This document shows positions 1 to 64,000 of a stretch of DNA of 64,000 nucleotides, piece by piece. Source of the stretch: Mizuhopecten yessoensis. Taxonomy: Eukaryota. The stretch's first letter is position 1, and each line of letters opens with the position of its first letter. The stretch is taken from NCBI RefSeq assembly GCF_002113885.1, contig NW_018405547.1, positions 23,826 through 87,825 of the forward strand. Reading direction: 5' to 3'. Below the pieces are notes generated by a model. That model ran no database searches, had not been told where the DNA came from, and worked only from the letters and a program-made list of their open reading frames with translations. Position numbers and translations under genes: made by a program.

Positions 1-612
1 GCCTAAGTCTGTCACTACCACCACACCAAAGTATGTCACTACATTTACCACCATACCAAAATCTATCACTACCACCATACCAAAGTCTATCACTACCACC
101 ATACCTATGTCTATAACTACCACCATACCAAAGTATGTCACAACTACCATACCAAAGTCTGTTACTAACACCATACCAAAGCCTGTCAAAACCACCATAC
201 CTAAGTCTGTCACTACCACCATACCAAAGTCTGTCACTACCTCCAAACCAATGTCTGTCACTACCACCACACCAAAGTATGTCACTACATTTACCACCAT
301 ACCAAAGTCTATCACTACCACCATACCAACGTCTGTCACTACCACCCTACCTATGTCTATAACTACCACCACACCAAAGTCTGTCACTACCACAATACCA
401 AAGTCTGTCACTACCACCATACCTAAGTCTGTCACTAGCACCAAACCAATGTCTGTCACTACCACCACACCAAAGTCTGTCACTACCACCATACCTAAGT
501 CTGTCACTCCCACCATACCAATGTCTGTCACTACCAACCATACCAAAATATGTCACTACCACCATACCAAAGTCTGTCACTACCAACCATACCAAAGTCT
601 GTCACTACCACT
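1..612. repeat. 24-bp tandem repeat (CTGTCACTACCACCATACCAAAGT), Thr-rich when translated; continues off the window start
   Basis: Direct tandem units translating to SVTTTIPK; frame broken by 1-nt insertions near 536 and 585. Confidence 0.9.
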
Positions 613-1925
613 ATATCAAAGTCTGTCAATATACCATATATTACACTACCATTTGGTTTTCCAATACCACAATTCTGAAATCTTAATAATACAACATATC
701 TCTTCCTTTTTTTACTTTTTGATGTTATTGTGAAATAACGCTGATATAACGCTAGGGTTTTATAGTCTGTTTGGTATCATTTATGTTGATGGATCCAATG
801 TCGAAGGTACTTAATTAGCCGGGAAAGAGAGCATGCAAAACCTTTCCTAATGGCGATACATGTACCATTTGTTTGTATATCTAACTATGTAGTCTACAAG
901 ACGTCTTGTTACCATATACGTCACCAGTTCACGCCATAGATTATCTTGGAATGAAAAAGAAATCTGACCTCGTGTGCATAAACTTAGACGTCTTCTGTGA
1001 CCATAGTTAAATACCACGTTTACTCAGCTCTCTAAGCCGAGTTATGTAGACGGGAATTCTGTCATCTTTACCAAACAGGAACGAAATGTCAATACGTGCG
1101 ACCAGTTAATGGGACATGCACGTGTAAGGTTTGTCTGGGGAGGTACGTGCGTGGGAGTGATTGGAGAAATAATAAGGCCCTACACCGACCACATCCGTGT
1201 TTGGAGCGCATGGCCTTGTGATTATATGTTTATAAGCGTCCATATGATCGAGTTCGATATGATATCGACTGCGTCGCAGATGATACGGAGACCTCGCCCC
1301 AAAATACATCCCCAGTAGTGTTTTATTACATAGATAAGTCTCCAAATATAATTAAGATAGGTAGTCGAAAATACAAATAATTTAATAATTGACATCAACA
1401 AGACATTGCTAAACACAAATACCAAGACGTGTATGCTGTAATATTTCCAGAAATTCAGCATCTCAAGCTTAAATAAAATAAAAAGAAAGTCTTATTTGGA
1501 AGAAAAATAAGCCCGTTAGATTTATATTTCAGCTCGGAACACATACAAGAAGCTTTCTAGCAAAATTGAAATGCTACTTTTATTTACAACGATTCGAAAT
1601 CCTGCATCTGATAAAGAAAAAGAAAACTGAATCCGAGCACACGTGACGAGGCGATGTTCTATGTATGAAAACTGAAAAGATAGGTTCGTCAATTTATGAC
1701 AGAATGTTTTTAAACGTGCGTTTTTGAGAAGCTGGAAGTGCTTTACAAAGATTTATGATATGAGAGGGGACGGCAATGCGTTTTGGACGAGATTTGTGAG
1801 TAAATAGTAATAAAAAGGGCGATAACTCTACATTCTTTAAATCAGGTAGCGAATAGCTCTCACGATATATCTCCGGGTAGAATGAATAATTTAAATGTGT
1901 TTTTCGCTACTTATTTTATTTGCAT

Positions 1926-3846
1926 TAACTGCCTGATATACATTATAATTGTTAAAAAAGATGTACTCGAGGATGACTGCCTGATATACAGTGTAATTGT
2001 TGATAAAGATGTACACGAGGATGACTGCTTGATATACAGTATAATTGTTAATAAAAATGTACACGAGGAGGGCTGCCTGGTAAACAATATAATTGTTGAT
2101 AAAGATGTACACGAGGATGACTGACTGATATACAGTATAATTGTTAATTGTTAATGTGCACGAGGATGACTGCCTGATATACAGAATAATTGTTGATAAA
2201 GATGTACACGAGGATGACTGACTGATATACAGTATAATTGTTAATGTACACGAGGATGACTGCCTGATATACAGCATAATTGTTAATAAAGATGTACACG
2301 AGGATGGCTGCCTGATATACAGTATAATTGTTAATAAAGATGTACACGAGGATGCCTGCCTGATATACAGTATAATTGTTAATTGTTAATGTACACGAGG
2401 ATGACTGCCTGATATACAGTATAATTGTTGATAAAGATGTACACGAGGATGACTGACTGATATACAGTATAATTGTTGATAAAGATGTACACGAGGATGA
2501 CTGCCTGATATACAGTATAATTGTTAATAAAGATGTACACGAGGTTACTGCCTGATATACAGTATACTTGTTAATAAAGATGTACACGAGGATGCCTGCC
2601 TGATATACAGTATAATTGTTAATGTACACGAGGATGACTGCCTGATATACAGTGTAATTGTTGATAAAGATGTACACGAGGATGACTGCCTGGTATACAG
2701 TATAATTGTTGATAAAGATGTACACGAGGATGACTGNNNNNNNNNNNNNNNNNNNNNNNNNNNNNNNNNNNNNNNNNNNNNNNNNNNNNNNNNNNNNNNN
2801 NNNNNNNNNNNNNNNNNNNNNNNNNNNNNNNNNNNNNNNNNNNNNNNNNNNNNNNNNNNNNNNNNNNNNNNNNNNNNNNNNNNNNNNNNNNNNNNNNNNN
2901 NNNNNNNNNNNNNNNNNNNNNNNNNNNNNNNNNNNNNNNNNNNNNNNNNNNNNNNNNNNNNNNNNNNATAAAGATGTACACGAGGATGACTGCCTGATAT
3001 ACAGTATAATTGTTAATTGTTAATGTACACGAGGATGCCTGCCTGATATACAGTATAATTATTAATAAAGATGTACACGAGGATGTCTGCCTGATATACA
3101 GTATAATTGTTGATAAAGATGTACACCAGGATGACTGCCTGATATACAGTATAATTGTTAATGTACACGAGGCTGACTGCCTGATATACAGTATAATTGT
3201 TAATAAAGATGTCCACGAGGATGACTGCCTGATATACAGTATAATTGTCAATAAAGATGTACACGAGGATGACTGCCTGATATAAAGTATACTTGTTAAT
3301 AAAGATGTACACGAGGATGACTGCCTGGTATACAATATAATTGTTAATAAAGATGTACACGAGGATGACTGCCTGGTATACAATATAATTGTTAATAAAG
3401 ATGTACACGAGGATGACTGCCTGGTATACAATATAATTGTTGATAAAGATGTACACGAGGATGACTGCCTGATATACAATATAATTGTTAATAAAGATGT
3501 ACACGAGGATGACTGCCTGGTATACAATATAATTGTTGATAAAGATGTACACGAGGATGACTGCCTGATATACAGTATAATTATTAATAAAGATGTACAT
3601 GAGGATGACTGCCTGATATGCAGTATAATTGTTAATAAAGATGTACACGAGGATGACTGCCTGATATAAAGTATACTTGTTAATAAAGATGTACACGAGG
3701 ATGACTGCCTGATATACAGTATACTTGTTAATAAAGATGTACACGAGGATGACTGCCTGATATACAGTATAATTGTTAATGTACACGAGGATGACTGCCT
3801 GATATACAGTATAATTGTTAATAAAGATGTTCACGAGGATGACTGC
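1926..3846. repeat. ~48-bp minisatellite (GATGTACACGAGGATGACTGCCTGATATACAGTATAATTGTTAATAAA) with length variants
   Basis: Many tandem copies, spanning an assembly gap. Confidence 0.95.
2737..2967. other. Assembly gap (231 N)
   Basis: Run of N inside the minisatellite. Confidence 1.
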
Positions 3847-4439
3847 CGGCGAAGAGTTCCCTGAATAACCACAATAACCTTACTACCAACTATAACCAAG
3901 TTTGCTCTATATTCTAGCTACAGGTACTTTTATCACTTTATGAAATAGTAAATTTAATTGTATTATCACTGTATTCCAGAGCCATTTCTGTCTGTTCTCG
4001 GTGTTCAGGGGCGTGCCTGGGATATAAATCTTGTGTAGGCACTTGAGCAATTTGCTAAAACAATATGAGTTTTTTTTCCAGTTCATCGACAACAGTTTTT
4101 AGGTTTAATATAATCAATTAATAAGTGTACTAGTGCATTTTAATATTAGATATACAGAAAGTACGAAAGTATATATGAATGGGTGGTAATAATTTATGTT
4201 AGGATTTTAGCAGGAGTTTCCAGCTAATTTCCACTGACGACAATATTTATAAAATGATTTTAAAGAAGAAGAATATTCAATCATTGTTATCCAAAACTTT
4301 ATAAACTGAATTTAAATTCTTATTGGTGGGAGAGAGGTTCTTGAAATAAAAAAGAGAACACCGAAGCGTAAACAAAGTGAGAACTCAAAATCGATAAAAC
4401 GAGGGAACAATTTGAAAGAAGGCATGGAGACCCTTGAAG

Positions 4440-5062
4440 AATATAATGAACATAAGACCAGGTGTTCCGGAAGGGTAAGTATCTTCCGTATGAATTATAG
4501 GTCACATATAATATGCTACGTCCTCAAAGCGAGAACAGGGTTAGTGACAACAAAACGATACGTATGAGCATAGTAAACAATATCGAACTTCATATCACAC
4601 AAAACTTGCCAATAGTCTTCATTGAGTTGCATCTTTGAAAACCCTGTATTGTAACCTTGTCCGTCAGCAGTCTACATCTAGGTTATCATGATTAAGTCTT
4701 GGAGTTATGGAATCACAGCAACAAGGGAAAGCAGGGATGTTACTATCAAGAAAGAGAAAAATCACAATCGGAACATCAAAATTGTCACGCTAATCAAAGC
4801 GTTGTTTTAAGTGGTCTCTTTCCATTATGTTATGAGTAAAGATTGAGGAAAGTGACCGAGGTAGAAAAACCTGTAGTGTCCTTAATTTCAAGCTCGGGAG
4901 GGTACAGTATATAAGATCTACGCGGTCAATAAAATTGTTATTTAAAGACAGCATATTGTTGATATATTTGAATGTTAAATTTAAAGACTTGCAATTGGCT
5001 GAGGTTTGTTTGTCCTGATTGCTTATCAAATAGATTAAGCCTCGTATGAAAACTAAAAACAT
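4440..5062 (-). mobile_element. Degenerate Penelope-like retroelement RT C-terminal fragment
   Basis: Minus-strand translation across frameshifts gives LNLTFKYINNMLSLNN..DRVDLIY..PELEIKDTT..RDNFDVPIVIFLFLDSNIPA, resembling the FRYIDDVLSLNN/PELEIKDTT/RDDFNFPIVNFPFLSSNIP pattern of mollusc PLE RTs (recalled, not searched). Confidence 0.65.
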
Positions 5063-7833
5063 CGGCCAGAGGAGAACAGTTTCTTCCCATAGGAATACCT
5101 AGCTACAGTCAGCTTACTGATGGAAAGTCTGGACACCGGACCGGATAAAGACCTCAACAAGGAACTCAATCATTCCCACAATTTCAACATCTGATTATTT
5201 ATTTTAGCTTTTGTAGTGCTTTTCACAAAATATGCTAAAAATTATTTACAACCATGTACTCATATCGCTGTTTGCCCTTCTTTTTGAAAAGAAACCTCTC
5301 ATAGTAAGAAAACGAAGGCTTTCCTTCTGTTTGGTATAAGGAATGATAGTGTAAAGGGTTGGAAATTAAAAAGTTTGATAGAAGAAACATTTTTTAAGAA
5401 GAGGGTGTTCAAGATTGATCAAATGTTCCTTTGAAATATTCAAATTCCACATTCCAATTATTCCACTTACCGAGTATACGGAGTCACAATACGACTGTAA
5501 CTCTGTTTACATGGTACTAAGTTTGCATAAAGGCTTGGTTGAGTAACAAGATGAGCCCGCGATAAAAGTTATTTACAAGGATTCTGGTGAAATTCCGGAG
5601 TCCAATACAAACGACGTACATGTCCGTATCCTTATCATTAATGGGTATTCGGAAATAGAGAAGCGTGATTAGCTAGTATTTCGTCTTTCAAAAAAAAAAG
5701 TGAATAGGTAGGGTTACACCTTGGTTATCAAGCATGCTTAGTTCTAAATGGTCACCTTGTCGTAATCTGCTAGCCTCCCTCCGACTCTCTGGACACGTTA
5801 GTTTAGGTCCAAATGTAGCTGAAACAAATCATCATGTCCCTATGCTCCGACTGATATCATGCTACATGTGACCACATCGGGGTAGAGTGGGCATTGGAAT
5901 TTAAGAATGGCGCCTTATTTCGCGTAGCCTCGAAAGACGAGACAGTTTCACTGCGAGGGGGATGCTCTGATTGGGTTTCTGAACTTTTGATGTTTCGAAT
6001 TTTCCGGACCACAAACTTGGTTGGTTGTGGTGATATCATTGTTTAATGTCGCAGCTTGAAAGTTGTAATGCACTTATATGTGTTACAAGGGTTTTTTGTA
6101 CTATATTCACTTTTTCAATTTTATGTATTTACGCTGACCTTAAATAAAAGATCGACAAAAGTATGTGTATGCACGTGCCTACTCGAGCCTAAGGCAGCTA
6201 CGCTACTGGTGTTATTTCTGGTGTATTTGGTTTGTGTTGCGGACCATTCCGACACAATACGTGTCTGTTGCCTGGTTGTTGGACTGAGGTCTATCACGTC
6301 TGACCATCTGGTCACACGAATACATAAGTTGTCATTTAGGTCAATCCTTCTGCATCATTTCATATATTTCACTCACATCGTGATTCTTAATTATCAACCA
6401 TTGTTTACGAAATCGTTCGAAAGTGTTTGGCATCTGAACAATAACATAGCTGTTCAATGTCAAACATGTTAAAATATTGCCTCCGTTCACATCGTCATCG
6501 GTATGAGTAACACATCATAACGGGGCCAGGTAAACCTACACACGTTATACACAAAAATACGTGTAATTTGGCTTTTAAAATTATGAACAATTTGATAAAT
6601 GAATGTGTGGGTCTGGGTTTGATCACGGCGTGGTTCGTCGTCTTTACGCCACGGTACATATATCAATCGTATACATGTATGGAAACACACAAATGACGAT
6701 CAGGTTTTCAATGAGAATCACGGACAGTCAGGGCAGTCTATAACCAACGCCCCCTTCTTGATCAAGACCAACTTGCTGATGTTTCAAAAAAAAAAACTGT
6801 ATTGATACAGAATTTTTGGAAACATCAGTTTTATTAAAACTGAAGATGAAGAATTAAGTTGGGATGCATTATTATAATCAATGTATGTTGATATTTTAAC
6901 ACAATTTGTAACTTATTGCTTAGCTTTATATGATCTTTTTGCGACTCTGGGCAGCTACATTGTATTTAGTTTGAACAATATTTTATTTGTAATGTTTGTT
7001 TTTTTACAACCACAAACAACGTAGATAAAAAGGTGTTTTTGTTTACAACGATAAACAAATTCATAAAAAAGTAAAAAAAAAAGATGTAAATGTATCAGAG
7101 AAATACGTCACTGGACGTTTTACGGGAACACAACCAAACACATGTAATACTAGTGCTGTTTACTACAGACGTAACACACATGGGAGTGTTTAATAAATAG
7201 AAGTTCCATCTGTGCTGATTGTTGACGACTCATTTTCAGGGTGAGGCCTGATAGGGAAAACATGTACAGCGATTGTTCAAACACATACCAATGCTGTAAT
7301 TTAGACAGAACACGCCATTTTTTGTAGATATAATCAGTAAGAGAGTGAAACGAAGAATGGTCACGCCACTTCTGGTATAACATATCTGTATGTCTGAAGT
7401 CATGCATGCAATGTTATTTATATAGCTCAATGCCACTTCTGTACAGGTTATCATTTTTTTTATAGATTTCAAAAGGAATAAAACAAAGGCTGAACATTTT
7501 TGAACAGCTCACAAAACGCCAACTGTAGTAAAATAACCAATAGTACACGAAGAAAACGTATACTGTTCTTTGGTCGTTGTAGGACCTTTTTAAACAAAAC
7601 TGGGCACGTGGCGATTTTAAGAATGCAAACTGATAGATACATGGCTTTATCTTGAAGCAGAGCCGTGTGATATGAGCTGATTGCTTTTATTCGTTCACTA
7701 CTTACTTATATATGTCTACATGTTTAGGACAAACGTTGACCGAGAATTAAAGGTATTTATATGTTTTTAGCATAACGCTTATAAGCAAATAGGTCCAATG
7801 TTTATTCTAGGGGAGCTCACATCGGAACGGTAA

Positions 7834-8022
7834 GGTTGGGTTTGTTTGTGTTATACGTTTTATTTACAGCTATGGTCACTAAAGGACGTGCCAGGTTTGA
7901 AACAAGAGTACCCGAAAACAACAACCGACCTGCGGAAAGTACCTTGAACCCGCGACCCGGTGGTGGAGGGATGGTGATTGTAGATAACATCACTGCCGCG
8001 ATAATCACTCGGCCATCGCGGC
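7834..8022 (-). mobile_element. tRNA-derived SINE (degenerate)
   Basis: Minus strand begins GCCGCGATGGCCGAGTG (A-box-like), has GGGTTCAAG (B-box-like), then CGGGTACTC..AAACCTGGCACGTCCTT and ends in a (CAAA)n-like tail. Confidence 0.7.
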
Positions 8023-8960
8023 TGAGATTCAGTCCTTGGTTACATTGTAAAAATGTGACCAACAAAAAAAGAAAAACAACCCAATATATACATTGTTCTT
8101 TATCAGCACTTAAGTTGGATTTCGTGATTTCTCTGCTCTAGAAGAGAAAATATCACAATTTCACGACGAAACAGAGTAAATGTGTTTTGAACAGTTGAAT
8201 GTCACAGGTTTTTTTTCTCCCTCCGCGTTTTGCTAGTTTTACTATATTTCGCACATAATGTTCCGTTTCTGCTTCTCCTGAGCATTTCGTTATTTTCCTT
8301 TTGAGCATTTTTGTTTTTTGTATTAAGTCGGCTAGTCCTAATATCCGTCATGCTAAAGACATGATTAAGATTGACATTTTGACATCACTTTGATACGACG
8401 ATATTTAAATAACTATCTAAAAATTGAAATGACGCGAAATAAATCCGGATGTTGTTCGGAACGCTTTTGACATTTTAGTCAGACAAGATTCAAAAACAGG
8501 TAGGGAACGGACCGTCCACAAGAGACTTACTTCCAGGTCTCCATTTCTCCATAAGTCCCGTACAGGGTAGATATTTATCAGTGGTTAAGGCGTAAATCGC
8601 CCTGTATGTCAGTTTTAAGGAGTCTCGCTTTTCACCGCTCCCCCTTTGAGTCACAGCCTGTTCAAATTCATTTTACAATGATTTTTATGACTTAACGGTC
8701 AATGACATTACAAATAAGGGATTGAGTTTGAAGCCCTCCGAAAGCAATTAAACATCGGTTAAGGCGTATGACACATTTTCCTGTGTTAAAAAGTATATAC
8801 AGAATAAAATATCGATCACGTCCAGACTTACGGGATAAGGTGAGCAGGTCAAAAGACGAATATTTGTATTCCAATAATACGTTTGGAATGAACTTGTATT
8901 GACCGACTATTTGATACAGGTTGGTCCAAAGCATGCCGTCTCCATCGCTCCACCCCTTTA

Positions 8961-9080
8961 GCAACCAATAGGCGGGGTTTAATTAAATCCGCCGGAGTGA
9001 CTACTAACGCCCCCACGCGGTAATCAGCCGAACCAGGTCAGAAGGACCAATAGGTGGCCGGAAATAGCGGTATATAAAAG
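8961..9080 (+). promoter_or_regulatory. Core promoter of the Argos-like gene
   Basis: CCAAT at 8965 and 9047, GGCGGG at 8971, CGCCCCCACGC at ~9008, CCGGAAAT (ETS-like) at 9058-9065, TATATAAAAG at 9071-9080, about 80 nt upstream of ATG 9153. Confidence 0.7.
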
Positions 9081-9152
9081 GTGTATTTGTCATTGAGCAT
9101 AAGTGTGTCACTTAACATAACAGGCTCACCGACTACATTATATACTACAAGT

Positions 9153-9263
9153 ATGCAGTGCCTCTTTGGAACGGTATTAATTATATACAGCATATGTCCT
9201 GGATTGATATCAGGAAATGTCAACAAAATGATCGATTTCTCCAAGTTCCTGAATCCTTGGAAG
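9153..9263 (+). CDS. Argos/giant-lens-like secreted Cys-rich protein, coding exon 1 (signal peptide MQCLFGTVLIIYSICPGLISG)
   Basis: ATG after the TATA box, hydrophobic signal-like stretch, strong donor AAG|GTAAGA in phase 0, compatible with exon 2. Confidence 0.7.
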
Positions 9264-12244
9264 GTAAGATTCCTATGTTTTTTACTATGCGTACTGCATG
9301 TAACATTCGTTTATTGTAACACGTAAGCGATGCTCTCCGTCAGTGTCACATTAGAATTACATTATTTCACAGGAAATATATGTCATATTTCTTCCCAAGT
9401 GTTACGTCAGCTTTGGCAGTGCATCCATCAACTCAAGCAAAACATGTAAAACAAACGTATGTGACCGCCGTTTCTGTTAGTCTATCTGTTAAAAGTTGTG
9501 GGAGAATTTAACACAATCGTAAGTATAATGACCATCTGGTATAAACAGAGCGAAATGATATTTCTATCTCCGTGGCTCCTTGCTCACATACAGTATATTT
9601 CACAGAGAGAGTGGATTATTTCAAACCAGTACTTTGTAGTGCGGACATAGGCAAAGACGATGTGAATATGGAATATTGAGGCATTGACTGATGCACATTG
9701 TCTTCATCAAGGGTCCATTTAAATTTGAACCTATCGGGTATCGTGCACTCTCATAGATACCACCTTGAGGAGTTTGGTTTCAGGATCTTGAATAGACTAT
9801 ACTCCAATCTGGATTTTGGGTACTGAAGCGCATTGAAAGTAATTCAGTACATTAAGTTATATAGATGTTAGAGTAGAGTACTGGTTGGGACGCCGTATGG
9901 ATATAATATTTACATTTCCACTGCACAGAGCCTAGATGTTTCTACTGGGCCCAATGTATGTTATTTCCGTATTACATACATTCGGCTATTGTGACGTCGC
10001 TACGCTTATGACTTCATAACTGTAACGTTGGAGATTGCACTGCTCCACTGTCAACTGGTGGCTGTTCTCTGTATGGATTTAACCTGACGTTGAAACGTGT
10101 TCCTACTAATATTATGTCTTAATTTCTGCGTGAACTGTAGGTTGATTAACATAGAATGTAAATATAAGTATTGGTTGTCATGTTTTTGACATGCATTGGT
10201 GTGTAACATACCAATGCATGTCAAAAGTATGACAACCAATCCTTAAATACTGTAACTTTACAATACTAACACTTCCGACACAATGCTATCGTGACAGTAT
10301 TTGTTGGTTGGAATTCATTTGACGGTTAGTATAAAGCTTGTGCAGTCGGGAATGTGGATAAACTTCTTCTAAGTAATATACCTTTCTCATTGTCAGTGTT
10401 GATTTGGCATTAGAAAATTAAGTATTTGACGCGGCATAATCGAATATTTTGCTAGAGTACTAATCTCTATTAAACCTCCATCCAAACGCCTCATCGTACG
10501 TTTGAAAGTTAAAGAATACTGGTTATAAAGCAGGCGCCCGCTCGGGTTCGGATATTTAACCCTTAGTTCATTAATCGCGTACCTAGTGTGTGTTTAACAA
10601 AATGTCATTAGTTTAGAATATGGGAAAACATCTGTAAAAACATGAAAAAGCAACGTATAATGCAGTTTTAATTCTACAAGTACTTAAGTTAAGATATTAA
10701 CATCGTATAAATAAATGCCATACCAACGGTCAGCTTAATCCACCTATATGTACATATTTCTTTGTTAAACTAAATCATTCTCTGTTGTTAACTCTGAGTG
10801 ATATGCGTGTGTTCATGGTGTTTGTCACGAGCACAAGTTGACCGGAAACTGTCCACGCCATGCCGTGACGTCATGGGAGTATTTTACCCTTGATACAGGA
10901 TTGGTATTGACGCCAAATAAGATAAGGATAGGACGAACGGCATTCATCGTAATCCTTACCCTCCCTGTAACTGTCTATATTGTAGAATATCTGTTTTTTC
11001 CTATAAGATTTTATCACACAGTGTGAAAAAGCGTCGCTGCCTTTTGTTTGCTTGCTATCTGTATTCTGTAAGAGGTTAATTGGCTTGATACTTTTCATTG
11101 CTATACTATTGGCGCGAAATCAAGTAAAATTGCCATTTGGCGTTTCCAAATTACCGGCAATAGCTAAAGGGTGATGTAAGAACGTCATCACGCAGGAACA
11201 GCACAAGATCTCGATCAAATCTGATTGAACAAGACAACAATTAGAAGAGGCACCAAAACAAATGGAAAACAGCACAAACCCCCACCAAAAACCGGACGCC
11301 GACCATCGCACTCATTACCCCATAGTTCCCGTATAATGCTAACAGCGTCGTCATTTTACATGTGAACATGACTAAATCCTTTGATTCATTTGCGAAAAAA
11401 CCCATCTCCGTTATTGTTGTGAAACGATTCCGTTTGATTGACGATCTCTACTGTAAGGATATGTAGGGGTCACATTTCTCTAGCCACAAAAACAGCACAT
11501 AGCTTGATCTTCCGGTGAGAAGTACTCAGCCTACCGGATGTGACGGCATTCAGTCATTCATGATTCAGGGAAGAGGATTATACTGGACCAAACCACTGAT
11601 GGTGTACGAGTTTACCAGTAGGTAACATACGTATCAATTGTTTAGTACGCTTTGATAGCTGACAAAATAAACCAGCATTCGGGTATAAACACAAACTAAC
11701 AGTATATGCTGCGTTGTGAAGTTCTGTGTACCAATAGTCATCGAGGTAAGTTTGTAGTGGTACATGACATGGTCTCCGAACGCTAATATCGAGATACAAC
11801 AAAGCATTGTTTAACAGGAAGTCTCCTCTCTTTCCTCTGACGAAGCTTCTGAATGTGAAACTATAAAGTGTCTAGAAACATATGTAATGCAGTTTTCTTT
11901 CAACAAACATTTCTAGAAGATATGAAATGTAGTTACAAAAAATAGGAGTTTAGTTTAGGAGAAAGACTAAGAGAGTCATTGGATAATAGAGGAGTACTGA
12001 TAACCAGAGGGGTATAGGCAAATAAAGGAGAGAAATTAAAAAGGGATAGAGAAGAAGGACAAAGGCAATGGGAGGGACGCAAGCAAAGATAGGGCAGAGG
12101 TAAAGAAAGATATACAGGTAAAAATAGGGATGAGAGTAATCAGGGATATAGAAAAAGAGAGTGACAGAGGTAAAGAGATGGATATTTATAAAGAGAGAAA
12201 GACATAGACCAAGAGAGGGGCACAAGTCAGGAGAGAGCAACTAT

Positions 12245-13023
12245 AAAGATAGGGCAGAGGTAAAGAGAGGGATGTGAAGAGCGAGATGAGAGTAAACAGA
12301 GGGCCACAAGTAAGGAGAGAGTAAAGATAGGGCAGAGGTAAAGAGGGATGTGAAGAGCGAGATGAGAGTAAAAAAAGGAGGACCACACGTAAGGAGAGAG
12401 TAAATATAGGGCAGAGGTAAAGAGAGGGACGTGAAGAGCGGGATGAGAGTAAACAGAGGACAACACGTAAGGAGAGAGTAAAGATAGGGCAGAGGTAAAG
12501 AGAGGGATGTGAAGAGCGGGATGAGAGTAAACAGAGGACCACACGTAAGGAGAGAGTAAAGATAGGGCAGATGTAAAAAGAGGGATGTGAAGAGCGGGAT
12601 GAGAGTAAACAGAGGACCACACGTAAGGAGAGAGTAAATATAGGGCAGAGGTAAAGAGAGGGATGTGAAGAGCGGGATGAGAGTAAACAGAGGACAACAC
12701 GTAAGGAGAGAGTAAAGATAGGGCAGAGGTAAAAAGAGGGATATGAAGAGCGGGATGAGAGTAAACAGAGGACCACACGTAAGGAGAGAGTAAAGATAGG
12801 GCAGAGGTAAAGAGAGGGATATGAAGAGCGGGATGAGAGTAAACAGGGGACCACACGTAAGGAGAGAGTAAAGATAGGGCAGAGGTAAAGAGAGGGATAT
12901 AAAGAGCGGGATGAGAGTAAACAGAGGGAGTAGATAAAGAGAGGGACAGAGGATAATATATAGNATGTAAAGAGCGGGATAAGAGTAAACAGAGGGAGTA
13001 GATAAAGAGAGGGACAGAGGATA

Positions 13024-13025
<2 letters not shown>
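12245..13025. repeat. 78-bp purine-rich minisatellite in intron 1 of the Argos-like gene
   Basis: Unit GTAAAGATAGGGCAGAGG...CACGTAAGGAGAGA, period 78 (12478 to 12556). Confidence 0.92.

Positions 13026-13030
<5 letters not shown>

Positions 13031-13078
<48 letters not shown>
13031..13078. repeat. (GA)n microsatellite
   Basis: Direct observation. Confidence 0.98.
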
Positions 13079-13081
<3 letters not shown>

Positions 13082-14849
13082 AAGGACACGAGCACAAAGA
13101 GAGGCAGGTTTATATAAGGATTAACTTGCTTCATTTCAAGATAGTTCTGTAGTATGACATAGGAAGCGTAGGTCCTTGTCCCGTGTAAAAGTCCTACAAC
13201 ACGATAGGTTTTTTCTTCAATAGAGAATATCAAAAAGAATAATTTGCATCCGTTTGTTTTTTTAATTATCACCAAAAGTTGTTTATTTGAGTAAAACATA
13301 CCCTGACAAGATCTGAAATTTAACGTGTTCCATATAGCTAGACCGACTTCCACACACCTCACAGATTATATTTAGGCCCCAGCAGTAGGTTATTTACGGT
13401 ATTATACGACAATCAAATGCATTGATTATTTAACTATGGACACTCATTTTAGACACAATTACAAATTTATGTCATTACGAGGCCATTAGCGGGCCTGTAT
13501 GGAGTACTAACGAGTGACGAGGGGCTGCACGCCGGACAGATGGCGGGAATCTGACCAGTAGCAGGACGTCTCTGTGGACTTGTCTGATATGCAAATAAAT
13601 ATTGTCCAACACAATTAGTTTATAGATTTATGCGTTCGTTGTATGCGTACACCATTCGAGGGTAAAGCTGTGACGTAATACTAGGCATCTGGCCCCGGCA
13701 CGTGAAATGGTGACACATATAACAGATATCGCGCTCATCACACAGCTGTACCTAGGGGTTTCGCGAGCCGTCGATATTACCACAGCCAGTAGTCCACATT
13801 TCGCAATTATGGAAATTATTATTAAACGATGACCAACCATCACGAGTTGTAGAAGATTTTTCCACAGCGTTTATTTCATGTCAGGAAAGCTATATTTTAA
13901 GCATCATGACTATACAACATTCAAGTTTACGTTTACAACGAGCAACATATCAGCCCAATAGAGCTACCTTGTCCCTAACGATCATCCAGTCCAGTTCCTC
14001 TGCAACAGAACGAGTTTAACGTAGTCTGCAATAAAACGTTAAGGCTGATGTCTTCATAAAAATAGGCTAATGGCTTTGTGGTCTTTATTGTTTCGACTGG
14101 CAATACTAGTTTTGATTTAAGGCTGATATGCCTCATTAAATTTAACTTTGTCCAGTTGACTTCGTATAACCTACGAATGCCAAATGAAAGCAGTAAAGTA
14201 GTTACAATGTGATATGCTTTTAATTGATAAATTCTACGTTTTATACTCCTGCTGGAATGAACACAAATCGGCTACACCACTTTGCACGAATTTCGCCTGG
14301 GCAATTATTGGCAAAATCAAATTTCCACGGCAATTTTTGCTTTTTCAGGAACTGCTGAAGTACCATGACAAACTATGACTGTCCTTTGTGTCTTTTGTTG
14401 GGCTTAAATCGAAATCGGCGGTTCTCAAAATCAAATTTGTCACTAGACCGTCTTTAGTTGTGTTTTTATATTGCGTATGAAGCTTGTTAACGGTATTTTA
14501 GGGCGGTACCCAAGAACTCGTGATAATAATTGATACATATTATCAACTTTGTCAAAAGCCGTGCATTTTCCACTATTTATGTATCGTTATTTCTAGCGTA
14601 GGACAAAAAACTCTAAGATCCCCTTAGTATTGTGTACGTGTACACGTGGTTGTTACAAAAGAGAACGAATAAAACCCAACATACCAGTAACATTTCATTT
14701 TCATAGGTAGGCGCCAAGATCCCTCTGGATTTTCTTGTTTATTAACTACTTTTTAATTAATTAAATTAAGAAAATTACTCGTGATGTGTATAATATTGAT
14801 CAAACGAAAACCAGTGGGAGTCCATCTTAACTGTTTATATTTGTTACAG

Positions 14850-15039
14850 GGATCAGACATGCCTGTATGCACTGACCTAAGCAAGCCATGTGACATGGCG
14901 ATAGGCCTGATGCAAAACGGAAGTCTATCACAAATCACAACCGAAGAAGAAATGTGCGCATGTCCCGGAACAAGCAGCTGTCCTAGAGGTTGGAACACAG
15001 ACCTGAAAAAGTCAATCCGAATGGAGCTGAAATCCACAG
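14850..15039 (+). CDS. Argos-like protein, exon 2 (GSDMPVCTDLSKPC...MCACPGTSSCP...)
   Basis: TTACAG| acceptor in phase 0, donor G|GTATAC in phase 1, 5 Cys. Confidence 0.85.
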
Positions 15040-15685
15040 GTATACCACTAACTAAGCCAAGGATATATATATAGGAATACTTTAAAAGGATGATTTTCCC
15101 ATAGAAAATCGTGCAAGGGACATTGCTCAAGGCTCGTTGATAATTCTTTCAATGTACACTATTTGATTGTGAAGTGTATCACTTTGCACCATGGGTCGAA
15201 ACTTTTTAGTATCTCTGAAAATGTCAATGAGTTGTCAAGATGTGATCCTTCAATGAGACTAATAAAGCTAATCCAATAGGAAATTGCAAGTAAATCGGCC
15301 TGCTTTGTGTATTTTCCTATACGATTTCTATATGATGGCATAACATTTAACATGGAAATTACCACATGTATCTGAATACTTAATCATTTTAGTACACATG
15401 ATTAATATCTTTAAGAGAATGTAGTAGGTTCGTTTTTATCAGTGTTTGTTTTTGAAGCATATGGCGATCACGTGGAATGCTTCTGAAAATGATGGACGGA
15501 GTTTGTTGAAACAACCAGCTTCGGTTAGGCTGTAACGATGTGTAAAATACTACATTATAACGATATTACACACTTAAAACCTATATTAATAACGCACTAT
15601 TAACGTCTCGGGCAGTACCCAGCTCAAAATAGGAACTGTCATATGGAAGAGCCACTCTATAACAACCTACTGAATTCTATTCCAG

Positions 15686-15900
15686 GTTCACAAGCCCTGA
15701 TGCAATTCAACTACTGTGAACACATTCCTGTTCTTTCCGTTTGTAACGGAAATGAAATTGCGCTGAAAACTCTCGAGATTGGACTATTTCCAGAAGAAAT
15801 TTTGGAAAACAACTGTCGATGTCCAAACGGTCAGCATCTTTTCCTGAAGAAAAGTAGAATGATTCGCCATCGGCGATACCAGGAATACGTGTGTAGTATG
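15686..15900 (+). CDS. Argos-like protein, exon 3 (..QFNYCEHIPVLSVC...NCRCPNG...YVCSM)
   Basis: TTCCAG| acceptor in phase 1 matching exon 2, donor ATG|GTGAGT in phase 0, 5 Cys. Confidence 0.88.
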
Positions 15901-15944
15901 GTGAGTTCGATCTCCATAACAACGGTACAGCTAGAAAAGGGTAC

Positions 15945-17072
15945 TGGGTTACGTTCTTTCACTATTATCAATGGGTTACGTTATTTCACTATTATCAATG
16001 GGTTACGTTATTTTATTATTATCAATGGGTTACGTTATTTTACTATTATCAATGGGTAACGTTATTTTACTATTATCAATGGGTTACATTATTTTACTAT
16101 TATCAATCGGTTACGTTATTTTACTATTATCAATGGGTTTTTTTTACAATTATCAATGGGTTGGGTTATTTTACTATTATCAATGGGTTGGGTTATTTTA
16201 CTATTATCATTGGGTTACTTTATTTTACTAATATCAATGGGTTGGGTTATCTTACTATTATCAATGGGTTGGGTTATTTTACTATTATCAATGGGCTGGG
16301 TTATTTTACTATTATCAATGGGTTACATTATTTTACTATTATCAATGGGTTACGCTATTTTTTCTATTATCAATGGTCTATTTTACTACTATAAATGGGT
16401 TGGGTTATTTTACTATTATCGATAGGTTGGGTTATTTTACTATTACCACTGGGTTAGGTTATTTTACTATAATCAATGGGTTGGGTTATTTTACTATTAT
16501 CAATGGGTTACGCTATTTTACTATTATCAATGGTCTATTTTACTGCTATAAATGGGTTGGGTTATTTTACTATTATCAATAGGTTGGGTTATTTTACTAT
16601 TATCAATGGGTTGGTTTATTTTACTATTATCAGTATGTTGGGTTATTTTACTATTATCAATGGGTTGGTTTATTTTACTTTTATCAATGGGTTGGGTTAT
16701 TTTACTATTATCAATGGGTTGGGTTATTTTACTATTATCAATTGGTTGGGTTATTTTACTATTATCAATAGGTTGGAATATTTTACTATTTTCAATGGGT
16801 TGGTTTATTTTACTATTATCAATGATATGGTTTGTTTTACTATTATCAATGGGTTGGGTTATTTTACTATTATCAATGGGTTACGTTATTTTACTATTAT
16901 CAATGGGTTACGTTATTTTACTATTATCAATGGGTTTGGTTATTTTACTATTATCAATTGGTTGGGTTATTTTACTATTATCAATTGGTTGGGTTATTTT
17001 ACTATTAATAATGGGTTGGGTTATTTTACTTTTATCAATTGGTTAGGTTATTTTTCTATTATCAATGGGTTG
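15945..17072. repeat. 27-bp minisatellite (ACTATTATCAATGGGTTRSGTTATTTT) in intron 3 of the Argos-like gene
   Basis: About 40 tandem units; source of the YFTIINGLG/ILLLSMGWV ORFs. Confidence 0.95.
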
Positions 17073-17382
17073 GCCCATACTATGGTGCTGCCGTAAAGCA
17101 TACAACAGATCTTACAACTATTACCTGTCGTAGTATTTTTTCCTCGCATTTGATCAACGTAAACATAAAATATATGGTAAAGTGGATTAAAAACTTGCTG
17201 CACATCGAGAAAAAGTACATTCCAAGACCCCTTCATTTGTAAATATGTTCTACATCACGCAAAGAAACCCTTAGTCGCTGTTTAGGTTACAGCAAGTCGT
17301 TAGGTTACAGTCGTTAGGTTAGTCAGTCGTTTGGTTACAGCCAGTCGTCAGGGATTTTGTTTGAAATGTAGGCACAGTACTT

Positions 17383-17573
17383 ATTATTACCCAATAGTCT
17401 ATATAAATTATAATTAGTCATTTTTGACTGTTTCTGGCCTTTTGTCCAATTTCGGCTGTAGGGGTGAAACAGTCAAAATTATTACCCAATAGTCTATATA
17501 AATTATAATTAGTCATTTTTGACTGTTTCTGGGTTTTTGTCCAATTTCGGCTGTAGGGGTGAAACAGTCAAAA
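17383..17573. repeat. 95-bp tandem duplication with internal inverted motif TTTTGACTGTTTC/GAAACAGTCAAAA
   Basis: Two near-identical copies starting at 17383 and 17478. Confidence 0.85.
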
Positions 17574-18275
17574 CTGTTTTCCCGGTCAGAGCGAACTGTT
17601 ACCCGGCGCGAATTCGATGCGCAGAAATCACCCCTCGAGAGCCCCGTTCAAGCGTTTCGATGACCGCGACTCAGTGTTGTTTACGCAGACGAAGCAATGC
17701 AATGGCGAGTCATCATTATATGCAGCATTGATACTGATATGTATTTGGTAATAAAACAATTGTTTCATTGTTTTATTATTTGTAATACATTCAAAATTGA
17801 TGTTAAGCATATTTGTTTCAATGGCTATTTGGGGAACAGTCAAAACTATCATCCCGAGGTAGGGGGAAGCCCGTTGGAACTGTTACATGTTGTCTTAGTC
17901 TTCGTATGACTGCTGCTTCAGACAAATACCCCGCGCAACTCTGGTATACATGTACATATGTTTACAGTTTCGGTGGCATGTGATCCCCTAGGTGCCGTCA
18001 AAAGTTGGTTGGAAGATGACGTATAGGATTTAGTCAACTCCTAAAGTAATTGGCGAGGCATACAGTAGCAGTATTTCTACCAGAACATTTTTCTCCTACG
18101 AGTCCTTAATGTACAAACCAACATTAAACATCAATTAAGGAATGCAGATTGTGTGAGTTACATACATGCTATTGATTTTAGCTCACGGAGTGCTGAGATG
18201 GCCGAAATGGATCGTTAATGATATTGACTGAGGAGGGGTGAATTTCTAATATCTGCTGTTGTAAATTTGTTACAG

Positions 18276-18452
18276 GCGGATTGTGACGTCAACAACAGTG
18301 GAAGCCCAATGTGCCTTCACTCCCTGAGAGGCGGCTTCGGTGTGTACACCACTACCTTCCATTGTCAGTGCGGAGAGGGGTTCGAATGCACCACAGACAG
18401 ACGCTCGGCGATCGGACGACTGGACATATATGGCCAGTGTGAGGTGATGTGA
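18276..18452 (+). CDS. Argos-like protein, exon 4 (ADC...PMC...HCQCGEGFEC...YGQCEVM*)
   Basis: TTACAG| acceptor in phase 0, 6 Cys, TGA stop; spliced product is 230 aa. Confidence 0.85.
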   Translation, partial: ADCDVNNSGSPMCLHSLRGGFGVYTTTFHCQCGEGFECTTDRRSAIGRLDIYGQCEVM

Positions 18453-19249
18453 TTCTGATGGACAGAGAAGAATGGACGCACACAGCTTATACCTGGTGGT
18501 TCTAGTGAAATAACTAAGGACACTTGACATACAGGGCATCTTTGTGGATAACAACAATGACTTGTGTGGTGTGTGTATATATATCCCGGGGTATGACCTA
18601 ACCACTATACGTGTTGTGTATACAACAGTACACAGTTTGATGTCGGTTAATTGTGATGACAACCTAGCTTACTGGGCTGTGTCACTTATCATATATATTT
18701 TGTTTTACTGTTTAAATGGGGATTAGTTCGACATTAACAGGACTTAAGCTTTAAAACTTAAAAAAGGTAACAATGATAAAACATCATTGATGCACAAAAG
18801 AGACTGTGACCTCACACCCATTATACCTTGAAATCCAGCGCACGTGCATTGTATTGAAGTGATTTAATGATTTATTTAACATTTACGTCAGTTATAATTA
18901 AGTATTTAAAATACCTAAGTGTTAAAATACCAAATCATGAAATGGACCACCTGTCTATAATGACTAGCTGTCTAAAACTTCCATTTATAGATACCCTGAA
19001 TGGTGTTCTCCATATTGGCGGGGTTTATCGACCAGCTTTAATGACATCGGTTTGGAAGGGGGATACTTTTTTAGTTCAGGGATCACATACGACACATATG
19101 GCAGAATTATGGTATTAAAACATCAACGAATCTGTAAGACTACACAGGATAATGATCCAAGGACTTAAAAATGACGTCCACAAGAGGACAAATAGGTCTG
19201 TATACGTATCTTCGCCTCTTATAGGATGGTGTTTACAAATGAATCTCTA

Positions 19250-19830
19250 AATTAGGTGACCTTTCTTGGAATATTTCATTACATTTTACTCCTATTGTGA
19301 CAGGTGTCAATGCTCTGTCCTTGAACAAACTCGATAGCCTGTTAGCATTACAAGTAGGGGCTTAATTTGTCTATTTTGTGATCTATATGGTCACATAGAA
19401 ACCGTTATGTATTTAAACATATTTTAACAGTTCGACTTTGAAAGGTGGTCAAGGTAGATAATATACATTTAAACAAACTTGGTAGTTCTTCAAATTAACA
19501 AACAAGATCCCATTAATCTAAACTTTATGAATGTCTAGGAGAAATCGGTGAAGATTTACAGGTATGACCCCTGTGACCTTTAAAGGTTGGTCAAGATAAT
19601 TTGTTTTACAAGCTCGTTTGATAATTTTCAAACAGCTGACCCCTGTGACATTGAAAGTGGGTCAGGGTTATTTATTCGAACAAACTTGATTGTCCTTACT
19701 AATTACTCCTTAATAAATCTTCAGAAGTTGTTGTTTGATGATTTTAACACATTTAACAAGCGTGACCTTTAAAATAGGTAAATTCTAAAAAGTATGATAT
19801 GACCTCATCCCACCATACCATAAGCCAAAT
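19250..19830. repeat. Degenerate interspersed repeat with TGACCCCTGTGACCTT..GGTCAAGG..AACAAACTT modules
   Basis: The motif recurs 3-4 times; similar to abundant bivalve MITE/satellite-like repeats (recalled). Confidence 0.5.
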
Positions 19831-21227
19831 ATATTCATGCTGAATCTTATGCATATTTAGACTTGAAGCTGTGCAAAGCACAGACCAATTATCAGACAAG
19901 CCATGTGTGATTGAAAACTGCTTCTCCCACAACCATTTTAGGTTACCTCTCTCCCGACTAATTGGATAAATATGCTAGGTGTTTGTAAACGTTTTTGGTT
20001 ACCCACTAGTTGGTCAATCATCTAATTATGACGTCATCTTCTATTGTGATGTCATAGTTTCGTGGCAATTCCCCGAACGGCAACAGGAATTTTCTAGATA
20101 TGCTATCAGAACGTTGTGGCAGAAAAAGGTCCCTAAAGTGGTGATGGTTTATTATCATGTTAATCTTACTCTCGGTAAACCTCGTGTCTTTATACAATCT
20201 GAAAACTAACTAACTCGGGTAAGATAAGCATGATATCCAGCCACCACTCGGTGGGAGCTTCTATATCCCATTTTGGCGAAATAACGTACATGTACATTTT
20301 GTAGGTAGTTCGAAGTTTGGACATTCGTGGAGTACCGGTATGGACAACGTGTCGCTTCAGCTTCAGTGTCTGTATCCTTAGTGCTGACGCATTATGAATA
20401 TAATATTCAATAATTATATAAAAAGTATATCGATTTAAGAATTTCAAATCAAATTAGACTTTATTGGTATTGAAACATTAGATATAAATTAATTAGTCAG
20501 TACGGAAAAGTTGGGACCTACAAAATGTATATTGAGGGACGACTCGGGTTGTGAAATGTTGTTCCCGATATGCAAACACACATAAACAATTAAGATATTA
20601 TGTTGCAAATTGTTTGCGTATCGAAGAACACTATAATGGCGTTTCTGATTGAATTATATTGATCATATGACAGGGAAACAAACGGCGTGCTATCCTCACT
20701 GTTGTTCTCCGGATCATATTTCCCTAATTCGAGCCTCTCTGAAATATGAAGAAGGGACATAACGTAGTAACAGAAAGCTGACTAAAACGTTGGCGCTTAA
20801 GTCTGAAGATCTCTTATTGCCGTGTTATTGGATTATTTCGACATTATACAATTTGTATTTCCCGTGTGGTAATGAAGAACATGACTCATTGTTTCCCCGA
20901 GATTAACCATGTTTCACTAAGCACATCAAAGGATCATGTTCTCTTGTTACCACAAGGACAATGCATGCATAAGTACATGTGGACTAGAGTGTTACTGTAA
21001 GTATACGAACTGGACGTTTATTGTATTCCCTTCCTTGACTGATAAAGGGAAGTTAATCTTGAGCAAAGTGTTCATGAATGTCCTTGAATTTCACGTATTT
21101 CACGTACTTTGTACGAGATTCACTCCCTTTCAGCAGTCCATGCAAGCAACGACAAAATAAATAAATAAAAACAACACGATTACTTCGCAGTAGGTACATT
21201 TTATCAGAGACTTGGTCCGGATTTGGT

Positions 21228-21345
21228 CTTTTCACAACATTTCTCTAGTTTACAAGGTTCGGATGTAGCCTTTTCACAACATACATTTCTCTAGTTTACA
21301 AGGTCCGGATGTAGCCTTTTTCAAAACATTCCTCTAGTTTACAAG
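21228..21345. repeat. ~42-bp unit, about 3 tandem copies
   Basis: TTTTCACAACATTTCTCTAGTTTACAAGG repeated. Confidence 0.8.
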
Positions 21346-22169
21346 AAATAGTACTAATGTACCCATTCGTATCGTTATGAAAGGAAACAGTTGTCATTTC
21401 AAAATACATTTGTAAAGAGATTTTGACTTGATCTGAAGATCCCAGTCAACATGAGCCTTACATCGAGGAACATTTGATGACGTCGAGAAGAGACGTCTAA
21501 AGCTAGTAGTATATACGTCTCTGCATCAAGGACATATGACGTGTATATTACAATATATATAAATCAAAACGATTTACTGCATTATTGTTGTTTAACCACG
21601 TTCTCGGATGCAATACATGGACTTTTTGAAATTCAGACTTCTAATATACACCATAACACTTTTGTTGAAAGCGTGGGAAATAAGCTAAACGAATACAAAT
21701 CACCGAATATTGTTGATAAATGTCAAACGGTGAAACGGTTATCTCCCTTACTCTGTTAAAACAACATTTTAAGGAAAACGCGTAAAAACGCACAGGACGT
21801 AACGTTTTGACGTAGCTAGAACTCGGAGAGATGACGGATGCAGTGCCATGGCTGCAGCTGACGAGCGTGCATGGTATACCTACCATTGTTTCAGCGACTG
21901 AAGAGTTGAATTCTTCTATCTACAAACATAGAATATGATATGCATATGGACGAGTTGAATTTTTGATGAAAGTCTACAAACAAGTGCAAATAATTCACTA
22001 TAAAAAGAGGATTGGCATATATACCTTCAGTATGTATGTAACAATGGCTAAGACGGAGCAAGGAATAACAAAATAAAACATGTATAACTCTAAGAAGAAA
22101 TTGCGAAAGTTGCTGCACACCAAATATTTTTTTATGAAAATGACTAACTGACAGTCAAACAACCTCGAG

Positions 22170-23570
22170 GAAACGGATCCTGCATACTTGAATTCTAACG
22201 TAACTGTATGGACCAAATTTGAGGAATCCATTGGTAGGGCAATTAACTCTAGTATTGGAAATGTTATTATAACTGGTGGTTTTAACTTAAATTTATTGCA
22301 ACGCAGTCATAATTTTAAATATTTTGATAAAATAATGTACACTTACGGACTTACGCAGTTAATTACTGAATGTACGCATTATACTGAACATTCGACAGCC
22401 TTAATAGACGTTATATTGGTAAATAACGATTTTATAATAGATCGGTCTTATGTAGGGGAATCTTCCTTGACCAACCAGTAAGATACCATTGTCCCATCTA
22501 TGCAACTCTTAATATTGCTCAACATTCAACCGATTCGTACCGAAGGGAAATTTGGCTTTATAAGCATGGACATTTTGACAAACTAAGAGAACTATTTAGA
22601 AATGTCGGATTGGCCTCAAGTATATGATGCTAATATCGATCTAGCATGCAAGCGTCTAACTGACCTCATCGATTCCGCTTCTTCTTCGGCTATCCCTAAC
22701 AAAACGGTCATTATGAGAAAACGTGATCATCCATGGATGAACAAAAAAATCAGAAAAATTAATATTAAAACGTAAAAAAATCACAATAAGGCTAAACTTA
22801 CTGATAGCCAATCTGACTGGTCTATTTTCAGACAAACTCGTAACAAGTGTGTAAATGCCATTAGACAATCTAAAGAATCTTATTTTAACGGTTTGTCATC
22901 AAAATTATCTGATTTAAGACAATGCAACAAGTCATAGTGGTTAACTGTAAAACTCTTCATGAACAATAGTGGTAAATGTGGATAAATACCAACGATTTTT
23001 CATGATAATGTCTATTACGAAACTGATGTTGATAAAGCTAATGTTTTTAATTTGTATTTTTCAAGTCAATCCTTTGTGGATAATTCAATGGTTATGCTTC
23101 CTCCACTAATAGAATTCCCTAATCGTATTTTTTGTCTGAGTAATATAAATATATCATGTATTGATGTTAAGGATGCCTTACTCAATTTGAAAACTGGTAA
23201 AGCTGTAGGACCAGATCTTATTAGTCCCAAAGGGCTCAAGGAAGCTGCAACATCACTTGCTGAGCCACTATCTATATTTTTTAATAAATCCTTACCACAA
23301 GGAATATTTCCATCATCGTGGAAAGTAGCAAATGTTTTACCTATATATAAAAAAGCCGTAATAATGTTAAAAACTATCGACCAATTTCACTTTTAAGTAT
23401 AATTGGTAAAGTGTTCGAGAGGTGCGTTTATACACATGTTCATAATTTTCTTCTTGATTTGAAAGTAATAACAAAATATCAATCAGGTTTTCCACCTCTA
23501 TTAACCAATTATTAAGTATTTCCAACGATTTTGTTAAGGCATTAGATTCAGGTAAAGAAATAAGAGTAGT
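22170..23570 (+). mobile_element. Degenerate CR1/L2-type LINE ORF2 (APE endonuclease C-terminus and RT N-terminus), 3'-truncated
   Basis: Motifs VIITGGFN, LTQLITECTH..LIDVIL, PWMNKKIRKL, KAVGPDLIS, FPSSWKVANVLPIYKK, NYRPISLL, ALDSGKEIRVV; many stops and frameshifts. Confidence 0.88.
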
Positions 23571-24059
23571 ACAACACAGCATTCAAGCTTCAGGTACTGT
23601 CAAATGGCGCGATGAGTCCCAAAACGATCGTAAACGGCGCTGACAAAAAAAACAAATAGGCATGGAACGTTAACGTTAGAAGTGTTAGATCAGAGGAAAT
23701 GGATGTAGTTTACAGAATTATAAACAACTATCAGCCGCACACCATTCTAAAACCGAATACTTATTTAGGCAAACGTACCGAAGTTCAAAGATTATTGATC
23801 AAGGTGCACCGAAATGACCGAACATTTGAGACCGGGCATGCCGGAGAAGGCTGTTAGGGAAAACTTAGTATCATATTAGTCGCTACTATTGACCTTGCAT
23901 GGAGCAACATATGTAATCCGGAGGAGTAGTGCCACTCTAGACCACTGAGTGATGACATCGTATTCTCATAAAAGTAGAAGATGACGGCCTAGAGCAATCT
24001 GAATCTTGACGACCTCAGCCTAAATCAATACAATAATATGATTCTCACTTCCAACACCA

Positions 24060-24530
24060 TTTTGAACACCAACACTCCATGTATTTGGCTGCAGTCAACC
24101 GGACTCCAGACACTGTACCGTGAAAACGACGACGTCAAACTACTTGTCCGCCGACCTGCTGTTCTTCCACTCATCCCCTTAGACCGCATAGAAGACGTCT
24201 GGTTCCAAACCCTTGAAGATGCTGATGATGCTGACATACCACATCCCTTGCTGCTTTTCACAGACTTCGTCACAGAGCTGGAAACACTTCTCAACAGAAG
24301 GACCTCGGACTACCAACCATCTGGAAGCTTTGCACGGAAAACTGAAGAAAAGAGAACGTGAATGACATCAACCGGATCAAGAGAGATGCAGGAGGCACTA
24401 CTCAACCCCGAAAGAAGAGTAACACACGCATCGACAGACGTCTGGCCACCATGAACGACCGTTATCAGACTGGAACTATCGACATGATGACCTACGCCGA
24501 TTCAGCATCACAGCTTCTGCATCTTGGATA
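24060..24530 (+). mobile_element. Mutator/MULE-like transposase C-terminal relic
   Basis: STGLQTLYRENDDVKLLVRRPAVLPLIPLDRIEDVWF...FTDFVT resembles invertebrate MULE transposase C-termini (recalled). Confidence 0.55.
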
Positions 24531-25566
24531 GAATGTTTTGTGCTAGAGACTTAAGTGATATATATAGAGAATGTGATTTGTGCAAGAAACTTCAGCTTCA
24601 TTTAGTGGTTTAGTTTATATTTTTATTTAATAATTAACTTTTAGTGCTGTTTTAAATGTGTATTACTGTTATATGTTTGAATAGAAACTTTATGTTATTG
24701 CTGACATTAGTATCAATGTGGCTTAAATTAAGGAATTTTATTTTTTCAATTTGTAAATATTAATATTTAATGACTATTTTCTATTACTTAGTGTTGTATT
24801 AAGTGTGTATTTCAGCTATATGTATGAATAAAAACTTTCTATCCATTATATATTTGACTTCAGTATCATATCTACAAATTGAGTTGACATTGTTAGTTGA
24901 GATGGGCTATAACTAAACTTCAAAGGATTTCCTATACACATTCCTTTCAATTCTCCAGAGTTCTCCAGGTCCGAAAAGCAGGAAGTCAGGCGGCCGTGAT
25001 TCCCTTCCTATATGACCGCGGGCACTATATCCCTACACAGGTGTTTATATCAGGTGTCTATGACACCGTCCGGTCAACTGTCGTGTAGGGGTGCACTGGG
25101 CCGCTGTCCTCTGAAAGGTAAGTAGACAAAACAGTTACAATTTAGAACTAATCTATAATTTGTTACATACAATCTACAAGCGTGATATCATTTACAGTTT
25201 TTTGATGTAGTTCGATGTTAATCGAGTTCGAACATCTCAGAACATTTTACCTTTTATCCATATATCTACAATGTATGTTACAGAACGTATTATGAAATAA
25301 TACCGACAACAGTCACACACAGAATGTTAATGCGATATGATTATTTAAATGAATGAGAATTATTGACGACAGGAAAGTATTTTCGGGTTTTATTTCAGAA
25401 GAGCTTACTTTTTTAATTATTGAGAGAAAATCAAAAACATTTTGAAACAACATTCATTTCTCTGTTGGTATTTTTTTGGACTTATCTTAATATCTAAACA
25501 TTGTCACTACGATAACTTACTAATAAAGTAAAACGTCTGATCCCTTTATTTCTTACAGCCAGCCAA

Positions 25567-25837
25567 ATGAAGCGCAATAAGACAGTATGGTTCTTGTTCA
25601 TCAGCATCGCGCTATTCATTTGCCGTCCGTCTGACGGTCAGTTTCTTGGTGGTGGCAGTGGTGGGTTCAATACCTTCCCCGGTACTCGAGGCCAGACGCC
25701 TGCATTTCAGGTCAACAGTGCCCTAGTTAACAATTACGACGGAGGGACTGCTAACCAAGTTGGACAGAGAAGATACCAGGAGTTGGTCAAGTACACACCA
25801 TACTATGTTGACGAGGAGAGAACGCCCGGCTTGTCAA
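25567..25837 (+). CDS. Secreted Gly-rich protein, coding exon 1 (signal peptide MKRNKTVWFLFISIALFICRPSDG)
   Basis: Acceptor TTACAG|CC just before the ATG; upstream UTR-exon donor AAG|GTAAGT at 25117; donor A|GTATGA in phase 1. Confidence 0.82.
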
Positions 25838-26236
25838 GTATGACAACTATTTACATACACCAATTCATTTCCTCGTTTGCTATTACTTATTCTACTCAAG
25901 TAACATTCATCAAGTTCTTTTTTGACCATAATCATTGCATTTTATATGAATAATGTTTTCCAACAAAACTAGTATCCCAATTAATTGGTATTTAAAAGTT
26001 TCCTTTCAAAGAAATACCTCCGCTGACCTTTTCCCATGTTGTAACTTGATTCTATACAGCTTTTGATCGTTTGCTATATGCAAAACGTTTTTTTTGTGTG
26101 ATTTTGCAGTCGTCCGATTTCTCTACACATATTGAATCTAAGGTGTTTCAATGTCCCTTTTTAAAGTTTCAAGATTTTATTAAAAAAAAATATGTCGGAA
26201 ACAAATGTTGATTGATATATCCAATCTATATTACAG

Positions 26237-26354
26237 TTGCAACTCTATTGCTGCTTGGCCTACTGTACGGTATAATCAGTATGACGTCGGCAAATCAATC
26301 GGACATGACGGTCACCATGCTCAGTGTTGGTATGGGTGCCTATCTTGGATATGG
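26237..26354 (+). CDS. Secreted Gly-rich protein, coding exon 2 (IATLLLLGLLYGIISMTS...MGAYLGYG)
   Basis: TTACAG| acceptor in phase 1, donor GG|GTACGT in phase 2, both compatible with the neighbouring exons. Confidence 0.78.
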
Positions 26355-26808
26355 GTACGTACACAATATATTACAGCAAACGTCAATTTGTTGTAAAGTA
26401 CTGCTAATAATGCAAAAGGCTTTTACTAATTATTTATCTCCTTTTATTTTCATATTTAAAAAGTTAAAATTCAGATTAGGTCTTTCATTAAGTTTTTTGT
26501 TTTCATTACTAATAAATGAAAATTAAGATTTGAAAAACATGTTGTCTTCAAGCAGTATAAGAGGTATTCAAAACGTTATCTCAGATATTCTTAACAACCC
26601 CTTCATTCATTTGTTGTACAAGGAGCGAATATTTTGAAAATTGAAGACCCTTTTGTTTCATCTCAATCATATATGATGATGACTATTTTGATCCTGACGT
26701 GAGCCTGAGTAAGAATGATATATTCGCAACATATTTCCGGTACATTAAAGAAGACTGAGACATCCATACACCTATTTACCCGTTATAATATTTCGTTTTT
26801 GTTGATAG

Positions 26809-26863
26809 TTTTGGTGGTGGTAGAGGGAGAAGAAGAGGTAGAGGAGGAGGTAGAGGAGGAGGA

Positions 26864-26898
<35 letters not shown>

Positions 26899-27010
26899 AA
26901 TGGGTGGAGGAGGAGGAGGAGGCGGCGGCGGAATGGGTGGTGGAGGAGGAGGAGGCGGCGGAATGGGTGGTGGAGGAGGAGGGGGAGGAGGCGGCGGCGG
27001 CGGCGGATGA
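26809..27010 (+). CDS. Secreted Gly-rich protein, coding exon 3 (FGGGRGRRRGRGGGRG...poly-Gly with GM punctuation, stop)
   Basis: GATAG| acceptor in phase 2; GGN codon run ending in TGA at 27008-27010; AATAAA at 27192. Confidence 0.8.
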
Positions 27011-29359
27011 GGGATATGATAAATCCAGAAGACAGAACTATCATGATAAAGATACCTCTTAGTACTTGTTATCTACTGAAATTACTACCGACACTATTGT
27101 TTGTGCTCAGGAAAGTTTTATAATTTTGTTTCGATTTATTGGAGGAATTGTTCCATATCTTTGCTTGAAGGAATCGGTATAGGAAACTGCTAATAAAATG
27201 TTTAAAATAACATCGTTTTAGTGTTTTTTTCACGGCATTAATTAAGGATTATTTATACTCCATTTCCTTTATGATTTAACGACCAACAACTGTGACAGTT
27301 CTCCATCAGTTGTCTTATCCCGAAATGACATAACACTATTCTTGATACTCTCTTTATTGTTTGTATTTATACTCTATATTGTTTACAACATTTAATATAT
27401 AGTCTCAATGTTGTCTGTGGCATTCCACGACATGTTGTGACTGTCCTATGCAGCCACTAGAACTATTATCGCTATCTTTTGACTTTAATATGCAACACAA
27501 TTGATACTATCATATGCAGACAGGACTTTTGTCTGCCCATGACTTTTCAAAAGGCTAACGTCGTTTTTTACTTAAAACTTTATCAGTTGCAAAATCCATA
27601 ACACAATCATCCTCTTGCATGACCACGCACATATTCATTCAGTTTAAATATTGACTCATGAATCCAATATTTTGAAAATATTTACAAGACACCACAAACG
27701 AGTTAGAATTCGATGTCATCAGCCAAAGGTCAAAATCACTGTAACTGTGACTAGAAAACGAACACGTGCTTGGGATAAAAAAAAATACGGTATAAGCATT
27801 CAGGCCTTAAAATGATATGCTTCAGATTTGTACGGTAGAGATCATTAAATGTAAAATTTACACAATCTTTACCACAGACAGATGGTTAAATACATTACTC
27901 AGATTCAGTTCAGCTGACACCAAGGTAACTATGCGAACCATCCATCACGAGGTGAGACCTACTTTTGACGGTATCATTCGCGCACCCACTCATTATGTTG
28001 GATGGTACGTAAGGCGGTGTCGTACCAACTACATGTATTTGTTACAGAATTCACGTAGGTTTCATAAGCTCTGAGACCGCATCCTAGTCCGATCGTTATT
28101 TTCACATTTCAGCTCATATATCTTCCGGAATCCCGAAATATCAACGAAACTGTTATTCGAACTCAAAATCGATCGGAAAGAATGATAACAAGGAAGCCAT
28201 TTAAAAAATACGATGATAATTAGATCTGGTGTTCCGGAAAGGTAAGCCACTTCTGGTTCATCGATATACCTCCAATGTAAATCTGAGTCACATCCGGGTA
28301 TTGTGTTATACTCAACTTGAATAACAACGAACCGACTAGGTACACTTATGAACGTTATTAAAAACATCTACTTTCATATCGTCAAGGAGATAGAATATAT
28401 ATTTTCCGGTGAAAGCATGGTGGCGACTCTAAAATTTGCCATCCTTTACATCATCCTTTATCTTCAAGGATTTAACGTTTGAATGTGATTTCAAGTTTTT
28501 ATCAGGGGGAATTTGTTATTTATGACGTCAAAAGTATTATGAGCATTCCATACCTGACTTATAAGCTGATAGAAGTCGTTAGGATTTAATGTTTTGTTTT
28601 AAGTAAAATAGCATTTTCATGACAGCACTTTCCCGTGGTAGCGGCAATGTGGCTCACACTGTTCAGTCGATCACAAAGCCACCAATACCAACACAAGTAT
28701 TCTTTCATTCAGTAAAGAACGGGAATTTGAGAGTTTCACCAGGTGATATGCCCTGACCGGAGATTTGATGCTTTGTCAATTCCAAGAATGATGTACCTAA
28801 AAAGTAATATTTTCTCACTGTCTTTTAAAAGCTGAACAAATGATGACAACGTCACAGGAAAAAAGACTGGAACCTTGAACCGCAACAAAGAATTAACGTC
28901 CAGAGGGCAATTTCCCTGAGTTCTGAAAAGAAAGAAATTAAAAAGAAGTGACCTTCCCTCAAGGCGTAGACATGAATATGAATTCACAAATATTGTGAAG
29001 AGAAGTGTTGAGCTGTAACTTAACAAGCATAAATAATTCCTAGAGAGACCTATAACGCACACGCATGAAACAATGACGATATTAATGCAATGCTCTGTTT
29101 TGCTATCGTGAAACAAAAAAGAACCTTGACAGGGAAAGTATTAACTTAATATATTAGTCATGCCTAAATCTAATGCAGACATTCTAAGAGAAATGACAAG
29201 CCTGACCTGTCGACAAGAAACAAACTGCGAAGTATGCCAATTCTACAACAACTGAAGTACAGAAAAACTTCAGAGCTTTCCTAAAAACGAATGACTAAAG
29301 CTATAACTAATGACAGACTGCTTTGAAAATGCGTGCAATGTGTGCTTCACAAACTAAAG

Positions 29360-32300
29360 GTGCTTTGTTTTTACTTTACAGGTTATACATTTCTCCAAAG
29401 CAGTGGCGCGTTATACATGCTTTGTTTTTACTTTACAGGTTGTACATTTCTCCAAAGCAGTGGCGCGTTATACGGGCTTTCTTTTAATTTTACAGATTGT
29501 ACATTTCTCCAAAGCAGTGGCGCGTTTTACGTGCTTTCTTTTTACTTTACAGGTTGTACATTTCTCCAAAGCAGTGGCGCGTTTTACGTGCTTTCTTTTT
29601 ACTTTACAGGTTGTACATTTCTCCAAAGCAGTGGAGCGTTATACGGGCTTTCTTTTAATTTTACAGATTGTACATTTATCCAAAGCAGTGGCGCGTTTTA
29701 CGTGCTTTCTTTTTACTTTACAGGTTGTACATTTCTCCAAAGCCGTGGCGCGTTATACGGGCTTTCTTTTAATTTTACAGATTGTACATTTATCCAAAGC
29801 AGTGGCGCGTTTTACGTGCTTTCTTTTTACTTTACAGGTTGTACATTTCTCCAAAGCAATGGCGCGTTTTACGTGCTTTGTTTTTACTTAACAGGTTGTA
29901 CATTTCTCCAAAGCAGTGGCGCGTTATACGTGCTTTGTTTTTACTTAACAGGTTGGACATTTCTCCAAAGCAATGGCGCGGTAATCATGCTTTCTGTTTA
30001 CTTTACAGGCTGTACATTTCTCCAAAGCAGTTGCGCGTTATACGTACTTTCTGTTTACTTTACAGGTCGTACATTTCTCCAAAGCAATGACGCGTTATAC
30101 GTGCTTTCTGAAATTACAGGTTGTACATTTCTCCACAGCAGTGGCGCGTTATACGTGCTTTCCGTTTACTTAACAGGTTGTACATTTCTCCAAACCAGTG
30201 GCGCGTTATACGTGCTTTCTCTTTACTTTACAGGTTGTACATTTCACCAAAGCAATGGCGCGTTATACGGGCTTTCTGTTTACTTTACAGGGTGTACATT
30301 TCTCCAAAGCAATAGCGCGTTATACATGCTTTCTGTTTACTTTACAGGGTGTACATTTCTCCAAAGCAATGACGCGTTATACGTGCTTTCTGTTTCCTTT
30401 ACAGGTTGTACATTTCTGCAAAGCAGTGGCGCGTTATACGGGCTTTCTTTTAATTTTACAGATTGTACATTTCTCCAAAGCAGAGGCGCGTTATACGTGC
30501 TTTCTCTTTACTTTACAGGTTGTACATGTCTCCAAAGCAATGGCGCGTTTTACGTGCTTTGTTTTTACTTTACGGGTTGTACATTTCTCCCAAGCAGTGG
30601 CGCGCTATACGGGCTTTCTTTTAATTTTACAGATTGTACATTTCTCCAAAGCAGAGGCGCGTTATACGTGCTTTCTCTTAACTTTACAGGTTGTACATTT
30701 CTGCAAAGCAGTGGCGCGTTATACGTGCTTTGTTTTTACTTAACAGGTTGTACATTTCTCCAAACAGTGGCGCGTTATACGTGCTTTCCGTTTACTTAAC
30801 AGGTTGTACATTTCTCCAAAGAAATGGCGCGTTATACGTGCGTTCTGCACAGTTCAACAGGTATGTGAAAATAGAATGGTTACCGCAAATTTCACCCCAA
30901 TGATAAATCATAAATAAAAGTCCAACTTTGGCAACGGTATTAGTTTAACCCTATTTTATTCATATCAATAAACATGTACAATTACATAGACATTTCATTC
31001 AGATGATATTGACGCGCGTTAATCATGCTTTCTGTTTTCTTTACAGGTTGTATATTTCTCCAAAGCAATGGCGCGGTAATCATGCTTTCTGTTTACTTTA
31101 CAGGGTGTACATTTCTCCAAAGCAATTGAGCGTTAATCATGCTTTCTGTTTACTTTACAGGGTGTACATTTCTCCAAAGCAGTTGCGCGTTATACGTGCT
31201 TTCTGAAATTACAGGTTGTACATTTCTCCAAACCAGTGGCGCGTTATACGTGCTTTTTGTTTACTTTACAGGTTGTACCTTTCTCCAAAGCAATGGCGCG
31301 GTAATCATGCTTTCTGTTTACTTTACAGGTTATACCTTTCTCCAAAGCAATGGCGCGTCAATCATGCTTTCTGTTTACTTTACAGGCTGTACATTTCTCC
31401 AAAGCAGTGTCGCGTTATACGTGCTTTCTGTCTACTTTACAGGTTGTACATTTCACCAAAGCAATGGCGCGTTATACGGGCTTTCTTTTAATTTTACAGA
31501 TTGTACATTTCTCCAAAGCAGAGGCGCGTTATACGTGCTTTCTTTTTACTTTACAGGTTGTACATTTCTACAAAGCAATGGCGCGTTATACATGCTTTCT
31601 GTTTACTTTACAGGCTGTACATTTCTCCAAAGCAGTGGCGCTTTATACGTGCTTTGTTTTTACTTAACAGGTTGGACATTTCTCCAAAGCAGTGGCGCAT
31701 TATACGTGCTTTCTGTTTACTTTAAAGGTTGTACATTTCTCCAAAGTAGTGGCGCGTTATACGTGCTTTGTTTTTACTTTACAGGTTGTACATTTCTCAA
31801 AAGCAGTGGCGCGTTATACGGGCTTTCTTTTAATTTTACAGATTGTACATTTCTCCAAAGCAGTTGCGCGTTATACGTGCTTTCTGAAATTACAGGTTGT
31901 ACATTTCACCAAAGCAATGGCGCATTTTACGTGCTTTCTGTTTCCTTTACAGGTTGTACATTTCTACAAAGCAATGGCGCGTTATACATGCTTTCTGTTT
32001 ACTTTACAGGTGGTACATTTCTCCAAAGCAGTGGCGCATTATACGTGCTTTCTGTTTACTTAACAGGTTGGACATTTCTCCAAAGCAATGGCGAGTTATA
32101 CGTGCGTTCTGCACAGTTCAACGAGTATCTGAAAATAGAATGGTTACCGATAATTTCACCCCAATGATAAATCATAAATAACAATGGCGCGTTATACGTG
32201 CTTCCTGTTTACTTTACAGGTTGTATATTTCTCCAAAGCAATGGCGCTTTATACCTGCTTTGTTTTTACTTTACAGGGTGTACATTTCTCCAAAGCAGTG

Positions 32301-33202
32301 TCGCGTTATACGTGCTTTCTGTTCACTTTACAGGTTGTACATTTCACCAAAGCAATGGCGCGTTATACATGCTTTCTGTTTACTTTACAGGGTGTACATT
32401 TCTCCAAAGCAGTTGCGCGTTATACGTGCTTTCTGTTCACTTTACAGGTTGTACATTTCACCAAAGCAATGGCGCGTTATATGTGCTTTCTGTTTACTTT
32501 ACAGGGTGTACATTTCTCCAAAGCAGTGGCGCATTATACGTGCTTTCTGTTTACCTTACAGGTTGTACATTTCTCCAGACCAGTGGCGCGTTATACGTGC
32601 TTTGTTTTTACTTAACAGGTTGTACATTTCTCCAAGGCAATGGCGCGTTATACGTGCGTTCTGCACAGTTCAACGAGTATCTGAAAATAGAATGGTTACC
32701 GATAATTTCACCCCAATGATAAATCATAAATAACAATGGCGCGTTATACGTGCTTTGTTTTTACTTAACAGGTTGGACATTTCTCCAAAGCAGTGGCGCT
32801 TTATACGTGCTTTGTTTTTACTTAACAGGTGGTACATTTCTCCAAAGCAATGACGCGTTATACGTGCTTTCTGAAATTACAGGTTGTACATTTCTCCCAA
32901 GCAGTGGCGCGCTATACGGGCTTTCTTTTAATTTTACAGATTGTACATTTCTCCAAAGCAGTGTCGCGTTATACGTGCTTTCTGTTTAATTAACAGGTTG
33001 TACATTTCTCCAACACAATGGCGCGTTATACGTGCTTTGTTTTTACTTTACAGGGTGTACATTTCTCCAAAGCAGTTGCGCGTTATACGTGCTTTCTGAA
33101 ATTACAGGTTGTACATTTCACCAAAGCAATGGCGCGTTATACGTGTTTTCTGTTTACTTTACAGGTTGTACATTTCTCCAAAGCAATGGCGCGTTATACG
33201 TG
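29360..33202. repeat. 51-bp minisatellite array (TTTACTTTACAGGTTGTACATTTCTCCAAAGCAGTGGCGCGTTATACGTGC-type) with higher-order blocks
   Basis: Dozens of tandem units, interrupted by copies of a unique tail at ~30841, 32105, 32658 and 33203. Confidence 0.95.
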
Positions 33203-34681
33203 CGTTCTGCACAGTTCAACAAGTATCTGAAAATAGAATGGTTACCGCGAATTTCACCCCAATGATAAATCATAAATAAAAGTCCAACTTTGGCAACGGT
33301 ATTAGTTTAACCATATTTTATTCATATCAATAAACATGTACAATTACATAGACATTTCATTCAGATGATATTGACAAGGCAACGGTATTGAGATACATAA
33401 CTTAGAAACTTTGAACTTGAGTAATTAGAATGAAAACTAATTAATTTAGTCTGATATAAGCCATGCCTTGATAAAGATATTTAACCGACGTTATAATAAA
33501 AAGAAATGTCAATCTCTTTATTAACCAGGCTGAATGCGAAGAAATGACGCATTATCTAGGCTTCATTTATACTGCTGTGTCATGCGGAGCTTGATCGCTC
33601 CCTTTTCGAGCTGTTATGACACATATCGGCTCCAGATCAATTAAATAATTATTCACTACATATTAAGCAGCATGTTAATTTTCTACTTTCAATTATTCTA
33701 AATACTCTGAATCAATATAGTTCTGGTATACGATGATCTGCTGGGGTTTCAGAAAGGATATATTCTAGTGTTCAATCCCCTATGTCACGGTTTAACATAT
33801 AATACGGAAATTCTATCCACCTATTTCCAAATAAGGAAATTTTCTTCGAATGACTTGAACTTAATTGAGATTTACTTTTCAACAAATATATTAAATAATG
33901 AAACAAAAAATAAAGATTTAAGTCGGTAGAATTATTCTCTAGTTGAATATCATTGTATACACTTTTATCATTGAACGACTTTTAATCAAATTTACCGGTC
34001 ATCATCAATTCATAAACATGCATATGATTATTACCCACTTGCTTAGAGTAGACGTTTTGCCGTCACATTACAAAACGAAGACAGGTTGTTCAAGGTATGA
34101 TTTATCGATGAAATGTATAAACATCAATGTAATCAGTACAGGGGTCTTTGGTAACAGCCAGAAGTTCTCGCACACAAAAGTTATTTCTGAAAGAACACAA
34201 ACAAAATGTATCCAGTAAAAATCAATATTGAATAATAAGGTTTAAACTGTAATGCAATCGAATAGAAGTTAATTTGCTGATTCCATGATGGAGTTCAGGA
34301 AAATGTACCTTGCCTTCTATATAATTGATAGTGTAGAGAAAATAACAATAAATTCGATAACCAGAATAAAAAGAAACGTGGATTAAAAATATGTATTTGG
34401 GATATACATTGTAGTAATATCGAGGTGAATATATAATTATAATAAAATAATATATATGTAAAAGCAATAGGTTATCTGATAAAGTACAACATTGACTAGA
34501 AGGACCAGATAGAAGGATAAACCATCCTGTCGGCTCGTTAATTATATCCGCTACTTTAATCATTCAACAACTGGTTTATATCAGAATTGCCTGCCTTCAC
34601 AATTTTAAAAGCATAATGTTATTCAGAACACACTGTTCAACGTTTACTCACTATGAAAATCCATTTCCAGTTTTTTGGCGC

Positions 34682-35724
34682 CTATCCGGTATTGTTGATC
34701 AGCATGGGAAGAAGTACTAGAGCTCCCACTACAGGACGAGACATAAAGAAACCGTCACTTAATCACAAAATACGTGTATGCACTGATACACAGTCAAACG
34801 TGATTACATAGACATTCTGTTTGAGAAATTAAAATATTTTAATAATATAAGAATTTGAGAAACATGTTTGAGATATGAAGTATGCATAGCTAGGTTGTAG
34901 TAGAAGATTAGTGCTACTTAAGCCAGAGGGTAGTTATAGACATTTAAGACAATGAATCACGAAATAAACATTGATTCAGCTTTTGTCTGGTGAATTCATC
35001 ATGCTTTGGACAATAAAAAGATATAGACAGATATAGACAAAGCCTTTACATGGTTATGAGTAAGAGTCGATGCTATCTAAACCTTTTACTGTTATTTAAG
35101 ATTTTATAGCATTACGCCTTTTACTGTGTTACACTTACGGAGGAGAGTATCATCGCCACCATCGTATAGTTATTGGCTGCCGCAGCGGCACCAGGAGGGG
35201 CACCAACAGGAACACCATAGGGGATGTACAGTGCTGTGTTTCCTCCGTATCCTTTTCCATATCCGCCACCGTATCCTTTTCCATATCCGCCACCGTATCC
35301 TTTTCCATATCCGCCACCGTATCCTTTTCCATATCCGCCACCGTATCCTTTTCCATATCCGCCACCGTATCCTTTTCCATATCCGCCACCGTATCCTTTT
35401 CCATATCCGCCACCGTATCCTTTTCCATATCCGCCACCGTATCCTTTTCCATATCCGCCACAAACGCCTCCGTACTTTTTTTCCATATCCGCCATATCCG
35501 CCTCCGTACCTCTTTCCATACCCCCCATATCCGCCGTAACCTCCATGGCCGCCATACATTCCCATTTCACCACTGGACATATCATATCCCTCTCCTCCAT
35601 ATTCCCCATATCCACCAATCACATATCCATCATGTCTATATCCTCCCCCATACCCGCCGCCAAGACTGCAACTCAGGGACACCAGAAAGGTTTAGATCGG
35701 CAGAGTAAGTGTACCAAAATGCAT
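34682..35724 (-). pseudogene. Pseudogenised GGYG/GKGY-rich secreted protein (paralog A)
   Basis: ATG at 35724 aligns with the signal peptide of paralogs B/C but has an in-frame TAA at 35692-35694; frameshift at the T7 run 35476-35482; second frameshift near 35165 before GDDTLL; intron 35138-34729; last coding exon 34728-34682 LGALVLLPMLINNTG*. Confidence 0.82.
35245..35460 (-). repeat. 9 x 24-bp perfect repeat encoding GGYGKGYG
   Basis: CCGTATCCTTTTCCATATCCGCCA tandem on the + strand. Confidence 0.95.
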
Positions 35725-36015
35725 GGTGCCTGCGTTAATTTTTTTTATTCAGATGAAGTAAAAACCCATTTTCTACAAATTAGAAGTAAGGAAGCGCCTA
35801 TTCAAATTTCAGTTTGTCGGTACAGAGTATCAAATAAAAAGTTGTTTTGATTTTAAATGCGTTGGTAACCTTCTAAGATGCATCTATTTGTAAGTTTAAA
35901 TCAATTGCATATTGTTGTTGTCAAAGAAAAAACAAAATAAATAAAAAGATAAAAAATGTTAAAACATTAGGAAAGCACTGTTGAAAATCATATACCTTTA
36001 CTTATACTATGCGTA

Positions 36016-36070
36016 ACTTACCTTTTCACCTGATCTGGCTGAATGCGAAGTATACGGGTAGATATATACT
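36016..36070 (-). promoter_or_regulatory. TATA-like box and 5'-UTR exon donor of paralog A
   Basis: Minus-strand TATATA near 36063-36068 and AAG|GTAAGT donor at 36021; same layout as paralogs B/C. Confidence 0.5.
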
Positions 36071-36548
36071 ACAAACCTTCACCTGAACTCCGGGTTGTCC
36101 TTTCCTATCTTCCTCGATTACAAACTGTTATGCCATTGTTTAATTAATCTGTTATTCTGTAAACATGTACATGCAATGTAAATTTTAAATTTCCATATAC
36201 GTGTATGCGTAATCGTAAGTTGACAATGCGCGCAAACAACAAGTCTCCGAAAAAGATACAATGTTGTACACTGCTTTTGATATCAAGGACGACACTGACC
36301 TCAAACGTTCTATCAACCAATCGACGAGCCAGATACAGTGAGTGACACGCTGAAACAACAGTTCGGTTTGTAGGCGTGTTCTTTTTGAACACGGCTTGTT
36401 GACGCCGTAACGATTTTGATTGTATTGTGTTCTGTTTGTAGTGGGACCATGTTTCCAATGGTATACTTTATAGTGCCACCTCATTTGAATGTTACAGCAC
36501 ATATACAGCAACACCTATCCCAGACCATTTTATACTCCACCTGGGTTG

Positions 36549-36697
36549 TCACTTTCTCTGAATAGTCCATGCGTACGACGACTTCGGGGATCGAAGCCGC
36601 CGCTTGGAATGCCGGAGATGTGTTGGCAGGAGAAAAGCACTTTCTCTGAACAGTCCATGCGTACGACGACTTCGGGGATCGAAGCCGCCTGTTTGGA
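36549..36697. repeat. ~60-bp direct repeat pair
   Basis: CACTTTCTCTGAAYAGTCCATGCGTACGACGACTTCGGGG..ATCGAAGCCGCC occurs twice. Confidence 0.85.
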
Positions 36698-39021
36698 AGG
36701 CCGCTAGACCAACCCGCCCATGAATTATGTCATATGCTGATATGAAAACAACCTTCTCTAAAAGGGAAAAGAGAAACTAAGTTGCTTTATACATTGAAAT
36801 CAAGTCACAATGTTTTTAGTTATACCTGTAATCAGTTTGTAATACGTATAGTTATATAATCATTTCAATTTTGTTTCAATATTCGAAAAATTAATGCAAC
36901 TGTGACATCCGGTATCGTCCGCATTGTCTTCATTATTTCACTCCCAATAATTATATTATATACATGTATGATAATTATAACATGTTAAATGACCTTGTTC
37001 TAAATTAATGTCACCAAATTGTTTCTGATAACAATACCTAACTTATACCTGTAGCATCGAAATACACAAACAAACGAAATGTTTTTGTTTTGTTTCAAAC
37101 ATTAAGCCAGGTGGTGATGTTGATATGTTTTTATCATATATCATCACATTTTCATGCCAGTATCGGTAGTTATCATTATCAATTCTAAAACACATGCTAT
37201 CAGAAACACCGAAATGGCATCATTGCAAATCATGATGATACATTGGGTACTACGTTTCTAGTTTCCAAGGAACCTTACATCAATAAACCTAAAAAAAGGA
37301 AAATTTGTGTGGAGAGCGGTCGATTTGTTTATTTAAGTGTGTACTGAATTTGTTGGCTGCTGGTTGTGGTAACATAGCCAGATTGAAGTTGGAAATACTT
37401 ATGAAAAGATAGCTTTTATAATCTACGTGTCACGCGACGCTATTTATGTGTATGTGATTTTGAGAAACATACTCTTCAAAAGTAATGCTATTTTGGAGAA
37501 GAAATTTAATTCTAACCTCTCTCTAACTCGAAGTGTTCATGTTGGGTTTATCCTCCTGTCTTAGACAAAAATATAAATCGTCCTTCTCAGGGTAGATTTA
37601 GACCCGTTAAAAAGCTAACATGGACATGATACACGTAGTATTTGCTTTCTATTTATTGAGTCACGTTCCTGTTATAAAACAGTGGCTGGTAAATATTCAT
37701 GAAAAAGGAACAAGCATTATGGGAAATGATATTATGAATAATAGACATCAAATTCAACAAGTCTCAAAAATATGATCACCGTTATTTTCAACACTATTAA
37801 AAGACATGCTAAGTATCCCAGTTTAACATCGATGTTAATATATAAAATTATAAAATATTTACTTGAACATGAACTATAATAGTTATTCAAATGATATATA
37901 GTGTTAATGTTGTTTAGTTTGAATTAAGCTAGGCATGTATTTTATATTCATATAAAGTATAACCAATTGTCGTGCAAAATACAAACCAAAACACTGGGGG
38001 CAACTAGATGAAAATGATGAATTGTTATACTTTGTGATGACTACTATTACGTAATGTTGAAGACAGGAAAGCTGCGAGATGCTGCAAATGGGATACTGAT
38101 CGTTTGAAATAATGTTTTTCTGTTGACCACAAAACATGGCAAAATGTTTCATATTGACTTCATCCCAAACATCATTAAATATGTATAATATTCATTACTC
38201 TTTAGCCCAGCGTATACCAGTTGATGAATTAAAAAATATGTCATGCATTTCAAAATACTTTTAAACAAATGAAAGAAACGCTTAAGCAGTGACTGGTTAT
38301 GAGTTATAGAGATGCTACAGCAAACTGATTCTATTGTTTGTTAACGTTGCGTGACTTAGGTGCACAGACAGGTTGGATACAATCGTCAAGTAAAATGTTT
38401 ACTGCATTTATATTTTAAGTCTTTAATCATTTCAAGTGATGTAGGATAAGACTGTTAAAATCTCCTAGCACACATAGGATTTAAGAAAAAAGTATTAAAA
38501 TGACTGTAGAATCATTCACTGATATCCTTTCATTACGTAAAAATGCTTTCAATGTTATATTTATACACTTTCTATGTACAATATGGACACGTTAGACATT
38601 GTATTATAAATCATATAAGTTTTATGAATGAAATGCCGAATAATTGCTGTATATCTACTACAGTTTATATGCTTCACTATATTTTGGGTCCGTAGAGGTC
38701 AATACCTCCAGAGCAATCACATGGTCAACTGCAATACTGCCAGTCAAATGTTATGCCAGCAACTTTAATACAAAAAAATAAATAAAAAATATCCAATTGT
38801 TTTAATTCTTCAGCAGTAGTTGGGAAAGGTATTGCCAGGGTTGAAGGGCCCTGGATTCAATCCCCGAACAATGATTGCACTCAACGTAGGAGGGTTTTCG
38901 TTCGCCATACATAATGTAGATACCTCTTTCACTGTATTAATTTCTTTCATATAATTTAATGGTATTCCCCTGGCTTCTATTTCAAATCGTATGACTGATA
39001 ATACTGATAATAAGCAAAAGT

Positions 39022-39022
39022 T

Positions 39023-39054
<32 letters not shown>
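39022..39054. repeat. (CAT)n microsatellite
   Basis: Direct observation. Confidence 0.95.
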
Positions 39055-39055
<1 letters not shown>

Positions 39056-39494
39056 GCATCCATACACAATCGTGGTCGATTAGTATTACTTGGCGTTCTG
39101 AATGTGTCTTCCTCAACGAGTTGCCTATTAAAGTATGTAAGTGTTACCTGTGTTGGTTTGTGTTCTTTTTGTATTATTTTGTCATATGTTGGACGTCTGG
39201 AATCTATTGGTTGTACGTTTTCCACGATGATAATGTTTGTTGTACCGAGGAGTTGCAGGGGTAACGAGCCCCTATGATACATGATTGAGGTACTGTGTTG
39301 TGTTTCCTAAGTGTAATCGCGTTGACAATCGCTTGTAATGTATCAGGATTTATTTATGTTGCTGCTAATCTGCATTTGGAAAGTATTATGTAGTATGTAT
39401 GTATCTGAAATGCTGAAAAGTGGGTCTGGTTTTTTTTGCTGATACTTAATTATGTTACGTTCTTTCCATATTGTCCATTTGATTGTGATTATTA

Positions 39495-40582
39495 TCCATA
39501 AACTGGATAACTACGGCATCAGAGGAAACCTCCACAACTCGCTCTCCAATTTCCTGAGACAAAGAAATATGAGAGTAGCACTAGAGGGAGAAACATCCAG
39601 AGAAGTAACCGTTGACTCCGGGGTACCACAAGGGACAGTGCTCGGGCCACTACTATTTCTTTGCCATATAAATGACATACCAGAAAGTGTAACCTCTAGC
39701 GCACGTCTGTTCGCCGACGACTGTTTGATATACAGACAAATAAACCAATATAGTGACAACCAACTACTAGAGGACGACCTAAACAACCTGGAAAAATGGG
39801 CTAACTTATGGGGAATGAAATTCAACACCAAAAAATGCTACGTAATAAACATCAAAGAAAAAAGTCACAGATTCTACACCCTAAATGGACATATCTTGGA
39901 ACAAGTGAAAAATAATCCTTACCTTGGGCTAACAATTTCAGACGACCTTAAGTGGAACACCCACATACTAAAAATATCAAGAAGAGCCAGTTCGACGACT
40001 GGCTTTCTCAAAGGAAATCTAAAACATTGCCCATCGTCTTGCAAGAAAACAGCATATATATCCCTAGTACGATACATCCTTGAATACGGCGCCATTATTT
40101 GGGACCCATATACCAAAAACGAAATTGACAAACTGGAGAGAATACAGCGCTTGGCAGCCAGGTTCATTTTAAGTGACTATAACTCAGGGAAAGATGGATG
40201 TATCACAAGGATGCTGGAGAACCTGGAACTACCAACACTCCAGATCAGGCGAGCGTAACAGAGGGTCACATTTATGTATAAGGTGGTTGAGGGGTTGATA
40301 CCAGCTATACCTCCAGCTGATCATCTAACAAAAAACCAGACTAAAAAGGAACATCAAGGCCAGAAACTTCTCGGACTATATATCGAATAATGTGTTAAAA
40401 ACATCAATGATAAACAACTCTAAATCCAACACAGTACCAAAGTTTAGCTGTGATCAATGCAATAACTCGGTTTTTTTGTACGTACTGTCATAGAGTGGAA
40501 CTATCTGGAAGAGGACTTAGTATGTGCCCCTACTTTGGAAGCCTTTAAGAGTGCTATAACACACCATAACTCTAACTGAACT

Positions 40583-40637
<55 letters not shown>

Positions 40638-40685
40638 GTATAAAAACCGGAACCGAAAACTACAACGTAAAGATACAGATACATG
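39495..40685 (+). mobile_element. 5'-truncated CR1/L2-type LINE (RT domains and 3' end)
   Basis: HKLDNYGIRG, SGVPQGTVLGPLLFL, LFADDCLIY, YLGLTIS..LKWNTH, LERIQRLAARF; (CT)n and AGATACAGATAC tail. Confidence 0.92.
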
Positions 40686-41880
40686 ATGTGTTGATAATTT
40701 TACGTAAGTCATCTACAAGTTCTTCTAGTTCTCCTAGCATCTTTTTCTCCTCGTTCAGTGTAATTCTTATCCCTGGTAATTCATCAATCATATGGTGTTG
40801 TGTCAGTTGTATCAGTTCTCTTGTAAAGTCACAATGATAAAATAGGTGGTCTAATGTTTCTGTTTCTCTGCTACACAAATGGCACTTACCATTAAACCTG
40901 TTCATCTGTTGGAGATTTTGTTCTGTGTATATAATTCTGTGTAAGCATTTCCATTGCAACTCTTTCATTTTTAAGGGAATTTCTATATTGTGTACTTGAT
41001 CCCAAATATTGTACCATTCAATTTCCTTTTGAAAATGAATTTCCCATTTTTCTTCTGATTTAAGTTTTACATTTGTTGTCAAGATTCTTTGAACTGTGTT
41101 CTCTTTCAATTGCATGGGTTTTGTTGTGGAAAATGTACCATCTTTTAAATATCCTAAACTTAAATCCTCGTTTAATATATAATATCTTTAGTTTTGTTGG
41201 CTGATTGTGTTTGTTATTTAAGTATTAAGAGAAATCTCTGAGGGATTGCTTTTATTTTATTTTAGTGAATTCAGCTATCCAGTTTTGTTTGTGGGTCAGT
41301 GTATTTAACAATGGATTATTATCTATGAATTTGTTATGTTTACTGTCCCATATTTCCTAAATTTTGTTTATTCAACTTTTTGCACATGACAGTAAAGTAA
41401 GGGGTTTTCTGTTTAATTGTATGTTAATATTGCCCAGTAATTTCTGGTTAAGAATTTGTTGCAGTGTGAGATTCAGCATTTTTACTTGTAGTTTGGCCCA
41501 ACGAATAGACCATTTCTATAAAATTAAGGTATTTTTGTAAGGTCTAGTCCACTAAGGTCTTAACATCTATATAAATAGTTATGCATGTTATATTTGTTGT
41601 CAAACTGTTGTATGTAAAATCTACCTTTACAGTTCCAGCTCTGTGGTGTTGAGTGTATACTTTTATATATTGTTTTAATGTATTTAGTATCTATGAAAGT
41701 TTCTAAGTATACCATCGTCATTTCTCCTGTATTCGTATCATTGCAAACTACTTTCCTCTCTATATGGTTATTTTTGTGTACCTCATATGTAATTCCCGAT
41801 CAGTGTATTAATTTCTTTCATATAATTTAATTGTATTCCCCTGGCTTCTATTTCAAATCGTATTGCTGATAATACTAATG
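40686..41880 (-). mobile_element. L1/Tx1-type LINE ORF2 C-terminal fragment (zf-RVT)
   Basis: KMKELQWKCLHRIIYT...CHLCSRETETLDHLFYHC (CxxC..E..H...C zinc knuckle). Confidence 0.8.
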
Positions 41881-43742
41881 ATCTGTTGCCAGCAACCTAA
41901 AACTCCTTCCGAAGCGGCATGTAGGAAATTGAGACGGAAACTTATGTAAGGTAATATGTTCGATGGTTACTATGGTCGTAACTGAACATCAACATCGTTG
42001 TTGACTGAGTGGTTTGAAACATATGCTTAATCATTTTTAAAGTAAGCAAAGGTTAATTACAGTAAAGCAATATTAAGTTTTGGCAAAAATTGTCAGAAGG
42101 TAACTTTACAATTTAATAAAACATTTTGATGCAGTATGGTCATCGAATATACGAAGGAATTGTATTTTTTAAATTAAAAACAAATCGTTTTGACATCTTT
42201 TGCTTGTGCTGGAATTAAATGTCGTTTATTTCGATTTCATCAAATTCTTCATCAGTTACACAGTTACAGGAAATAAATGCATAATTGCATGATAAGATAG
42301 CTATTGCTATACCAAGGATTTGTTAATGGAGACACTTGAGTTAAGACTTTGGTGGCTGTATTATAAAATAGCAATGAAACACACAGATAGTGGTGCATTT
42401 ATTGTTAGATTGCTTAAATCCAATATTCTTCTAATTTGTAACAATTTCTCTTTTAATTAAAACCAAAACAAATTGTGCCTCGTCATCAAAAAATAGCAAT
42501 GTTTAAAAACCTCAAACTGTTTAATTTATTGATTCTTGATCTATTTAAAGTAATGCAGCCAAAATTGTAGTATACATTATAAGTAAACAATCTGACGAGG
42601 TCGTACATTTATTTCTATTGCGCTATACCCGCGGAATAATACCAAAAGCAATTGAATCACTCTGTGCGGCACCATTGAAACAGCAAGAAATAGACTTAAG
42701 TTTTCCAGAGATACAAGGTTCATTAATCACGAGAGACATTTATCTTAAGTAGAAATTTAAAGGTGTTTAATTCATTATGATGTCATAGCTAGAATTACAT
42801 ACCAGTAGGTGCACCTTAACACAAGTCAACGTGGACTGATTTAATCGCTAGAAATACGAAGCAAGAAAGCAGCTTTTTGAAAATCTAAAACGTCGATTTA
42901 AAAACAACCGAAGGTAACTTGTTACTGCACCATATGTGTTTGTCCATTTCATGAAAGACGCCGAATGACGTGAAATAATTAATAGATCACGAGGTAAGGA
43001 AGCGCCTACTGAATAGGACGTCAATACAGAAAGACATTCACTATGATGACAATGGTCGTCTTATGACTCATCACTGAAACTAAATACTGAACTAAATTCT
43101 AAGTTTGTTTTGAACAAAACTCTATTTTAGAACGGTTTAGAGTCGAGACACCGGTTACTGATTGCTTGACAAAGACAACAGACGGTTTTGAAAGCCCTCA
43201 AACAAGTGTTTAATTACTTTTTTTGTGTCTAAAACGAACTAAGCGTTTATCATTTTTACCAAATTGATTAATTTTATTCCTGATATTACAAGGTTGAAAA
43301 CAATGAAATAAAATGTGTAATATATACGTACGATATGTAGAAATACAAAAAGGAGACGGTGCCTCTAACACCTTTCAAAACTTTTTTTTAATTGACGATT
43401 TGTAAGTTTTAACAGGAAATGTATGACCATATTTCAAGAGAAATATTTGTTTTATCTACATTTAAAATGTATACCTAGGTATACACCTGTTTCACTATCC
43501 CAATACTTGGTATTTATTGCAACTGAAAAGAAAAAATTGGAGTCCGGGTATGGTATTTTCATTCAGGCATAAGGCAAGACTAGTTTATGGTGTCAGCCTA
43601 CCATGTAGATCTACACAGACGTCGTACCAGTTACACAAGGCTTCCAACTTTGATCGATGGACCATTACCTGTTGTTATGCGATGTTGTAATTACATGGGC
43701 ATGTTTCCTGGGTTGATCAGTAAGTTCACCAAAGATAGAGCG

Positions 43743-43804
43743 TATAAATACCGGCCCATTTCTTTTAGATATTTTATCCTCTCCACATCGGCGCATATGA
43801 ACAG
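43743..43804 (+). promoter_or_regulatory. TATA box and non-coding exon 1 of paralog B
   Basis: TATAAATA at 43743-43750, donor ACAG|GTAAGC at 43804; conserved in copy C. Confidence 0.7.
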
Positions 43805-44215
43805 GTAAGCAAGATTTATATGAAAACGTAATGATCTGATGGAACGTTTGTAGCCTAGTCTTTAAGTGACTGGTATTGATTAATATGCTAGTTAGTACAT
43901 AACAAGGGACATGTATTGCTTACATTTTGTTTTTGCTTCTATCGTTATCGACAGAAAGGTGAGTTAAGTATAAATATGTATATTTGAGGAAGTAAGACAA
44001 AATAATGTTGTTTTCTTAATGATTATAATAGTTAAAACTCTGTTCCTTACATCATGCCGGTTTTATCTTTATTTTATGTCTTTTTTTAATATTTGATAAA
44101 TGCATTTGTTTTACAGAGGAATTCATGTTTTTAAAATATTATTACTATCAACATCAAACCAGCATACACATTTTAATAATGCTTGTGAATTTTCAACCTC
44201 AACTTCAGGATCAAC

Positions 44216-44585
44216 ATGAACTATCTTACCTTTGCCCTTTCGACCTTCGCCTTTCTCGTGACCCTTGACTGCTGTCTTGGGAACGGTTATGGTGGCTATG
44301 GTGGATATGGAGGGGGATATGACATGTATGGAGGCTATGGAGGTTACGGCGGATACGGAGGGGGATACGGCGGGTCCGGAGGGGGATATGGCCAGGGATA
44401 TGGAAAAGGATATGGAGGGGGATATGGACAAGGATACGGTGGGGGATATGGACATGGATACGGCGGGAAAGGTTATGGCATGCCCCAACAGGCATTGTAC
44501 ATCCCCTATCCTATGCCAGTAGGTCCCGCTCCAGGTGCTGTCGCGGGAGCCTACGCAGCCGGAGATGACAATTCCCTCCTTCTGT
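44216..44585 (+). CDS. Gly/Tyr-rich secreted structural protein (paralog B), main coding exon
   Basis: CTTCAG| acceptor at 44208; signal peptide MNYLTFALSTFAFLVTLDCCLG; GGYG repeats; donor T|GTGAGT in phase 1. Confidence 0.9.
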
Positions 44586-44732
44586 GTGAGTATTATATCT
44601 AATATTTAAAATCTCCAAAAGTTCATATATTAACATAGGTCGAAAGTATTTGCAAATAAGAAACCATAAATCAATATAATTTGATAAAGTACCTTCAAAT
44701 AATGTTATTTACTTGTATACGATTTCTTTCAG

Positions 44733-44785
44733 TTGGAGGTGCCGCCTTGCTTCTGCTGCTGTTGAGTAACAACAATATTGGATAA
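44733..44785 (+). CDS. Paralog B last coding exon (FGGAALLLLLLSNNNIG*)
   Basis: TTTCAG| acceptor in phase 1, TAA at 44783-44785; 140 aa total; 3'-UTR intron 44815-44956; AATAAA at 45051. Confidence 0.85.
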
Positions 44786-45786
44786 GTCACCACTTAAATC
44801 TCGATCTACAACGGGTATGTATGCTTAGAAATTAGTAATCGTTACAATGCTTCTGGAATAATTTTTACAATTTTTACATTTTACAATTAGATGTTATATC
44901 AAAATCATACCTTTTTAATTACAACGCCATTTTCATTTTGTTGTTTTTTGTTTTAGATTACAGACCTGATTCTCATTTTTGTGCGCAAGACTCCTTGGCT
45001 GTAACCAAAGACCCCTGTGTGTTTCCTGTTTTACCTTATATTGGTTCTTTAATAAAGCATGGTTATTTATAAATTATTCGAGTTATCTGTTACTTCACGA
45101 TTGAATTGCTGATCTTGAAAATTTGGAGATACAATAAGCTCATAGGAACGTTTAAAGCGTAACTTGCAATGTATTTGGTACACACAATTGTTTGACCATT
45201 TTACATGGTATCTGGCTTTATAACAATTCCATACAAGAAGCTAATTAACAAAATAATCAAAAATAACAACAACAACAACAACAAGAAAAAACAACAAAAA
45301 AAACCCCCAAAAAAACACATAATATTAAGTTTATCAGTTTTACTGTCATGATCATTGTTATACCGATAAATATTTGTTGAGTTCAAATTAATCTTATCCG
45401 AGAAAATAAGATAACTATTAATGTGATGTAATAACATTTGTTTCCACCTTGCTGTTATTTCTACAGCAAATCTTGTTATTTACTTTGTCAATTGGTGAAC
45501 ATATAACGACTATTGATAAAGTATAGGTGTCTCATATTGAAGTTAATGTGCACTATCATCAGAAACAATAGTTGAAATATTATTGACAGAGAAGAAATTA
45601 AGAGAACTTCACCAAAGAGTTATCATGAGCTGGTCTGAAATATTGCATTGAAGCCTTATTTTATCCTCTTATGCACTTAATTCGGACAATGCGTGTTAAA
45701 TGTAATTGTGTTTCGATATTTTTAAATAAGCATGTGACAAACCCCTACGACAATAAAGATTGCAAATGAAAATTGATTCCCTACTG

Positions 45787-46465
45787 GACTAACAATTTCA
45801 GACGACCTCAAGTGGAACACCCACATACTAAAACTATCAAGAAAAGACAGCTCGATCCTTTGCTTTCTCAAAAGAAATCTAAAACATTGCCCATCGTCTT
45901 GCAAGAAAACAGCATATATATCCCTAGTACGATACATCCTTGAATACGGCGTTATTATTTGGGACCCATATACCAAAAACGAAAATGACAAACTGGAGAA
46001 AATACAGCGCTTGGCAGCCAGGTTCATTATAAGTGACTATAAATCAAGGGAAGATGGATGTATCACAAGGATGCTGGAGAACCTGGAACTACCAACACTC
46101 CAGGTCAGGCGAGCACATCAGAGGGTCACATTTATGTACAAGGTGGTTGAGGGGTTGATACCAGCTATACCTCCAGCTGATCATCTAACAATATATAAAA
46201 CATGTCGTAGAAACATGAGTGATAAACAGCTCTAAATCCCATACAGTACCAAAGTCAATCTGTGATCAATACAGGAACTCATTATTTGTACGTACAGTCA
46301 TGGAGTGGAACCATCTGGAAGAGGACTTAGTATATGCCCCGGCCCTACTTTGGAGACCTTTAAGAGTGCTATAACGCACCAAAACTCTAACCGATTTGCT
46401 CTCTCTCTGACCCGTTGTATAAAAACTGGGCCCGGGAACTACAACGTAAAGATACAGATACATGA
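45787..46465 (+). mobile_element. Duplicated CR1/L2 LINE 3' fragment
   Basis: Near-identical to 39927-40685. Confidence 0.88.
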
Positions 46466-47660
46466 TGTGTTGATAATTTTACGTAAGTCATCCACAAGTT
46501 CTTCTAGTTCTCCTAGAATCATTTTCTCCTCGTTCAGTGTAATTCTTATCCCTGGTAATTTATCAATTATATGATGTTGTGTCAGCTGTATCAATTCTTT
46601 TGTAAAGTCACAGTGATAAAATAGGTGGTCTAATGTTTCTGTTTCTCTGCTACACAAATGGCACTTACCATTAGACCGGTTAATTTTTGGAGTTTTTTTT
46701 GTTCTGTGTATATAATTCTGTGTAAGCATTTCCATTGCAGCTCTTTCATTTTTAAGGGAATTTCTATATTGTGTACTTGATCCCAAATAATATACCATTC
46801 AAATTCTTTTTGAAAATGAATTTTCCATTTTTCTTCTGATTTAAATTTTGCATTTGGTGTCAAGATTCTTTGGACTGCATGTGTACTCTTTCAATTGCCT
46901 GGGTTTTGTTGTGGAAATGTACCATCTTTTAAATATCCTTAACTTAAATCCTCGTTTAATATAATTAAATTTGTTTTGTTGGCTGATTGTGTTTGTTGTT
47001 TAAGTATTAGGAGAATTCTCTTAGGGATTGCTTTTTTTAATTTAGTGAATTCAGCTATCCAGTTTTTATTGAGAGTCAGTTTATTGAACAATGAATTACT
47101 ACCTATGAATTTGTTATGTGTACTGTCCCATATGTCCTTAATTTTGTGTATTCCACTTTTTGCAAAAGACAGTAAAGTAAGTTCTTTTGTTAAACTGTAC
47201 GTTAATATTGCCTAGTAATTTCTGGTTAAGAATTTGTTGCAGTGTGTGATTTGGCATTTTTACTTGTAGTTTGGCCCAGAAGAATAGGGAATTTCTATAT
47301 AATTAAGGTATTTTTGTAAGGTCTAGTTCACTTAGGTCTTAACATTTACATAAATAGTTATGCATGTTATGTTATATTTGTTGTCAAACTCTTGTATGTA
47401 ATCTAAACCTATACAGTTCTTTGGTGTTGAGTGTGTTTTTTTTAATGCATTTGGTATCTATGAAAGTTTCTAAGTATAACCTTCTCATTCCTCCTGTATT
47501 CGTATCATTGCAAACTACTTTCATCTCTATTTGGTTATTTTTTGTACCCATATGTAATTCCAGATCAGTGTATTAATTTCTTTCATATAATTTAATGGTA
47601 TTCCCCTGGCTTCTACTTCAAATCGTATTACTGACAATACTGATAATAAGCAAAAGTTAA
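46466..47660 (-). mobile_element. Duplicated L1/Tx1 fragment
   Basis: Near-identical to 40686-41880, same zf-RVT motif. Confidence 0.8.
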
Positions 47661-48100
47661 TGACAGTAAAGCAATATTAAGTTTTGGCAAAAAATGTCAG
47701 AAGGTAACTTTACAATATAATAAACATTTTGATGCTGTATGGTCATCGAATATACGAAAGAATTGTATTTTTTTTATTTAAAAACAAATCGTTTTTACAT
47801 CTCTTGCTTGTGCTTGAATGTAATGTCAGTTATTTCGATTTCATCAAATTCTTCATCAGTTACACAATACATGAAAAAAAATCAAGGAAATAAATGCATA
47901 ATTGCACGATAAGATGTTGAAACATGATTTTATATAAGAACGAAATCTAATCCTATAAATGCACCTATAGCTATAAATAGGATTTATAAATGGAAACACC
48001 TGAGTTGAAAGCTTAGATGGCTGTATTATAAAATAGCAATGAAACACTCAGATAGGGGTGCATTTATTGTTAGATTGCTTAAGTCCAATATTCTTCTAAG

Positions 48101-50980
48101 GACCTGTTACAGGAACAAAAGAATTTTGCCCACAAAGCAATTTAACCATTACTGGGTTATATTTGTAGCTCCCTAAGACACGATCCATGAGATATTTCAA
48201 AAAAAATAAAAAGGTCCCCAGGGCCTGTGCTATGAACTATTTAGTGCCGCCTTCCAGAGGTGTACGACAGGGTTCACTTTTTTGTCCAAAAACTATCAAA
48301 ACAATGTTTTACGCTATCAAATAATATTACATTATTTAAAGTAGGATCTGCTGCAAATTATGAACTCAAATATGTAACAAAAAATTGCATAATAAAAAAG
48401 TTATAAAACTCTAAAAATGTTGGTATTTTCATACACTTTTTTGCTACATTAATTATTTTAAGGAAGTAAAACACCAATTGCCGGTTCTTGTACACCAAAA
48501 ATCTTTACATATGTTTTGATGCATTATGTTGAGATACGATAGTGAAAATTTCAGAAAATTTGAGAACCGGTAAATTTGTCATTTAAATGTAAAATTGTAG
48601 CAACGTCTATTTCCAAATAAAATCCAACAACCTTATGACCTATAGTCATGTTTGATCATTTAACAATATGTCGCACCAATTTATCATCGCAACTGATCAA
48701 ATTTTCCTCACTAAGATCTTCTGCTCATGATGAGCCCAACTATAAAGCTAGATGTTGCAAAATAAAAACGTTATGCAGTCTCACACACATAAAAGTTTAG
48801 TATGTTATGTACATTTTTAGTTGTTTCGCTTCTTTACGGAAGTGATAGACATATTTTCGGTTTTTGTACACCAACATACTTTGGATATGTTTTGGCACAT
48901 TATTTTGACCGACGATAGTAGAAATTTCGAAAAAAATGGTATTCGGTAAATGTGTCATCTTAAGGATAATATGTTGTATGACCAATGTCAAAATAAATCG
49001 TCAATAACTACAGGTCAATGCGATTTTGGCTTGTGGTACATATCAGCTGAAGCTGGCACCTGGCTATATCACAGAACATCAGACAGATGGGGGTGATGAT
49101 GAGATATGGGTACCAGCATGCTGATGACCTTCTCCGAGGCTAAAATACAATGTCTGGATAGAGTTTGACCTACACGCATCAGAGGATCCTGTCAAGGCAT
49201 ACTATTGTGTGTGTCCTGCAGGAAAGAGAACATCGGGTATGGGTACTAATGTCGGATCAATACTGTATTATCTAGGATACTATGCACATTAAACAGATGC
49301 TAAACCGCTCCAGCCTTCAGATCGCAAATTCAGAGACTGCATATTATGAATGCATTCAAAAAAGAAACATTATTCAATTATAGCCTTTGGCTGAGGTCGA
49401 TACCTGGATTTATCGACCCGAGGAAAGATATATTAACCGAGGACGCATTCCGAGGTCTTTTTCTCGGGTCGATAAATCCAGGTATTGACCGAAGTTAAAG
49501 GCTTCAATTGTTTTATTATTTTACAAAAGAGTAATGTAACCAATCTGAAAACAAAACAAAAAAATCTTCGGAAGTGGGACGGTGCATTGTTTGGAGACAC
49601 GTCATAATTCTATTTTAAGAAACATCCAGTCCTTCAACAAAAATCATGCGCTCCAAGTCAATATTAGTTTTTATCGGTGGACACTTGATGCACTTCTGGC
49701 CAATTACTTGTGGGGAATAATATGAAAAAATAATAAGACCTAAGATTGAACTGAGAAAGGAGAAATTAAGAAAAAAAATTGAATGATCAATTTTGACTAT
49801 GTGTTGTCAAATTAAAAACAACAACAGTGAATACAACAATCTATGAATTGGAAACTATAACTCTCCTAAAAAGAAACAATGTGATGGGTTAACATCTTCA
49901 ACATATTATACTGGTACACCAAATGTTCTGACAAATTGCCTAACTTTTGCTGTATTCCCCCCTTGAACTACCTAGTTTAGTTAACCAGCCATACTCTACT
50001 ATAAACCATATCATCCACCTTGATAGTATATTGGAATAATTTTGGGTTAATTATGAAATACTTGCATTGACCTGTAGTTATTGACGATTTGTTTTGACAT
50101 TGGTCATACAACGTATTATCCTTAAGATGACACATTTACCGAATACCGATTTTTTCGAAATTTCTACTATGGTCAGTCAACATAATGTGCCAAATAATAT
50201 CAAAGTATGTTGGTGTACAAAACCGGAAATATGTCTATTCACTTCCATAAAGATGCGAAACAACTAAAAATGTACATAACAAACTATACTTTTATGTGTG
50301 TGAGACTGCATGACTTTTTTATTTTTATTTTGCAACATCTAGCTTTATAGTTGGGCTCATCATGAGCAGCAGACCTTATTGATGAAAATTTGATCAGTTG
50401 CGATAATAAATTGGTTCGACATATTGTTAAATGATCAAACATGGCTATAGGTCATAAGGTTGTTGGATTTTATTTGGAAATAGACGTTGCGACAATTTGA
50501 CATTTATATGACAAATTTACCGGTTCTCAAATTTTCTGAAAATTTTACTATCATATCTCAACATAATGCACCAAATAATATTTAAAGATTTTTGGTGTAC
50601 AAGAAACGGAAACTGGTGTTTAATTCCGTAAAACAATTGATGTAGCAAAACAGTGTATGAAAATACCAACATTTTTAGAGTTTAAGATTTTATAACTTTT
50701 TTATTATGCAATTTTTTGTTACATATTTGAGTTCATAATTTGCAGCAGATCCTACTTTAAATAATGTAATATTAGTTGATAGCGTAAAACATTGTTTTGA
50801 TAGTTTTTTGGACAAAAAAGTGAACCCTGTCGTACACCTCTGGAAGGCGGCACTAAATAGTTCATAGCACAGGCCCTTGGGACCTTTTTATTTTTTTTTG
50901 AAATATCTCATGGATCGTGTCTTAGGGAGCTACAAAATAACCCAGTACTGGTTAAATTGCTTTGTGGGCTGTAACAGGTC
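48101..50980. mobile_element. Non-autonomous DNA transposon with ~920-bp terminal inverted repeats and a transposase/SWIM relic
   Basis: 48101-49021 is the reverse complement of ~50064-50980 (ends GACCTGTTACAG/CTGTAACAGGTC); absent at the paralogous site ~42430; internal YQLKLAPGYITEH and YYCVCPAGKRT..SILYYLGY. Confidence 0.88.
49376..49520. repeat. Palindromic short repeat nested in the long-TIR element
   Basis: GGTCGATACCTGGATTTATCGACCCGAG ... CTCGGGTCGATAAATCCAGGTATTGACC inverted arms. Confidence 0.75.
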
Positions 50981-51253
50981 ATTTGTAACAATTTTTTTTT
51001 TTAATTTAAACCAAAGCAAATTGTGCCTCGTCATCAAAAAATAGCAACGTTTATAAAACTCAGACTGTTTAATTAAATGATTCTTGATGTATTTAAAGTA
51101 ATGTGGCCAAAATTGTAGTTTATATTATAAGTAAACAATCTGACGCTGCCGTACATTTATTTATATTGTATCTATCCCCGCGGAATAATACCAAAAGCAA
51201 TTAAATTCACCTGAAAGACACTATTGAAACAGCAAGAAACAGACTTAAGTTTT

Positions 51254-52579
51254 CAGGCGCGTAGCTGCCTATAGGCAGAATAGGCAACTGCCTACACGTC
51301 CAATTTCATAAATCCGCTTTTTTTTTTTACTGGTCCTTGTTTTTGTCGATTACATGTATAATTTTGCTTTTTGACTGTCTTCGGATAAATTTTTTCCCCG
51401 TCCCCGGTCCGTCATTAACGAGCCGTTCCCTTGCCGTCCAGTTTTCTTTTAGAAAGCCTATGTCTGATCGATAATCTTACGAACGCTTGTTTTATATGTA
51501 ACATACGCATATATATCGTATCAGAATCTGACATTGATTAAACTAAAGTTTTTGCAAAGTTTTCAATCTCGTCGTCGGCTTGGTATGTCACCTCCCTACC
51601 CCGACGTTGGTAATTTCGATTTAACTATCAACAAACGAGATAAACTGTCTCTAAAATGGACGGACTGCCACCAGTACAATTTTCCATCAAGGTATATAAA
51701 TATTTCTCCATATACACAGGCAATTGTCTCGTATGTGTGTGTGTATGCGAGTCTCATGTGTGTAGTATTATAAGTATCCTACACACATGAGACTCGCATA
51801 CGAGACGACTGCCTGTGTCCATACAGCCTTATAGGCCTATTGTTGTACTGAGAACAGATATATATAATATATACATTTATATTAGAGGTGTGTCAAAAGT
51901 TATAAATATGTCGCAGGAGAGATACTCGGGGAGGGGTAATTGAATTCCTAGGAAACAATTACAATATGGTATGGTGGGTCAATCTAATTACCGTGTGGAC
52001 GGGGCGAAAGCCCGTGGGAGGGGCGAGAGTTCGTGGGTCGAGGATCACATGGCAGTTAGAAATATATTGCAAGTGCACTCCAAAGTTTAACTAAATGGCC
52101 AGTTTGCTGCCCGGAAAACTCGGCGATTACAATTTGTCTGAACTCTGTCTGACCTCTGAAATCGTTCAGTTAACTTGTATACTGACTTTGGATAACGCTT
52201 AAAACATTTATTCACATAAATCACTGATGTTGCCCATCATAAAGTATGCATATTCGACAAAATGTGTGATATAATAAGGAATAAGATATATTTCCCGATA
52301 TTTTCTAACAAAAAAATGAGCTTTATTTTCATTAATTAAACTATTGCAATTGCCAGCGGAACACGGGAGATTGCTCCTAAGGCCTTCTATTATTCCAAAA
52401 TTTCCTGGGGGACGCCCCCCAGACCCCCACCAACCCCTCCCCTACCCTCCCCCTAACGCGCTTCGCGCTCGGGTGCTGCCTGCGGCAACACATTGTCGTG
52501 GAAAGATCCCCTCCCAATCCCTCCCCCTCTCGCGCTAACATTCTGCCTACATACCATATTCAACCCAGCTACGCCCCTG
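51254..52579. mobile_element. MITE-like element with 14-bp TIRs (hAT-like CAGGGG termini)
   Basis: CAGGCGCGTAGCTG ... CAGCTACGCCCCTG; GTTTT on both flanks; absent from duplication copy 1. Confidence 0.8.
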
Positions 52580-53341
52580 GTTTTCTTATGTCTTATGACG
52601 CGAAATAAGTAATAGATCACGAAGTAAGGAAGCGCCTACTGAATAGGACGTCGATACAGAAGGCAAACATACACTGTGATGACAATGGTTGTCTTATGAC
52701 TCATCACTGAAACTAAATAGTGAACTAAATTCTAAACAAAACTCTATTTTAGAGCGGTTTAGAGTTGAGACACCGGTCACTGTTTGCTTCACAAAGGAAA
52801 CAGATGGTTTTGAAATCCCTCAAAACAAGTGTTCAATTACTATTAGTGTTTAAAACAAACTAAGCCATTATCAAAGTGATGAATTTAATTCCTGATATTA
52901 CAAGGTTGAAAACAACGAAAAACATTGTATAATATTATACGTACGATATGTAGAAATACAAAAGGAGAAGGTGCCTCTGACACCTTTGACGATTTGTAAG
53001 TTTAAACATGAATTGTATAACCATACTTCAAGTGAAATATTGGTTTTATCTACATTTAAAATGCATACCTAGGTATACACCTGTTTCACTATCCCAATAC
53101 TTGGTATTCATTGCAACTGAAATAAAATAAAATTAGAAGTCCAGGTATGGTATTTTCATTCAAATAAGGCAAGACGAGTTGTTGGTGTCAGCCTACCATG
53201 TAGATAGATCTACATGGACGTCGTACCAGTTACACAAGGCTTCCAACTTTGATCGATGGACCATTACCTGTTGTTATGCGATGTTGTAATTACAGGTGCA
53301 TACTTCCCGGGTTGATCAGAAAGGTCACCAAAGATAGAGCG

Positions 53342-53400
53342 TATAAATACCAGCTCGGTTTTCAATATTTCATCCTCTCAACATCGGCGCATATGAACAG
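53342..53400 (+). promoter_or_regulatory. TATA box and non-coding exon 1 of paralog C
   Basis: TATAAATA at 53342-53349, donor ACAG|GTAAGC at 53400. Confidence 0.7.
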
Positions 53401-53772
53401 GTAAGCAAGATTTGAGATGAGTCTTTAAGTGACTGGTATTGATTAATATGCTAGTTAATAACAAGGGACATGTATTGCTTACATTTTGTTTTTGCTTCTA
53501 TCGTTATCGACAGAAAGGTGAGTTAAGTATGCATATTTATATTTGAGGTGGTAAGACAAAATAATGTTATTTTCTTAATGATTATAACAGTTAAAACTCT
53601 GTTCCTTACATCATGCCGGTTTTATGTTTATTTGATTTCATTTTTATTAATTGATAAATGCATTTGTTTACAGAGGAATTCCTGTTTTTAAAATATTATT
53701 ACTATAAACATCAAACCAGCATACACATTTTAATAATGCTTGTAAATTTGCAACCTCAACTTCAGAATCAGC

Positions 53773-54130
53773 ATGAACTATCTAACCTTTGCCTTTTCGA
53801 CCTTCACCTTTCTCGTGACCCTTGGCTGCTGCCTTGGGGACGGTTATGGTGGCTACGGTGGATATGGAGGTGGATATGACATGTATGGAGGCTATGGAGG
53901 TTATGGCGGATACGGAGGGGGATACGGCGGGTCCGGAGGGGGATATGGTCAGGGATATGGAAAAGGATACGGTGGGGGATATGGCCAGGGATATGGACAA
54001 GGATACGGAGGGAAAGGTTATGGCATGTCCCAACAGGCATTGTACATCCCCTATCCTATGCCAGTAGGTCCCGCTCCAGGTGCTGTCGCGGGAGCCTACG
54101 CAGCCGGAGATGACAATTCCCTCCTTCTGT
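53773..54130 (+). CDS. Gly/Tyr-rich secreted structural protein (paralog C), main coding exon
   Basis: TTCAG| acceptor at 53765; signal peptide MNYLTFAFSTFTFLVTLGCCLG; GGYG repeats; phase-1 donor. Confidence 0.9.
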
Positions 54131-54277
54131 GTGAGTATTATATCTAATATTTAAAATCTCCAAAAGTTCATATATTAACATAGGTCGAAAGTATTTGCAA
54201 ATAAGAAACCATAAATCAATATAATTTGATAAAGTACCTTCAAATAATGTTATTTACTTGTATACGATTACTTTCAG

Positions 54278-54330
54278 TTGGAGGCGCCGCCTTGCTTCTG
54301 CTGCTGTTGAGTAACAACAATATTGGATAA
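54278..54330 (+). CDS. Paralog C last coding exon (FGGAALLLLLLSNNNIG*)
   Basis: Phase-1 acceptor, TAA at 54328-54330; 136 aa total; AATAAA at 54623. Confidence 0.85.
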
Positions 54331-55949
54331 GTCACCACTTAAATCTCGAACTACAACGGGTATGTATGCTTAGAAATTAGTAATCGTTACAATGCTTCTA
54401 GAATAAAAATGAGTAAATGTTCGAAACAAATGAAATAGAACAACATTAATACAATTTACAATTAGATATTATAGCAAATCATACCTTGTAATTACAACGC
54501 CATTTTCATTTTGTTGTTTTGTTTCAGATTACAGACCTGATTCTCATTTTTTGTGCGCAAGATTCATTGACTGTTACCAAAGACCCCGGTGTGTTTCCTG
54601 TTTTACTGTATATTGGTTCTTCAATAAAGTATGGCTATCTATAGATTATTTGTGGTATCTGTTACTTCACGATTGAATTGCTTATTTTGAAAATTTGGAG
54701 ATACAATAAGCTCATATGAACGTTTAAAACGTAACTTGCAATGTATTTGGTACACACTGGTTTGACCATTTTAAATGGTATCTGGCTTTATAACAATTCC
54801 ATACAAGAAGCTAATTAACAAAATAACAAAAATAAAAACAATAAAAAATAATAATATAATATTCAGTTTATCACTTATACTGTCATGATCATCGCTATAC
54901 CGATAACGACTATTGATAAAGAAGTAAAGTTGTCTCATATTGAAGTAAATGTGCACTATCATTAGACACAATAGTCGAAATGTTATTGACAGAGAAGATA
55001 TTAAGAAAACTTCACTCAAGATTTCCATGTGCTGTTCTGAAATATTGCATTGAAGCCTTATTTTATCGATCCTCTTATGCACTAAATTCGGACAATACGT
55101 GTTAAATGTAATTGTGTTTCGGTATTTTTAAATAAACAAACCCCTACGACAATGAGGATTACAAGTGAAAATTGATTCCCTACTGCAGAGTTGTTTTCTC
55201 CTTATTAGAATTGACCAATGAACGACTTATGAAGGCTTTCTACTTCGAAAGCTTCTATCTACAACGAAGACATTTTACCGTCGATATCGTGGCATGATTT
55301 GTATCGATGAAGTTTTTGCTACGATTATATATTTGTTGACTTCTGAAATTGTTGATGACATGTTTATTTTCTTATACATAACACTTAGTGCTCGAAGGAT
55401 CTTTCAATAATATTACCTGTTTTCACCTGGATTTTTCGTTTCGTTGTCATGACATCTTTACTTTGCATTGACATAGTGGTATGTTTATATACTTCAGAAT
55501 AGCAACACTAGTCTATTGTAATGACACTATGGATTCATTTTATACAAGTTTATCCAACAAACATTTCACATTCAAAGAATGGAAAGAAGCAACACAATGG
55601 GTGCACTATTACTTTTATTTGTATCGCTGGCGAGAATGCAATCAATGCGTCGGTCAATAGCGACCTTCATGAGACATATACGGGTATGTTAGAAAAATAT
55701 ATAAAAAATGTAGTTAGTTGAATGCATAACAAACCATTCACAAGAAGATGAAGTAAAGACATTTTGTAGGATATCGCTTGCCATATATCAGAATAAAAGG
55801 GACCATTATGAGTGATTGAAACCTAGGCTTTTGATCCATCTGCAATATTTCTTACTTACATCTCGGTTGGTTACAGATTACAATGCCTTACCATTCATGA
55901 TTTATTTTTGACGGATTTGATATACATCATCTTATGGAGCTGTTATTTT

Positions 55950-56015
55950 TTGTTTGGTTTTGGTTTTATAGGGTCGAACGTCCTATTAACAGCCAAGGTA
56001 TTTTAAGGACATGTG
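55950..56015 (-). mobile_element. 3' end fragment of the same SINE family as 7834-8022
   Basis: Minus strand GTCCTTAAAATACCTTGGCTGTTAATAGGACGTT...AAACCAAAACCAAAC parallels the 3' end of the 7834 element. Confidence 0.55.
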
Positions 56016-57642
56016 TGTTATGTATGCGTGCACATGTTTATTTGTGCTGGTGGATGTATGTAGGTGTATTTGCTTCCTTGTAGTAGCATGGGTCTGGTGC
56101 CGACGTTGGAATGCTACCTCACTGCAATCCCCACCATTCTTACACTGGTTAACCAGTTGTTGCCATTTCCTAAGGATGATAAACTTATAGCAAGGGAAAA
56201 CAAACATCACTTTTCAGGATTTTGGTATGTCCCACCCTTCCTTAGTTGGGCAAACTGGTTCAACACCATGGACAAAAGTGAGTTATTGCCAAGAAACTCG
56301 CTAGGTGTTGAAAAGGTTGTGAGGAAGCAGAGAGAAAATCCCCCAAAATCGAAAATGTCGCTATGTGTAATATAGATTTGTTATAGTTGCATTTGTATCC
56401 GTAAGTTTAGAGCACAAAAACGAAACGTCAAGCCTGCAGGGGGTTCCAACATTTATTGCCTCTTACAAAATGTAGGTAACAGCAGATATATATATTTCTC
56501 CATCCCGCCCTGAAGGGGTGTAGCTGAAACATACTTACATGTTTCCTTTCATTTATAAGCAAATGTTTTTTTGTTTTAGCACAAGAAATGTTACAGCGGC
56601 TGACATGCATATTTTGCTGTAACAGACAACCAATGGGTTACTTAGTGTTAATCAAAATAATAACTATGGATTCGAACTGTGGAGGCACTTGTTAAAAGTA
56701 CGTCAAGTTAGAAAACCGAACAAAGTAAAACAAATTAAAGGTACTGCCGCTTCGCCCGTTTATACCATCCTTTATGACGTAACCAATTAATAAGTTTTGG
56801 CTAGAACAGATAATTAACTCTTAAACTAATATTTTATGAAAAATCGCGCAATCGTCAATTCCATCTAAAACGTTGCGACCATCCGAATTAGGGACTGATA
56901 TCCTACCACCAGTGTAAACCATCTTATGACGTAATATATTTCCTAGAAATAAGAGGTAGGGGATTTAACGGATATGAACGAGTCTTGGTGAAGTGTTGTG
57001 CTGTAGCTGTCAAACGCATTTAAAAAAAAGAATATTTAAAATTGATATTATTATCTTATACAAAAGGAGTTTGATATCATTAATATCTTTATAAATAAAA
57101 TGCTTTTATATTTTATATTAAGAAGAGGTTCATGCAGCTTCTTCATATTTTTTTTTTGATAAAATGAAAAATTGATGCCAAATATTACAATATGTATATG
57201 GTATTACTGATAACTAATAACATTCTTAAATAGACGTATACTAAAAATGTGCAGTAACTATAAACATATTTAATGGTTAAAACGTTAATATATGAACAAT
57301 TCATATAATACTAGAACAGACAGCCAGATATTAGGAACGGGTTTAAGCAATATCTACATTTTAAATAAAACATAAAATGATCAGTTCTCAAATGGACATT
57401 TTCAACGTTTTTTGATACAGTATCTTTATAAATTATAACGGGAGGTTTCTAGTTTCTAGTTCCATTATAATTAATTGAGATATTTCAAACAATTAAGATA
57501 GCTCATGTAATATTCCTGAATCAACTCAGATGTATATATTAATTTTTTAGTTTTACAATCAAAAGTATCTCGTATGCAATAATTCAGTAAGATATATCTA
57601 TATATTATAAATCAGAAAAATTATCCTTACGGACGAATAAAT

Positions 57643-57781
57643 ATATAAAGAAAAATTCTTAACAACGAGTCTTTAGTACTTTCATCTCTTCTAGGAGATT
57701 TCTTCAGACTCAGAGTCTGAAGAATCTCCTAGAAGAGATGAAAAGACTAAAGACTCGCTGTTAAGAATTTTTCTTTATATA
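57643..57781. repeat. ~140-bp near-perfect palindrome centred at 57712 with hammerhead-like cores
   Basis: Arms are reverse complements with few mismatches; CTGAAGA-ATCTC-loop-GAGAT-GAAA at 57717-57743. Confidence 0.85.
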
Positions 57782-58134
57782 ATATATATATATATAGATA
57801 TAATCAAAAATTATACTAAACCTTACCGTGAATAAAAATATGCAGTCAATGTTTAATGACTAACAAGGTTTTCCTAGGTCACGAAGCTTATCTGAGAATG
57901 TTTTAGTAATAAATTAATATCACCCGTTTTCTACTTAATTACCACAAACATTAGAACTCTGCCGTTTAGCGTAAAACTTAATTTCGTTCGATGCATCAAA
58001 ACGCTTCATATTTTTTATCAGTGTATGAAATACGCTTACAACAAGACAACGACGAGATAAGCAATGAACAACATGACATGATAACACAACATCATGTCAT
58101 AATGACATAACAACATGATGAAATCACTCAACAA

Positions 58135-59600
58135 CATAGCATGGATACTCAACACCATACCATGAATCCTCAACACCATACCATGAATACTCAACACGAT
58201 GCTGTTTCAACTCAACAACATTACGCGACCACTCAACAACATAGCATGAATACTCAACACCATACCATGAATACTCAACACCATACCATGAATACTCAAC
58301 AGCATACCATGAATACTCAACACCATACCATGAATACTCAACACCATACCATGAATACTAAACACCATACCATGAATACTCAACACCATACCATGAGTAC
58401 TCAACACCATACCATGAATACTCAACACGATGCTGTTTCAACTCAACAACATTACGCGACCACTCAACAACATACCATGAATACTCAACACCATACCATG
58501 AATACTCAACACCATACCATGAATACTCAACACCATACCATGAATACTCAACACCATACCATGAATACTCAACACCATACCATGAATACTCAACACCATA
58601 CCATGAATACTCAACACCATACCATGAATACTCAACAACATAGCATGAATATTCAACACCATAGCATGAATACTCAACACCATACCATGAATACTCAACA
58701 CCAAACCATGAATACTCAACACCATACCATGAATACTCAACACGATGCTGTTTCAACTCAATAACATTACGCGACCACTCAACACCATACCATGAATACT
58801 CAACACCAAACCATGAATACTCAACACCATAACATGAATACTCAACACCATACCATGAATACTCAACACGATGCTGTTTCAACTCAACAACATTACGCGA
58901 CCACTCAACAACATAGCATGAATACTCAACATCATAGCATTAATATTCAACACTATACCATGAATACTCAACACCATAGCATGAATACTCAACACCATAG
59001 CGTGAATACTCAACACCAAAGCATGAATACTCAACACCATACCATGAATACTCAACATCATACCATGAATACCCAACACCATACCATGAATCCTCAACAC
59101 CAGACCATGAAACCTCAACACCATACCATGAATACTCAACACCATACCATGTATACTCAACACCATACCATGAATACTCAACACCATCCCATGAATACTC
59201 AACACGATGCTGTTTCAACTCAATAACATTACGCGACCACTCAACAACATAGCATGAATACTCAACACCATACCATGAATACTCACCACGATGCTGTTTC
59301 AACTCAACAACATTACGCGACCACTCAACAATATACCATGAATACTTAACACCATACCATGAATACTCAACACCATACCATGAATACTCAACACGATGCT
59401 GTTTCAACTCAACAACTTTACGCGACCACTCAACATCATACCATGAATACTCAACACCATACCATGAATACTCAACACGATGCTGTTTCAACTCAACAAC
59501 ATTACGCGACCACTTAACAATAGGATGAAATCACTTAACAACATAGCATGGATACTCAACATTTTAACATGAATACTTAACATCATAACACGATGCTGTT
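58135..59600. repeat. 21-bp minisatellite (CATGAATACTCAACACCATAC) with a recurrent 42-bp variant block
   Basis: Tandem units; source of the MNTQHHT ORFs, which are interrupted by stops. Confidence 0.95.
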
Positions 59601-59759
59601 TCAACTCAAAACCATTACGGGACCACTTAGCGACATAACCAGACTACTCGACATTACACTTTTTCGACTAAACACTATGGGACGTTAAGGCAAGTACATT
59701 TTTTACATGGAGAGACCACTGGACATCATACTATAATAGATCAACGTTATACAGTTCTA

Positions 59760-60435
59760 ACTCAACACCATGACATGTCAGCCTAACATAACAACATGTC
59801 CACCTAGCATTACAGCATGTCCACCCAGCATAATGGCATGTCAACCCAACAACGACATGTCAACCCAACATAATGACATGTCAACCCAACAACGACATGT
59901 CAACCCAACATAATGACATGTTAGCCCAACATAATGACATGTCAACCGAACATCACGGGATGTCAACTAAACATAATGACATGTTAACCCAAATTCATAA
60001 TATGCTAACCGAACATCTTGATATGTCAACACGACATAACGACATTTCCACTCAACATAATGACATGTCAACCCAACATCATGTCATGTTAACCCAACAT
60101 AATGATTTGTCAACCGAACATCATAACATGTCAACCCCACATAACGACATGTTCACCCAACATAATGACATGTCAAGCGAACAACGACATGTCCACCCAA
60201 AAACATAATGACATGTCAACCCAACATAATGACATGTCACCACAACATCATGATATGTTAACCAAACATCATGGTGTTTCAACCAAATATAACGACATAT
60301 CCACTCAATAAAATGACATGTCAACCGAACGTCATGACAAGTTAACCAATCATGACGACATGTCCACCCAGCATAACGACATGTCCAACCAACATAATGA
60401 CATGTCAACCGAACATAATGATATGTTAACCCAAC
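59760..60435. repeat. Diverged 21-bp minisatellite (ATGACATGTCAACCCAACATA)
   Basis: Tandem degenerate units. Confidence 0.9.
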
Positions 60436-61387
60436 TTAATATAAACAGACGTAGCGTTCCATATATCTTTAAGAACCTTACTACAGTTTAATTTTACACG
60501 TATGCATTCTAGTACTGGGAAAGTTAGTCTGAAGGAGGGTGTTTTGAACAGTTGCCGGTGATGTGGAATTATACTAACATGGAGACCTAATATATAGAGC
60601 ATCCGCAACCATACATCAATTTATTTAACTTCCCTAGTTAATTCGTTACCTATGTTTCAATATAAAGACGCGGATCATGGAATTTGTGAAGGAAGGTATG
60701 TGACTGGGGGAGGGGGATTGCGACTGGGAAAGGTGTTGGTTGGGGATGGAAGGTGATGGTAGCTTTCTGGTCAGGGTCACGCGGTGAAGCTACAATCGGT
60801 AATTTTGGAGGAACAAGGATCAGAAGCTTTGAAACAAGACAGCATATTTTCCGTAAATTGGAAGTTGGTTTGTATTTGTTATTTTTGGTTCACTCTTAAA
60901 CTGAGTTTTGAGTGCGATATGGAATATATATTTCCTTAAAATATATTATATTTTCTGTTGTAATTAGTTTGATATGTTTATAACGCAAGTGTTCACGTAA
61001 ACAGTTGCGAATTTTGCATCTTGATGAAAAAAAGGAAAATAAAATAAAGTGACTAGTTGAGAAAACGTTTTGGCGATTCGTTTATATCCCACTATTTGAT
61101 GCTTTTTGCACTAACCCTTGTAGCCGGTTGTAGGAAAAAGGGTAATCACTCAAACAGAATATTTAAAAAGCGATAACGGAGTTCATCCTGAAAAATTTCT
61201 AGCAGGAAACATTGATGAAAATAAATTGTTTAAATCCTTCATGATAGATCACATTAATCATTATTAATGTATTGTTTTGACAATATTTAATAATAAAATG
61301 AGAATTTTAGTATCCTTATTCACAGACTAATATGCTTGTTTTACTGAAGTCAGTTAATCTGATCGGAACATTAAATTACCAAGGCAG

Positions 61388-63689
61388 AGTAAGTAGGGGA
61401 GTCCCTAAGGGCAGAAATTTTGCTCCCGTGGGCATTTTTTGAAGGAAGCAAGGTACCTTGTTGTCAGTCGCGTATGCGCGTCACGTCGGTTTTATGACGT
61501 CATCAAAATAGCCGCGGAGATATTCTGCTTTTATTTAAATTCACCAATCTTTCTGCGTAAGTTACCAACGTTTAGGTGTTGTGACAAAAACTGACATTTA
61601 AATATTTAATAAACACATATATGCATATTTAAAAAAAGTTTGCGCTTTCTTAAAACATTTATATGCAACTTTGTGGTTATTTTAATCAATTAAGGACTGG
61701 AATTTGTGTAAAAATTATAAGATTAAACGTAAAACAAACGACTATAAACCTGACAATTATATACACGAAGGGATCTATTGTTTCTTTTCATCAATATGTC
61801 GCACAGTAACGAGCCTCAGGCAAATTAAACTGGTCATAAACGAAATAACAACATTTTTTGGATTTTAATTCCGGAACTGTGTGTCCCGTGTTTCGGTCGA
61901 TAATTTTTATTACTTCTGGTCAAAGTTATTCTCCGGGAAAATATGAAAATCCAGAAGAGGAATGCTTTTCTACGTATTGTTCTCCAGTTTGCTCATCTCA
62001 GCAGACACTATGGTAATATATTTATGAGAAGTATTTTGTAAATTTCAATTTCTGGTTTTACATAAGACAAAAGTATAGTGTTTTTGTTCATTGTTCGGTG
62101 TTTTGCTGTCATCAGATATCATGTTAATGTAAATAATTTCAGTAAGTTAAGTCTCCATGCATGTATTTTACATGTTAAACATGTTAAATAAGCTTTATTA
62201 GTAATAGTTTGTTTCATATACAGAACACTAAGATGTGTAATAATGCCTCGTAAGTCGGCGTTAGCGAATATTGTGGGAGGTTGTAAGATTAAAACCAATG
62301 TCGGTCAGGGATAACAAAATTCCGGATTTTTAAAAAAACTTCTTTTACCTCTATATTTTATATCTAAATAATAAACATTATTTAAAAGGTGTAACAACGT
62401 TATTATGTTATAATTATTTTTTATTTTAGTCAAAAAGAAGGCTATTTGAAGACAATCTGCTAATATCAAAACAACAACGTTTGGTGGACTATATAGCTTG
62501 CATAATATGTCAAAGTAAAACTTAAGAACCGTTGATTGAAGCATCTAAAACCCATGAAAAAGTGTTGGATGTTATCAGAGAAAGAGCGGGCTATTCTGAT
62601 TGTATATACCCTGAAGTATTTTCCAGACTATCATCAGAAACGTCGTATTCTCTGTTTGATAATAATGCAACGTGGCATTGTTCGTGTTATCAGAACACAG
62701 TAAATAAAACCCTCATCAACAGAGCGAAAGAACGATTTAGAAAAGACATCTCTAAACGACGAGGTGTAGCGTGTGATGAGGACACCAATCTCAACAAAAG
62801 TTTCACAAGATCCTCAACAAAACCATATGAGAAAGATGTATGCATCTTCTGTCAAAAATGTGGAACAAAACGTTTCCCTCTTCACCAGGTATACACATAT
62901 GATTATAATATATCAATTAAATTGATTTTCACTTTTTAATCACATGGTGATAAATCACCATACAAAACTAGTCAGACAGAATGTATAATAGATTAAATAA
63001 GCAAACGCTAACTTACACATGTGTGATTGAATGAACTGGTGTCCAATGTCTAATCAATGCACGCTATATGCAGGTTATTTCATTTTTAAGACCGTGAAAC
63101 AGTATTTCATTAATGTCCGCAAAGCAATATAAAGTTTATAGACATAATTAGATTGTTGATCATAATTCATTGTTCACTGTTAAGGTTATTGTCATACATA
63201 TGAATGTTAAAAAATACTAGTATTTTATAGTATCAGTGATCAGTCAAACAGCACTCTTAAACCGACCAGTCTGTAAATGCCTTAATGTGTTAATCAGATG
63301 TTAAACACCATGTCATCCCAACAGCATGATTCTATATTTATAATCAGGTTGCTACAATGGAAGCTGGAAAAAAATTAATTTTACCACATCCGGTGAAGAA
63401 AAACGCTATAATCAATTATGTTATATCAGGAAACCAAAATTTGAACTCTTAATAAAACCAAATTTTGTGAAATATCTACTTAAATGTATTTATTATGCCA
63501 GAATTTTATGGCAAAATATTGTTGCTATGGCCGCCATTTTGATGACGTCATCAAATTGACCAGACGCGGTTGTCAGAATCTTCACAAACTTTTTTTTTTT
63601 ATTTAGGACACCATAACTTTTCAGAAAATCACCACCTCTAGCTTCCTTCAAAAAAATCCCACGGGATTCCCTTAGGGACTCCACTTACT
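61388..63689 (+). mobile_element. Internally deleted DNA transposon with imperfect TIRs and a transposase-like N-terminal fragment
   Basis: Left AGTAAGTAGGGGAGTCCCTAAGGG..CCCGTGGG..TTTTTTGAAGGAAGC vs right GCTTCCTTCAAAAAAATCCCACGGGATTCCCTTAGGGACTCCACTTACT; ORF 62532-62890 with WHCSCY..CIFCQ..LHQV. Confidence 0.7.
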
Positions 63690-64000
63690 GTTGAAAATAC
63701 GATTATTTATTCATTACATTGTTATTTCCTGACAAACAATTGTCAATTATAACAAAGGGGGCTTTTACTCGTTACAAAGCAAAGCACGAACTAAAATGTC
63801 GGCGCAACCTTAGAAACGATAGCACGAAGAAGTAGTCCCTGGAAAAGTTACCATAATCAGTCTAAAAAGTAGAAGAGAAAAATAATCATTTTTTTTTTTT
63901 ACTTGCATTGAAACATTCAATCTAAGCATGCTTCATGTAAAGTTACGTGGTATTCCTTACGCAACGACGTACCCGGTCAATTCATACCCCGGTACGATAT

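Follow-up and report, generated by a model that had tools for sequence, protein, structure and literature searches.

The scallop gene LOC110449038, found in the 64,000-nucleotide stretch of Mizuhopecten yessoensis DNA analyzed here (the window), is almost certainly a real gene for a secreted protein. Its product very likely has an Argos-like three-domain fold and shares homology with the published mollusc Argos-like genes. The account as a whole, in which an Argos-type secreted product would sequester a ligand, is on balance favored, with considerably more reserve than its structural part. The idea of Argos-type proteins outside arthropods, raised in the initial annotation, is not new: they have been reported in molluscs, annelids and nematodes in a study that describes about 1800 protostome Argos-like "two-finger toxin" (2FTX) proteins and proposes EGFR-ligand trapping for them (Khilji et al. 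2025, Protein Sci; PMC12514838). Since both the family and the trap idea have been published and RefSeq already annotates the gene, the present analysis adds only three things: RNA confirmation of the gene model, introns conserved in position across three mollusc classes, and a second paralogue in the scallop.

Gene model, transcripts and orthologues

The gene consists of four exons with GT/AG borders. Its parts are given below by position in the window (a slash within the letters marks an exon border).

9071..9079, + strand: TATA-like box TATATAAAA, some 27 nt ahead of the point where the longest clean transcript contig begins
9098..9263, + strand: exon 1, with about 55 nt of 5' UTR and then coding sequence 9153-9263 (aa 1-37; signal-peptide-like N-terminus and short linker); ATG...AAG/GTAAGA, ending in phase 0
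9264..14849, + strand: intron 1, GT..AG, phase 0
14850..15039, + strand: exon 2, aa 38-100 and the first base of Gly101; CAG/GGA...CAG/GTATAC; domain 1 up to the fifth of its six Cys (PVC, KPC, CAC, SSC)
15040..15685, + strand: intron 2, GT..AG, phase 1, within a conserved Gly codon; 646 nt skipped
15686..15900, + strand: exon 3, CAG/GTT...ATG/GTGAGT; sixth Cys of domain 1 (NYC), then domain 2 in full (SVC, CRC, YVC)
15901..18275, + strand: intron 3, GT..AG, phase 0; 2375 nt skipped
18276..18452, + strand: coding part of exon 4, CAG/GCG...TGA; domain 3 and its six Cys (ADC, PMC, CQC, FEC, GQC), then the TGA stop
18453..19062, + strand: 3' UTR, minimum extent, from transcript contigs

The four-exon join with phases 0, 1 and 0, proposed from the letters in the initial annotation, was confirmed by the sequence, by a script that derived the phases and by RNA, and the translated exon pieces gave the 230-aa protein with the cysteine motifs and the 16 mature cysteines that had been described. 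The RNA evidence came from four runs of four studies (two contig sets and two raw-read RNA-seq runs). The joints 15039/15686 and 15900/18276 were present in all four, with 12-18 junction reads each, and 9263/14850 was recovered in three (X1, X21 and X24), where the last 30 nt of exon 1 continue the reads or contig ending at the exon-2 acceptor with an agreement of 1.0. In X1 one contig of 1358 nt has a depth of 1052; 164 nt of the X1 contig lie ahead of the exon-2 acceptor, so that its start falls near 9098. At the other end, contigs extend beyond 18750, by 312 nt in X1 and by 1077 nt in X12. Judging from the sequence, the box at 9071..9079 is a putative promoter of LOC110449038. Intron 3 also holds a transcribed multi-copy repeat at about 17378-17974, seen in the RNA at high depth with many variant letters and loose ends.

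The spliced 230-aa product is identical to XP_021351285.1 / OWF51531.1 / UniProt A0A210QS34, and such letter-for-letter agreement is far beyond chance. Since it is already held as RefSeq gene LOC110449038 (product labelled "uncharacterized") and in UniProt, the gene is not hidden, as had been supposed. No paper was retrieved from the literature under the gene or protein accession.

Orthologues were found in Pecten, Argopecten (83% identity) and Ylistrum (73%), those of the latter two carrying the NCBI name "U-scoloptoxin(11)-Ssd3a-like", and relatives of about 30% identity in an oyster, two limpets and a chiton. All three intron positions and their phases (0, 1, 0) are identical in the scallop, the oyster Saccostrea and the chiton Liolophura. 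In the scallop genome, which thus holds at least two distantly related copies, the exons match one other place, a second and very divergent paralogue in the region C76745:1187800-1189200, and exon 3 is single-copy as an exon. The candidate "paralogs B and C" at 39901-55185 were rejected as copies of LOC110449038, because its exons match nowhere else in the window.

Cysteine framework, predicted fold and relationship to Argos

The mature part of the protein carries 16 Cys distributed 6-4-6 over three domains (D1-D3), in agreement with the layout first proposed, and two more Cys lie within the signal-like N-terminus. This hydrophobic N-terminus, MQCLFGTVLIIYSICPGLISG, is conserved among scallops and has low AF2 confidence. 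It would be the signal peptide claimed earlier, with cleavage, placed by eye, probably after ISG (residue 21). The first Cys follows about 20 residues after the predicted cleavage site, and no long insert interrupts D1. All 16 mature Cys are invariant in nine mollusc sequences (bivalves, limpets and chiton), as are P50, P82, W85, E124, P136, V169 and G225.

The AF2 model (pLDDT 73 overall, about 80-90 over D2 and D3, below 50 for residues 1-38) comprises three small domains in succession, with two beta-hairpins in each and paired strands at 52-64 and 92-109 (D1), 125-142 and 152-169 (D2), and 184-200 and 208-229 (D3). In a Foldseek search against the PDB, the top four matches were all Argos (E 3.2e-7 to 1.3e-5, probability 1.00, 213-216 aligned columns). 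Alignment with VIA-align gave Z 7.9 to 3cgu_B (167 residues, 21% identity, model residues 33-230) and Z 7.2 to 3c9a_A, values of about 7-8 being ones for which the tool cautions about common arrangements; Tx33.1 followed at Z 4.9 and the next unrelated chain at Z 3.5. A scan of 48,161 chains that did not depend on Foldseek left Argos alone at Z >= 5 (7.2), again with Tx33.1 next. Over the full length, TM-scores to Argos were 0.36-0.45 at an rmsd of about 9 A. The Spitz-bound form of Argos superposes over D1-D2 only and, therefore, the D2-D3 clamp geometry is not reproduced in the model. By shape, the ESM Atlas returned as its first row a weak match to a nematode cluster, 31% of whose members carry PF11581 (TM 0.28/0.58 over D1).

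The sequence comparisons were far less telling. The Pfam Argos model, PF11581, has a curated cut-off of 25 bits; neither the full scallop protein nor its exon pieces matched it within an E-value limit of 10. The highest-scoring orthologue, that of Argopecten, reached 13.1 bits (E 0.097; residues 109-214 on model positions 9-122), followed by that of Pecten with 11.9 bits, both below the cut-off. None of eight homologues passed the PF11581 threshold in a Pfam scan, and the whole scallop genome gave no PF11581 match over the cut-off. Against the PDB, phmmer with the full protein yielded only a chance match to an aminopeptidase, a profile of six mollusc sequences found nothing, and the exon-2 and exon-4 pieces produced chance matches only. 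With the exon-3 piece, Argos came out on top at E 0.021, with YC / LxVC / CRCP aligned over KMC / LPVC / CRCP of Argos. This match and the 13.1-bit score may be taken as faint, colinear sequence signals. The language-model neighbor was an arthropod PF11581 cluster (0.91; 209 of 256 features shared). The relationship to Argos is significant in no sequence test. So, of the proposal of a lophotrochozoan Argos-family member, the three-domain fold with Argos as best structural match (3cgu/3c9a) stood, and membership in the Pfam Argos family did not.

Candidate function and alternatives

Argos is a textbook case of signal inhibition through ligand capture: it binds and sequesters the EGF-receptor ligand Spitz, and EGFR signalling induces it. 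To our knowledge, it was long regarded as insect-only. The product of LOC110449038 would be a compact secreted protein in which a signal peptide is followed by three disulfide-rich beta-hairpin "two-finger" domains (6, 4 and 6 Cys). The Spitz-binding core of Drosophila Argos is built in this way, and so are the 2FTX proteins reported in 2025. Outside the cell it may bind and sequester a small disulfide-rich protein ligand, the leading candidate being an EGF-family ligand of the EGF receptor, which would be held in a clamp needing D3, as in Argos. Spitz binding relies on D3 (PMC12514838). By this analogy, we propose only tentatively, and at less than even chance, that the scallop protein is an EGF-ligand trap. 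The wider claim, that it is a working trap and that Argos-type sequestration is ancestral in protostomes rather than an insect invention, we consider somewhat unlikely. A scan of the scallop genome for CxxG[FY]xGxRC[EQ], a motif meant to reveal EGFR ligands, gave 50 places; the 30 of them that were inspected all looked like ordinary multi-EGF or Notch-type repeats, with none resembling a single-EGF ligand.

Instead of an EGF ligand, the same fold could serve another partner, the protein being a secreted binder or modulator of a non-EGF target, and this reading keeps an appreciable, if minority, chance. Three-finger-like scaffolds bind many kinds of ligand, and the target might be another growth factor, the precedent being the structurally related ectodomains of uPAR and the TGF-beta type II receptor, or else a neuronal receptor, for which Ly6/three-finger proteins offer the precedent. 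After Argos and Tx33.1, the nearest structures are indeed of the Ly6/uPAR type (C4.4A, uPAR, CD177, TEX101 and GPIHBP1) and TGF-beta receptor II ectodomains; however, these neighbors lie far lower (Z 3.5 or less) and match single domains only, and a three-domain arrangement that retains D3 is peculiar to proteins of the Argos type. The identity to Argos is only about 20%, and therefore the binding surfaces need not be kept. The very divergent paralogue suggests functional diversification, and the expression of the Aplysia relative, strongest in the pedal ganglia (PMC12514838), also fits another partner. Counting against the trap as well, a related 2FTX toxin showed no activity when tested and a C. 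elegans relative gave no knockout phenotype (PMC12514838).

A much less probable reading is that of a secreted effector with a defence or toxin-like role, recruited in the way of the scoloptoxin-11 venom proteins of centipedes and the 2FTX macro-conotoxins of cone snails. The scoloptoxin naming of the Argopecten and Ylistrum orthologues, the second rank of Tx33.1 among the structural matches and the very high transcript abundance in one sample (the X1 contig) speak for it, but scallops are non-venomous filter feeders and, as the exons match just one other, very divergent copy, the gene does not belong to an expanded family. Moreover, an identity of 73-83% among scallop genera, together with Cys and intron positions that are invariant across mollusc classes, is the pattern of endogenous proteins and not of toxins, since conservation separates the endogenous mollusc proteins from the fast-evolving toxins (PMC12514838), and D3, absent from conotoxins, is kept. 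That LOC110449038 is not a gene at all, being made up of chance open frames and fortuitous splice-like sites, is next to impossible given spliced RNA in four runs of four studies, an identical RefSeq model and orthologues with matching exon structure in other molluscs; the fragments in a prokaryote-style ORF track were the sole former support for it, and nothing of that is left.

On the preferred reading of an Argos-type secreted protein, the presence in molluscs of a conserved gene with this predicted fold, whose division of domains among exons predates the chiton/bivalve split, supports the 2025 proposal of an ancient protostome scaffold. Its product, a compact and well-expressed bivalve protein, is suited to a direct test of the ligand-trap idea. 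If it is a true trap, bivalves would have a secreted brake on EGFR, and the divergent paralogue would possibly be tuned to another ligand.

Comparison with known systems

The closest counterparts are the endogenous mollusc Argos-like genes, reported from Pomacea canaliculata, Conus betulinus/ventricosus and Aplysia (XP_005110430.1), in whose four-exon layout the signal peptide is encoded by exon 1, D1 by exon 2 and the start of exon 3, D2 by exon 3 and D3 by exon 4 (PMC12514838). As far as the published description allows the two to be likened, LOC110449038 has a predicted signal peptide, the three two-finger domains and the four-exon domain layout in common with them, and its product is likewise well conserved, unlike the toxins. 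The phases 0, 1 and 0 are one of the two sets compared in that paper, whose text does not assign them to a gene group (PMC12514838). The scallop gene differs in being from a bivalve (a pectinid) and is unnamed in the main text of PMC12514838.

With Drosophila Argos / giant-lens (PF11581; 3c9a, 3cgu), the scallop protein shares the three domains, the 6-4-6 Cys, the CxCP motifs, D3 and secretion, which in the scallop is predicted. However, the identity is about 20%, the scallop Pfam score is under threshold and the predicted domain arrangement is unlike the ligand-bound clamp. At 230 aa, the scallop protein also has no counterpart to the flexible N-terminus (122 residues) or the D1 insert (119 residues) of Argos (Argos features: PMC12514838).

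The proposed link to centipede scoloptoxin-11 (for example U-SLPTX(11)-Ssd3a) is supported indirectly by the names that NCBI assigned automatically to two scallop orthologues, and centipede venom proteins with three 2FTX domains have been described (PMC12514838). Those are venom-gland products of predators, whereas scallops are filter feeders and theirs is an endogenous, conserved gene. The macro-conotoxin Tx33.1 (9frq) superposes on D1-D2 (Z 4.9, 113 residues, model residues 33-175). In contrast to the scallop gene, which keeps D3, the 2FTX conotoxins have no D3 and are fast-evolving; in their genes, exon and domain borders do not coincide, and the intron phases are not the ones seen in the endogenous genes. 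Finally, Ly6/uPAR proteins and the TGF-beta type II receptor ectodomain, which have three fingers per domain instead of two and give weak single-domain matches (Z 3.5 or less), share with the scallop protein the disulfide-rich beta-hairpin scaffold of a single domain, and many of their members bind growth-factor-like domains.

Gene model and transcripts of LOC110449038

The gene under study, LOC110449038, was proposed in the initial annotation as a hidden four-exon gene, and all four exons are present with AG and GT borders:

9153-9263 (+): exon 1, ATG at 9153, followed by GTAAGA
14850-15039 (+): exon 2, AG / GT borders
15686-15900 (+): exon 3, AG / GT borders
18276-18452 (+): exon 4, AG at the acceptor, TGA at 18450-18452

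Translation of the exon pieces reproduced the cysteine motifs that had been listed, and 16 cysteines in the 6-4-6 layout of three small disulfide-rich domains (D1, D2 and D3) were counted downstream of a signal-like N-terminus. A script that joined neighbouring exon ends over all nearby GT/AG pairs, and scored them by which sites reproduce stored proteins, gave a single solution per intron, with the expected phases 0, 1, 0. Homology searches were run exon by exon first, and exon 3 retrieved a stored 230-aa protein, P0001, with 100% identity across the exon; P0001 is the entire product, and this database record was used for the whole-protein searches. Its accessions are XP_021351285.1 / OWF51531.1 (Mizuhopecten yessoensis, "uncharacterized protein LOC110449038 isoform X1"), and it carries the automatic name "EGF-like domain-containing protein" in UniProt (A0A210QS34). 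As LOC110449038 is already in RefSeq and UniProt, it escapes only a prokaryote-style ORF track; a literature search found no paper naming it.

RNA from four studies of the same species (two transcript-contig sets and two raw-read RNA-seq runs) was aligned to 12801-18750. Junctions 15039/15686 and 15900/18276 were seen in all four runs, with 12-18 junction reads each in the raw-read runs, and single contigs covered exons 2-3-4 with zero mismatches. Junction 9263/14850 is confirmed by an exon-1 tail at the exon-2 acceptor, since reads and a contig there (runs X1, X21 and X24) continue into 30 letters that match the end of exon 1 with an agreement of 1.0, exon 1 itself lying outside the aligned segment. 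RefSeq isoform X2, which begins at Met41 and lacks a signal peptide, was unsupported at this acceptor, all extending reads and the contig in these three runs entering exon 1. The run X1 contig, 1358 nt long at a depth of 1052, extends 164 nt 5' of exon 2 and therefore starts near 9098, which is 27 nt downstream of a TATA-like box, TATATAAAA, at 9071-9079. The 3' UTR extends to at least 19062. The contig of run X12 has 233 nt 5' of exon 2 versus 164 nt in run X1 (window ~9029-9098), and this extra length means either that some transcripts begin 5' of the TATA-like box or that there is a further 5' exon.

RNA depth was limited to the exons, bar one repeat in intron 3. That repeat and two other features of the window are:

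12186-13362 (-): intron 1, several long open frames that overlap in differing phases, little RNA depth
17378-17974: intron 3, transcribed multi-copy repeat, high depth in all four runs
39452-40258 (+): open frame with an RVT_1 reverse-transcriptase domain (E 1.9e-14)

The intron-3 repeat, with its many variant letters, left-side loose ends and odd internal joints, looks like reads from other mobile-element copies and not part of the mRNA. No Pfam match was found in the intron-1 frames, and overlapping frames of this kind are usually the mark of repeats or of biased composition, not of a gene. The third feature is a retroelement fragment, and the stretch beginning there is unrelated to the Argos-like gene.

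Sequence and structural relation to Argos

By sequence, the relation to Argos, the Drosophila EGF-ligand trap that binds Spitz, is faint. The proposed Pfam assignment was not recovered, P0001 having no match to the Argos family (PF11581) at E up to 10; its Argopecten and Pecten orthologues aligned colinearly at 13.1 and 11.9 bits, below the 25-bit cut-off. PDB sequence searches found nothing with full P0001 or with a six-sequence profile. With the exon-3 piece, the top match was Argos (3c9a; E 0.021 summed across three weak stretches), one stretch pairing FNYC / LSVC / NCRCP with YKMC / LPVC / HCRCP. P0002, a 487-aa protein from outside the window, consists of ~8 tandem copies of a ~58-residue unit, each with NYCWSYPWKEICRGD; its total E of 3e-15 arises because these repeated units weakly resemble the exon-3 NYC...VC stretch.

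An AlphaFold2 model of P0001, built from a nine-sequence alignment, has three beta-hairpin pairs (pLDDT 73, pTM 0.67), and in this predicted structure the likeness to Argos is clear. Foldseek against the PDB ranked four Argos chains first (E 3.2e-7 to 1.3e-5, probability 1.00, 213-216 aligned columns), followed, four orders of magnitude further down, by Ly6/uPAR proteins and conotoxin Tx33.1. VIA-align gave Argos Z 7.9 (167 residues, 21% identity, model 33-230) and Z 7.2, values of 7-8 not being decisive alone, with Tx33.1 at 4.9 and the next chain at 3.5; when 48,161 representative chains were scanned independently of Foldseek, Argos was the sole one with Z of 5 or more. The nearest neighbour in a language-model search was an arthropod cluster with PF11581. 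TM-scores to Argos are only ~0.4, because the domains sit in different relative positions, and for the Spitz-bound form the alignment is confined to D1-D2.

Candidate ligand and alternative roles

The gene is conserved and transcribed, and its secreted-type product has the predicted fold of Argos, including D3. By analogy, it would bind a small disulfide-rich extracellular ligand and keep it from its receptor, with an EGF-family ligand as the best candidate, a reading we offer tentatively. An EGF-family ligand is favoured because the sole characterised three-domain member traps one and needs D3; a motif scan of the scallop genome for an EGFR ligand gave only ordinary EGF-repeat genes among the matches listed. 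The main rival, that the same scaffold has a different partner, draws on the identity to Argos of only ~20% and on the many different ligands bound by related folds, and we rate it only slightly below the EGF-ligand reading. A defence or toxin role is improbable in a filter feeder whose gene evolves slowly, keeps D3 and has one very divergent genomic relative rather than an expanded family.

Conservation and the published Argos-like group

The Pecten maximus orthologue falls in the same 90% cluster as P0001, and those of Argopecten irradians (83% identity) and Ylistrum balloti (73%) are named "U-scoloptoxin(11)-Ssd3a-like" by NCBI. A profile search added relatives that are ~30% identical, from Saccostrea, Patella, Lottia and the chiton Liolophura. 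All 16 cysteines and seven other positions are invariant in the nine-sequence alignment, and the Saccostrea and Liolophura genes have three introns with the same positions and phases as the scallop gene.

Introns common to scallop, Saccostrea and Liolophura
Intron 1: ahead of the first Cys of D1, phase 0
Intron 2: within a conserved Gly codon, phase 1
Intron 3: 3' of VC[SA]M, phase 0

No further copies of the exons were found in the scallop genome, save one distant relative on another contig:

G000:C76745:1187814-1189155 (-): divergent second gene, three compact exon-like frames (locus excerpt L009: 1949-2155, 1417-1659, 814-1023)

The 5, 5 and 6 cysteines of these frames follow the order of exons 2-4, and identity to any mollusc member is ~24-35%. 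Judged from its sequence, the locus is a putative second, very divergent Argos-like gene, known from these three exon-like frames.

Khilji et al. 2025 (PMC12514838) found ~1800 secreted protostome proteins of the "two-finger toxin" (2FTX) fold, including three-domain, Argos-like proteins from molluscs, annelids and nematodes, and speculated that the group acts on EGFR signalling; proteins with three 2FTX domains are also noted from centipede venom (PMC12514838). The Argos-family reading of the initial annotation holds for fold and family resemblance, and not for PF11581 by sequence or, given that study, for novelty as an idea. In endogenous gastropod genes, four exons encode the signal peptide (exon 1), D1 (exon 2 and the start of exon 3), D2 (exon 3) and D3 (exon 4), and "0, 1, 0" is one of two phase sets separating them from conotoxin genes (PMC12514838). 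Their domain-by-exon layout is identical to that of the scallop gene, which is a well-supported new bivalve member of this recently described Argos-like group.

What the first reader, a model, noticed from the sequence alone, without database searches (positions are those of the whole stretch)
25567..54330. Cluster of four small secreted Gly-rich genes sharing a signal peptide, a low-complexity block and a poly-Leu hydrophobic block
Seen: within about 29 kb there is one poly-Gly/RG/GM gene and three GGYG/GKGY paralogs. Each has a non-coding first exon, a signal peptide and a Leu-rich helix encoded right after a phase-1 intron (IATLLLLGLLYGII; FGGAALLLLLLS; LGALVLLPMLI). Established: Gly/Tyr-rich secreted proteins (shematrins, prisilkin, byssal and periostracal proteins) build molluscan organic matrices, and Tyr with Lys/His supports DOPA-quinone cross-linking. 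Inference: a lineage-specific biomaterial gene cluster undergoing birth and death; I cannot assign it to a named family.
Basis: partly seen in the sequence, partly recalled or inferred. Interest (0 to 1): 0.75.

Follow-up and report, generated by a model that had tools for sequence, protein, structure and literature searches.

The report
Scallop glycine-tyrosine protein gene cluster
This stretch of Yesso scallop DNA holds two working copies and one dead copy of a small exported glycine/tyrosine-rich protein with a greasy tail on its own exon, from an unnamed family found across bivalves, plus an unrelated, highly expressed neighbour gene; the family's job is still untested.

Summary
Genes 3 (44216) and 4 (53773) are intact paralogs: signal peptide, Gly/Tyr block, Pro-rich YIPYP segment, phase-1 intron, then a 16-codon hydrophobic tail exon. 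Their dN/dS is 0.17. Gene 2 (minus strand, 35724) is a pseudogene with a TAA at codon 11 and two frameshifts. Two more copies lie just beyond the window.

Gene 1 (25567) is real. RNA reads confirm four exons and high expression in one run and none in another. It is RefSeq LOC110449041, single-copy, with an unannotated syntenic ortholog in Pecten maximus. No test shows it to be a paralog of the Gly/Tyr genes. It looks like a type I membrane protein with an Arg/Gly tail.

The Gly/Tyr family is not lineage-specific. Relatives with the same phase-1 intron and tail (12-15 hydrophobic residues, N-rich, always ending in Gly) occur in other scallops, an oyster, Mercenaria and Mya. The genome holds at least 27 matches in five or more clusters.

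No named family fits; abductin and KRMP features are not met, and shematrin's remembered end motif is absent. I read the tail as a membrane tether (GPI-like signal or short anchor), but this is untested. Expression of genes 3 and 4 was not tested.

The scan already flagged this family on other DNA of this genome (s1-565284, s1-517131) and this stretch (s1-510981).

The parts
25088..25117 (+). Gene 1 (LOC110449041), exon 1, non-coding. Transcripts begin near 25096 and the donor GT is at 25118.
   Evidence: joint 25117|25559 in 64 X17 reads and molecule starts at 25096/25097. Another 1613 reads carry a diverged version of this exon as a loose end, probably the other allele.
25559..25837 (+). Gene 1, exon 2. 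The ATG is at 25567. It encodes the signal peptide MKRNKTVWFLFISIALFICRPSDG and a 65-aa ectodomain, and ends in phase 1.
   Evidence: depth of about 780-1080 per orientation in X17 and 0 in X22; joint 25837|26237 in 1093 reads; 47% identity to the Pecten ortholog over 61 aa.
26237..26354 (+). Gene 1, exon 3. Hydrophobic, transmembrane-like segment IATLLLLGLLYGIISMTSA plus a juxtamembrane stretch; ends in phase 2.
   Evidence: joint and loose end; 84% identical in Pecten maximus; unique in the genome.
26809..27215 (+). Gene 1, exon 4. Arg/Gly then poly-Gly with three Met; stop TGA at 27008-27010; 3' UTR with AATAAA near 27193.
   Evidence: the loose end at 26354 reads TTTTGGTGGTGGTAGAGGGAGA, which matches 26809 onward. 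Reads inside 26806-27016 were skipped as repeat, so the exact C-terminus rests on the assembly; translation.
35139..35729 (-). Gene 2, main exon, a pseudogene. ATG at 35724. TAA at 35694-35692, +1 in the A7 run at 35482-35476, extra 5 bases near 35170-35166. It carries nine perfect 24-bp GYGKGYGG repeats at 35245-35461.
   Evidence: tblastn pieces in three frames, '*' in the signal peptide. DNA alignment with the intact Pecten ortholog.
34682..34728 (-). Gene 2, tail exon: (L)GALVLLPMLINNTG-stop.
   Evidence: It matches the Pecten P0002 tail GALVLLPLLFNTSG.
43743..43804 (+). Gene 3, TATAAATA box (43743-43750) and predicted first exon ending ...GGCGCATATGAACAG|GTAAGC.
   Evidence: this block is conserved in genes 3, 4 and the more distant gene 5, while the intron behind it is not. 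There is no RNA evidence.
44209..44585 (+). Gene 3, main exon. ATG at 44216, 123 codons plus 1 base. Signal peptide, Gly/Tyr block, ALYIPYPMPVGPAPGAVAGAYAAGDDNSLLL.
   Evidence: 48-70% identity to scallop RefSeq proteins; dN/dS 0.17 against gene 4.
44733..44785 (+). Gene 3, tail exon: (F)GGAALLLLLLSNNNIG-TAA.
   Evidence: 94% identical to the Ylistrum tail exon.
53342..53400 (+). Gene 4, TATA box and predicted first exon.
53766..54130 (+). Gene 4, main exon. ATG at 53773, 119 codons plus 1 base.
54278..54330 (+). Gene 4, tail exon, encoding the same peptide as gene 3.
39902..55185 (.). Tandem duplication that made genes 3 and 4. Unit 39902-45786 matches 45763-55185; the second unit is enlarged by insertions. 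Each unit begins with a reverse-transcriptase fragment.
   Evidence: self-BLAST blocks at 85-94% identity. RVT_1 and zf-RVT domains.

Best explanation
The interval holds part of a tandem array. The genes belong to an unnamed, bivalve-wide family of small (about 135-160 aa) exported low-complexity proteins.

Each family gene has a short 5' exon and a main exon. The main exon encodes a signal peptide, a Gly/Tyr(/Ser) repeat block and a Pro-rich [AS]xY[IV]P[YV]P segment that ends in small or acidic residues. A phase-1 intron follows, and then a tiny last exon encoding 12-15 hydrophobic residues (often LLPLLF), an Asn-rich stretch and a final Gly.

I take the protein to enter the secretory pathway through its signal peptide. 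The Gly/Tyr block would lie outside the cell as a cross-linkable, disordered domain. The tail exon would act as a membrane-association signal, either a GPI-attachment-like signal or a marginal C-terminal anchor. It would hold the aggregation-prone protein on the membrane of the secreting epithelium until or while it is built into an extracellular layer.

The array grows and decays by unequal crossing-over and repeat slippage.

Gene 1 is a separate, conserved neighbour (LOC110449041). It is probably a type I membrane protein with a small ectodomain, one conserved transmembrane segment and an Arg/Gly-rich cytoplasmic tail.

Shown here: gene structures, family membership, conservation, the pseudogene, and expression of gene 1.
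Inferred: export, topology, tail function and any material role.
For: - Intact frames and a conserved phase-1 donor in genes 3 and 4 and in seven paralogs elsewhere in the genome.
- Purifying selection since the duplication: 11 synonymous against 6 non-synonymous changes, dN/dS 0.17.
- Promoter and first-exon footprint shared by genes 3, 4 and 5.
- Relatives with the same architecture in Ylistrum, Pecten, Argopecten, Saccostrea, Mercenaria and Mya. The phase-1 intron sits directly before the tail in every locus examined.
- All 11 distinct tails end in Gly.
- Tail cores are 12-15 residues long. Unweighted Hessa-scale sums are +1.9 to +3.4, which is marginal for a membrane span. Small-residue triplets lie 4-12 residues upstream, and 4-19 polar residues trail behind.
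- At least 27 matches in five or more clusters in this genome.
- Gene 1: RNA joints and depth; RefSeq XP_021351289.1; a Pecten ortholog in the same convergent arrangement with the gene 2 ortholog; single copy.
- Precedent for shell matrix proteins made with a C-terminal transmembrane domain: EGFZP (PMC9290575).
Against: - Expression of genes 3 and 4 was not tested. My one read-laying run went to gene 1, and the run index found no run on record as RNA that holds gene 3. There were only 15-19% word shares in runs guessed to be RNA.
- Genes 3-6 have no protein in the databases searched.
- No GPI or transmembrane predictor was available. Small triplets are expected by chance in Gly/Ala/Ser-rich sequence.
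- The invariant final Gly, and the near-identical last 14 residues in Mercenaria and Mya (QDQIIL[LV]NSTLEG), are hard to explain if the tail is simply cut off by GPI transamidase.
- Tissue of expression is unknown because run labels are coded. No proteome evidence was found.
Confidence: 0.6

Rival explanations
1. These are freely secreted matrix proteins of shell, periostracum, ligament or byssus. The Leu-rich block stays in the mature protein as a hydrophobic assembly element. The conserved last Gly might serve as an amidation donor.
For: - Composition resembles Gly/Tyr-rich cross-linked mollusc matrix proteins such as KRMP and shematrin (PMC3191542).
- The invariant terminal Gly and frequent N-x-S/T sequons in the tail suggest a tail that is kept and exposed to the lumen.
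- Earlier follow-ups of sister clusters reported bulk expression in one RNA sample (unchecked by me).
Against: - A 12-15-residue Leu-rich C-terminal stretch behind a signal peptide is the classic layout of a membrane-association or GPI signal, and would be unusual in a soluble secreted protein (inference).
- No proteome hit or tissue data.
Confidence: 0.27
2. They are Gly/Tyr-rich defence peptides: small, exported, fast-duplicating effectors like the YGGYG-rich antimicrobial peptides of nematodes and arthropods.
For: Small size, signal peptide, tandem birth-and-death cluster, repeat-length variation, and a C-terminal Gly, which is a common amidation signal in such peptides (my own knowledge).
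Against: - The conserved hydrophobic tail exon and Pro-rich segment across several bivalve orders (my estimate: hundreds of millions of years) do not fit fast-evolving effectors.
- There are no dibasic processing sites.
- dN/dS of 0.17 shows no positive selection.
Confidence: 0.06
3. Genes 3 and 4 are silent or decaying copies. Only relatives elsewhere in the genome are used, so this cluster has no current function.
For: - No database protein for them.
- No RNA holder on record.
- Gene 2 next door is dead.
- Gene 6 has no recognisable tail exon within 4 kb.
Against: - Open frames, intact splice sites and a TATA box.
- dN/dS of 0.17, with 11 synonymous changes accumulated since the duplication.
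- Conserved promoter block.
Confidence: 0.07

Closest known systems
Unnamed bivalve Gly/Tyr tail-exon proteins. RefSeq gives them generic names: XP_033732283.1 'keratin-associated protein 21-1-like' (Pecten), XP_060064266.1 'pupal cuticle protein 36-like' (Ylistrum), XP_021362355.1 'glycine-rich protein-like' (Mizuhopecten), XP_062616168.1 'shematrin-like protein 2' (Saccostrea), XP_045208457.2 'sulfur globule protein CV1-like' (Mercenaria).
   Same: Signal peptide, Gly/Tyr block, Y[IV]P[YV]P segment, phase-1 intron and a hydrophobic N-rich tail ending in Gly. Genes 3 and 4 are members. Gene 2 is the broken ortholog of the Pecten protein.
   Different: Genes 3-5 have lost the central Pro of the tail (GGAALLLLLL instead of LLPLLF). 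The names are compositional guesses. No paper describes the family.
Shematrins and KRMPs of pearl oysters
   Same: Signal peptide plus a Gly/Tyr-rich region thought to be quinone-tanned; multi-copy families expressed in the mantle (PMC3191542).
   Different: There is no Lys-rich basic domain as in KRMP. The C-terminus is hydrophobic plus N-rich plus Gly, not the basic RKKKY-type end I recall for shematrins (from memory, Yano et al. 2006). Homology to Pinctada sequences was not tested.
Abductin (scallop hinge rubber)
   Same: A small scallop protein with a signal peptide and very high Gly. Gene 1's last exon has Gly runs broken by Met.
   Different: Abductin is defined by GGFGGMGGGX decapeptides (PMC9999432; PMC13052691). 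Neither gene 1 nor the Gly/Tyr genes have them. The Pecten ortholog of gene 1 has (GGGGR)n instead. True abductin-like genes sit on another contig, C5420, and show no such tail exon.
Membrane-tethered biomineralisation proteins: mollusc EGFZP (transmembrane domain); sea-urchin MSP130 (GPI) and P16 (transmembrane domain), the last two from my own knowledge
   Same: Signal peptide, an extracellular and often low-complexity domain, and a C-terminal membrane anchor; such proteins are nevertheless found in skeletal matrix (EGFZP: PMC9290575).
   Different: No sequence relationship. Anchoring of the scallop proteins is inferred, not shown.

Membership tests
Bivalve Gly/Tyr tail-exon family (unnamed; this scan's s1-565284) | N-terminal signal peptide followed by a Gly/Tyr(/Ser) repeat block | tested here: met
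   Genes 3 and 4 meet it. Gene 2 has it, but with a TAA inside the signal peptide. Gene 1 has a signal peptide but no Gly/Tyr block.
Bivalve Gly/Tyr tail-exon family (unnamed; this scan's s1-565284) | Pro-rich [AS]xY[IV]P[YV]P segment before the exon end | tested here: met
   ALYIPYP is present in genes 2-5, and the columns are invariant in alignment A1. Gene 1 has only KYTPYYV, with hhalign probability 3%.
Bivalve Gly/Tyr tail-exon family (unnamed; this scan's s1-565284) | Phase-1 intron, then a last exon with a 12-15 aa hydrophobic core, an N-rich stretch and a terminal Gly | tested here: met
   Genes 2, 3, 4 and 5. The same is seen in Pecten, Ylistrum, Saccostrea, Mercenaria and Mya. Gene 1 does not meet it: its hydrophobic exon is internal and two thirds of a Gly/Arg exon follow. 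No tail exon was found for gene 6.
Shematrin | Basic C-terminal motif (RKKKY, RRKKY or RRRKY); recalled from Yano et al. 2006, not re-read here | tested here: not met
   The C-termini are ...LLLLLLSNNNIG and ...LLPMLINNTG.
Shematrin | Sequence homology to Pinctada shematrins | not tested
   No Pinctada shematrin came back from any search. The only 'shematrin-like' hit is an automatic name for a Saccostrea protein.
KRMP | Lys-rich basic region before the Gly/Tyr region (PMC3191542) | tested here: not met
   No Lys-rich domain; Lys occurs only inside GKGY repeats.
Abductin | Repeated GGFGGMGGGX decapeptide (PMC9999432, PMC13052691) | tested here: not met
   The back-translated motif matches only contigs C5420, C36741 and C62540, not this contig. 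Gene 1's exon 4 has no such repeat.
GPI-anchored proteins | N-terminal signal peptide plus a C-terminal hydrophobic stretch of about 12-20 aa close to the end | tested here: met
   Cores are 12-15 aa long and are followed by 4-8 polar residues in scallops and the oyster, but by 18-19 in Mercenaria and Mya.
GPI-anchored proteins | Omega site: small residues at omega and omega+2, with a polar spacer before the hydrophobic core | tested here: inconclusive
   Candidate triplets (AGA, NAG, GTG, GGS...) lie 4-12 residues upstream in all seven full-length relatives. Such triplets are expected by composition. No dedicated predictor was available.
GPI-anchored proteins | Release by PI-PLC, or a lipid anchor shown chemically | not testable with these tools
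   Needs a bench experiment.

The most novel reading that the evidence does not exclude
The separately encoded tail is a lipid-anchor or membrane-tether signal conserved across bivalves. That would make this a family of surface-tethered Gly/Tyr proteins that either tie the secreting epithelium to periostracum, shell or ligament, or hand cross-linkable material to it. This resembles GPI cell-wall proteins of yeast and MSP130 of sea urchins. Such a delivery mechanism has not been described for mollusc hard parts. The acidic di-leucine-like DQIILL in the Mercenaria tail (DQIILV in Mya) would then be a cytoplasmic sorting signal in the heterodont versions.
Probability: 0.3. Interest if true: 0.7.

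Novelty: new variant of a known kind. Interest (0 to 1): 0.45.

Why it matters
Gly/Tyr-rich exported proteins are a recurring building material of mollusc shells. They have mostly been treated as lineage-specific, fast-evolving repeats that cannot be compared between species.

This family has anchors that can be compared: a fixed intron phase, a Pro-rich motif and a tail exon with an invariant last residue. These features link scallops, an oyster and two heterodont clams, and give a handle for tracing such genes across bivalves.

If the tail proves to be a membrane tether, it would point to a step between secretion and incorporation that current models of shell and periostracum formation lack.

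The cluster is also a clean small example of birth and death. It shows a recent duplication under purifying selection, a repeat expansion, and a dead copy whose ortholog is intact in a sister genus.

Tried and rejected
- Pfam found nothing for any exon, nor for P0003 or P0006.
- The ESM Atlas gave only sub-threshold 'hypothetical protein' rows for P0002.
- A word search with the gene 1 open frame found nothing. The full HMMER search of 1.84 billion representatives found only its own RefSeq model. I first read this as an orphan gene, then rejected that when tblastn found an unannotated ortholog beside P0002 in Pecten.
- Gene 1 as a diverged family member: hhalign gives only 12 columns at probability 3%.
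- Abductin link: rejected.
- AlphaFold2 of the gene 1 ectodomain with a two-row alignment gave pLDDT 48.5, which is uninformative, so I ran no fold search.
- Runs X11 and X14, chosen as possible RNA holders of gene 3, turned out to be DNA, with even 10-13x depth over introns. They say nothing about expression.
- Literature searches by motif strings, accession numbers and 'shematrin-like protein 2' gave nothing relevant.
- The tail exon of gene 6 was not found within 4 kb.
- I never joined exons into a spliced protein for any tool. Exons were searched by reference, and full-length comparisons used proteins that the tools returned. Runs of N in the abductin-like loci were left as they are.


Full report
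**Organism and setting**

The window is contig C2220:23826-87825 of a 988-Mb assembly. Proteins encoded here carry RefSeq names of Mizuhopecten yessoensis.

**Gene 1 (25.1-27.2 kb, + strand)**

- In RNA run X17 the gene is heavily covered, at about 780-1080 reads deep per orientation over exon 2. That comes to 5178 reads from a fifth of the run. In the poly-A run X22 it is absent.
- Joints 25117|25559 and 25837|26237 are canonical GT..AG. A 134-read loose end at 26354 continues with the first letters of 26809.
- The gene therefore has a short non-coding exon with starts near 25096.
  - Exon 2 holds the ATG at 25567, a signal peptide and a 65-aa domain, and ends in phase 1.
  - Exon 4 reads FGGGRGRRRGRGGGR followed by Gly runs with three Met and a TGA at 27008.
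- Reads inside the repeat at 26806-27016 were skipped by the tool, so the exact end rests on the assembly.
- The gene is RefSeq XP_021351289.1 / LOC110449041, 'uncharacterized'. That model has a wrong upstream start and a different 3' end.
- It is single-copy, has no Pfam domain, and has no annotated relative among 1.84 billion representative proteins.
- It is not an orphan. Eight kb from the Pecten maximus gene for P0002, and convergent with it as gene 1 is with gene 2 here, lie unannotated exons.
  - The ectodomain exon is 47% identical.
  - The hydrophobic exon is 84% identical, with the same donor.
  - The (GGGGR)n last exon follows the same kind of acceptor.
- The hydrophobic segment is followed by about 100 residues that include an Arg cluster. 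I therefore read the protein as a type I membrane protein with a cytoplasmic Arg/Gly tail. This is inference from the positive-inside rule.
- A profile comparison with the Gly/Tyr family aligns only QExxxYxPYxV, at probability 3%. Common descent is not shown.

**Genes 3 and 4**

- Both have open frames from ATG (44216; 53773) to a T|GTGAGT donor. After a 147-bp intron comes a last exon reading (F)GGAALLLLLLSNNNIG-TAA.
- They sit in a tandem duplication, 39902-45786 against 45763-55185, at 85-94% identity. Each unit starts with a reverse-transcriptase fragment.
- The coding sequences differ by 11 synonymous and 6 non-synonymous changes plus one 12-bp repeat indel, giving dN/dS 0.17. The intron is 99% identical, which suggests later gene conversion.
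- Upstream, a TATAAATA box and a block ending GGCGCATATGAACAG|GTAAGC are conserved in genes 3 and 4 and in the more distant gene 5, while the following intron is not.
  - If that exon is spliced to the conserved acceptor 7 bases before the main ATG, its own ATG is in frame (MNRINMNY...). In that case the exon may not be wholly non-coding.
  - No RNA evidence was obtained for these two genes.
- The run index listed no run on record as RNA that holds gene 3. It found only 15-19% word shares in small runs guessed to be RNA. The two best holders proved to be DNA.

**Gene 2 (minus strand)**

- Gene 2 is the ortholog of Pecten P0002, judged by its tail (GALVLLPMLINNTG against GALVLLPLLFNTSG) and by synteny.
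- It is broken in three places:
  - TAA at codon 11 inside the signal peptide, where Pecten has TTG;
  - a +1 shift in an A7 run;
  - a 5-base insertion before the exon end.
- It also carries nine perfect 24-bp repeats.
- Three independent lesions make an assembly error unlikely, but I could not lay DNA reads on it.

**The family**

- The array continues beyond the window with gene 5 (contig position 88409) and gene 6 (99685). I found no tail exon for gene 6.
- The genome has at least 27 matches in five or more clusters. In all seven paralogs examined in detail, the main exon ends ...LL + T|GTAAGT. A tail exon was found downstream in six of the nine loci scanned, not in L005, and L012's held DNA ends too soon.
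- A profile of seven members found relatives in Argopecten, Ylistrum, Saccostrea, Mercenaria and Mya.
- I fetched their loci. Mercenaria, Mya, Pecten and Ylistrum all have the phase-1 intron directly before the tail.
- The Saccostrea RefSeq model reads into the intron. A proper tail exon (LLFLIPLLFNNNNTTG) lies 190 bp downstream.
- All 11 distinct tails end in Gly. Most have LLPLLF-like cores of 12-15 residues, followed by Asn-rich residues.
- The last 14 residues of the Mercenaria and Mya proteins are nearly identical (QDQIIL[LV]NSTLEG).
- The family is therefore old and constrained, not lineage-specific. RefSeq names it five different ways by composition. I found no paper on it.

**What the tail may do**

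- A signal peptide plus a short, marginally hydrophobic C-terminal stretch, preceded by small residues, is the layout of a GPI-attachment signal or a weak anchor.
- The crude hydrophobicity sums (+1.9 to +3.4 over 19 residues) and the candidate omega triplets fit that reading. The triplets are expected by composition, however, and no predictor was available.
- The invariant last Gly and the conserved heterodont tail argue that the tail is more than a disposable signal.
  - The Mercenaria tail contains DQIILL, which fits the acidic di-leucine sorting pattern [DE]xxxL[LI] (my own knowledge).
  - That would favour a true membrane span with a cytoplasmic tail in those species.
- Precedents for membrane-tethered matrix proteins exist: EGFZP, and MSP130 and P16 from my own knowledge.

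**Comparison with named families**

- KRMP: no Lys-rich domain.
- Shematrin: the remembered basic C-terminal motif is absent; homology was not tested.
- Abductin: the GGFGGMGGGX motif occurs only on other contigs, in a separate cluster without this tail.

- The scan had already noted the same family on two other pieces of this genome (s1-565284, s1-517131) and the duplication on this stretch (s1-510981).
Exons were searched by reference.

Noticed in passing
window 29360-33209: A 3.8-kb satellite between gene 1 and gene 2. The unit is 57 bp (about 68 copies), with a 171-bp higher-order period at about 78% identity. It creates long spurious open frames on the + strand.
   Followed up: no
window 24000-25000: A multi-copy element just upstream of gene 1. 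DNA-run word depth rises from about 13 to as much as 1870. It is transcribed in run X22 but not in X17, the opposite pattern to gene 1.
   Followed up: no
window 25088-25117 and 27030-27140: In run X17 most gene 1 transcripts carry a clearly diverged first exon (1613 loose ends) and a 3' UTR with 5 changes in about 110 bases. Exon 2 has three near-fixed differences: 25619 T>A changes Ile to Asn in the signal peptide, and 25629 and 25740 are silent. This looks like a strongly diverged allele, and it lowers the apparent depth.
   Followed up: partly
window 39452-41115 and 45722-46800: Reverse-transcriptase fragments (RVT_1 and zf-RVT) sit at the head of each duplication unit, so the retroelement predates the duplication that made genes 3 and 4.
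   Followed up: partly
window 48128-49021 and 50064-50969: A 0.9-kb inverted repeat at 93% identity, inside the extra DNA of the second duplication unit.
   Followed up: no
window 58126-59478 and 59759-60440: Two 21-bp satellites (64 and 33 copies) with strong strand skew (GC skew -0.52).
   Followed up: no
G000 contig C5420, about 16.3, 37.5, 50.1 and 73.3 kb (L021-L028): A cluster of abductin-like genes with GGFGGMGGG repeats. The open frames end ...GFGGKG|GTATAT, and assembly gaps (N) lie inside some copies. My crude scan found no Gly/Tyr-family tail exon.
   Followed up: partly
L015 (Ylistrum balloti) 5703-15293; L017 and L018: Ylistrum has three gene-3-type copies at 4.5-kb spacing. The Mercenaria and Mya relatives share a nearly identical 14-residue C-terminus that contains a di-leucine-like DQIIL[LV].
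   Followed up: partly
L016 6001-6612 (Saccostrea cucullata): RefSeq XP_062616168.1 'shematrin-like protein 2' appears mis-modelled. It reads through the phase-1 donor (GLL|GTATGC) into the intron and misses the tail exon at about 6565.
   Followed up: partly
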